Shown here piece by piece: positions 1-64,000 of a DNA stretch of 64,000 nt. The stretch is from positions 11,682,161 through 11,746,160 of the forward strand of contig CAVNZM010000001.1 in NCBI GenBank assembly GCA_963693365.1. The letters run 5' to 3'. The notes beneath the pieces are model-generated. The model was not told the DNA's origin, did not search any database, and saw nothing but the letters and a program-made list of their open reading frames with translations. The position numbers and the translations under genes are program-made. The DNA comes from Amoebidium appalachense (Eukaryota > Protista > Ichthyosporea). How positions within the stretch are numbered: the first letter of the stretch is position 1; every line of letters starts with the position of its first letter.

Positions 1-186
1 CGAACCAGTTGAAAGGTACTGTGTGCACACCGAGCCATTTTGAAGGTACTGTGTGCATATCGAACTAATTCAAAAGTACAGTGTACACACCAAAACAGTA
101 CAACAAAAGTACTGTGTGCACATCGAACCATTTCAAAAGTACTGCGTGCACACTAAACCAGTCAAAAAAGTACTGTGTGCACACCG
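1..186. repeat. ~30-bp degenerate minisatellite (about 6 copies), intronic
   Basis: Unit of roughly cgaacca-N-aaagtactgtgtgcacac recurs every 30-33 bp. Confidence 0.8.
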
Positions 187-399
187 AAAAAGCAGGTTCG
201 ATTGAAAAGTAGTCAATATGGTAACAAACAAAATGAGACAATGCCACAACCGTGTGTCCTTCTTCTTATTCTTATTATTATCATTATTATTCCTATGACT
301 ATTATTATTATTATAACCTTTTCTTTCTTTCTTTTTTTTTTTTTTTTTTTTTTTTTTTGGGGGGGGGGGGGGGGGGTGGTGGTGGTGGTGTGTGTGTGT

Positions 400-457
<58 letters not shown>

Positions 458-605
458 TTCAGAAAAACTGGATAACACTCATGAAAATGATTCAACACAC
501 GAGCCGCAAACACAACTACACCCCGCAGGCCTCTTGCATTACTCTACTGGAACACTGCAAACACATCAATCAACTGAAATCACGGACAGACAAACGGGGG
601 CATAC

Positions 606-14956
<14,351 letters not shown>

Positions 14957-17159
14957 GGTGCCTGCAGAAAAAAAGAGTGTTGTTCGGTAAACTTCGAAAA
15001 GGAAAGATTGGAAGGGCTAAAAGAAGATGAAAGAAGGAAGAGGGTGTGGTGTGTATGTGTGTTTAGAGACAAGGAAGGAAGGGAGGGAAAGGGTGGGGAG
15101 GGGGTGGGTGGGGGTGGGGGTGGGGGTGGGGGTGGGGGGGGGGGGGGGGGGGGGGGGGGGGGTGCAAGCTGCTGGGTGTGACGAGGGGAGCGGGGACGAA
15201 CGAGGCCAAAAGCACAGCGCAGTGTTCTTACGTGGTGCAGGAAAAGGCGGGAAAGAGAGAGAGAGAGGTAGAGTTGTGGGGCAGAAAACAAATTTGAACG
15301 TGCCGGGTTAACATTTCTTGAACCTATCGTAGGGGGAGGGCGAGGGCAGGAAAGGAAAGGAGAGGGAGGGGCATGGCCGTACAGAAAAAGGAGAGAAAAA
15401 GTGGTACACAGAGAAACATGGGCTGGCGCAGGGGAAAAAAAATAACAGAGAACTTCGCACGCAACAGCGACGATGGGGACGTTTTTTGTCTGTGTCTGTA
15501 TGAGAGGTTTCGTGTAACAGAGCAAAAACACTCCGCTCTGCAAATCCGATTGAACCGTGTTATCTATCTTTCCTGTTGTGAATAAAAAGAATTACAAATT
15601 CCTAAAACTTTCGTAGCAACGGGGGAAAGAATACTGCGTAAAAAGTGCGTGCAACACAGGAATTCCCTCCAAGAAAACAAGGTTTGTTTGCACCTAAACA
15701 GCCTCCGCAAAGACTGCTTTTAAAGCCCAAAATGCACCTCTAACCGAGGCGCCATCAAGTGCTACGTTGGAGGAAGCTGTAAGGTGATATTTCCTGTGTT
15801 TCAAGCACCTGTTATACGGGTATAATTTACCTTAACAACGAAGCCTTCGCTCCACCCAAGCAACGGTTGGCTCAGCTGTCAACCGGACACCAAGAGCTAA
15901 GTAGTAAAAACGCTACTGATGTGTCTCTAATAATCACTGTAATATATACTACCACTGCTATACAAGGGTAAAGAAAGCAAAGCACTTTCTCCTTTATCCC
16001 TTTTACTTCTCCGCTCCTAAACTCCGACCGGGAAAAAAATCCCTCACTGGCGGCTGTTGTGTGCGTGCAAAAGCGAGAGAGAGAGAGATGGTCTTGAAGC
16101 CTCTGGGCCGTGGCGCCAAAACGGTGGACTATTTGCTGTTGTTCACTACTGTACAAATAAGGTAATCCGATCGCTGGGAATAAATCATTGCTCGTGTTGC
16201 CAGGAAGGTTCTATTACAACCAATGACTGCGCTTTGATACTAGCCATTTTAGGTGACTGGTGAAATAGACGCGAAATGTTACAATGTCTGTCACAAAAGC
16301 AGCCGCGGAATTTCGAAAGCCTGCATGCATGAGAGCGGCCCCCGGAGCTTGAGGCCGTGCGAAAGATGCACGCAACTTTGTAGGGGATATCCAAATGACC
16401 GAAACAATGGACAAAGATAAACCTCCTTATCGAATGAGTAAAGCTCCTACTGACAGCCCATTCTGTTTTTTTGAAGTACCCGTGTTTCTGCTGTGATGAC
16501 ATGAACTTGCGCGTATAGACCTACGTGCCTATATTAGTACATCGTAGAGTGGGTTAGTTTTGGAGTGTTGTAGCCCTTGAACAGTTTTGCTTTAACATGA
16601 GGTTAGAAAATAAAAAAATTAAAAATAAAATTACGTCTTAACAAGTACGCCGTACGCTGCTGACAGTGTCAATCTGAAGGTGCTGTTGTGTGTGTTTCTT
16701 GTTGTGTTTTTGTGTTTTTTGGTGGGGACGATGTCGAGCTCGATTTTTGTGTTTTCCCCATGGGTGTGTCCGTATGTGAGATGATCAAGAGCTATTGAGG
16801 CCTATGCAGTGCAGGGGTAGTAAGCACTGTCATGAAATAGTACTTAGGTCTTCAAGGTCCACAACTTTAACTATTTCCTTGACGCAATAATATGTAACAT
16901 ATTCGATGTACACTTTATTCGAGCAGGCTCTGACCTATATATACATAATTGACACTGTTCTCCTATTAAAAGCGCACTTGCTTGGTGTGGTGGGCCCTTG
17001 CTCAGTATATCCTGCAAGGGCTGGATTCTGTCTGCACGTGCACGTTCCCTTGTTTGCACAATCCATTTATTTATGATTTGGTTCCCGAGCATGTACCTGA
17101 GTACAGTGAAAACATGATCGCGCGACTTAGCACGGAAGACAATTGCAAACCACACGGCA

Positions 17160-17205
<46 letters not shown>

Positions 17206-18395
17206 GTTTTGTTCCCGGAGGGCCCTCTAGGGAAACTACCGTCTACCGCACAGCACCGACAGTACACTAGTTAAGGTGCTATCTATGAGTTCAGCTAAGC
17301 TAAACCATCCTTCACAACCTAACTATAAGTACACACTTTGCCCAGGGCTACTAGCCTACTACAATACCCCAGCTGCCAGCCACGCCGGCAGGAGGCTCCA
17401 GTCCTCCCCTCCATTCAAAACCTAGCAATAAACGTTAACCGAGGGCTCTCATTGGTCGATCTACAGTATTGGGAAGTCCTAAGTGTTGTGTATAGTATTT
17501 ACAGGGATGATGGGGTGTGGTGGTGGTGGGGGTGGGGGGTTGCTGCCTAACATTATGTGTTGTTGTACGTATGTTGTGGCGATGTTTTTGTGAACTAAAA
17601 GGTGGGTTTTACAGGGCACACTGGGTCTGTGTGTGTTCCGGCAGTCAGAACAGGCTGGCCGGGTGTGTGGGGTGTGTGTGTCTTGGGTCACTGGGGAGCC
17701 ATACTTTTCTTTCTACGGGTGGTGGGTAGGATCCGAATCGCTCAAGGCCCCCTAAATAGCACACCTATTTAGGAGGCCTTGGAATCGCTCCAACCAGAGT
17801 ACTATATGACGTCATCATATAAAAACGCCTGGCGCAGGGTCAGTTTTGCACGTGTTACTCTCTTTTTCTCACCATTTTACCCTAACGTGACAGGGAACAA
17901 GCACATCACAAAAAAAACGTAGAAAAATTCTTAGCGGGGTAATGGCTTAGTAAGTAATGGTAGGCATTCAACGATTTCGAGCATCAATTCACGGATAACT
18001 TTGTAGTGTTTGCGCACCCCATGACTACAATAATTTCTCGGAATGCTTGTTGGTATGGCTTATTTTGCACTTTACGGGTTCTGGCACAGGGAGGCCATAG
18101 GCCCGAGCCAAGAAGAACGGCAAACTTGTTACAAATGCGTGCCAAAGATGCATACTCTAATACCGTTCACGTTGTTGCTTTTGCACCACAGGTGCATCTT
18201 TCGTTTGAGAAACATTGATATCAGCTTTCAAATTCTTTTTTTTCGGTACACACACTTCAAATAACCCTTTTAGCATCTAGTTACCACAAACAGTTTCGAA
18301 GAAACGAATAAAAACCAAACAAATCACCCCTAATCCGAAAACGACAAATGAGTGTTGCGCAATGTACAGAAACTGACCAGTGGGCAGAAGGTACT

Positions 18396-19275
18396 TTAAC
18401 GTGTAGTGTTTCTGCGTGATCGTACCGGGCCTGTGTTTGTGTTGACTTGGGTGCGTGTGCGTGGAGGAACACCATATGTGATGTGGTTTTCGAAGCATGC
18501 ACTTGTTTGATCATTGCAGAGAAACACATTACACTTGATGCAGTAGGTATGTGTCTGTGGCATTCCCCTTTGTTCCTCAAGCAGAGAACACATCTACCTT
18601 TTCTTTCTTTTCTGGCACGCTGGTGTCCGTGTAGAGCATGGGGGGCAGGAGCAGCAGGGGGAAGGGGGTATTCTAGTGCAGGCAGGTGGGGGTTGCATAT
18701 GAGTGCTTCTGCTAGCTCACACCTTGTGTCCATCCTCGTGTTTGTGGATTTGCCAAAGTATCTGTATGCAAAGTGTACGTTTGCTACTACAAACCCCAGA
18801 AGCCCCCCAAAGGTGCGGAGTTGGTGACGTTTAGTGCCCAAGGCTTCGTCCACAGAGCCGTTTAACATTCGTGTTTTGTTGAATATATCGGCCATGTTGT
18901 AGTTTTCGAAGTATTCTTCGACTGCTTTCGGTTGGGGGACGTCATTTCCGTTTCGTGATTTTTTTTTCGGTTGAGTACTTGAACATGAGGTGATCACTTT
19001 CATACTGTAGTTCCGAATGTTCCAGCCATGTAAATCCACATACCAAACCACCTAAGTAGCTCACCCGGGGTTAAGTCAACCCAATTTTTGTAACGTGCAC
19101 GACCTACTTCGTTTGTGAGTGGAATGACTACTGTGAAGAGATACTCCATAGGCATGAAGTGTTCAAACAAACACAGAACACTCTTGCGCTTGTTTAGTGC
19201 TAGTGGAATGGTTGGTTTTCTGCGTGGGGCTGTTCTTTTGTCAAGTACTTGCTCATCTGGAATGGTCCATTGCAA
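18396..19275 (-). pseudogene. piggyBac-superfamily transposase remnant, internally deleted and frameshifted
   Basis: N-terminal block LFEHFMP..TN..W..LTPGELLRWFGMWIYM (19275-19000) joins directly to C-terminal blocks PKAVEEYFENYNMAD and GFVVANVHFAY, then the Cys-rich domain RCVLC...YCIKCNVFLC...CFENH (frameshift near 18560). Most of the DDD core is missing. Possible terminus ATAA|CCCTTT at 18261-18270. Confidence 0.75.
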
Positions 19276-20269
19276 GGTGCACGTGGGGTCGGTGGGGGTA
19301 GGTAACTCTACTTGTTCATCTACAAGTTCTATCTCATCTTCACTCTCACTGTCTGTGACAGGAATCTCTACTTGTTGGATGTCTCCATCTGGATCTTAAT
19401 CACTATCACTCTCTAGCTCGCTACTTGTGTGTTCACTGTCTTCTTCATCTATTAAAGTTAGCTGATTGCGCAGAACTACTTCTGTGGTACCGTCAAAATC
19501 AAACTTTACTTTCCATTCACTGTCTTCGTTTGCCTTGCATCATTTCACTACTGTGCCTACCAGTATTTGTGTGTCCCAGCTCAGGTCGAACTTCTTGTAA
19601 GACCAACGTGTGGTGTCATCTGTGAAATCTTCCCCCTGAACCCCGTCAAATATGTATGCAAAACAACAGACACGAGCTCCAGAATAAAGTGGCTCTATTG
19701 GGTCTAATGTTTCGGCCATGTTGGGCGCTCATCTTTCACATGAAATCCATGGCTTGTTGTGTTCGCGGACCAAGCAAGTTTCGTCCGTTTGATCATGAAT
19801 CATGTTGTTGTCGAGCATGAATTCAAAAACTTGCAACAGCGTCGGCAACCAATAAAAGCTAGGGAAAGCCTTGTTAGTTACCGTACCAAAGACAAAAAAG
19901 GTGTAAACTTATGTTTTCTTACTGGCTGTACAAAAAAAAGCGTGCTCCTGGGCCCCAATAGCTCGCGGTATCCTTCCGAAACAAGCATTCCTAAAGTACT
20001 GCTTGCTTCATTCCGATTGGTTGTCACACCACGGGGTTTCCCGATTGTTCTTCGAATGACATTTTTTATCACTATCAGACAGTTCTCCAATATTAGAACA
20101 GAAAACGGTCTATACCCAGATGGCCAGATGGCCAGGTCAAATTCAGTGTGTGAAAAGAAGGTGGATAAAACGGGATAAAACGGGGAGCCAAAATGACCTG
20201 GCCATCTGGCCATGTGGCCATGGAATCTCTATATCTAAAAATAGCTGCCACTGCGCCGGGGCCTGGTTC

Positions 20270-20850
20270 CGGGAGGCAGGGGGGCAGGGGGGCAGGGGTG
20301 GCAGGGGGACACTCACTGCCACCACTGGGGGCCTGGTTCCGGGAGGCAGGGGGGCAGGGGGGCAGAGGAGGCAGAGGAGGCAGAGGAGGCAGAGGAGGCA
20401 GAGGAGGCAGAGGAGGCAGAGGAGCAGGCGAGACTGGCATGCCCCTCACGGGGGAGGGATTTGTGTGTGCTTATTAAGACACTCACTGCCACCACTGGGG
20501 GCCTGGTTCCGGCAGGAGGGGGGGCAGGGGGGGGGGAGGGGGGCAGGGGGGCAGGGGGGGGGAGGGGGGCAGGGGGGGGCACACGTGCAGGGAGGCAGGG
20601 GGCACACGTGCAGGGAGGCAGGGGGGGCAGGGGGGGCACACGTGCAGGGAGGCAGGGGGCACACGTGCAGGGAGGCAGGGGGGCACACGTGCAGGGAGGC
20701 AGGGGGGCACACGTGCAGGGAGGCAGGGGGGCAGGGGGGGCACACGTGCAGGGAGGCAGGGGGGCAGGGGGGGCACACGTGCAGGGAGGCAGGGGGGCAC
20801 ACGTGCAGGGAGGCAGGGGGGGCAGGGGGGGGGAGGGGGGGGGGGGGGGG
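20270..20850. repeat. GC-rich subterminal repeats: 9-bp gcagaggag array and ~22-bp ggggcacacgtgcagggaggca array
   Basis: Visible tandem units, each 22-mer containing CACGTG. Mirrored at ~57985-58600. Confidence 0.85.
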
Positions 20851-20880
20851 GGTGGATAAATGTTGTGTGTGCATATGTAT

Positions 20881-21690
20881 GTTGGTGCCAAGAGGCAGCG
20901 CCCTACACGTGTGGTGTCTAAACAGCCTGTAGGCATGCTCCGTGTGCAGGCACCAATTTCTACCCTCTTCTGGTTGGTGCCAAGAGGCAGCGCCCTACAC
21001 GCGTGGTGTCTAAACAGCCTATAGGCATGCTTCGTGTGCAGGCACCAATTTCTACCCTCTTCTGGTTGGTGCCAAGAGGCAGCGCCCTACACGCGTGGTG
21101 TCTAAACAGCCTATAGGCATGCTCCGTGTGCAGGCACCAATTTCTACCCTCTTCTGGTTGGTGCCAAGAGGCAGCGCCCTACACATGTGGTGTCTAAACA
21201 GCCTATAGGCATGCTCCGTGTGCAGGCACCAATTTTCTACCCTCTTCTGGTTGGTGCCAAGAGGCAGCGCCCTACACATGTGGTGTCTAAACAGCCTATA
21301 GGCATGCTCCGTGTGCAGGCACCAATTTCTACCCTCTTCTGGTTGGTGCCAAGAGGCAGCGCCCTACACGCGTGGTGTCTAAACAGCCTATAGGCATGCT
21401 TCGTGTGCAGGCACCAATTTCTACCCTCTTCTGGTTGGTGCCAAGAGGCAGCGCCCTACACGTGTGGTGTCTAAACAGCCTATAGGCATGCTCCGTGTGC
21501 AGGCACCAATTTCTACCCTCTTCTGGTTGGTGCCAAGAGGCAGCGCCCTACACATGTGGTGTCTAAACAGCCTATAGGCATGCTCCGTGTGCAGGCACCA
21601 ATTTCTACCCTCTTCTGGTTGGTGCCAAGAGGCAGCGCCCTACACATGTGGTGTCTAAACAGCCTATAGGCATGCTCCGTGTGCAGGCAC
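20881..21690. repeat. 92-bp tandem array, ~9 copies
   Basis: Unit gttggtgccaagaggcagcgccctacacgtgtggtgtctaaacagcctataggcatgctccgtgtgcaggcaccaatttctaccctcttctg starts at 20881, 20973, 21065 and so on, with no spacers. Confidence 0.95.
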
Positions 21691-21989
21691 TAATTTGTTG
21701 TGCATTCCTTTTTTGGTTAGATCTATACCCGGCCAATGGTCAGCAGCCACGGGTTTGTTTTCATCAAGCTTAGACGTGATACTTTGCCAATCATCAAGGC
21801 CGTTTGAGTGACAATGACCGTTGATTGGACAGATCTATCCCATTGAACCTTGGCACCATTGCTGAAAGCTGCTTTGTACCGTGGCATATAAAAGCAGCAC
21901 ACACGGTCACGTTCACTCATTTCAACACTGACACTCAATAGTAAAAGGCGACACACAACAAACTTGTTTTTCAAACACTCACACGAAAC

Positions 21990-23153
21990 ATGGATTCTTT
22001 GAAAGAGGAGCTTCAACAGCTGCAGAAGCGCTTTGATTTTCTGTACACGGACCATTCGTCCCGCTTAACGGCCCTGCACACCGACCTCATCAGCCTCCGC
22101 AGTCAAGTGACCAATGAGAATGCTGCGCGTACGCCCCGACCCCCCCAACCCCAGCCCTCTGATGTAGAGGCACGACTGAGGGCAGCCGAAGAGCAGATCA
22201 AGACCCTGCAGGCCGAGCTTGCCAGCCTGCAACGGGCTGCAGCACCCCGCCGGGATGGCCAGGTGGCCTATGAAAACTACATTTTCAGTGGCCCTCGCAA
22301 GACTACCCCTGCCGCCAACACCACCACTGTGACTGCTGACCCCACCCCTGCCGCCAACACCACCACTGTGACTGCCCCCACCCCTGCCGCAAAGACCACC
22401 CCTGTGACTGCCCCCACCCCTGTCGCAAAGACCACCCCTGTGACTGCCCCCACCCCTGTTGCAAAGACCACCCCTGTGACTGCCCCCACCCCTGCCGCCA
22501 AAACCGCCCCTGCCAAGGCCACCCCTACCACCAAGACCACTCCTGCCAAGACCACCCCTACCACCAAGACCACTCCTGCCAAGACCACCCCTACCACCAA
22601 GACCACTCCTGCCAAGACCACCCCTGCCGCTAAGCCCAGGCCCAAGCACACCAAAACACCTGAGACTTCGTTGCATGACCATACGATGGACCTCGATGCA
22701 CAGCTAACTAGTGTGAGGGGGGAGCTCCAGAATGCTCGAGAGCGTGTCAAAGAGGCAAAGGCGGCTGAAGATGAAATAGCGGAGGGCCTGGCCCTTGCTG
22801 CTGTGTGTGCCGCCCAAAACACCATAAAAAGCATCCGAAGGAAGATTCTGCGACGGGAGAAGAACTTGAAGGCATACACAGGTGGTAATGAGTCTGTCTC
22901 TTCACCTGCCTCACCCGCCAAACGCGTCCATGATCAATGTGATTGGGACTCAGATGAAGCATTCAACCCCAAGCGGCTCAAACGACGGGCAAATCAGGTA
23001 CTCGATGATATGACAGATGACGAATCTGCGTCTGATCGTGAGTCGGTCTTGTATGACCACAAACCTGAACCCAAACATAAACAAACTGAAGAAATTCCCC
23101 TCATTGATCTTGACCAGGAAGAGTTTGACCAGTATGAGCATGAGATGTACTGA
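21990..23153 (+). CDS. Hypothetical 387-aa coiled-coil protein with Pro/Thr/Ala/Lys repeat linker, NLS-like PKRLKRR and acidic tail
   Basis: Long ATG ORF with TATAAAA at ~21887 and heptad-like segments. Confidence 0.75.
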   Translation: MDSLKEELQQLQKRFDFLYTDHSSRLTALHTDLISLRSQVTNENAARTPRPPQPQPSDVEARLRAAEEQIKTLQAELASLQRAAAPRRDGQVAYENYIFSGPRKTTPAANTTTVTADPTPAANTTTVTAPTPAAKTTPVTAPTPVAKTTPVTAPTPVAKTTPVTAPTPAAKTAPAKATPTTKTTPAKTTPTTKTTPAKTTPTTKTTPAKTTPAAKPRPKHTKTPETSLHDHTMDLDAQLTSVRGELQNARERVKEAKAAEDEIAEGLALAAVCAAQNTIKSIRRKILRREKNLKAYTGGNESVSSPASPAKRVHDQCDWDSDEAFNPKRLKRRANQVLDDMTDDESASDRESVLYDHKPEPKHKQTEEIPLIDLDQEEFDQYEHEMY

Positions 23154-23557
23154 TTTGATTGGTCGACTAAGTGGCATTCTCTTTTGATTTGTATTTGAAT
23201 TGATCGGTCTTGATTTATTTGTTTCTTTTCTCTTTTAGTTTGTATTTGAATATACTCGGTCCAAGTTGATTTGTTCTTTGTAATCTGACTAGACTATCAT
23301 GTACGTACTTACTCTTTTTCTATACAATCACTTGTGTTCATATTAAAGGATTCTGTGTACGTGGACCACGGAAACATACACCATTTTTTGCAGTGCTTCA
23401 TGCTATAAAATAACCATGAGAGACACAAACAAATACACTAAGTGTGTACACGTCTACCCATAGGCCCAAGTGTTGACATGTCTGCCCACAGTTCCCTAAA
23501 GCTTAAAGCACACATCTGCCTGTATGCCATAAACTTTACTTTCACCACAAGACACCC

Positions 23558-24095
23558 ACCTAAGTACACTCTGCACCACCCTAAGTACACTGTGGTGCAC
23601 AGCCCCACCCTAAGTACACGTCTGCACCACCCTAAGTACACGTCTGCACCACCCTAAGTACACGTCTGCACCACCCTAAGTACACGTCTGCACCACCCTA
23701 AGTACACGTCTGCACCACCCTAAGTACACGTCTGCACCACCCTAAGTACACGTCTGCACCACCCTAAGTACACGTCTGCACCACCCTAAGTACACGTCTG
23801 CACCACCCTAAGTTCACGTCTGCACCACCCTAAGTACCTCTACACCATCCTAAGTACACGTCTGCACAGCCACCCTTTAAGTACACGTCTGCACAGCCCC
23901 ACCCTTTAAGTACACGTCTGCACAGCCCCACCCTTTAAGTACACGTCTGCACAGCCCCATCCTTTAAGTACACGTCTGCACCACCCTAAGTACACGTCTG
24001 CACCACCCTAAGTACACGTCTGCACCACCCTAAGTACACTCTGCACAGCCCCACCCTTTAAGTACACGTCTGCACAGCCCCACCCTAAGTACACT
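23558..24095. repeat. 22-bp minisatellite (ccctaagtacacgtctgcacca)
   Basis: More than 20 tandem units between two convergent ORFs. Confidence 0.95.
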
Positions 24096-24173
24096 CAATG
24101 TTAAGTACATCTGCACACAAGCACTAGAATAGCCTGAGGCTACTCTCTAATAGCGGCCCCTTTTTTCACCGTG

Positions 24174-24884
24174 TCAAGGCCTGTTGGTATCTCCGTCTGA
24201 AGACTCGGAAGACGCGCCCTCCTCAGAGCCTGGCGGCTGTCTCCGTCTCCGCCCCAGTTTGAAGACCCTCAAACAAGCTTTAGTTATCGGAGACAGAGGC
24301 TCCCCCTCCGACCCAGAGCTGCTGGCTTCACTGGCTCGTGCCCTTTTCTGCTGTCCCCGTGTCAAGGTCTTGGACTCGGAAGACGAATACTCCTCAGAAG
24401 ACGAGTACTCCTCATGTTCTGACCGCCGTCCCCGTGTCAAGGTCTTGTACCAAGCTAACGCGGCCCGAGACACAGGCACTCCTGGAGGAAGGTAATCCAA
24501 CTCCGACCCAGAGCTACTGACTTTCTCTCGTGTCCTCTTCTGCTGTCTTCGTGGTTTCTCCCGTGTCTTGGACCCCTGTGTGATGTGCAAACGTGAGCGC
24601 TGCAGGGGCTGGGGGGCCAAGTCCACGGGATAGGAGCTGCCATGCTCGCCAGCACGAAGTGCAGGTGCCGCTGCCAGGACAGGGGGTGCCACGGTTGCTG
24701 CTGGGGGTGCCACGGTTGCTGCTGTAGTGGTGCGCGAAGCCATGCGGGTGTGCCTAGCAAGGGCGCGCGCGAAACGGGCCTGGGTGTCCCGCAGGGCCTT
24801 TGCATCCTCCTCCAAAGTCTTGAGTCTTGTCTCTATTTTTTCAGCGCGCCTTCCTAGATCTTTGATGTCATCTTTAGAACTCAT
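24174..24884 (-). CDS. Hypothetical protein with N-terminal coiled coil and Ser/Glu/Arg-rich repeats
   Basis: ATG ORF (MSSKDD...) with TATAAAA at ~24970-24976 on the minus strand and a CCAAT-rich upstream region. Confidence 0.65.
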   Translation of the reverse strand: MSSKDDIKDLGRRAEKIETRLKTLEEDAKALRDTQARFARALARHTRMASRTTTAATVAPPAATVAPPVLAAAPALRAGEHGSSYPVDLAPQPLQRSRLHITQGSKTREKPRRQQKRTREKVSSSGSELDYLPPGVPVSRAALAWYKTLTRGRRSEHEEYSSSEEYSSSESKTLTRGQQKRARASEASSSGSEGEPLSPITKACLRVFKLGRRRRQPPGSEEGASSESSDGDTNRP

Positions 24885-25840
24885 TTTCGGGACAGTTGGA
24901 TGTACGTTGTGTGCCAAGGGAGAAGCTAGCTAACATGGAAAAGGTGTGTGGATTGAAGAGAGTATGGGCTTTTATATGCCGTGCCCGGCTTTGGCATCAG
25001 ATGCTTTATTGCATTAGATTGGTTGGATATACCCCAGCCGCGACGCTTGATTGGATCTAGAGATCGCGTGAACATCTGATTGGCTAATTGTCATTTGGGC
25101 ATCTTGGTGTATCCGATAAGTTGGGGCTCAACCAAATCTGCTGACTGATTGATGAATTCTGATTGGATCAACAAGAGCATGTTTTGACTTGAGAATTGTC
25201 ATTTTGACAGATTGGATTGTAATCCGATCTTTGCAACTTGGCCGTCAGTGTTTGAACACAATGTATTTTGATGTAGCAACTCCTAAAAAAACACGAATAT
25301 GCTTCCCAACAATTACGAGCATTATTCTGTCTATCAGGGATACAAAAATTGGTCAGGAAAAGTACACAATCACATGGTGCTGACAGATTGCGCACGATGT
25401 CAACTGATAGCGAATCGGTGCACTGCCTGCTGGGAACCACATGTCACTTTTTGAGCAGCACTTGGGAAACTCGCGCTCACGTGGATCCAATACTTATACA
25501 CCAATCAGAAGTGTGCGCACAAAAAGGGGTCCGCGCTGGATACAAATGGCTTGGGTGTGTGTGTGTGTGTGTGTTTTATTTTGCATTGTGTAAGGGGCGC
25601 TTTTTTTTGTTCACACTGCTTTACTTCGTGTAAATAATCAGTGGCGAGTTTTTTTAGTTCACGGTGTGTTTGCGCATCATAGGATTTTGCTTTATTTTGC
25701 ACTGTGTAAGAGGGACGGTTTTTTTGGGTCACACTTTTGCTTCGTAAAAATAAGAGGGACGTTTTTTTTTTGTTCACACTGCTTTTCTTCGTGGATAGAA
25801 AAACTAAACACCTCCTGCCCAACCGGCTGCAAACGACACA

Positions 25841-26185
25841 ATGGATGAAACAGATACACAGCGCCAAGATGCACACACCAAGCAGCTGCAAGAGACCAAC
25901 AAGATGCTGAAGGAGGCCAACGAGGGGCTGCACGGGCTGATCCAGCAGCTGAGGGAGTTGAACAACGACATGGACAAGGACAACGACGCGCTGCGCACAA
26001 TTAACAAGAACCAGCGGGAGGTGATCAAGGGCCTGCAAGAGGAGCGCAACAAGGTGTGCGAAGAGAACAAGAATTTGGTGGTGGAGAACCAAGAGCTGCA
26101 GCTGGAAAACGACAAGCTGAAGAAGCAAAAGGACTTTCTACGGGCCTGTCTCATACGGCTGGGCCAGTCCGCTAAGACTCCATGA
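25841..26185 (+). CDS. Hypothetical 114-aa coiled-coil protein
   Basis: ATG ORF with heptad periodicity and strongly G/C-ending codons. Confidence 0.7.
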   Translation: MDETDTQRQDAHTKQLQETNKMLKEANEGLHGLIQQLRELNNDMDKDNDALRTINKNQREVIKGLQEERNKVCEENKNLVVENQELQLENDKLKKQKDFLRACLIRLGQSAKTP

Positions 26186-26253
26186 AACGGATTGATACAA
26201 TCATGAGGGATAACACTTGCGAGTGATTTCATTCTGTTACTTAGTATGTATTA

Positions 26254-26556
26254 ACGTCTAAGCTTGATGAAAACAAACCCGTGGCTGCTAACCATTGGCC
26301 GGGTATAGATCTAACCAAAAAAGGAAGGCACAACAAATTAGTGCCCTGCACACGGAGCATGCCTATAGGCTGTTTAGACACCACACGTGTAGAGCACTGC
26401 CTCTTGGCACCAACCAGAAGAGGGTAGAAATCAGTGCCCTGCACACAGAGCATGCCTATAGGCTGTTTAGACACCACACGTGTAGGGCACTGCCTCTTGG
26501 CACCAACCAGAAGAGGGTAGAAATCAGTGCCCTGCACACGGGGCATGCCTATAGGC
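26254..26556. repeat. Inverted ~300-bp copy of 21478-21777 (about 2.3 units of the 92/93-bp repeat plus its unique flank)
   Basis: acgtctaagcttgatgaaaacaaacccgtgg... is the reverse complement of 21691-21777 and continues into 93-bp variants of the repeat. Confidence 0.92.
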
Positions 26557-27207
26557 AGTGATGGGGTGAGTAGGATGAGTAGCTTGAGTACCTACTCATC
26601 TGGTCTCCCCCCGGGTGTTCCAATTTCCTTTTGGATTGAGATTTAGGTATACCCGTAGCCCACAGTAGATGAGTACGTACTCATCCTACTCATCCTACTC
26701 ACTATATGACAATTGCATATTTTTATACCTAAAAAGGAAACCTTTACCATATTTGGGTGAGTAACATCTAGTGGGGGAAACTTGTCTGTGTTACTCAGAA
26801 TGAGTACCCTGAGTAAGATATTGTTACTCATGAAACAAATAAAAAACCATTAATTTTATGCTCAGAGTAACTTGAATTACTCAGGGCAAAGGAAAACGTT
26901 GGCTTTTTTATGCCTTAACCTCAACGATAACAGATTCTCGTGGGTGGAAGCGCAACTGGCCGGAGTGTGGACGGAACTTCAGGCAGAAGGCTCACTTGGA
27001 AACCCATCTGCGAAAACACACAGGCGCCCTGTTCAAATGTGATTATCCGGAGTGTTCAGCTGCATATACAACCCCAGCTTCGTTGTCAACACACATGTGG
27101 AAACACAAGTCAGAAAAACCCTTTATTTGCAGCGATTGTGGCAAGGAATTTATACATCCAAGTTCATATCGTGTGCATCAGAGATCGCATTCTGGCGGGA
27201 ACTCTTT

Positions 27208-27375
27208 CAGATGTGATTATATGGGATGCAGATACAGTTGAACCTACCATCCTTTCCTAAACTTGCCAACATGACCACGGGTCATGAAAGGAGCTAGGCT
27301 AGTGGCATGGTCATGCAAGATTACAAGAACCTTGGCCTATACCGGCAGAGGCCCGTGGCTGCCCACGGGCCGCGT
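27208..27375 (-). ncRNA. Predicted Fanzor omegaRNA (scaffold ~27375-27228 plus ~20-nt guide from the flank)
   Basis: Overlaps the ORF 3' end and runs to the element end. Stems ggcccgtgg/ccacgggcc, catgacc/ggtcatg and tcctttc/gaaagga. 5' end is a guess. Confidence 0.7.
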
Positions 27376-29337
27376 ACATGAGCGAATAAATATGTTGCGA
27401 GCCCCATTGACATCTCTGTCAATGACCAACCCACAATGTTTACACTTGAACACCTTAGAACCTCCAAGACCCTGGTTGATCTGTCCACACCTCCCACACG
27501 TTTTGCTGGTGTAGGATTCATTGACAAACACCACTGCAGTTCCCCGTTGCTCTGCTTTACACACCAGCCGTTGTCGAAACTTGGCATGCTGCCAACCCAT
27601 CATGCATCGGACGCTCTTGCTGCGAAGTTTCCTCTTGCCCCTACGTGACATACTCCCAGAGTCAAACCAAGGAATAACTACCACGTCGAAGTTGGAGGTG
27701 AGCCATCCAGCGGCCTTCCAGTGTGCGTCGGCAATAAGGTTCTGAACCCTTCGGCGCATTCGGAACAGGGCCTTTCTCATCCGATACCGACTTTTGTGTT
27801 TAACAGATGTCTGTGTCAAACGACTTTTCAGCTGGTCCTCACGGTTGAGCAGCCGACTGATGCGTTTGATGTCCCCGGGAAAAAGGTGTGTGACCTCCTT
27901 GTTACAGGGGTCATAGACAGTCTGGAAGGTTCTAATACCAGGATCAAGTGCACATATCCGCCTATCGTGTTGTTCGGTTAGAGGGGTTTGGCTATCACCC
28001 CCCGGTACCCGATATGTAATTGATAGGTAGAAATGCCCGTCCCTGGTCATCAAGAGCCGCCCATCTGTTTCCATTTCACCCGGTTGTACTTGCTCCGCAA
28101 GTTTCAAATGCCCACCTTCGGGGCACATCGTTGGGGCAAAAATGGCGTGTGTACCATTGAACTTGGTGAGTGCGCGGGGTATTAGAATTGATTGATATCC
28201 GTCCTTTTTGGATCTATACCGGACAAAGACACTGGTTGCCTTTAAACCCCTCTTCTTAGCATAACGTGCCTTTGCCTTCTGCGAACCCACGGCCCCGAAA
28301 AAATCATCCACCGCGCCGTTACGAAGAAGGTTTGGCACACGCTTCTTGTATTCTTCGCAGTCTGGAATGCTTTTGTTGTTGACAAATTGCTTGCGATATT
28401 CGGTTTTGTCCATGCTTCCCTTCAGGTCGTGAAGACCTACACATTGATTGAAGATCTTCCTTGCCACTCCGAAGCATTCGACCAACCATCGCTTTTGTTC
28501 CTTTGTTGGGATCACACGGATGAGTTTTGTGCGGACCAAAAGCTCGGTCCTTTCCCGCAAAGCCAAAACGTTCACTCCACAGGCCACATAATCGTCAAGC
28601 TCCGGAGGCCGTCCATTAAGACGATCCTTCAAATAGAGTTTCTGCTCTTTCTTCATGTGTTTCGATGCCATGCGCTTTAGTCTTTTGACGTTCCTTTCCG
28701 CTTCCCTCTGTTCCATTGCACTTGTTTCCGTACTTGCGACGTCCATGATGCTTACAGACAAAGTGGGTGGTGACGGCGATAAGGTCTTCCGCGAGTTCAT
28801 CTGTATTGGACTCGTCTGCGTGATTGAGAACCACGATTTTGACCCCATATGCTTCCAGAATCCACCACAGCAGGTCACCGGCGAGTCGACACAGCCTGTC
28901 ATTGTGGGCAACCACAATCTCTCTGACATTTCCCTTGCTTGCCTGTTCCAAAATGGACAGCAGTCCTCTGCGCTTAACGTTGACGCCACTCCCGACATCA
29001 GTGACAATTTCGTGATTGGGACACCGTTCACGCAGATACTGAACTTGCCGGTCGAGGTCCGTGCGCTGTTTGTGGGATGAGACCCGTGCGTAGGCAACAT
29101 CAACTCTGTCTGTTCGTGTGTCCGTTTCACACCCGAGCAACGTGTCAATGTCCGAGGTGTTGTACAGGCGGACATTGCCTGGTGTTCTAACAATTCGGAT
29201 GCGTCCCTGGTTTGCCCATCTCCGAAGTGAGGATCCCGATACCCCGTACTTCTTTCTGGATTGAAGTCCAGATATGTACTTGGTGCCATTGTGGGGCATA
29301 CTATAAGGTATAGAAAATATTTGAAGTTGCCCAACAT
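27337..29337 (-). CDS. tnpB: Fanzor2 / TnpB-family RNA-guided endonuclease, intact; true start uncertain
   Basis: IRVIPTKEQKRWL..FGVARKIFN; RuvC-I ALDPGIRTF; the canonical RuvC-II Glu is replaced (VVIPWF) with the alternative Glu in VNESYTSKTC; zinc ribbon CGRC/CKHC; RuvC-III DRDVNGARNI. Confidence 0.93.
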   Translation of the reverse strand: MLGNFKYFLYLIVCPTMAPSTYLDFNPERSTGYRDPHFGDGQTRDASELLEHQAMSACTTPRTLTRCSGVKRTHEQTELMLPTHGSHPTNSARTSTGKFSICVNGVPITKLSLMSGVASTLSAEDCCPFWNRQAREMSERLWLPTMTGCVDSPVTCCGGFWKHMGSKSWFSITQTSPIQMNSRKTLSPSPPTLSVSIMDVASTETSAMEQREAERNVKRLKRMASKHMKKEQKLYLKDRLNGRPPELDDYVACGVNVLALRERTELLVRTKLIRVIPTKEQKRWLVECFGVARKIFNQCVGLHDLKGSMDKTEYRKQFVNNKSIPDCEEYKKRVPNLLRNGAVDDFFGAVGSQKAKARYAKKRGLKATSVFVRYRSKKDGYQSILIPRALTKFNGTHAIFAPTMCPEGGHLKLAEQVQPGEMETDGRLLMTRDGHFYLSITYRVPGGDSQTPLTEQHDRRICALDPGIRTFQTVYDPCNKEVTHLFPGDIKRISRLLNREDQLKSRLTQTSVKHKSRYRMRKALFRMRRRVQNLIADAHWKAAGWLTSNFDVVVIPWFDSGSMSRRGKRKLRSKSVRCMMGWQHAKFRQRLVCKAEQRGTAVVFVNESYTSKTCGRCGQINQGLGGSKVFKCKHCGLVIDRDVNGARNIFIRSCTRPVGSHGPLPV
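28616..29299 (-). CDS. tnpA: IS607-type serine recombinase (TnpA) with N-terminal MerR-like HTH
   Basis: YGVSGSSLRRWANQGRI..RTPGNVRLY HTH; catalytic YARVSS..Q..DL..Q; DVGSGVN.KRRGL; DRLCR; ELAEDL. Confidence 0.93.
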   Translation of the reverse strand: MPHNGTKYISGLQSRKKYGVSGSSLRRWANQGRIRIVRTPGNVRLYNTSDIDTLLGCETDTRTDRVDVAYARVSSHKQRTDLDRQVQYLRERCPNHEIVTDVGSGVNVKRRGLLSILEQASKGNVREIVVAHNDRLCRLAGDLLWWILEAYGVKIVVLNHADESNTDELAEDLIAVTTHFVCKHHGRRKYGNKCNGTEGSGKERQKTKAHGIETHEERAETLFEGSS

Positions 29338-29689
29338 TGGCAGTTTCAGATAACAAGAATAAGTGTGCCCTTTGTGACACTTGCAGTGGGTTGTTGTTGT
29401 TGCCTTTTACAACCACCGCTCTGGACACAAGATCGAACAGCTATCAAATTGACCATATATATGACAAAGAAAAACAAGGTTGCCAAAGATCATTGTAGCA
29501 GCAAATCATACCGGCACAAGGCCAGTTTGACCGTCCACCAAAGAGTGCACACGGGCGTAAGACCATATTCCTGCCATATCTGCGCTGCCACTTTTCATAC
29601 TCGATCCTCGTGGAGTCATCACGAGCGAGCACACAGACAATTGGTCGAAACAAGCAAAGTTGTGGATGGCATTCCACAAAATTTTACCC

Positions 29690-29820
29690 TTACGTGCTAT
29701 GTAGGTGGCACAGGTCTTGCGGAACTCGTGGGCGCGCTTCCCAGGGAGTAGGTAGATGATCTCGAGGAGGTCACGGAATGAAGCCACTGGGGTGAGCTTC
29801 CCCACTCCATTGATGCGAAG
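29690..29820 (-). pseudogene. Fragment resembling a giant-virus Bro-N/KilA-N-like DNA-binding domain
   Basis: INGVGKLTPVA....LEIIYLLPGKRAHEFRKTCATYI resembles the TPVA..EII..LPG..A..FR..A motif of NCLDV proteins (recalled, not searched). Confidence 0.45.
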
Positions 29821-29997
29821 TGGGCCTCGCGGGCGAGAAGGGTGGGGGGGGATCATTTCTCTGAAAAATACACAAATTTGTGTGCGCACACACAAGCATG
29901 CGCTCGGACGACACGTTGGGTGTGGCCCTGCTTATATACGCGTGCTGCACCATCCGGGGCGCAGTCGCACACACACACGCACTGCGCGATACCTGCA

Positions 29998-30516
29998 TTA
30001 TTCTCTACACTGCCGCCTATTTTTCTGTACTGATTCATATAACTGCAGCGACAGAATGTCGCACCCCATGTCATGCCAAAGGAAGTCCTTCAAAAAGTCG
30101 ATTCGCAGAAGGGTTGTTCGTTTTCTCTTTGCCTCCATGGGGACCGCACGTCCCTCGCTCATGCCCTCCTCCTCCGTCGGATCCCTCGGTGGCAGCAGCG
30201 ACAGCGTGGTGTCCCAGCGCTCCCAGGTCAGCCGAAACGACTTGCCCCAATCCAGGTCGATGGTCACCGCATCCCCGGCCCCCTCCAGCGGACACGTCGA
30301 AAACACAAGGTGGTTGAGTCCAGTCCTGTTCGACGTTTCCACCGACTGCAGCGGCAGCATCGTGTCCGACAGCATCGTGTCGCCCTTCCCGAGTCGTGCG
30401 TGGAGCTGTAGCGGCCGGTTCGCCACCCTCCCGGCGCCGTTCGAGTCGAACGTCATGTTGGATACAAGCAGCGGCAGCCGATTGACAAATAGCTTCAGGT
30501 CCTGCTCAAAAGCCAT
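29998..30516 (-). CDS. Hypothetical protein (~172 aa)
   Basis: accATGG start (MAFEQDLK) about 50 nt after GTATAAAAG. Open in both arms. Confidence 0.6.
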   Translation of the reverse strand: MAFEQDLKLFVNRLPLLVSNMTFDSNGAGRVANRPLQLHARLGKGDTMLSDTMLPLQSVETSNRTGLNHLVFSTCPLEGAGDAVTIDLDWGKSFRLTWERWDTTLSLLPPRDPTEEEGMSEGRAVPMEAKRKRTTLLRIDFLKDFLWHDMGCDILSLQLYESVQKNRRQCRE

Positions 30517-30639
30517 GGTCGGTTCTGGTGCAGATTCAGACTGGCAGCTCCCCGTGTCAGACACACGCTTTTATACCCTCCAGAGTCCCCGCCTGCGTCG
30601 GCGCACACTCATTCGCAAGGTGCCAGTTCTCGAGGCGCT

Positions 30640-30892
30640 GCATGACCACGAGTGCGCGCTTGCGTGTTTCGGCGTGTGTGTACGTGGGCCCGAATCGGAG
30701 TGTGAGGTGCTGAGCGTGCGCTGTTGCACAAGCATGTGGACCGCAGGTGTGCGACCGGGAGACATTGTGGTGGCGTGCGAGATCAAGCGCGCAGAATCCG
30801 GGTGGCGCAAGGTGTCCCTCGAGCTCGAGGAGGGTGCGTGGACCAGCAACCTGTGCGCGGCAGGGTGTAAGAGGAGGAAATGGTTTCACTAG
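30640..30892 (+). CDS. PDZ-like domain coding segment (start unresolved)
   Basis: FGVCVRG...CEVLSV...S..TAGVRPGDIVVA fits the PDZ pattern G.....V..V...SPA..AGL..GD.I..V. Confidence 0.35.
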
Positions 30893-31062
30893 GAGAGGTC
30901 GCCCACAATTTTTGGGTGAACGTCATGTCAAAACGAAGAGGTCGGTCCAAAAAGAGGGGTCACAGACGTGCAAGGAAGTACGTGTATGCAGACGAGTTCA
31001 TGCCAAAATACCGGAGACTGGTGCTCCGACAGAGTGTGCGAGTAAAGCGCCAAGCACATTGA
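30880..31062 (+). CDS. Small very basic protein (60 aa)
   Basis: SKRRGRSKKRGHRRARK, followed by an AT-rich 3' region. Open in both arms. Confidence 0.35.
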   Translation: MVSLGEVAHNFWVNVMSKRRGRSKKRGHRRARKYVYADEFMPKYRRLVLRQSVRVKRQAH

Positions 31063-31184
31063 TATTTTTATTTCTGTTGTTTGATTTATATTGTATATTC
31101 ACCCCGATGTGAAGTTGCAAAACCATTATTTGGATCGTTGGATTTACATTATATATTCACCCCGAAACTGTTTAAGATTTTTTG

Positions 31185-32117
31185 CTATAAGGCATGTCCC
31201 AAATTGCCCGCGTTGCTCCAGGGGGTCCCCTCGTTCCACTCATCAAGGTCCGCACCCACCCCCTCGAACTCCTGGTTGCGGTTGCGCCCGTAGGCTCTGT
31301 CGAAGACACCGTCGCGCAGCGGCAGCCCTGCTGCCTCCACCACGTGACCGACCTCTTTGAAAAAATAGTCAAGCCAGCGCTCACCCCAATCTTCAAGTGC
31401 TGTGCTCAGGTCCTCGGTGGTTGCGCCGCCCGGGGCCATCGTGGTGGGCGCGCCGTGCGACACTCCGGCGCGGTAGGCGGACTCGAGCAGGGTCCGAGGT
31501 TTGGTCAGGGGCGGTTCTTTGACAAGGGTCTCAAAAAGCAGTTCGGGCATGAACCAGTAGGGCCTCCTCGAGACACCGGGCGCTGTGTTTTTGGCCTCGT
31601 CCAGGTCGGGATTCCCGTATGCATTCCAAAAGACCCAACCGTCCCTGGTCTGTTTAATAATGTATTGAGGGGTTTGACGGCTGTAATTTTCATGGAAGAA
31701 ATTATCATAGGGAAACAACTCAGTTCTGGGCTGGCTGAAAATGTAGATTTCATAGACGTAGGGACTAAGGGTCGTGTCGGCAGCGGGGTGAGGGTTGTCC
31801 GGACTCTCATAATCCTCGCTCTTGTAGATATCATAGATGTGTGGGCTGCTGCGGGTTGTGTTGGTAGTGGGAGGGTTGGAGTTGTACGGTACCTCATAAT
31901 CCGAGGCCTTTACGCGCGTTATGTGTTGGATTTGAAGACTCCAAAGTTCGATGTGCGGTCCTGCTATTACTACAGGAACCGCCATCCGAAGCCCCCCCCA
32001 TCGAAGAAACCACCATGTTCCTTCCGGATCCTCACCCGAGCACACCCTGTCCATGTACCTCGTCAGTGCGTCCTCCGTCTTGGCGCGCCCTACGTCCCAG
32101 CGGTTTTTAGGTTCCAT
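31185..32117 (-). CDS. Hypothetical ~310-aa Trp/Tyr/Pro-rich protein
   Basis: Long ORF from MEPKNRWD with non-repetitive composition and no recognised motif. Confidence 0.65.
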   Translation of the reverse strand: MEPKNRWDVGRAKTEDALTRYMDRVCSGEDPEGTWWFLRWGGLRMAVPVVIAGPHIELWSLQIQHITRVKASDYEVPYNSNPPTTNTTRSSPHIYDIYKSEDYESPDNPHPAADTTLSPYVYEIYIFSQPRTELFPYDNFFHENYSRQTPQYIIKQTRDGWVFWNAYGNPDLDEAKNTAPGVSRRPYWFMPELLFETLVKEPPLTKPRTLLESAYRAGVSHGAPTTMAPGGATTEDLSTALEDWGERWLDYFFKEVGHVVEAAGLPLRDGVFDRAYGRNRNQEFEGVGADLDEWNEGTPWSNAGNLGHAL

Positions 32118-32197
32118 TAGCACTGCGATGCATAATCTCTGTGTGTGCTCCCCGAGTTGCTGGGGAGGGGGCGCTCCAAAGTATCTCTTCGGAAGGT

Positions 32198-32450
32198 ATG
32201 ACTTCTCCGAACATTGCAAACCTGAGATTTGACAACCCGAGTAACTCGTGGGTGCGCAGGGATGACATTGCCGCCGACCCGCACGAGTACCACCTGACCA
32301 TCGACAACAACACGCGCTTCATGCTCTACATGGGCACTTCATTGGACGACCATGATGCACAGCTCAAGAGCGCTTCGATGTGGAGGGGCATAGCGCTTGC
32401 ATGCATGGTGCTGCTCGTGCTGCTGGCCGGCCTGCTGGTGTACAGGTGGT

Positions 32451-32481
<31 letters not shown>

Positions 32482-32632
32482 CTCAGGTGGGCTGGTTGTT
32501 GCAGCGGTTGAAGCTGTTGAACCGTTGAGGCTGGGCGGGTCAACCCATACACACACAGACCTATCCCACTTCTCTATTGAATACCCCACCTTCAACAGCT
32601 TCAACAGCTTCAATTCTTCAACAAGGGTATAA
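32198..32632 (+). CDS. Small single-pass membrane protein (3' end uncertain because of a G homopolymer)
   Basis: MTSPNIANL... with hydrophobic GIALACMVLLVLLAGLLVY followed by RWW. Confidence 0.45.
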
Positions 32633-32676
32633 AAGGAGCAGGCATGCTTTATTTTCTTCAGTCTATTGTAAGCATC

Positions 32677-34128
32677 ATGAGTGCGCCACCATCTTATGAT
32701 GCATTTGAGGATCTTACGGTTGACCACAGCATGTTGTTTGACCCCCACACATGTGTCCAACGCTCACATTGGACTATGGATGAGGTGTTTGCCTTTTTGA
32801 GCCCAAACATCGCATATGTCAGTAGGGAAGGTGCCTATCTCGTCAAGATTTATGACCAGGACACGAACCTGTACAAACACCATCGCAAAACAAAGGCTGC
32901 ACTCCAAGAGTTTTTGGGTGCCTTTCTATTCCAGCTCGTCCCTGGTGCAAATGGCAAACAGGACACGTACAACGGCGCAAACGTGTTGAAAACACCATGC
33001 TTTCCATACTACACCTGTTTTGTTTTCGACCCGTCATCTCCAGACCCACGTACCGGAAACACCAAGCCAGCCTACCTTGTCCAACGTTGCCGGGCATACA
33101 ACATGTTCAAGGGGTTGGCCGTTCCCCATCAACCCGAGAACATTTCTTGGCAGTCGGGTTCTGTTTCCTTGTTCGAACGTCATGCCTTTGAGGTTCTTTG
33201 TAACAACGACCGGGAGAGCTTTCACTATCTGATGCAATGGGTCGCACACATCTTCCAGTATCCGGAAGTCAAGTCCGGGACAGCAATTCTCATGAGGTCG
33301 ATTCAGGGAATAGGGAAAAACATCTGGTGGGAGATCATCGCCAACATCATTGGCAGCTGTTATTGCGGTAATATCACACACAGAGAGCATTTGGAGGGCA
33401 AGTTCAATGCACATCTGGAGAACAAGCTACTGGTTGTGTGCGACGAAATGGGTCTAGGCAGTAACAGGGAAATTGCGAATCTGATGAAGGCTCGCATCAC
33501 CCAACAGGTAAACATGATTGAACGGAAGGGGCATGATGCCGTGTGTGTGAAGAGTTTTGAACGCTATGTCTGGCTTTCAAACGAGAAATGGCCCGTTCGT
33601 GTGGAGGAATCAGATCGTCGTTGGGTATGTTTGCAGGGGACTCCAGTGGTCTATCCAAGAGCCTACTACCAGAACTTTACACGCTTCTACGAAGACCCGG
33701 CAAACCTACAGGCTGTGTGCGATTACTTCATGAAGATGCCGAATGTTCCCCGTGTTCTTCCGCTTCCACCCAAGACCGAACTCTGGTGCGAACTGCGTGA
33801 AATGACACAGCCAGATGAACTCCTGTTTCTCAAAGACATGGCGACAGGCGCAGAGGGCATGTCTATCGAGCAACTTCCCAACGGGGCCCGTGTTACAGCC
33901 ACCACGATGCTGCATCTGTACAAGGAGTGGCTTTCACTCAACGGCAAGACCAAGAGCATCCCGTACGCCAGTGTGAAGAGCATGGGCTCCATGCTGGGCA
34001 AGATACTTGGACCCAACAAAGGGGTGCGGAACAACCACCTGACTGTTGCACCTGGGATGCCTGCGCTGTCCTCGACGGGAACGTCGTACGCTTTTGTGTT
34101 CGACCATGAGAAGATCAAACAGGCTTAG
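32677..34128 (+). CDS. Superfamily-3 (D5/NrS-1/DUF5906-like) DNA helicase with C-terminal winged-helix-like region; no primase domain recognised
   Basis: YLMQWVAHIFQYP..K; Walker A SIQGIGKN; GKFNAHLENKLL; Walker B VVCDE; IERKG; motif C LSN; Arg finger DRRW. GTATAAAAGG at 32627. Confidence 0.88.
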   Translation: MSAPPSYDAFEDLTVDHSMLFDPHTCVQRSHWTMDEVFAFLSPNIAYVSREGAYLVKIYDQDTNLYKHHRKTKAALQEFLGAFLFQLVPGANGKQDTYNGANVLKTPCFPYYTCFVFDPSSPDPRTGNTKPAYLVQRCRAYNMFKGLAVPHQPENISWQSGSVSLFERHAFEVLCNNDRESFHYLMQWVAHIFQYPEVKSGTAILMRSIQGIGKNIWWEIIANIIGSCYCGNITHREHLEGKFNAHLENKLLVVCDEMGLGSNREIANLMKARITQQVNMIERKGHDAVCVKSFERYVWLSNEKWPVRVEESDRRWVCLQGTPVVYPRAYYQNFTRFYEDPANLQAVCDYFMKMPNVPRVLPLPPKTELWCELREMTQPDELLFLKDMATGAEGMSIEQLPNGARVTATTMLHLYKEWLSLNGKTKSIPYASVKSMGSMLGKILGPNKGVRNNHLTVAPGMPALSSTGTSYAFVFDHEKIKQA

Positions 34129-34303
34129 ACGATCCTCAACGCTGCGCCCGGGCCTGGGTGGCTGGGAGGGGCACGCGAGGCACGCACGGCCCCAGGAGGC
34201 GGATGTGGCACCTGCGCCGGTGAGACACACGAGCCACCCCCAGCCACACATGCCCCTAATTGATATACAGGGCATGGCTCGTTTTTTTCTAGCGCCAACT
34301 ACA

Positions 34304-34997
34304 ATGGCTAGTCCACGTGACGAAGCGTGGGTGAGGGAGCGACTTATGCGACTGGAGGGTGGGGAAGAGCGAGGTGTATACTCCCGCCGGTAGGATCGAC
34401 CTGCTGACGGACACGGATGTCATTGAAGTGAAGAAGGTTCAATATTGGAAATCGGCGATGGGGCAGGTACTTGCATACAAAGACCACTACCCCACCCATC
34501 GTGCGCGAGTCCATCTATATGGCTATGCCTCCGCTGACACGTACAAGGTAGCTGTGGAGACCATGATGCGTCATAACATCACCGTAACGGCAGAACATGA
34601 TACACTGCAGCATATATGGGGTCCACACCCCAAATCAGAAACTACAAAGCCCAAGAATGCCCAGAGGAAGCAAGTAGAACGGCAATTTTTAAGAGATTTG
34701 CTCTCCCATACCAACGGATGTGAGGACATGACTTTTATAAAGGATAGCTGCTTGGTGAGATCATCGGGGCTGTACCAGCTATACCTTTCATGGCATAAAC
34801 TGAATCTCTCTTCCACAGCGGCTCCAAGTTTAAAAATCTTCGGCATGACCCTCAGGAAGATTTTGCGAAAACCCAAAGCTGCCAAAGTGAAAAGAGTTAC
34901 GCGCTGGCCAGACCACCCTCGCGTGTCCGAAACAAACAAGGTTGTCTATTGCTACAGGATCGATGGTCAGGTCATCAACAGCCCGGAGCAGCAGTAG
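34304..34997 (+). CDS. PD-(D/E)xK-like nuclease plus C-terminal winged-helix-like domain (+1 G frameshift near 34361 in this copy)
   Basis: EVYTPAGRIDLLTDTDVIEVK...WKSAMGQVLAY..YP....VHLYG. The mirror copy is continuous. Confidence 0.72.
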
Positions 34998-35069
34998 CCG
35001 TTGGAAATTATTTTCTCCCCCCTCAATAACACCATGTATCTGTGTACGTGCAAGACCCCCCAAGGCATC

Positions 35070-35294
35070 ATGGTCCGCCCGTACAAGGTGTATCGGTGCA
35101 CAGTCGACGGTTGCGGCTACTCCACCACCCGCAACAGCAACTTTGCGGCGCACAGCGACAGGCATGCGGGGATTCTGCGGCACGTGTGCGCGCATGCGGG
35201 GTGCGGGCGGCAGTTTCGGTATGCCTTGAGCCTCAAGCGGCACATGCAGCAGCACACCAAAGAACCGGGGAGCCCGAATCGGACCCGAAACTAG
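35070..35294 (+). CDS. Small two-finger C2H2 zinc-finger protein
   Basis: CTVDGC..HSDRH and CAHAGC..F....L..HMQQH. Confidence 0.8.
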   Translation: MVRPYKVYRCTVDGCGYSTTRNSNFAAHSDRHAGILRHVCAHAGCGRQFRYALSLKRHMQQHTKEPGSPNRTRN

Positions 35295-35485
35295 CGCGGG
35301 TGGCTGGGAGGGGCGCGTGAGGCACGCGAGGCACGGGAGGCACGCGTGGCACGTGCGCCACAGGAGCCCCTCCCCAGCCACCCCCAGCCCCCCCAGGCCC
35401 CCAGGCCCCCAGGCCCCCAGGCCCCCAGGCCCCAGCCCGGATGGGTGACCGAGGACGACAGATATGGACCCGACTCGGGGTGGGT

Positions 35486-36397
35486 TTATTGACGCGCCGC
35501 GGCGGCCCAGGTAGCAAACGCCGTGCGGCCATCCGCAAGCGCCTGCGCGACCTTCCCGGGGTCGACGTCCATGGGCGACGCAAACAGCCTCCGCTCCGGA
35601 GCGACCACCACGAGGCGGTCTCCGAGGCGGGTGCGGAGGTTGGCGAACTCGGTGGCCGCCAGCTCGGTGCCCGAGTCACGCTGCAGAGCATAGCAGAGCT
35701 CCATGCCCGTTTTTGGCACGGATTCTGCGGGGCAGTGCGCCAGCGAGTCGCACAGCACCGTGACGTAGATGCCGTCGAACCCATCTGCGGCATCCTCGAG
35801 TGCCTTGGTGAGGGGCACCAGCTCAGAGACCCCGCCGTCCAGAAACACGGTGCCGCCGTACTCGACGGGGGGGACCGCGAGTGGAAGGGCCGAAGACGCG
35901 CGCATGCCGACCTGGTACTCGGGCCCTGTGAACCACCGCTCCTTCTTGTTGAGGAAGTCCCAGGCGACGCAGTGGCAGCGCGTGTAGATGTCCGCGTCGA
36001 TGCCCTCCAGAAGCGCCGCCGCACGCTCCTGCAGGGTGAAGCGGCTGTACGCCGCCCCGTACAGCATTGACCCCACAACCGTCCTCCAGCTTTTCGGAAG
36101 CAGCGCCATTGCGCCGCCCCACGGTTCCACAATGTCCTCCACGCACTTCAGCGTCCCCAGCTCGCGCGCCAGGTCGTCCAGGCGGTCGGCAACCACGAAC
36201 GGCGCCACCAGCGCGCCGACGGACGTGCCGTACACCCTGTCGACCTGGTACAGCCCCGACGCGAGCATCCCCTGCATGAACCCGACTTGGAAGCAGCCCT
36301 TGACGCCGCCCCCGGGCAGCAGGATCCGCACACGTGTCCTGGCTTGGGAGGGTGTGTCCATGTTGATGTAGGGCGCGATAAAAGTCGACGGCTTCAT
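35486..36397 (-). CDS. Patatin-like phospholipase
   Basis: Oxyanion GGGVKG, nucleophile GTSVG, ASSALP..PP and catalytic DGG. Confidence 0.92.
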   Translation of the reverse strand: MKPSTFIAPYINMDTPSQARTRVRILLPGGGVKGCFQVGFMQGMLASGLYQVDRVYGTSVGALVAPFVVADRLDDLARELGTLKCVEDIVEPWGGAMALLPKSWRTVVGSMLYGAAYSRFTLQERAAALLEGIDADIYTRCHCVAWDFLNKKERWFTGPEYQVGMRASSALPLAVPPVEYGGTVFLDGGVSELVPLTKALEDAADGFDGIYVTVLCDSLAHCPAESVPKTGMELCYALQRDSGTELAATEFANLRTRLGDRLVVVAPERRLFASPMDVDPGKVAQALADGRTAFATWAAAARQ

Positions 36398-37260
36398 TCC
36401 AAATCCAGGGCGTTGCACACCGAGACCAGGTTTGCCCTTGCGCAGTCCAGCACGAAGGCCGCCAGCTCGGAGTAGTCGTGGGGCGGCGGCTGGCTCTGCG
36501 CGGCCAGCAGCAGCGAGTGGTAGCGCTCGCGGGAGCTGCGGTCTGTGTACAACGAGAGGGGAACGGCAATATAGGGCGAGAGCAGCACGCTGACCAACAG
36601 ACGGGCGACGCGCCCGTTGCCGTTGCTGAACGGGTGGATGTAGAGGAACTCCCCGAGGAAACGGGCGGTGACCTGTATGGCACCGAGAACGTCATTGCAG
36701 CCTTGGAGTTCGGTGCGTGTCCTTTCGAACAGACGCTTGAGAGCCTCTTCGATCTTGAACGGTGCAAGGTACTGATGACTGCAGCCTGCGGGAAGCGCAA
36801 AGCGCACCCGATACCGTCCAGCGCTATCGAGCAGCCCGTCCATGACCTTGCGATGGACCTCCCTAGCGAGCTCCACCGTAAACGTGCCTGGATCAATCCC
36901 CTTCCAAACCCACGGTGTGGGGAACAGCTCGCGAACTGCTATAACGACGTTTTTCAGTTTCTTCGATGAGCGCGTGTGTTCGGACGTTTCATCGGGGCAG
37001 GAGATCAGCCTCTCAATATGTTCGACTGGGACCTTTTCGTTTATTTCCAATTCCATCAGGTGCTTGATGTATAACACTAGGTGGTGCGTTGTGTATCCCT
37101 GCATGAACAAAGCGCTGCTCTTATCGTTATCCAAAAACGTGCGCACCAGGTGGAGGCAGCGCACAACAGCCCCTTCGCTGAGTTGAGACATCACGGTGTT
37201 GAACCGACAGATAAAGTACCACAAACTATCAAAATCGACCTTTACGTCACACGGCAACAA
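36394..37260 (-). CDS. Fic-domain protein (AMPylase-type)
   Basis: HPFSNGNGRVARLL motif with upstream VHRKVM..AGRYR. The start may be the internal MSQLSEG. Confidence 0.9.
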   Translation of the reverse strand: MLPCDVKVDFDSLWYFICRFNTVMSQLSEGAVVRCLHLVRTFLDNDKSSALFMQGYTTHHLVLYIKHLMELEINEKVPVEHIERLISCPDETSEHTRSSKKLKNVVIAVRELFPTPWVWKGIDPGTFTVELAREVHRKVMDGLLDSAGRYRVRFALPAGCSHQYLAPFKIEEALKRLFERTRTELQGCNDVLGAIQVTARFLGEFLYIHPFSNGNGRVARLLVSVLLSPYIAVPLSLYTDRSSRERYHSLLLAAQSQPPPHDYSELAAFVLDCARANLVSVCNALDLE

Positions 37261-38256
37261 CCCGGCCCATATCCACCTGCGCGTTCACCACCCTGTTCTC
37301 CTGCCCCCCGCCCCCTACCCAGTCCACCGATTTCTCCACAAACCAGAGAGAACACGGCAGTGCCCATGAACGTTTGGCCCGTGATTTGCTAGAGAACAGC
37401 ATCGCCGGTCCCCCCCCATGTCTCCCGGAACCCAAGAGAACACCATGGCATCCCCAACCATGTCTCCCGGATCCTTGGAGAACAGGTGCCGGGGGTGGAC
37501 CCTGTTCGCCGATTGCTTTTTCCTAGGAGCGGGGCCTGGGGGGCATGAGGGGCACGCGAGGCACGGAAGGCACAGTGGTCTCACGGGTCTGTGTGCCACA
37601 GGCGCCCCCCCCAGCCCCCCCCCAGGCCCCCGGAACAGGCAACGCGGAACCACAACTTCGTTCCAAAGCAGCGCCAGATGTGCCAATAAACGGCCAAAGC
37701 AGCGCGCAGTTGGCTACCCCGCTATTCGATCTGATTGGTCGAAAGCGTTCAAGATCCTGACCAAGGTTTCAGAATCTGTTTGTAATCGTTGATAGGACTA
37801 TTTCTTCGCGATTTCTGTTTGAAATGTGACCGAATTGTTTATAAAACTATCTTGAATATGAAATTGGGTATAAAACGTTTGATTTTATTCTTATGTTTGG
37901 TTCTAAGGGATAGAAGAGAAAAAGCCATCAGCTGTCATTGAAAAATCTTGAAGCACTGGCATTGCCTGCTCTTCGCGGGATCTGATTGGATCTTGAATTG
38001 GGTGTGATCCAATCCCCAGCAGCCAATCGTGCAGTTTGGTGATCTGGATCTGAAAGCATTCTCCCAATCAAACGCGTGACTGGATATCATTTCGTCAGCA
38101 TCAGTTGGGAATTGGCTTCTAAGGGCACGGCACAGCTGATAGGGTGTCACTTTCACACACCTTCTGTAGTGTCAACATCAAAGGCTTTGAAGTCGCTTGT
38201 TAGGTCGCCTTTTACTGATTTTTCGCTTTGCACCCCCATTTCTACACACACACACC

Positions 38257-39121
38257 ATGGAACAAGTAGGCAAGCGCAGCTACAAATGGCTGACCGATCA
38301 CCTTTTCACTAAGAACACCAAGGACAAATACATGGTCAAGTGCCGCGCTTGTGTCGCTGACATGCACAGCGACCAGATCCCCTCGCATGTGAAGGTGTGC
38401 AGGGAATTAAACCACTGCCAGGACGCCATCCTTGCCCTCGTCGCCGCAGAGAACGCCGTCGGGCCCGCGCGCGACAAGGTGCGTCCGTTGGTCACGGAGT
38501 TCGGGGGGTGCGCCGTGGCTGCACAGTCCGTCGTGCCGGGTCTGCGCCAGTACCTGCAGCAGCCTGGGCGCAACGTCGTGGGCGCGGCTAAGGCACGGGC
38601 GGTGGCGCAGGCGCTCCACGACATGGCAGAGGCGGCTCGGGCGGTTAAGGACGGGTATGTGGGTTTTTGGTCGGCTGAGGATGCTGTGGAGCGCAACAAG
38701 CAAGCGCTGCGCCATCGGATTGCCGAACGTGTCCACCGCCGCCAGGGCGGGGAGGGGCCCGGCCAGTTCGCCTACGTTCCCCGCCCCCCCCGGTTCTCCC
38801 CGTCCAAACCTCGTCCCCTTTGCGCTCACACCCGGGGAGCTTGCAAGTGGCAACGTGCTCCGGCAGTGCGAGATATTTCTGTTTGATCGAGTGCAGAGGG
38901 ATCCGAAGTACCCTCCCGGGAAACGTATCGACTCGGACGATGTGTGGGGGGCGGAGGAGAGAGACTCTGCTCTTGCGGCATCGATCGATGAGTGGGCGGT
39001 GGAGGTTCCCGTTTGGTGGGATGAGGGCAACCACTATTTTGTTCAGGACATGGAGATGATTGAGCAGCGCCTGCGGGAGGGGTATGATTGGGTGATGAAG
39101 GTTGTTGCGGAGCTTGAGTGA
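38257..39121 (+). CDS. Hypothetical ~287-aa protein with N-terminal BED-like zinc finger (homopolymer frameshift near 38790)
   Basis: accATGG start; W...LF.....VKCRAC......SHVKVC. The C-run is 8 long here and 6 in the mirror, and 7 gives one continuous ORF. Confidence 0.6.
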
Positions 39122-39150
39122 GGGCTGAGGGGGGGGGGGGGGTTGATGGG

Positions 39151-39590
39151 GGTGTTAGCATGAGCTAGATGGGGGTTGGTTTGATGGGATGGTGTTAGCA
39201 TGAGCTAGATGGGGGTTGGTTTGATGGGATGGTGTTAGCATGAGCTAGATGGGGGTTGGTTTGATGGGATGGTGTTAGCATGAGCTAGATGGGGGTTGGT
39301 TTGATGGGATGGTGTTAGCATGGGAGGGCTTGGAAGTTGTTTGATGTGCTTCCGGGAGAAGTTCATGCACGAAATAAACCTTCTCCCGGAAGCACATCAA
39401 ACAACTTCCAAGCCCTCCCATGCTAACACCATCCCATCAAACCAACCCCCATCTAGCTCATGCTAACACCATCCCATCAAACCAACCCCCATCTAGCTCA
39501 TGCTAACACCATCCCATCAAACCAACCCCCATCTAGCTCATGCTAACACCATCCCATCAAACCAACCCCCATCTAGCTCATGCTAACACC
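39151..39590. repeat. Palindrome centre: 4.3 x 40-bp repeats on each side of a ~39-bp unique stem and 18-nt loop
   Basis: ggtgttagcatgagctagatgggggttggtttgatgggat x4 (39151-39310) and its reverse complement (39421-39590); loop ttcatgcacgaaataaac at 39362-39379. Confidence 0.95.
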
Positions 39591-39621
39591 CCCATCAACC
39601 CCCCCCCCCCCCCCTCAGCCC

Positions 39622-40484
39622 TCACTCAAGCTCCGCAACAACCTTCATCACCCAATCATACCCCTCCCGCAGGCGCTGCTCAATCATCTCCATGTCCTGA
39701 ACAAAATAGTGGTTGCCCTCATCCCACCAAACGGGAACCTCCACCGCCCACTCATCGATCGATGCCGCAAGAGCAGAGTCTCTCTCCTCCGCCCCCCACA
39801 CATCGTCCGAGTCGATACGTTTCCCGGGAGGGTACTTCGGATCCCTCTGCACTCGATCAAACAGAAATATCTCGCACTGCCGGAGCACGTTGCCACTTGC
39901 AAGCTCCCCGGGTGTGAGCGCAAAGGGGACGAGGTTTGGACGGGGAGAACCGGGGGGCGGGGAACGTAGGCGAACTGGCCGGGCCCCTCCCCGCCCTGGC
40001 GGCGGTGGACACGTTCGGCAATCCGATGGCGCAGCGCTTGCTTGTTGCGCTCCACAGCATCCTCCGCCGACCAAAAACCCACATACCCGTCCTTAACCGC
40101 CCGAGCCGCCTCTGCCATGTCGTGGAGCGCCTGCGCCACCGCCCGTGCCTTAGCCGCGCCCACGACGTTGCGCCCAGGCTGCTGCAGGTACTGGCGCAGA
40201 CCCGGCACGACGGACTGTGCAGCCACGGCGCACCCCCCGAACTCCGTGACCAACGGACGCACCTTGTCGCGCGCGGGCCCGACGGCGTTCTCTGCGGCGA
40301 CGAGGGCAAGGATGGCGTCCTGGCAGTGGTTTAATTCCCTGCACACCTTCACATGCGAGGGGATCTGGTCGCTGTGCATGTCAGCGACACAAGCGCGGCA
40401 CTTGACCATGTATTTGTCCTTGGTGTTCTTAGTGAAAAGGTGATCGGTCAGCCATTTGTAGCTGCGCTTGCCTACTTGTTCCAT
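39622..40484 (-). CDS. Mirror copy of the BED-like zinc-finger protein (homopolymer frameshift near 39955)
   Basis: Reverse complement of 38257-39121. Confidence 0.6.
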
Positions 40485-41479
40485 GGTGTGTGTGTGTAGA
40501 AATGGGGGTGCAAAGCGAAAAATCAGTAAAAGGCGACCTAACAAGCGACTTCAAAGCCTTTGATGTTGACACTACAGAAGGTGTGTGAAAGTGACACCCT
40601 ATCAGCTGTGCCGTGCCCTTAGAAGCCAATTCCCAACTGATGCTGACGAAATGATATCCAGTCACGCGTTTGATTGGGAGAATGCTTTCAGATCCAGATC
40701 ACCAAACTGCACGATTGGCTGCTGGGGATTGGATCACACCCAATTCAAGATCCAATCAGATCCCGCGAAGAGCAGGCAATGCCAGTGCTTCAAGATTTTT
40801 CAATGACAGCTGATGGCTTTTTCTCTTCTATCCCTTAGAACCAAACATAAGAATAAAATCAAACGTTTTATACCCAATTTCATATTCAAGATAGTTTTAT
40901 AAACAATTCGGTCACATTTCAAACAGAAATCGCGAAGAAATAGTCCTATCAACGATTACAAACAGATTCTGAAACCTTGGTCAGGATCTTGAACGCTTTC
41001 GACCAATCAGATCGAATAGCGGGGTAGCCAACTGCGCGCTGCTTTGGCCGTTTATTGGCACATCTGGCGCTGCTTTGGAACGAAGTTGTGGTTCCGCGTT
41101 GCCTGTTCCGGGGGGCTGGGGGGGGCTGGGGGGGGCGCCTGTGGCACACAGACCCGTGAGACCACTGTGCCTTCCGTGCCTCGCGTGCCCCTCATGCCCC
41201 CCAGGCCCCGCTCCTAGGAAAAAGCAATCGGCGAACAGGGTCCACCCCCGGCACCTGTTCTCCAAGGATCCGGGAGACATGGTTGGGGATGCCATGGTGT
41301 TCTCTTGGGTTCCGGGAGACATGGGGGGGGACCGGCGATGCTGTTCTCTAGCAAATCACGGGCCAAACGTTCATGGGCACTGCCGTGTTCTCTCTGGTTT
41401 GTGGAGAAATCGGTGGACTGGGTAGGGGGCGGGGGGCAGGAGAACAGGGTGGTGAACGCGCAGGTGGATATGGGCCGGG

Positions 41480-42346
41480 TTGTTGCCGTGTGACGTAAAG
41501 GTCGATTTTGATAGTTTGTGGTACTTTATCTGTCGGTTCAACACCGTGATGTCTCAACTCAGCGAAGGGGCTGTTGTGCGCTGCCTCCACCTGGTGCGCA
41601 CGTTTTTGGATAACGATAAGAGCAGCGCTTTGTTCATGCAGGGATACACAACGCACCACCTAGTGTTATACATCAAGCACCTGATGGAATTGGAAATAAA
41701 CGAAAAGGTCCCAGTCGAACATATTGAGAGGCTGATCTCCTGCCCCGATGAAACGTCCGAACACACGCGCTCATCGAAGAAACTGAAAAACGTCGTTATA
41801 GCAGTTCGCGAGCTGTTCCCCACACCGTGGGTTTGGAAGGGGATTGATCCAGGCACGTTTACGGTGGAGCTCGCTAGGGAGGTCCATCGCAAGGTCATGG
41901 ACGGGCTGCTCGATAGCGCTGGACGGTATCGGGTGCGCTTTGCGCTTCCCGCAGGCTGCAGTCATCAGTACCTTGCACCGTTCAAGATCGAAGAGGCTCT
42001 CAAGCGTCTGTTCGAAAGGACACGCACCGAACTCCAAGGCTGCAATGACGTTCTCGGTGCCATACAGGTCACCGCCCGTTTCCTCGGGGAGTTCCTCTAC
42101 ATCCACCCGTTCAGCAACGGCAACGGGCGCGTCGCCCGTCTGTTGGTCAGCGTGCTGCTCTCGCCCTATATTGCCGTTCCCCTCTCGTTGTACACAGACC
42201 GCAGCTCCCGCGAGCGCTACCACTCGCTGCTGCTGGCCGCGCAGAGCCAGCCGCCGCCCCACGACTACTCCGAGCTGGCGGCCTTCGTGCTGGACTGCGC
42301 AAGGGCAAACCTGGTCTCGGTGTGCAACGCCCTGGATTTGGAATGA
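41480..42346 (+). CDS. Fic-domain protein, mirror copy
   Basis: HPFSNGNGR; translation identical to the left copy. Confidence 0.9.
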   Translation: MLPCDVKVDFDSLWYFICRFNTVMSQLSEGAVVRCLHLVRTFLDNDKSSALFMQGYTTHHLVLYIKHLMELEINEKVPVEHIERLISCPDETSEHTRSSKKLKNVVIAVRELFPTPWVWKGIDPGTFTVELAREVHRKVMDGLLDSAGRYRVRFALPAGCSHQYLAPFKIEEALKRLFERTRTELQGCNDVLGAIQVTARFLGEFLYIHPFSNGNGRVARLLVSVLLSPYIAVPLSLYTDRSSRERYHSLLLAAQSQPPPHDYSELAAFVLDCARANLVSVCNALDLE

Positions 42347-43253
42347 AGCCGTCGACTTTTATCGCGCCCTACATCAACATGGACACACCCTCCCAAGCCA
42401 GGACACGTGTGCGGATCCTGCTGCCCGGGGGCGGCGTCAAGGGCTGCTTCCAAGTCGGGTTCATGCAGGGGATGCTCGCGTCGGGGCTGTACCAGGTCGA
42501 CAGGGTGTACGGCACGTCCGTCGGCGCGCTGGTGGCGCCGTTCGTGGTTGCCGACCGCCTGGACGACCTGGCGCGCGAGCTGGGGACGCTGAAGTGCGTG
42601 GAGGACATTGTGGAACCGTGGGGCGGCGCAATGGCGCTGCTTCCGAAAAGCTGGAGGACGGTTGTGGGGTCAATGCTGTACGGGGCGGCGTACAGCCGCT
42701 TCACCCTGCAGGAGCGTGCGGCGGCGCTTCTGGAGGGCATCGACGCGGACATCTACACGCGCTGCCACTGCGTCGCCTGGGACTTCCTCAACAAGAAGGA
42801 GCGGTGGTTCACAGGGCCCGAGTACCAGGTCGGCATGCGCGCGTCTTCGGCCCTTCCACTCGCGGTCCCCCCGTCGAGTACGGCGGCACCGTGTTTCTGG
42901 ACGGCGGGGTCTCTGAGCTGGTGCCCCTCACCAAGGCACTCGAGGATGCCGCAGATGGGTTCGACGGCATCTACGTCACGGTGCTGTGCGACTCGCTGGC
43001 GCACTGCCCCGCAGAATCCGTGCCAAAAACGGGCATGGAGCTCTGCTATGCTCTGCAGCGTGACTCGGGCACCGAGCTGGCGGCCACCGAGTTCGCCAAC
43101 CTCCGCACCCGCCTCGGAGACCGCCTCGTGGTGGTCGCTCCGGAGCGGAGGCTGTTTGCGTCGCCCATGGACGTCGACCCCGGGAAGGTCGCGCAGGCGC
43201 TTGCGGATGGCCGCACGGCGTTTGCTACCTGGGCCGCCGCGGCGCGTCAATAA
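42343..43253 (+). CDS. Patatin-like phospholipase, mirror copy (-1 C frameshift near 42870)
   Basis: GGGVKG and GTSVG in one frame, DGG in another. Confidence 0.85.
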
Positions 43254-43442
43254 ACCCACCCCGAGTCGGGTCCATATCTGTCGTCCTCGGTCACCCATCC
43301 GGGCTGGGGCCTGGGGGCCTGGGGGCCTGGGGGCCTGGGGGCCTGGGGGGCTGGGGGTGGCTGGGAGGGGCTCCTGTGGCGCACGTGCCACGCGTGCCTC
43401 CCGTGCCTCGCGTGCCTCACGCGCCCCTCCCAGCCACCCGCG

Positions 43443-43667
43443 CTAGTTTCGGGTCCGATTCGGGCTCCCCGGTTCTTTGGTGTGCTGCTGCATGTGCCGC
43501 TTGAGGCTCAAGGCATACCGAAACTGCCGCCCGCACCCCGCATGCGCGCACACGTGCCGCAGAATCCCCGCATGCCTGTCGCTGTGCGCCGCAAAGTTGC
43601 TGTTGCGGGTGGTGGAGTAGCCGCAACCGTCGACTGTGCACCGATACACCTTGTACGGGCGGACCAT
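43443..43667 (-). CDS. Two-finger C2H2 protein, mirror copy
   Basis: Identical to 35070-35294. Confidence 0.8.
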   Translation of the reverse strand: MVRPYKVYRCTVDGCGYSTTRNSNFAAHSDRHAGILRHVCAHAGCGRQFRYALSLKRHMQQHTKEPGSPNRTRN

Positions 43668-43739
43668 GATGCCTTGGGGGGTCTTGCACGTACACAGATA
43701 CATGGTGTTATTGAGGGGGGAGAAAATAATTTCCAACGG

Positions 43740-44432
43740 CTACTGCTGCTCCGGGCTGTTGATGACCTGACCATCGATCCTGTAGCAATAGACAACCTTG
43801 TTTGTTTCGGACACGCGAGGGTGGTCTGGCCAGCGCGTAACTCTTTTCACTTTGGCAGCTTTGGGTTTTCGCAAAATCTTCCTGAGGGTCATGCCGAAGA
43901 TTTTTAAACTTGGAGCCGCTGTGGAAGAGAGATTCAGTTTATGCCATGAAAGGTATAGCTGGTACAGCCCCGATGATCTCACCAAGCAGCTATCCTTTAT
44001 AAAAGTCATGTCCTCACATCCGTTGGTATGGGAGAGCAAATCTCTTAAAAATTGCCGTTCTACTTGCTTCCTCTGGGCATTCTTGGGCTTTGTAGTTTCT
44101 GATTTGGGGTGTGGACCCCATATATGCTGCAGTGTATCATGTTCTGCCGTTACGGTGATGTTATGACGCATCATGGTCTCCACAGCTACCTTGTACGTGT
44201 CAGCGGAGGCATAGCCATATAGATGGACTCGCGCACGATGGGTGGGGTAGTGGTCTTTGTATGCAAGTACCTGCCCCATCGCCGATTTCCAATATTGAAC
44301 CTTCTTCACTTCAATGACATCCGTGTCCGTCAGCAGGTCGATCCTACCGGCGGGAGTATACACCTCGCTCTTCCCACCCTCCAGTCGCATAAGTCGCTCC
44401 CTCACCCACGCTTCGTCACGTGGACTAGCCAT
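43740..44432 (-). CDS. PD-(D/E)xK-like nuclease plus winged-helix-like domain, intact mirror copy
   Basis: Continuous MASPRDEAW...IDLLT..IEVK...GQV ORF. Confidence 0.75.
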   Translation of the reverse strand: MASPRDEAWVRERLMRLEGGKSEVYTPAGRIDLLTDTDVIEVKKVQYWKSAMGQVLAYKDHYPTHRARVHLYGYASADTYKVAVETMMRHNITVTAEHDTLQHIWGPHPKSETTKPKNAQRKQVERQFLRDLLSHTNGCEDMTFIKDSCLVRSSGLYQLYLSWHKLNLSSTAAPSLKIFGMTLRKILRKPKAAKVKRVTRWPDHPRVSETNKVVYCYRIDGQVINSPEQQ

Positions 44433-44607
44433 TGTAGTTGGCGCTAGAAAAAAACGAGCCATGCCCTGTATATCAATTAGGGGCATGTGTGGCTGGGGGT
44501 GGCTCGTGTGTCTCACCGGCGCAGGTGCCACATCCGCCTCCTGGGGCCGTGCGTGCCTCGCGTGCCCCTCCCAGCCACCCAGGCCCGGGCGCAGCGTTGA
44601 GGATCGT

Positions 44608-46059
44608 CTAAGCCTGTTTGATCTTCTCATGGTCGAACACAAAAGCGTACGACGTTCCCGTCGAGGACAGCGCAGGCATCCCAGGTGCAACAGTCAGGTG
44701 GTTGTTCCGCACCCCTTTGTTGGGTCCAAGTATCTTGCCCAGCATGGAGCCCATGCTCTTCACACTGGCGTACGGGATGCTCTTGGTCTTGCCGTTGAGT
44801 GAAAGCCACTCCTTGTACAGATGCAGCATCGTGGTGGCTGTAACACGGGCCCCGTTGGGAAGTTGCTCGATAGACATGCCCTCTGCGCCTGTCGCCATGT
44901 CTTTGAGAAACAGGAGTTCATCTGGCTGTGTCATTTCACGCAGTTCGCACCAGAGTTCGGTCTTGGGTGGAAGCGGAAGAACACGGGGAACATTCGGCAT
45001 CTTCATGAAGTAATCGCACACAGCCTGTAGGTTTGCCGGGTCTTCGTAGAAGCGTGTAAAGTTCTGGTAGTAGGCTCTTGGATAGACCACTGGAGTCCCC
45101 TGCAAACATACCCAACGACGATCTGATTCCTCCACACGAACGGGCCATTTCTCGTTTGAAAGCCAGACATAGCGTTCAAAACTCTTCACACACACGGCAT
45201 CATGCCCCTTCCGTTCAATCATGTTTACCTGTTGGGTGATGCGAGCCTTCATCAGATTCGCAATTTCCCTGTTACTGCCTAGACCCATTTCGTCGCACAC
45301 AACCAGTAGCTTGTTCTCCAGATGTGCATTGAACTTGCCCTCCAAATGCTCTCTGTGTGTGATATAACCGCAATAACAGCTGCCAATGATGTTGGCGATG
45401 ATCTCCCACCAGATGTTTTTCCCTATTCCCTGAATCGACCTCATGAGAATTGCTGTCCCGGACTTGACTTCCGGATACTGGAAGATGTGTGCGACCCATT
45501 GCATCAGATAGTGAAAGCTCTCCCGGTCGTTGTTACAAAGAACCTCAAAGGCATGACGTTCGAACAAGGAAACAGAACCCGACTGCCAAGAAATGTTCTC
45601 GGGTTGATGGGGAACGGCCAACCCCTTGAACATGTTGTATGCCCGGCAACGTTGGACAAGGTAGGCTGGCTTGGTGTTTCCGGTACGTGGGTCTGGAGAT
45701 GACGGGTCGAAAACAAAACAGGTGTAGTATGGAAAGCATGGTGTTTTCAACACGTTTGCGCCGTTGTACGTGTCCTGTTTGCCATTTGCACCAGGGACGA
45801 GCTGGAATAGAAAGGCACCCAAAAACTCTTGGAGTGCAGCCTTTGTTTTGCGATGGTGTTTGTACAGGTTCGTGTCCTGGTCATAAATCTTGACGAGATA
45901 GGCACCTTCCCTACTGACATATGCGATGTTTGGGCTCAAAAAGGCAAACACCTCATCCATAGTCCAATGTGAGCGTTGGACACATGTGTGGGGGTCAAAC
46001 AACATGCTGTGGTCAACCGTAAGATCCTCAAATGCATCATAAGATGGTGGCGCACTCAT
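44608..46059 (-). CDS. SF3/DUF5906-like helicase, mirror copy
   Basis: Same motifs as the left copy, with one N/Y difference. Confidence 0.88.
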   Translation of the reverse strand: MSAPPSYDAFEDLTVDHSMLFDPHTCVQRSHWTMDEVFAFLSPNIAYVSREGAYLVKIYDQDTNLYKHHRKTKAALQEFLGAFLFQLVPGANGKQDTYNGANVLKTPCFPYYTCFVFDPSSPDPRTGNTKPAYLVQRCRAYNMFKGLAVPHQPENISWQSGSVSLFERHAFEVLCNNDRESFHYLMQWVAHIFQYPEVKSGTAILMRSIQGIGKNIWWEIIANIIGSCYCGYITHREHLEGKFNAHLENKLLVVCDEMGLGSNREIANLMKARITQQVNMIERKGHDAVCVKSFERYVWLSNEKWPVRVEESDRRWVCLQGTPVVYPRAYYQNFTRFYEDPANLQAVCDYFMKMPNVPRVLPLPPKTELWCELREMTQPDELLFLKDMATGAEGMSIEQLPNGARVTATTMLHLYKEWLSLNGKTKSIPYASVKSMGSMLGKILGPNKGVRNNHLTVAPGMPALSSTGTSYAFVFDHEKIKQA

Positions 46060-46629
46060 GATGCTTACAATAGACTGAAGAAAATAAAGCATGCCTGCTC
46101 CTTTTATACCCTTGTTGAAGAATTGAAGCTGTTGAAGCTGTTGAAGGTGGGGTATTCAATAGAGAAGTGGGATAGGTCTGTGTGTGTATGGGTTGACCCG
46201 CCCAGCCTCAACGGTTCAACAGCTTCAACCGCTGCAACAACCAGCCCACCTGAGAACCCCCCCCCCCCCCCCCCACCCCCCCCCCCCCCCCCCCCACCAC
46301 CTGTACACCAGCAGGCCGGCCAGCAGCACGAGCAGCACCATGCATGCAAGCGCTATGCCCCTCCACATCGAAGCGCTCTTGAGCTGTGCATCATGGTCGT
46401 CCAATGAAGTGCCCATGTAGAGCATGAAGCACGTGTTGTTGTCGATGGTCAGGTGGTACTCGTGCGGGTCGGCGGCAATGTCATCCCTGCGCACCCACGA
46501 GTTACTCGGGTTGTCAAATCTCAGGTTTGCAATGTTCGGAGAAGTCATACCTTCCGAAGAGATACTTTGGAGCGCCCCCTCCCCAGCAACTCGGGGAGCA
46601 CACACAGAGATTATGCATCGCAGTGCTAT

Positions 46630-47562
46630 TGGGAACCTAAAAACCGCTGGGACGTAGGGCGCGCCAAGACGGAGGACGCACTGACGAGGTACATGGACAG
46701 GGTGTGCTCGGGTGAGGATCCGGAAGGAACATGGTGGTTTCTTCGATGGGGGGGGCTTCGGATGGCGGTTCCTGTAGTAATAGCAGGACCGCACATCGAA
46801 CTTTGGAGTCTTCAAATCCAACACATAACGCGCGTAAAGGCCTCGGATTATGAGGTACCGTACAACTCCAACCCTCCCACTACCAACACAACCCGCAGCA
46901 GCCCACACATCTATGATATCTACAAGAGCGAGGATTATGAGAGTCCGGACAACCCTCACCCCGCTGCCGACACGACCCTTAGTCCCTACGTCTATGAAAT
47001 CTACATTTTCAGCCAGCCCAGAACTGAGTTGTTTCCCTATGATAATTTCTTCCATGAAAATTACAGCCGTCAAACCCCTCAATACATTATTAAACAGACC
47101 AGGGACGGTTGGGTCTTTTGGAATGCATACGGGAATCCCGACCTGGACGAGGCCAAAAACACAGCGCCCGGTGTCTCGAGGAGGCCCTACTGGTTCATGC
47201 CCGAACTGCTTTTTGAGACCCTTGTCAAAGAACCGCCCCTGACCAAACCTCGGACCCTGCTCGAGTCCGCCTACCGCGCCGGAGTGTCGCACGGCGCGCC
47301 CACCACGATGGCCCCGGGCGGCGCAACCACCGAGGACCTGAGCACAGCACTTGAAGATTGGGGTGAGCGCTGGCTTGACTATTTTTTCAAAGAGGTCGGC
47401 CACGTGGTGGAGGCAGCAGGGCTGCCGCTGCGCGACGGTGTCTTCGACAGAGCCTACGGGCGCAACCGCAACCAGGAGTTCGAGGGGGTGGGTGCGGACC
47501 TTGATGAGTGGAACGAGGGGACCCCCTGGAGCAACGCGGGCAATTTGGGACATGCCTTATAG
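46630..47562 (+). CDS. Mirror of the ~310-aa hypothetical protein (ATG altered in this copy)
   Basis: Reverse complement of 31185-32117; gctaatggaa reads gctattgggaa here. Confidence 0.55.
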   Translation, partial: WEPKNRWDVGRAKTEDALTRYMDRVCSGEDPEGTWWFLRWGGLRMAVPVVIAGPHIELWSLQIQHITRVKASDYEVPYNSNPPTTNTTRSSPHIYDIYKSEDYESPDNPHPAADTTLSPYVYEIYIFSQPRTELFPYDNFFHENYSRQTPQYIIKQTRDGWVFWNAYGNPDLDEAKNTAPGVSRRPYWFMPELLFETLVKEPPLTKPRTLLESAYRAGVSHGAPTTMAPGGATTEDLSTALEDWGERWLDYFFKEVGHVVEAAGLPLRDGVFDRAYGRNRNQEFEGVGADLDEWNEGTPWSNAGNLGHAL

Positions 47563-48230
47563 CAAAAAATCTTAAACAGTTTCGGGGTGAATATATAATG
47601 TAAATCCAACGATCCAAATAATGGTTTTGCAACTTCACATCGGGGTGAATATACAATATAAATCGAACAACAGAAATAAAAATATCAATGTGCTTGGCGC
47701 TTTACTCGCACACTCTGTCGGAGCACCAGTCTCCGGTATTTTGGCATGAACTCGTCTGCATACACGTACTTCCTTGCACGTCTGTGACCCCTCTTTTTGG
47801 ACCGACCTCTTCGTTTTGACATGACGTTCACCCAAAAATTGTGGGCGACCTCTCCTAGTGAAACCATTTCCTCCTCTTACACCCTGCCGCGCACAGGTTG
47901 CTGGTCCACGCACCCTCCTCGAGCTCGAGGGACACCTTGCGCCACCCGGATTCTGCGCGCTTGATCTCGCACGCCACCACAATGTCTCCCGGTCGCACAC
48001 CTGCGGTCCACATGCTTGTGCAACAGCGCACGCTCAGCACCTCACACTCCGATTCGGGCCCACGTACACACACGCCGAAACACGCAAGCGCGCACTCGTG
48101 GTCATGCAGCGCCTCGAGAACTGGCACCTTGCGAATGAGTGTGCGCCGACGCAGGCGGGGACTCTGGAGGGTATAAAAGCGTGTGTCTGACACGGGGAGC
48201 TGCCAGTCTGAATCTGCACCAGAACCGACC

Positions 48231-48749
48231 ATGGCTTTTGAGCAGGACCTGAAGCTATTTGTCAATCGGCTGTCGCTGCTTGTATCCAACATGACGTTCG
48301 ACTCGAGCGGCGCCGGGAGGGTGGCGAACCGGCCGCTACAGCTCCACGCACGACTCGGGAAGGGCGACACGATGCTGTCGGACACGATGCTGCCGCTGCA
48401 GTCGGTGGAAACGTCGAACAGGACTGGACTCAACCACCTTGTGTTTTCGACGTGTCCGCTGGAGGGGGCCGGGGATGCGGTGACCATCGACCTGGATTGG
48501 GGCAAGTCGTTTCGGCTGACCTGGGAGCGCTGGGACACCACGCTGTCGCTGCTGCCACCGAGGGATCCGACGGAGGAGGAGGGCATGAGCGAGGGACGTG
48601 CGGTCCCCATGGAGGCAAAGAGAAAACGAACAACCCTTCTGCGAATCGACTTTTTGAAGGACTTCCTTTGGCATGACATGGGGTGCGACATTCTGTCGCT
48701 GCAGTTATATGAATCAGTACAGAAAAATAGGCGGCAGTGTAGAGAATAA
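48231..48749 (+). CDS. Mirror of the ~172-aa hypothetical protein
   Basis: GTATAAAAG at 48171 and accATGG at 48228. Confidence 0.6.
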   Translation: MAFEQDLKLFVNRLSLLVSNMTFDSSGAGRVANRPLQLHARLGKGDTMLSDTMLPLQSVETSNRTGLNHLVFSTCPLEGAGDAVTIDLDWGKSFRLTWERWDTTLSLLPPRDPTEEEGMSEGRAVPMEAKRKRTTLLRIDFLKDFLWHDMGCDILSLQLYESVQKNRRQCRE

Positions 48750-49409
48750 TGCAGGTATCGCGCAGTGCGTGTGTGTGTGCGACTGCGCCCCGGATGGTGC
48801 AGCACGCGTATATAAGCAGGGCCACACCCAACGTGTCGTCCGAGCGCATGCTTGTGTGTGCGCACACAAATTTGTTTATTTTTCAGAGAAATGATCCCCC
48901 CCCACCCTTCTCGCCCGCGAGGCCCACTTCGCATCAATGGAGTGGGGAAGCTCACCCCAGTGGCTTCATTCCGTGACCTCCTCGAGATCATCTACCTACT
49001 CCCTGGGAAGCGCGCCCACGAGTTCCGCAAGACCTGTGCCACCTACATAGCACGTAAGGGTAAAATTTTGTGGAATGCCATCCACAACTTTGCTTGTTTC
49101 GACCAATTGTCTGTGTGCTCGCTCGTGATGACTCCACGAGGATCGAGTATGAAAAGTGGCAGCGCAGATATGGCAGGAATATGGTCTTACGCCCGTGTGC
49201 ACTCTTTGGTGGACGGTCAAACTGGCCTTGTGCCGGTATGATTTGCTGCTACAATGATCTTTGGCAACCCTGTTTTTCTTTGTCATATATATGGTCAATT
49301 TGATAGCTGTTCGATCTTGTGTCCAGAGCGGTGGTTGTAAAAGGCAACAACAACAACCCACTGCAAGTGTCACAAAGGGCACACTTATTCTTGTTATCTG
49401 AAACTGCCA

Positions 49410-51411
49410 ATGTTGGGCAACTTCAAATATTTTCTATACCTTATAGTATGCCCCACAATGGCACCAAGTACATATCTGGACTTCAATCCAGAAAGAAGTA
49501 CGGGGTATCGGGATCCTCACTTCGGAGATGGGCAAACCAGGGACGCATCCGAATTGTTAGAACACCAGGCAATGTCCGCCTGTACAACACCTCGGACATT
49601 GACACGTTGCTCGGGTGTGAAACGGACACACGAACAGACAGAGTTGATGTTGCCTACGCACGGGTCTCATCCCACAAACAGCGCACGGACCTCGACCGGC
49701 AAGTTCAGTATCTGCGTGAACGGTGTCCCAATCACGAAATTGTCACTGATGTCGGGAGTGGCGTCAACTTTAAGCGCAGAGGACTGCTGTCCATTTTGGA
49801 ACAGGCAAGCAAGGGAAATGTCAGAGAGATTGTGGTTGCCCACAATGACAGGCTGTGTCGACTCGCCGGTGACCTGCTGTGGTGGATTCTGGAAGCATAT
49901 GGGGTCAAAATCGTGGTTCTCAATCACGCAGACGAGTCCAATACAGATGAACTCGCGGAAGACCTTATCGCCGTCACCACCCACTTTGTCTGTAAGCATC
50001 ATGGACGTCGCAAGTACGGAAACAAGTGCAATGGAACAGAGGGAAGCGGAAAGGAACGTCAAAAGACTAAAGCGCATGGCATCGAAACACATGAAGAAAG
50101 AGCAGAAACTCTATTTGAAGGATTGTCTTAATGGACGGCCTCCGGAGCTTGACGATTATGTGGCCTGTGGAGTGAACGTTTTGGCTTTGCGGGAAAGGAC
50201 CGAGCTTTTGGTCCGCACAAAACTCATCCGTGTGATCCCAACAAAGGAACAAAAGCGATGGTTGGTCGAATGCTTCGGAGTGGCAAGGAAGATCTTCAAT
50301 CAATGTGTAGGTCTTCACGACCTGAAGGGAAGCATGGACAAAACCGAATATCGCAAGCAATTTGTCAACAACAAAAGCATTCCAGACTGCGAAGAATACA
50401 AGAAGCGTGTGCCAAACCTTCTTCGTAACGGCGCGGTGGATGATTTTTTCGGGGCCGTGGGTTCGCAGAAGGCAAAGGCACGTTATGCTAAGAAGAGGGG
50501 TTTAAAGGCAACCAGTGTCTTTGTCCGGTATAGATCCAAAAAGGACGGATATCAATCAATTCTAATACCCCGCGCACTCACCAAGTTCAATGGTACACAC
50601 GCCATTTTTGCCCCAACGATGTGCCCCGAAGGTGGGCATTTGAAACTTGCGGAGCAAGTACAACCGGGTGAAATGGAAACAGATGGGCGGCTCTTGATGA
50701 CCAGGGACGGGCATTTCTACCTATCAATTACATATCGGGTACCGGGGGGTGATAGCCAAACCCCTCTAACCGAACAACACGATAGGCGGATATGTGCACT
50801 TGATCCTGGTATTAGAACCTTCCAGACTGTCTATGACCCCTGTAACAAGGAGGTCACACACCTTTTTCCCCGGGGACATCAAACGCATCAGTCGGCTGCT
50901 CAACCGTGAGGACCAGCTGAAAAGTCGTTTGACACAGACATCTGTTAAACACAAAAGTCGGTATCGGATGAGAAAGGCCCTGTTCCGAATGCGCCGAAGG
51001 GTTCAGAACCTTATTGCCGACGCACACTGGAAGGCCGCTGGATGGCTCACCTCCAACTTCGACGTGGTAGTTATTCCTTGGTTTGACTCTGGGAGTATGT
51101 CACGTAGGGGCAAGAGGAAACTTCGCAGCAAGAGCGTCCGATGCATGATGGGTTGGCAGCATGCCAAGTTTCGACAACGGCTGGTGTGTAAAGCAGAGCA
51201 ACGGGGAACTGCAGTGGTGTTTGTCAATGAATCCTACACCAGCAAAACGTGTGGGAGGTGTGGACAGATCAACCAGGGTCTTGGAGGTTCTAAGGTGTTC
51301 AAGTGTAAACATTGTGGGTTGGTCATTGACAGAGATGTCAATGGGGCTCGCAACATATTTATTCGCTCATGTACGCGGCCCGTGGGCAGCCACGGGCCTC
51401 TGCCGGTATAG
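49410..51411 (+). CDS. tnpB: Fanzor2, mirror copy (+1 C frameshift near 50870)
   Basis: DPGIRTF in the first frame; NESYTSKTC and DRDVNGARNI in the second. Confidence 0.88.
49448..50131 (+). CDS. tnpA: IS607 serine recombinase, mirror copy
   Basis: YARVSS and DVGSGVNFKRRGL. Confidence 0.93.
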   Translation: MPHNGTKYISGLQSRKKYGVSGSSLRRWANQGRIRIVRTPGNVRLYNTSDIDTLLGCETDTRTDRVDVAYARVSSHKQRTDLDRQVQYLRERCPNHEIVTDVGSGVNFKRRGLLSILEQASKGNVREIVVAHNDRLCRLAGDLLWWILEAYGVKIVVLNHADESNTDELAEDLIAVTTHFVCKHHGRRKYGNKCNGTEGSGKERQKTKAHGIETHEERAETLFEGLS

Positions 51412-51540
51412 GCCAAGGTTCTTGTAATCTTGCATGACCATGCCACTAGCCTAGCTCCTTTCATGACCCGTGGTCATGTTGGCAAGTTTAGGAAAGGATG
51501 GTAGGTTCAACTGTATCTGCATCCCATATAATCACATCTG
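51373..51540 (+). ncRNA. Predicted omegaRNA, mirror copy
   Basis: Same stems; guide atcccatataatcacatctg at 51521-51540. Confidence 0.7.
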
Positions 51541-52562
51541 AAAGAGTTCCCGCCAGAATGCGATCTCTGATGCACACGATATGAACTTGGATGTATAAAT
51601 TCCTTGCCACAATCGCTGCAAATAAAGGGTTTTTCTGACTTGTGTTTCCACATGTGTGTTGACAACGAAGCTGGGGTTGTATATGCAGCTGAACACTCCG
51701 GATAATCACATTTGAACAGGGCGCCTGTGTGTTTTCGCAGATGGGTTTCCAAGTGAGCCTTCTGCCTGAAGTTCCGTCCACACTCCGGCCAGTTGCGCTT
51801 CCACCCACGAGAATCTGTTATCGTTGAGGTTAAGGCATAAAAAAGCCAACGTTTTCCTTTGCCCTGAGTAATTCAAGTTACTCTGAGCATAAAATTAATG
51901 GTTTTTTATTTGTTTCATGAGTAACAATATCTTACTCAGGGTACTCATTCTGAGTAACACAGACAAGTTTCCCCCACTAGATGTTACTCACCCAAATATG
52001 GTAAAGGTTTCCTTTTTAGGTATAAAAATATGCAATTGTCATATAGTGAGTAGGATGAGTAGGATGAGTACGTACTCATCTACTGTGGGCTACGGGTATA
52101 CCTAAATCTCAATCCAAAAGGAAATTGGAACACCCGGGGGGAGACCAGATGAGTAGGTACTCAAGCTACTCATCCTACTCACCCCATCACTGCCTATAGG
52201 CATGCCCCGTGTGCAGGGCACTGATTTCTACCCTCTTCTGGTTGGTGCCAAGAGGCAGTGCCCTACACGTGTGGTGTCTAAACAGCCTATAGGCATGCTC
52301 TGTGTGCAGGGCACTGATTTCTACCCTCTTCTGGTTGGTGCCAAGAGGCAGTGCTCTACACGTGTGGTGTCTAAACAGCCTATAGGCATGCTCCGTGTGC
52401 AGGGCACTAATTTGTTGTGCCTTCCTTTTTTGGTTAGATCTATACCCGGCCAATGGTTAGCAGCCACGGGTTTGTTTTCATCAAGCTTAGACGTTAATAC
52501 ATACTAAGTAACAGAATGAAATCACTCGCAAGTGTTATCCCTCATGATTGTATCAATCCGTT

Positions 52563-52907
52563 TCATGGAGTCTTAGCGGACTGGCCCAGCCGTATGAGAC
52601 AGGCCCGTAGAAAGTCCTTTTGCTTCTTCAGCTTGTCGTTTTCCAGCTGCAGCTCTTGGTTCTCCACCACCAAATTCTTGTTCTCTTCGCACACCTTGTT
52701 GCGCTCCTCTTGCAGGCCCTTGATCACCTCCCGCTGGTTCTTGTTAATTGTGCGCAGCGCGTCGTTGTCCTTGTCCATGTCGTTGTTCAACTCCCTCAGC
52801 TGCTGGATCAGCCCGTGCAGCCCCTCGTTGGCCTCCTTCAGCATCTTGTTGGTCTCTTGCAGCTGCTTGGTGTGTGCATCTTGGCGCTGTGTATCTGTTT
52901 CATCCAT
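52563..52907 (-). CDS. 114-aa coiled-coil protein, mirror copy
   Basis: Identical translation. Confidence 0.7.
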   Translation of the reverse strand: MDETDTQRQDAHTKQLQETNKMLKEANEGLHGLIQQLRELNNDMDKDNDALRTINKNQREVIKGLQEERNKVCEENKNLVVENQELQLENDKLKKQKDFLRACLIRLGQSAKTP

Positions 52908-53862
52908 TGTGTCGTTTGCAGCCGGTTGGGCAGGAGGTGTTTAGTTTTTCTATCCACGAAGAAAAGCAGTGTGAACAAAAAAAAAACGTCCCTCTTATTT
53001 TTACGAAGCAAAAGTGTGACCCAAAAAAACCGTCCCTCTTACACAGTGCAAAATAAAGCAAAATCCTATGATGCGCAAACACACCGTGAACTAAAAAAAC
53101 TCGCCACTGATTATTTACACGAAGTAAAGCAGTGTGAACAAAAAAAAGCGCCCCTTACACAATGCAAAATAAAACACACACACACACACACACCAAGCCA
53201 TTTGTATCCAGCGCGGACCCCTTTTTGTGCGCACACTTCTGATTGGTGTATAAGTATTGGATCCACGTGAGCGCGAGTTTCCCAAGTGCTGCTCAAAAAG
53301 TGACATGTGGTTCCCAGCAGGCAGTGCACCGATTCGCTATCAGTTGACATCGTGCGCAATCTGTCAGCACCATGTGATTGTGTACTTTTCCTGACCAATT
53401 TTTGTATCCCTGATAGACAGAATAATGCTCGTAATTGTTGGGAAGCATATTCGTGTTTTTTTAGGAGTTGCTACATCAAAATACATTGTGTTCAAACACT
53501 GACGGCCAAGTTGCAAAGATCGGATTACAATCCAATCTGTCAAAATGACAATTCTCAAGTCAAAACATGCTCTTGTTGATCCAATCAGAATTCATCAATC
53601 AGTCAGCAGATTTGGTTGAGCCCCAACTTATCGGATACACCAAGATGCCCAAATGACAATTAGCCAATCAGATGTTCACGCAATCTCTAGATCCAATCAA
53701 GCGTCGCGGCTGGGGTATATCCAACCAATCTAATGCAATAAAGCATCTGATGCCAAAGCCGGGCACGGCATATAAAAGCCCATACTCTCTTCAATCCACA
53801 CACCTTTTCCATGTTAGCTAGCTTCTCCCTTGGCACACAACGTACATCCAACTGTCCCGAAA

Positions 53863-54573
53863 ATGAGTTCTAAAGATGACATCAAAGATCTAGGAAGGCG
53901 CGCTGAAAAAATAGAGACAAGACTCAAGACTTTGGAGGAGGATGCAAAGGCCCTGCGGGACACCCAGGCCCGTTTCGCGCGCGCCCTTGCTAGGCACACC
54001 CGCATGGCTTCGCGCACCACTACAGCAGCAACCGTGGCACCCCCAGCAGCAACCGTGGCACCCCCTGTCCTGGCAGCGGCACCTGCACTTCGTGCTGGCG
54101 AGCATGGCAGCTCCTATCCCGTGGACTTGGCCCCCCAGCCCCTGCAGCGCTCACGTTTGCACATCACACAGGGGTCCAAGACACGGGAGAAACCACGAAG
54201 ACAGCAGAAGAGGACACGAGAGGAAGTCAGTAGCTCTGGGTCGGAGTTGGATTACCTTCCTCCAGGAGTGCCTGTGTCTCGGGCCGCGTTAGCTTGGTAC
54301 AAGACCTTGACACGGGGACGGCGGTCAGAACATGAGGAGTACTCGTCTTCTGAGGAGTACTCGTCTTCCGAGTCCAAGACCTTGACACGGGGACAGCAGA
54401 AAAGGGCACGAGCCAGTGAAGCCAGCAGCTCTGGGTCGGAGGGGGAGCCTCTGTCTCCGATAACGAAAGCTTGTTTGAGGGTCTTCAAACTGGGGCGGAG
54501 ACGGAGACAGCCGCCAGGCTCTGAGGAGGGCGCGTCTTCCGAGTCTTCAGACGGAGATACCAACAGGCCTTGA
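53863..54573 (+). CDS. Coiled-coil/Ser-rich hypothetical protein, mirror copy
   Basis: TATAAAA at 53771 and an ATG ORF. Confidence 0.65.
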   Translation: MSSKDDIKDLGRRAEKIETRLKTLEEDAKALRDTQARFARALARHTRMASRTTTAATVAPPAATVAPPVLAAAPALRAGEHGSSYPVDLAPQPLQRSRLHITQGSKTREKPRRQQKRTREEVSSSGSELDYLPPGVPVSRAALAWYKTLTRGRRSEHEEYSSSEEYSSSESKTLTRGQQKRARASEASSSGSEGEPLSPITKACLRVFKLGRRRRQPPGSEEGASSESSDGDTNRP

Positions 54574-54651
54574 CACGGTGAAAAAAGGGGCCGCTATTAG
54601 AGAGTAGCCTCAGGCTATTCTAGTGCTTGTGTGCAGATGTACTTAACATTG

Positions 54652-55277
54652 AGTGTACTTAGGGTGGGGCTGTGCAGACGTGTACTTAAAGGGTGGGGCT
54701 GTGCAGAGTGTACTTAGGGTGGTGCAGACGTGTACTTAGGGTGGTGCAGACGTGTACTTAGGGTGGTGCAGACGTGTACTTAAAGGATGGGGCTGTGCAG
54801 ACGTGTACTTAAAGGGTGGGGCTGTGCAGACGTGTACTTAAAGGGTGGGGCTGTGCAGACGTGTACTTAAAGGGTGGCTGTGCAGACGTGTACTTAGGAT
54901 GGTGTAGAGGTACTTAGGGTGGTGCAGACGTGAACTTAGGGTGGTGCAGACGTGTACTTAGGGTGGTGCAGACGTGTACTTAGGGTGGTGCAGACGTGTA
55001 CTTAGGGTGGTGCAGACGTGTACTTAGGGTGGTGCAGACGTGTACTTAGGGTGGTGCAGACGTGTACTTAGGGTGGTGCAGACGTGTACTTAGGGTGGTG
55101 CAGACGTGTACTTAGGGTGGTGCAGACGTGTACTTAGGGTGGTGCAGACGTGTACTTAGGGTGGTGCAGACGTGTACTTAGGGTGGTGCAGACGTGTACT
55201 TAGGGTGGTGCAGACGTGTACTTAGGGTGGGGCTGTGCACCACAGTGTACTTAGGGTGGTGCAGAGTGTACTTAGGT
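54652..55277. repeat. 22-bp minisatellite, mirror copy with 4 extra units
   Basis: The arm-to-arm coordinate offset grows by 88 bp across this array. Confidence 0.92.
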
Positions 55278-55681
55278 GGGTGTCTTGTGGTGAAAGTAAA
55301 GTTTATGGCATACAGGCAGATGTGTGCTTTAAGCCTTAGGGAACTGTGGGCAGACATGTCAACACTTGGGCCTATGGGTAGACGTGTACACACTTAGTGT
55401 ATTTGTTTGTGTCTCTCATGGTTATTTTATAGCATGAAGCACTGCAAAAAATGGTGTATGTTTCCGTGGTCCACGTACACAGAATCCTTTAATATGAACA
55501 CAAGTGATTGTATAGAAAAAGAGTAAGTACGTACATGATAGTCTAGTCAGATTACAAAGAACAAATCAACTTGGACCGAGTATATTCAAATACAAACTAA
55601 AAGAGAAAAGAAACAAATAAATCAAGACCGATCAATTCAAATACAAATCAAAAGAGAATGCCACTTAGTCGACCAATCAAA

Positions 55682-56846
55682 TCAGTACATCTCATGCTCA
55701 TACTGGTCAAACTCTTCCTGGTCAAGATCAATGAGGGGAATTTCTTCAGTTTGTTTATGTTTGGGTTCAGGTTTGCGGTCATACAAGACCGACTCACGAT
55801 CAGACGCAGATTCGTCATCTGTCATATCATCGAGTACCTGATTTGCCCGTCGTTTGAGCCGCTTGGGGTTGAATGCTTCATCTGAGTCCCAATCACATTG
55901 ATCATGGACGCGTTTGGCGGGTGAGGCAGGTGAAGAGACAGACTCATTACCACCTGTGTATGCCTTCAAGTTCTTCTCCCGTCGCAGAATCTTCCTTCGG
56001 ATGCTTTTTATGGTGTTTTGGGCGGCACACACAGCAGCAAGGGCCAGGCCCTCCGCTATTTCATCTTCAGCCGCCTTTGCCTCTTTGACACGCTCTCGAG
56101 CATTCTGGAGCTCCCCCCTCACACTAGTTAGCTGTGCATCGAGGTCCATCGTATGGTCATGCAACGAAGTCTCAGGTGTTTTGGTGTGCTTGGGCCTGGG
56201 CTTAGCGGCAGGGGTGGTCTTGGCAGGAGTGGTCTTGGTGGTAGGGGTGGTCTTGGCAGGAGTGGTCTTGGTGGTAGGGGTGGTCTTGGCAGGAGTGGTC
56301 TTGGTGGTAGGGGTGGCCTTGGCAGGGGCGGTTTTGGCGGCAGGGGTGGGGGCAGTCACAGGGGTGGTCTTTGCAACAGGGGTGGGGGCAGTCACAGGGG
56401 TGGTCTTTGCGACAGGGGTGGGGGCAGTCACAGGGGGTGGTCTTTGCGGCAGGGGTGGGGGCAGTCACAGTGGTGGTGTTGGCGGCAGGGGTGGGGTCAG
56501 CAGTCACAGTGGTGGTGTTGGCGGCAGGGGTAGTCTTGCGAGGGCCACTGAAAATGTAGTTTTCATAGGCCACCTGGCCATCCCGGCGGGGTGCTGCAGC
56601 CCGTTGCAGGCTGGCAAGCTCGGCCTGCAGGGTCTTGATCTGCTCTTCGGCTGCCCTCAGTCGTGCCTCTACATCAGAGGGCTGGGGTTGGGGGGGTCGG
56701 GGCGTACGCGCAGCATTCTCATTGGTCACTTGACTGCGGAGGCTGATGAGGTCGGTGTGCAGGGCCGTTAAGCGGGACGAATGGTCCGTGTACAGAAAAT
56801 CAAAGCGCTTCTGCAGCTGTTGAAGCTCCTCTTTCAAAGAATCCAT
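55682..56846 (-). CDS. 387-aa coiled-coil protein, mirror copy (+1 frameshift near 56435)
   Basis: Two ORF halves match 21990-23153. Confidence 0.7.
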
Positions 56847-57146
56847 GTTTCGTGTGAGTGTTTGAAAAACAAGTTTGTTGTGTGTCGCCTTTTACTATTG
56901 AGTGTCAGTGTTGAAATGAGTGAACGTGACCGTGTGTGCTGCTTTTATATGCCACGGTACAAAGCAGCTTTCAGCAATGGTGCCAAGGTTCAATGGGATA
57001 GATCTGTCCAATCAACGGTCATTGTCACTCAAACGGCCTTGATGATTGGCAAAGTATCACGTCTAAGCTTGATGAAAACAAACCCGTGGCTGCTGACCAT
57101 TGGCCGGGTATAGATCTAACCAAAAAAGGAATGCACAACAAATTAG

Positions 57147-57960
57147 TGCCTGCACACGGAGCATGCCTATAGGCTGTTTAGACACCACATGTGTAGGGCG
57201 CTGCCTCAGAGTCTTGGCACCAACCAGAAGAGGGTAGAAATTGGTGCCTGCACACGGAGCATGCCTATAGGCTGTTTAGACACCACATGTGTAGGGCGCT
57301 GCCTCTTGGCACCAACCAGAAGAGGGTAGAAATTGGTGCCTGCACACGGAGCATGCCTATAGGCTGTTTAGACACCACACGTGTAGGGCGCTGCCTCTTG
57401 GCACCAACCAGAAGAGGGTAGAAATTGGTGCCTGCACACGAAGCATGCCTATAGGCTGTTTAGACACCACGCGTGTAGGGCGCTGCCTCTTGGCACCAAC
57501 CAGAAGAGGGTAGAAATTGGTGCCTGCACACGGAGCATGCCTATAGGCTGTTTAGACACCACATGTGTAGGGCGCTGCCTCTTGGCACCAACCAGAAGAG
57601 GGTAGAAAATTGGTGCCTGCACACGGAGCATGCCTATAGGCTGTTTAGACACCACATGTGTAGGGCGCTGCCTCTTGGCACCAACCAGAAGAGGGTAGAA
57701 ATTGGTGCCTGCACACGGAGCATGCCTATAGGCTGTTTAGACACCACACGTGTAGGGCGCTGCCTCTTGGCACCAACCAGAAGAGGGTAGAAATTGGTGC
57801 CTGCACACGAAGCATGCCTATAGGCTGTTTAGACACCACGCGTGTAGGGCGCTGCCTCTTGGCACCAACCAGAAGAGGGTAGAAATTGGTGCCTGCACAC
57901 GGAGCATGCCTATAGGCTGTTTAGACACCACACGTGTAGGGCGCTGCCTCTTGGCACCAA
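57147..57960. repeat. 92-bp tandem array, mirror copy
   Basis: Reverse complement of 20881-21690, with a 6-bp insertion near 57208. Confidence 0.95.
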
Positions 57961-58856
57961 CATACATATGCACACACAACATTTATCCACCCCCCCCCCC
58001 CCCCCTGCCCCCCCCTGCCCCCCCCCCTGCCTCCCTGCACGTGTGCCCCCCTGCCTCCCTGCACGTGTGCCCCCCCCTGCCCCCCTGCCTCCCTGCACGT
58101 GTGCCCCCCCTGCCCCCCCTGCCTCCCTGCACGTGTGCCCCCCTGCCTCCCTGCACGTGTGCCCCCCTGCCTCCCTGCACGTGTGCCCCCTGCCTCCCTG
58201 CACGTGTGCCCCCCCCTGCCCCCCCTGCCTCCCTGCACGTGTGCCCCCTGCCTCCCTGCACGTGTGCCCCCCCTGCCCCCCCTCCCCCCCCCCCCTGCCC
58301 CCCTGCCCCCCTCCCCCCCCCTGCCCCCCCTCCTGCCGGAACCAGGCCCCCAGTGGTGGCAGTGAGTGTCTTAATAAGCACACACAAATCCCTCCCCCGT
58401 GAGGGGCATGCCAGTCTCGCCTGCTCCTCTGCCTCCTCTGCCTCCTCTGCCTCCTCTGCCTCCTCTGCCTCCTCTGCCTCCTCTGCCTCCTCTGCCCCCC
58501 TGCCCCCCTGCCTCCCGGAACCAGGCCCCCAGTGGTGGCAGTGAGTGTCCCCCTGCCACCCCTGCCCCCCTGCCCCCCTGCCTCCCGGAACCAGGCCCCG
58601 GCGCAGTGGCAGCTATTTTTAGATATAGAGATTCCATGGCCACATGGCCAGATGGCCAGGTCATTTTGGCTCCCCGTTTTATCCCGTTTTATCCACCTTC
58701 TTTTCACACACTGAATTTGACCTGGCCATCTGGCCATCTGGGTATAGACCGTTTTCTGTTCTAATATTGGAGAACTGTCTGATAGTGATAAAAAATGTCA
58801 TTCGAAGAACAATCGGGAAACCCCGTGGTGTGACAACCAATCAGAATGAAGCAATA

Positions 58857-59290
58857 TTGGGATATTCGGGTTGGTTGTAAGGTTTTCTATGGCCCAATAG
58901 ACGGGCCTGTGGCCCGTTAGGGCCTTCGGCCCGACCCGGAAAACCTTACAACCAACCCGAATATCCCAAGCGATCGGAGTACACCTGGCAAGTTCCTACC
59001 TTTTTTAGTAATTGCGCATTTCCTGATATGGGTTTCCAAGTAATTATGCGATTGGTCGAAAGGACTTGATGACGTAGGTGGACTTCGAGGAGACAGGAAT
59101 GCAATCTGAAATAGTTTCGACATGGGGAGTGAAATCGCACCCACGCATTGCTGAAGTTGTATGATTTTGCAGGATGGTGCAGGAAGTAGCAGGCGGCAGC
59201 GTTCGCCGGCTTGGGATATTCGGGTTGGTTGTAAGGTTTTTCGGGTCGGGCCGAAACCCCTAACGGGCCGCAGGCCCGCTTATTGGGCCG
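58857..59290. mobile_element. Small non-coding inverted-repeat (MITE-like) structure
   Basis: ttgggatattcgggttggttgtaaggtttt at 58857 and 59211, with its reverse complement at ~58939-58969. 58890-58971 and 59209-59290 are ~80-bp imperfect inverted repeats. Confidence 0.55.
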
Positions 59291-59339
59291 CTTAGCCTAG
59301 GCCTGGGGCCCCGGGCCACGGCGGCCCGGGCCGGGCGTG

Positions 59340-62300
59340 GCTCGAGTTGGTCTCGTACGTGAGCCCATTCCACTATGTGGGGGAACTTTAGCTTATGTCG
59401 AGGGGGTGTGGTGGGATCCATGTTTGCCCCCTATCGGTCGACTACTCCGAGGTTATCGAGCTTGATGTGGATGGGGGTGGTGGTGGGGGTGAGCAGGAGG
59501 GCTAGTAGTACCCCTGTGAGTTCGGCTTGGGTGGATGATAGGGCCGTATGGAGCCTGGTCTTGGCCGTCACTGGTGGTGCTTTCCGGTCCGGGGTGTCCA
59601 GCACAGCCCCAGCTCCGACCTGGGCTATCCTCCTGCCCGGGTGGATGAGGCTGCCGTCCGTATAAACGGTGATCGGTTGGTCTGGGAGGAGCAGGGTGAT
59701 TTGCTGCTGCCACTCGTCATAGGTGGCCTGGGGCACCAAGTCGGTGTAGGTGAGCCTACGGGGAGTGGGTGGGCTCGGCACAGTCTGCCAGGTGGGCCGT
59801 GCACTTGTGTTCTGGTGGTGACCCTACCGGTGGTGGCTGCTGGGGGGGGGGGGGGGGGGGGGGGGGGGGCCGGGGAGGACTGTCCCCCGGCAAGGGTGCG
59901 GCCTCCTTGTTGGCATGCAGGTGGAGCATCTGGGGTGATGACTGTTGGTGGGGGTGAAGATGCCGCCGAAAATGGTGTGTCTTCCTCCACTGCTCGGCCG
60001 GATTGGAGCCATCCTTCAGTGCGATGACTTGGTAGATGTCGATGCTGTCGGTGTTGATGAAGTCCTTGTGGTACTTCAGGACTACCGTGTGGGTGGTGAT
60101 TCGGGTCTTGAAGGCCACGTAGGGGTCTGCCCGTACTCACCTCCACAGCACGGGTCCACCCCACACACTGCTTGTGGTGGGTTGGTTATCTGCTGGGGGC
60201 TCAGGGGGCTCGTACATGATGTTGGTGTCACTGTTGGTGCTAGAGTCCTCTGTTCCTTCCCCCTCTCCGTCTACGTACCCGGGGCTGCAGGGGGGAGACT
60301 GGGTGGCCGGGGTGTACTAGTAGGCCAGGTTCCATGGGGAGTGGCCGTATTTGCAGTCACCAGGGCAAAAGCGGAAATGGGCTGTTCCATGTGGGTCGTT
60401 CCACGTGGGTCGATGCCATCTGTCGGACCCTCCTCCTCTGTGTTGTCCCGTAGATGGGCTATTTTGACCGCTCCCCGTTGTGGGTGGTGTGGGCCACCTG
60501 GCACCTGGCTGAGTTCATATTGCCCGTTCTTGATTATTTCCACCACGAATGCACCTACTAGTACGGGCTGGTTTGCCACGAGGTCAATGGTGTGGTGGGT
60601 GTGATAGTGGGTGTGTGGTCTGCGTGCTGGCCGCAGTTGGGCTGCTATGGGGGTGGCCGCCCCCTTGATGATGGACCTGTACGTCCACTGTGTGGCTCAC
60701 ACCGGGCCCCGTAGTAGGTCTGGGGGGTGGGGCAGTTCAGGGAACGCCCGGAACACCCCCGGCCGTACCATCATGGTGTCCTCCACCGTGTAGAGTTGAC
60801 GGGGGTGTATGTGGGGGCCGATGTCACGGTGGGCAGCAAAGGTGTGGTCCGGGAAAGCGGTGTTGATAGGCCCTTGGTGCTGGTTGTTGTTGCTGCTTCC
60901 CCTCCTTCACCTTCAAGTTGGGGGGAGGGGCCCGGGGGCCGTGGGGTGGGGGGACTTGTGTTCAATTTGGGGGGGGGTTTCCCCAATACTAAGATGCCGC
61001 TTGTGAAGGATCCCCGTGATATGGGCCCAATGGTTGTGGAGCTGCTTCCCCCCTAGCCTGTAAAGTTTGGCTGGGGGTGCTTGCAGGGGAGGGTATACGT
61101 AGGGTGGGCCTGTCACGTGTTGCTGCTGCCAGGGCTGGTACCGGACCACGCCCCCTGCTGGTCCTGGTGTTTCCAGCAGGGCACACAGCTCCGTAACCAT
61201 GGTGCTGGCTGCTGATTCGACGATGCTGGCCAGTCCCCCTAGAGTGGGATGGTGTAGCAGCCCGGACGGGGTGCTCCGGTGGAAACCACATTTCCGACGG
61301 AGGAGGTCTCTCCACTTGCTGTCGATTACCTGCATGGTGGTGTTGCTGATGGCTGACCCTTTGAGGAGGAAGAGGATGGCCGGGGCCACCACACTGTTGG
61401 CCACGTAGATCACTTGGCTGGGTGCCAGCATTTTACGGGCTAGTATGGTGGTGGCCCGTAATGTCAGCTGCATGGCCTTCCTGTTGTTGGGCCGGGTGTG
61501 TCATTGGACTCGGAGGGTGATGTTGACCACTAGCACTCTGATGTGCGCATCGGGGAACTCGATCTGAATGGGTACTAAAGGGTGGTGCTCCCGGGGATTT
61601 GCGGTGCTGCAGGGGGGCCACTGTTGCCCGTGTTGGGGTACCACGGGCGAGGACAGAAAACTTGTCTGGGTGTGGTTCCAAGTCCTGGTAGTGAAAAAAG
61701 GGGGCAGATATCTCGAGAGTTTGCTGGATGCTCTCCTTGTTGGGGCCATACATGTTGTGTCGTCGGCGAACTTCAAGGCTACAGACGTCACACACAGGGG
61801 TGTTTGTGCCGGTGTGTGGTGCTGTGTCTGTGGGGGTAGGTGGAAAGTGTACCCCTTGCCGTGCCTTTTGATGGCTGTCAAAACTGGATCGTAGAAAATA
61901 ATCCACAGAATGGGGGGGAGGACAGCCCCTTGGGCCAGGCCGTTTTCAACAGGGAAAGACTCAGTGTGCCCCTGGTCTGTGCACACCGTGGCCGTACGAT
62001 TGTGCCACATGTGCCGGAGGAGGGTGATTACTCTGGGGGTCGGTGCCCAGGCGGGTGAGCCCCAGTTCCACCGAGGGCCAAGACACCGTGTCATATGCCC
62101 TCTTAATGTCCTGTTGGACGATCCATAGTTCCTGGTCGTGGTCTATGGCATCATCTATCGTCTCTCGGATGATAGCCAGCGCCCCGTCGATACCCGGGCC
62201 CGGCACGAACCCGAAATTCCCCCCCGGGAGGCGGGTGGGGTCACTGTGCTGCCGGAAGATCGAGAGTAGGCGCTGGTTGATGACCGATTCTAGCAGCTTC

Positions 62301-62934
62301 CGTGCCGTTTCCAACTCTGAGTGCTATCGGTCGGGTTTTGTCGAAGTCACCTTCCCATTCCCCTTTCGGTAGGGGATGGATGGTGTGGTGCAGCCATGAC
62401 CTCGGCGTGGTACCCGTGGCCAGGCATCCGTTGATGATATGTAGTAGCCATGCTTGCCCCTTTGGCCCCAGGTGTTGGAAGTATTCGTACTGGATTTCCG
62501 TTGGGCCGGGGGCCTTCCCCCCCTGTCGGCTCTGGACGATCTGTTGAAGCTCGTCGTGGAGTGGCCGGGTGCATTATAGACCCTAATGGGGAGTCTTCGG
62601 GGGGGGTCGGTCGATAGAAGTCGGCCCACATTGGGTCGGCGAGCATCTCCTCGATGTGTGGGTTCCTGCGGGCCGTCCTGCACCGGTGATAAGTTTCACG
62701 AATGACGGGCTCCGTGTCAGCCCACTCCGTGAGGTACTCAGTGCCCGTTGGGGTGACGTCACGCTTGACTAACGTAGCCGAGACGCTCACACGCCCCCGG
62801 TCTAAAATGCTGCTTAGTGCACGCCGGAGTTGAGGGCGGGTTGGTGCAATGGTAAGATCTCTGCGTGTCAAGCTCCAAGTCGCAGGATCGATCCTGGTTA
62901 CAAGTTCCGATTTTTTTCTGCCTCGACGGTCCAC
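59340..62934 (-). mobile_element. Degenerate non-LTR retrotransposon: reverse transcriptase plus C-terminal RNase H, many frameshifts, truncated
   Basis: NFGFVPG, QDIKRAYDTVSW, GLAQGAVLPPILWIIFYDP, KFADD, thumb-region LHHPTLGGL; RNase H VYTDGS..GAG, SSTQAELTG and IKLDN. Confidence 0.88.
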
Positions 62935-64000
62935 CGGTCTGGCCGCCCCCTAGAAGCCATCACCCCAGACCACGTCAAAGCAGCACCACCAATTTGTTAT
63001 CACCCGGCCGTAAGACATGACGTCATGAACAGCACCGGCCCTCTGACGTCGACGGCGCGCCGCTTGGGCATCCCGGCCCAACGTTCAAGTGGACCTGTGT
63101 GATCGGCTCGCCGCCGGGGGCTCGTCGGCCGTTGGTATGCGGTCAAATTCCTCGTATCAGTTCAACGATCTGTGTGATTAGACCTGGCCGGGCCCATCGC
63201 CACCCCGACGAGCCTGTCGGCCATAAAATGAGGTGTCGATTTCCATCCCGTCAGGGCTCGTCGCCAGTTAACGCTGATTGGCTAAAAGTTTTGGCGCGCT
63301 TAACATTGATTGGCTGTTTTTGGCGGCAGAGTTCACGCAGCCTTCATAAAGCAGCGACGCTGGCGGTTGAGGTCAGTTTGCATCGCCCATTTTTCCAAAT
63401 AACACGACACCGCAAACATGAGTCAGCCTCAGTACACTACACCCCAGCTTCGTGCCATTATTACGAGCGCAGCTGGGTATGACGGTTGGGTGGAGGAGCT
63501 GGCCCGTCTGGCTCGTGACCATGGCCTCTTTGACGGCCCTAGCTATGGAAACCATGGCCTGAGAGTTCTGTAAAGCCATGTTATAGCCGGCATTTACCAG
63601 AGCCGTAACAAACCCTTCCAACAACAGCAAACATGATTGAGCAGCTGATGTTATAAACAGCATGTACAGCTTTACAAGGAGGCTCTTCTTCTGAGGGTGG
63701 CTACATTTTCTACTAATTTCTCGCCCACTTCGAAAGATGCTGAGAAAAAAACTGAAAAAACTGAGACAAAAGAAAAGCTGAAAATAGAAAAAACGTTCCC
63801 GAAAATGTGACAGGCCCGGCTGGGTCGCCGAGCTTGACCGGCCCGTGGCTCACGCATCTGTCCTGCCGACAGGCTGGGCGGAGGCGCCGCCGGGCCCATC
63901 GACATCTGGCCCGGGCAGCGGGCAGCTGATCACACAGGTCCAGTGGGAGACCAAATTGAATCCGAGTCACCGGCCACAATTCGGGTCAGCGTCCTGGGCA

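What the first reader, a model, noticed from the sequence alone, without database searches (positions are those of the whole stretch)
20003..58854. Candidate new element: a ~39 kb palindromic, capsid-less virus-like unit in a eukaryotic chromosome
Seen: two ~19.4 kb inverted arms with dense intronless genes, unlike the intron-rich host gene beside them. They encode an SF3 helicase, PD-(D/E)xK nuclease, Fic, patatin, C2H2 and BED-like fingers, coiled-coil and membrane proteins, repeat arrays and a nested Fanzor2. Known: Polintons, PLVs and virophages carry capsid proteins and a packaging ATPase, often with pPolB or an integrase. Transpovirons are smaller, carry an SF1 helicase and have short TIRs. 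None of those hallmarks is recognisable here. Inference: an endogenised dimer of a linear plasmid or satellite-type element, or the terminal part of a larger virus, that fits no named class.
Basis: partly seen in the sequence, partly recalled or inferred. Interest (0 to 1): 0.9.

Follow-up and report, generated by a model that had tools for sequence, protein, structure and literature searches.

The report
Capsid-less hairpin-ended helicase element family
A 39-kb mirror-image stretch in a eukaryote genome assembly is two back-to-back copies of a 19-kb DNA element that has several variant copies elsewhere and carries a helicase but no recognisable capsid, polymerase or integrase of its own; it likely copies itself from a hairpin end and would be an undescribed type of virus-like mobile element.

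Summary
The palindrome is in the sequence as described: arms of 19,359 and 19,475 bp, 20 substitutions in 17,347 non-array columns, an 18-nt central loop behind 40-bp arrays. The unit is probably the 19-kb arm, not the 39-kb whole. Short-read contigs of four public runs show diverged subfamilies, internally deleted forms, and copies without the nested IS607-Fanzor2. The SF3 helicase falls in a primase-less clade known almost only from unannotated assemblies. Its sister proteins carry a Rep/HUH-like domain, which this element lacks. Instead a putative nuclease fused to a copy of the helicase C-terminal domain follows it. No capsid, A32, pPolB or tyrosine-recombinase signature was found, but folds of the two orphan ORFs failed (pLDDT 35, 33). 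Best reading (0.45): a linear, hairpin-ended, capsid-less replicon family, with this copy doubled head-to-head through its hairpin. Main rival (0.27): an endogenised giant-virus terminal repeat.

The parts
20003..39361 (.). Arm A (19,359 bp); probable monomer of the element plus possibly 100-260 bp of flanking DNA
39380..58854 (.). Arm B (19,475 bp), inverted copy of arm A
39318..39423 (.). Centre: 44-bp perfect stem with an 18-nt asymmetric loop (39362-39379); inferred unfolded hairpin end or fold-back point
   Evidence: z -17.7; interpretation is inference
39143..39322 (.). 40-bp tandem array (4.6 copies) next to the centre; mirrored at 39419-39598
20109..20224 (.). Outer stem-loop (31-nt arms, 87% complementary, 54-nt loop); candidate outer end of the monomer, or subterminal repeat of the flanking transposon
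   Evidence: z -6.2
20271..21696 (.). G-rich arrays followed by a 92-bp array (8.9 copies)
   Evidence: shared short motifs counted
21990..23153 (+). 387-aa coiled-coil / Thr-Pro repeat protein; frameshifted in arm B
23553..24094 (.). 22/29-bp tandem array
24174..24884 (-). 236-aa ORF of unknown function; region at very high contig depth in run X17
25841..26185 (+). 114-aa coiled-coil ORF
26254..26705 (.). Inverted second copy of the 92-bp array (94% to 21475-21777) followed by an imperfect 146-nt hairpin; skipped or replaced in some other copies
   Evidence: z -7.3; joint 26251>26744
26876..29751 (+). C2H2 zinc-finger gene split by the IS607 insertion
   Evidence: empty-site contigs
27228..29497 (-). 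IS607-type element (2,270 bp): TnpA serine recombinase (28616-29299) and Fanzor2/TnpB (to 27337); inserted at a GCAG core
   Evidence: (joint 27227>29498 in 4 of 4 runs)
29998..30516 (-). 172-aa orphan; fold unresolved
   Evidence: (pLDDT 32.8)
31185..32117 (-). 310-aa orphan; no homologues found; fold unresolved; contig depth low like the helicase
   Evidence: (pLDDT 35.1)
32198..32632 (+). Small ORF with a hydrophobic segment, upstream of the helicase
   Evidence: sequence shows the hydrophobic run
32644..34128 (+). Stand-alone SF3 helicase (DUF5906, NrS-1 type), no primase domain
34304..34997 (+). Putative nuclease fused to a paralogue of the helicase C-terminal domain; frameshifted in arm A, open in arm B (43740-44630)
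   Evidence: (51% to P0012 C-terminus, E 2e-30); nuclease label from a recalled motif
35034..35294 (+). C2H2 zinc-finger protein
35486..36397 (-). Patatin-like phospholipase
36394..37191 (-). Fic-domain protein
38257..39121 (+). Cys/His-finger orphan next to the centre; reading frame interrupted near a C-run in both arms
   Evidence: no homologues
17830..20002 (-). Left flank: decayed DNA-transposon remnant (weak DDE_Tnp_1_7 hit); not part of the element
   Evidence: E 0.045, below cutoff
58855..59289 (.). Right flank: 30-bp inverted copy of nearby sequence at the junction, then a MITE-like inverted repeat; a LINE remnant follows (59431-62573)

Best explanation
The 19-kb arm is one copy of a multi-copy, polymorphic DNA element family with a primase-less SF3 helicase and no recognisable capsid, polymerase or integrase of its own; it is likely a linear, hairpin-ended replicon, and this copy was likely doubled head-to-head when DNA synthesis ran through the hairpin. 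Shown: the palindrome, the stem-loop centre with tandem arrays, the gene set, variant subfamilies, deleted forms, IS607 presence/absence, and the helicase clade. Inferred: (1) the helicase would load on the repeat arrays through its C-terminal domain, as SaPI Rep helicases do on iterons; (2) the adjacent nuclease, fused to a second copy of that domain, would be steered to the same repeats and would nick or resolve the ends, in place of the HUH domain that sister helicases carry; (3) host polymerase would extend the hairpin or nick 3' end, so no primase is needed; (4) helicase-less deleted forms would be mobilised in trans; (5) integration would be by break repair, since no target duplication is seen and the right junction has a templated inverted piece; (6) the doubling was likely later than the divergence of this copy, either a captured replication dimer of a minor variant or a chromosomal fold-back at the hairpin.
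For: Family: 142-573 contigs per run laid on 24100-35300 in 4 of 4 runs, in identity bands from 99+ to under 90%. In X6 two contigs overlap the nuclease region with 1 difference in 577 and 53 in 387 letters. Joints 26909>29872 and 26820>29961 skip 3 kb in 4 of 4 runs. Summed depth over the helicase is below that of the outer parts (X6 370-925 vs 960-3,800; X17 1.5-11 vs about 370) (depth is not a copy number). The empty IS607 site is present in 4 of 4 runs, and IS607 ends are also joined to 24892 (1 run) and 32064 (4 runs), all at CAG cores. Six allele contigs keep a depth ratio of 2.06-2.33 between a 2011 and a 2024 run, which fits fixed chromosomal copies. Timing: arms differ by 0.12%, while three X1 contigs differ from arm A by 11 of 2,059 letters (0.5%; counted, table 8), and both arms share alleles not seen in the contigs (27026, 28901, 28944, 29822). 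Helicase: in a 43-row tree the window protein lies in a 16-row clade (99/95); P0012-P0025 have no primase Pfam. Its sister trio (100/93) includes P0013, whose N-terminus matches CRESS-type Rep clusters (ESM 0.95, 205 of 256 features) and aligns with that of P0161. Nuclease C-domain: 51% identical to the P0012 helicase C-terminus. Precedents: SaPI Rep C-terminal winged-helix domains bind iterons (PMC9371898, passages); hairpin priming proposed for non-pPolB elements (10.64898/2026.07.28.741278, passages); another nicking nuclease replacing HUH proposed for SF3 helicases (PMC11296320, section 9).
Against: No read or contig was laid on the centre or either junction, so hairpin ends in other copies and a free linear form are unshown. 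No HUH, resolvase or protelomerase was recognised in the window, and the nuclease label rests on a recalled motif. The aligned Rep-like domains show no Tyr at the expected motif III position (my reading), so they may be inactive. Depth ratios of five deletion joints are not constant (0.79-2.93), and some joints are marked 'between: not known'. The monomer's outer end is unresolved: 20003-20260 may be host transposon, but the terminal-repeat match to 17828 is not significant (11 of 300 shuffles as good). Two clade helicases (P0020, P0025) come from the Daphnia sinensis assembly, each listed with a longest contig of 183,011 bp, which would also fit a large virus or large repeat region. An 18-nt spacer is equally what ordinary chromosomal fold-back leaves (PMC3907307, abstract).
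Confidence: 0.45

Rival explanations
1. The arm is the terminal inverted repeat of a giant virus (Nucleocytoviricota) with a pox/asfar-type hairpin telomere, endogenised many times. The palindrome is a head-to-head concatemer junction or a fold-back at that telomere, and the helicase is an accessory terminal-repeat helicase.
For: Tandem arrays next to a hairpin resemble poxvirus ends (PMC8956199, abstract; the array detail is recalled). Accessory D5-like helicases flanked by repeats sit in entomopoxvirus terminal repeats (PMC11296320). Fic, patatin, C2H2 and IS607-Fanzor2 are common giant-virus accessory genes (recalled; Fanzors in viruses, listing). One protist carries 90 chromosomal giant-virus insertions, none complete (PMC11244446, section 7). 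Core CpG o/e is 0.89 vs 0.47 in the host gene.
Against: No giant-virus core gene in 19 kb. The outer end runs into repeat arrays and host-like DNA, not into more viral genes. No close clade member in IMG/VR: the window protein, A1 and A2 gave 0 loci; A3 and A4 gave only 22-34% matches. None of 137 fetched loci shares any other window gene except weak Fanzor hits in 2. Deleted forms at higher depth than the helicase core look like transposon derivatives.
Confidence: 0.27
2. The family is real, but the palindrome is an assembly artefact: long reads that turn round at a hairpin, or a collapsed repeat, were laid out as two arms and joined to an unrelated flank.
For: Nanopore reads revert at covalently closed ends (PMC13236599, passages). 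12 indels, mostly in G/C runs, break different ORFs in each arm, as consensus errors do. At 28978, 29871 and 34361 the contigs carry the arm-B state. The two flanks are unrelated.
Against: The arms differ by 20 substitutions, 13 of them transitions and 6 at CpG, and by array copy number, which looks like real divergence. Both arms share alleles absent from the contigs. The right junction has a templated inverted piece typical of repair (inference).
Confidence: 0.12
3. It is a polinton-like virus or virophage whose capsid genes are too diverged to recognise (the 310-aa and 172-aa orphans).
For: Entomopoxvirus-associated PLVs had D5-like SF3 helicases without a detectable primase, and capsids that HHpred first missed (PMC11296320, passages). 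Both orphans have strand-rich low-confidence models. The size of 19 kb is in the PLV range.
Against: No second P-loop (A32) motif in 705 six-frame segments. No tyrosine recombinase, rve or pPolB motif. No terminal inverted repeats on the monomer. No match at E <= 0.001 in BFVD (poor model).
Confidence: 0.08
4. It is a patchwork of separate host repeats and captured genes with no replication of its own, duplicated by an ordinary chromosomal fold-back.
For: Depth varies by orders of magnitude along the arm in X17 (about 50,000 at 24100-24847 vs about 10 at the helicase). The outer 6.6 kb has host-like CpG o/e 0.50. Flanks are decayed transposons.
Against: Joints link the outer and inner parts in other copies (26909>29872, 26251>26744). 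The helicase is intact in both arms and belongs to a conserved clade with its own duplicated domain in the neighbouring gene.
Confidence: 0.08

Closest known systems
Polinton-like viruses and virophages with SF3/D5 helicases and terminal palindromes (PMC11296320; 10.64898/2026.07.28.741278)
   Same: Size near 20 kb, integrated, multi-copy, SF3 helicase, hairpin-capable ends.
   Different: No MCP, mCP, A32 ATPase, tyrosine recombinase or rve found; helicase has no polymerase or primase fusion; no terminal inverted repeats or target duplication on the monomer.
Transpovirons (PMC11161782)
   Same: Capsid-less, virus-associated type of linear element (works like one).
   Different: Transpovirons encode a pPolB-SF1 helicase fusion; this has a stand-alone SF3 helicase and is larger (their 7-kb size is recalled).
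Poxvirus / giant-virus terminal repeats and GEVEs (PMC8956199, PMC11296320, PMC11244446)
   Same: Hairpin next to tandem arrays, accessory D5-like helicase, intron-poor accessory genes, IS607-Fanzor2.
   Different: No core giant-virus gene in the window; short 18-nt loop; deleted derivative forms; helicase clade not found in IMG/VR.
Parvovirus rolling-hairpin replicons, CRESS Rep, Helitrons and Replitrons (PMC10288648)
   Same: Hairpin ends; sister helicases are Rep/HUH-like plus SF3 fusions; no target duplication.
   Different: No HUH domain in this element; helicase is NrS-1/D5 type; 19 kb with many accessory genes; Helitrons use SF1B, Replitrons have no helicase.
SaPI / NrS-1 initiator-helicases (PMC9371898; PDB 6K9C, 6K9E)
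   Same: Same helicase family with a C-terminal domain; repeat arrays on the element.
   Different: Bacterial; paired with a primase; here eukaryotic, primase-less, and the C-terminal domain is duplicated onto a putative nuclease.
IS607-Fanzor2 transposons (10.1101/2023.08.09.552727; PMC6188088)
   Same: The nested 2,270-bp element has TnpA serine recombinase plus TnpB/Fanzor2, no terminal repeats, and an empty site.
   Different: Only a passenger; seen at three positions among family copies.

Membership tests
Polinton / PLV / virophage | Double jelly-roll major capsid and minor capsid | tested here: inconclusive
   No Pfam/PHROG hit; AF2 models of both candidates failed (pLDDT 35.1, 32.8); Foldseek 0 hits at E <= 0.001 on one poor model.
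Polinton / PLV / virophage | A32/FtsK packaging ATPase | tested here: not met
   No GxxxxGK[ST] motif in 705 six-frame segments; the one loose match lies in TnpA; no Pfam hit.
Polinton / PLV / virophage | pPolB, or PolA-/AEP-SF3 fusion | tested here: not met
   No polB motifs; helicase is 494 aa with DUF5906 only.
Polinton / PLV / virophage | rve integrase or tyrosine recombinase; terminal inverted repeats with target duplication | tested here: not met
   No YR motif, no rve Pfam hit; flanks share no duplication. The only recombinase is the IS607 TnpA.
Transpoviron | pPolB-SF1 (Tlr1-like) helicase | tested here: not met
   Helicase is SF3; definition from PMC11161782 passages.
Transpoviron | Dependence on a giant virus | not testable with these tools
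   Needs infection experiments.
Giant endogenous viral element | Core genes (MCP, A32, VLTF3, PolB, primase-fused D5) | tested here: not met
   None in the window; a terminal fragment would also lack them.
Giant endogenous viral element | Other copies linked to core genes | not testable with these tools
   No genome is held for this window.
Helitron / Replitron / parvovirus-type Rep element | HUH endonuclease | tested here: not met
   A profile from the two sister Rep-like domains finds nothing in the window (best E 0.2); no motif II match. Only a 2-sequence profile was used.
Hairpin-ended linear replicon | Covalently closed ends in a free molecule | not testable with these tools
   Only the integrated stem-loop is seen.
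IS607-Fanzor2 (nested part) | Serine-recombinase TnpA | tested here: met
   NF033518, 169 bits vs cutoff 110.
IS607-Fanzor2 (nested part) | TnpB/Fanzor nuclease | tested here: met
   NF040570, 131.6 bits vs cutoff 100; PF07282 E 1.1e-22.
IS607-Fanzor2 (nested part) | Precise empty site with a short shared core | tested here: met
   Joint 27227>29498 in 4 of 4 runs, 4 letters fit either side.

The most novel reading that the evidence does not exclude
An unnamed class of eukaryotic mobile replicon: 19-kb linear, hairpin-ended, capsid-less elements that replicate by a rolling-hairpin route with a primase-less NrS-1-type SF3 helicase. The helicase is paired with a Rep/HUH-like domain in some relatives and with a nuclease-winged-helix fusion here. 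They spread as autonomous and deleted copies in protist chromosomes and can seed giant palindromes.
Probability: 0.33. Interest if true: 0.85.

Novelty: new variant of a known kind. Interest (0 to 1): 0.62.

Why it matters
If right, it adds a large capsid-less element type between parvovirus-style hairpin replicons, transpovirons and giant-virus termini. It would also show a D5/NrS-1-type helicase joined to an HUH-like domain, a pairing I did not find in print. The helicase clade gives a direct handle to find more members in long-read protist genomes. If the giant-virus reading holds, it would reveal the telomere of an uncultured virus and a route for endogenisation through hairpin ends. Either way a 39-kb near-perfect palindrome kept in a chromosome is a test case for fold-back rearrangement.

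Tried and rejected
No whole genome is held, so copies could not be listed. The search for related loci found no close relative: window helicase, A1, A2 and the nuclease gave 0 loci in viral contigs; A1 gave 0 in metagenomes; A5 gave 0 in prokaryote genomes. A3, A4 and A5 gave 137 distant loci (at most 37% identity) that share no other gene but weak Fanzor hits. A2 was too diverse for a metagenome scan. A 22-nt centre pattern has 0 exact matches in viral contigs. Homologue searches for the 310-aa orphan and the finger ORF found none among 1,791 and 1,250 candidates, near lengths only. ESM Atlas for the 310-aa orphan gave only 0.77. Single-sequence folds failed; the Foldseek run on one was uninformative. 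None of 9 window proteins is in the 15-billion collection by exact sequence. No RNA holder was listed; this says nothing on expression. The idea that the arm edge lies inside a piggyBac with a matching terminal repeat was tested and is unproven (11 of 300 shuffles; DDE_Tnp_1_7 E 0.045). Euglena GEVEs (PMC12455990, part 1 of 6 read) do not fit: 86-311 kb, 25-35% GC. The Plavaka giant repeats of PMC11244446 do not fit: they are tandem clusters with tyrosine recombinases. The scan's earlier findings held nothing. The sigma-70 scan is not relevant to a eukaryote.

Full report
Observation. Self-BLAST shows one inverted match from 20003 to 58854 at 99.3% identity. The arms are 19,359 and 19,475 bp. 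Leaving out two array regions (20250-21700 and 23550-24100), they differ by 20 substitutions in 17,347 columns, 13 transitions and 6 of these at CpG, plus 12 indels mostly in G or C runs. The indels break different ORFs in each arm and look like consensus errors; the substitutions look like real mutation (both inference). The centre is a 44-bp perfect stem with an 18-nt loop behind 4.6 copies of a 40-bp unit on each side. Two more stem-loops lie at 20109-20224 and 26560-26705 (0 of 200 shuffles each).

Surroundings. The left flank holds transportin-1 (E 1.4e-28; 54 of 85 residues identical to the solved chain, counted by eye) with GT-AG introns, then a decayed DNA-transposon remnant (weak DDE_Tnp_1_7 hit, E 0.045). 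The right flank starts with a 30-bp inverted copy of nearby sequence, then a MITE-like repeat and a LINE remnant. The flanks are unrelated and share no target duplication. The high identity suggests an opisthokont, probably a unicellular relative of animals (inference). The LINE remnant is depleted in CGC (0.17 vs 0.66-0.81 for other CG contexts), a methylation context reported for one such protist (PMC11244446, section 7 and supplement passage). The host species was not determined.

Genes. Confirmed: SF3 helicase (DUF5906), Fic, patatin, two C2H2 genes, TnpB/Fanzor2 and an IS607 TnpA. The ORF after the helicase has an N-domain 34-58% identical to 8 cyanobacterial plasmid proteins, with a recalled PD-(D/E)xK-like motif. 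Its C-domain is 51% identical to the C-terminus of helicase P0012 (E 2e-30). Motif scans of 705 six-frame segments found no A32-type P-loop and no polB, tyrosine-recombinase or HUH motif II match. The two candidate capsid ORFs have no library hits; the 310-aa one has no homologue among 1,791 candidates. Their single-sequence models failed (pLDDT 35.1 and 32.8), so a capsid is not excluded at fold level.

The arm is a family member. 20 listed runs hold 29450-39100 or part of it, 16 at half of the words or more; they come from 3 named studies plus 9 rows with none, and several have only 1-3 million letters of contigs. I laid 4 of these runs on 24100-35300. All 30 bins are covered in all four, with contigs from 99+% to under 90% identity. 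In X6, two contigs over the nuclease gene differ from the window at 1 of 577 and 53 of 387 letters, so at least two subfamilies exist. A contig joins 27227 to 29498 in 4 of 4 runs: the IS607-Fanzor2 (2,270 bp, GCAG core) is absent from other copies. Its ends are also joined to 24892 and 32064, again at CAG cores, which suggests other insertions into family copies. Joints 26909>29872 and 26820>29961 skip 3 kb; others are marked 'between: not known'. Summed depth is lowest over the helicase and the 310-aa orphan and higher over the outer parts. The tool warns that depth is no copy number, so I use it only as a pattern. Six allele contigs keep an X6/X9 ratio of 2.06-2.33, but five joints vary from 0.79 to 2.93; the first fits fixed chromosomal copies better than a fluctuating episome. 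Three X1 contigs differ from arm A at 11 of 2,059 letters (0.5%), against 0.12% between the arms, and both arms share alleles that the contigs lack. The doubling is therefore likely younger than the divergence of this copy. Contigs drop rare variants, and the best run may be the source of the assembly, so this is not independent proof.

The helicase clade. A full phmmer scan found 30 proteins at E <= 1e-30. I built a tree of the helicase domain from the window protein and 42 selected hits (not all hits). The window protein sits in a 16-row clade (99/95). Its members P0012-P0025 show only DUF5906/VapE in Pfam and come from ENA or Logan assemblies, except two from the Daphnia sinensis assembly, each listed with a longest contig of 183,011 bp. 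An epibiont origin for that contig is my guess. The sister group (100/93) holds P0013, P0161 and P0025. The N-terminus of P0013 matches CRESS-virus Rep clusters in the ESM Atlas (0.95; 205 of 256 features; family shares only 10-38%, so a lead), and aligns with that of P0161. Pfam and PHROGs did not detect this domain. A profile of the two finds nothing in the window. The family matches the NrS-1 helicase structure (E 2.6e-15). No close member was found in IMG/VR, JGI metagenomes (scan stopped at 51 of 64 parts) or prokaryote genomes.

Mechanism (committed, 0.45). The monomer is likely a linear, hairpin-ended, capsid-less replicon. The helicase would load on repeat arrays through its C-terminal domain, as SaPI Reps bind iterons (PMC9371898, passages). 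The nuclease with a copy of that domain would nick or resolve the ends in place of HUH; a replacement nickase for SF3 helicases has been proposed (PMC11296320, section 9 part 1 of 2). Host polymerase would extend the hairpin, as proposed for palindrome-ended elements with non-pPolB replication genes (10.64898/2026.07.28.741278, passages). Deleted forms would be moved in trans. Synthesis through the hairpin gives a head-to-head dimer, either free or after integration by fold-back, which leaves a short spacer (PMC3907307, abstract). None of these steps is shown here. The outer end is unresolved: the stem-loop at 20109-20224 may be the element's other end, or 20003-20260 may be host transposon copied along (terminal-repeat match not significant, 11 of 300 shuffles).

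Rivals. Giant-virus terminal repeat (0.27): hairpin ends (PMC8956199, abstract), accessory helicases in entomopoxvirus terminal repeats and many partial giant-virus insertions in one protist are precedents; against it stand the lack of core genes and of IMG/VR relatives. Artefact palindrome (0.12): long reads revert at closed ends (PMC13236599, passages), but the substitution pattern argues for two real arms. PLV with an unrecognised capsid (0.08): such capsids have been missed before, but no packaging ATPase motif is present. Passive patchwork (0.08).

Comparison and novelty. It fails tested features of polintons/PLVs/virophages (A32, pPolB or fusion, integrase), transpovirons (pPolB-SF1; PMC11161782, passages) and Helitrons/Replitrons (HUH; PMC10288648, passages). 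It works like a hairpin replicon or capsid-less satellite. I found no description of such a family in searches, nor in passages of two 2026 PLV surveys (10.64898/2026.10.13.758929, one passage; 10.64898/2026.06.19.733378, passages). The library lacks most subscription papers, bioRxiv supplements were closed, and the figures of PMC11244446 were not visible. If the host is that protist, this locus may be among its annotated insertions, which I could not check. The IS607-Fanzor2 itself is a known kind (10.1101/2023.08.09.552727, abstract; PMC6188088, listing). Verdict: real in the assembly, a member of an undescribed multi-copy family, class unresolved; new variant of a known kind, interest 0.62, with a 0.33 chance of a new class.

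Noticed in passing
P0013 residues 25-150; P0161 residues 19-148: Rep/HUH-like domain fused to an NrS-1/D5-type SF3 helicase, apparently without the motif III tyrosine; unannotated Logan/ENA proteins. An unusual domain pairing in its own right.
   Followed up: partly
P0020 and P0025 (KAI9549604.1, KAI9549638.1): Two helicases of this clade in the Daphnia sinensis assembly, each listed with a longest contig of 183,011 bp; P0020 has a hydrophobic N-terminal part like the small ORF upstream of the window helicase. Possibly a contig of an epibiont or a large element.
   Followed up: partly
window 24100-24847: Contig depth of 40,000-50,000 in run X17 against about 10 at the helicase: this part seems hugely amplified as a separate repeat in that sample.
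   Followed up: no
window 27228-29497: IS607-Fanzor2 with overlapping TnpA and TnpB frames; ends also joined to 24892 and 32064 in contigs, suggesting repeated insertion into this family at CAG cores; diverged IS variants (about 14%) also present.
   Followed up: partly
window 29506-29856 (-): Fragment resembling a KilA/Bro-type domain common in giant viruses (recalled motif, no library hit), antisense to the end of the zinc-finger gene.
   Followed up: no
window 30548-30892 (+): Open frame whose end recalls a PDZ-like motif (recalled, no Pfam hit); no clear start codon.
   Followed up: no
window 59400-63000: LINE remnant with RNase H and RT fragments; strong CGC depletion (0.17) against other CG contexts, suggesting context-specific methylation in the host.
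   Followed up: partly
window 11900-12857: Four copies of a ~140-bp repeat (90-94% alike) inside a transportin-1 intron.
   Followed up: no
window 58855-59289: MITE-like element with 81-bp inverted repeats, preceded by a 30-bp inverted copy of its own sequence exactly at the arm junction.
   Followed up: partly
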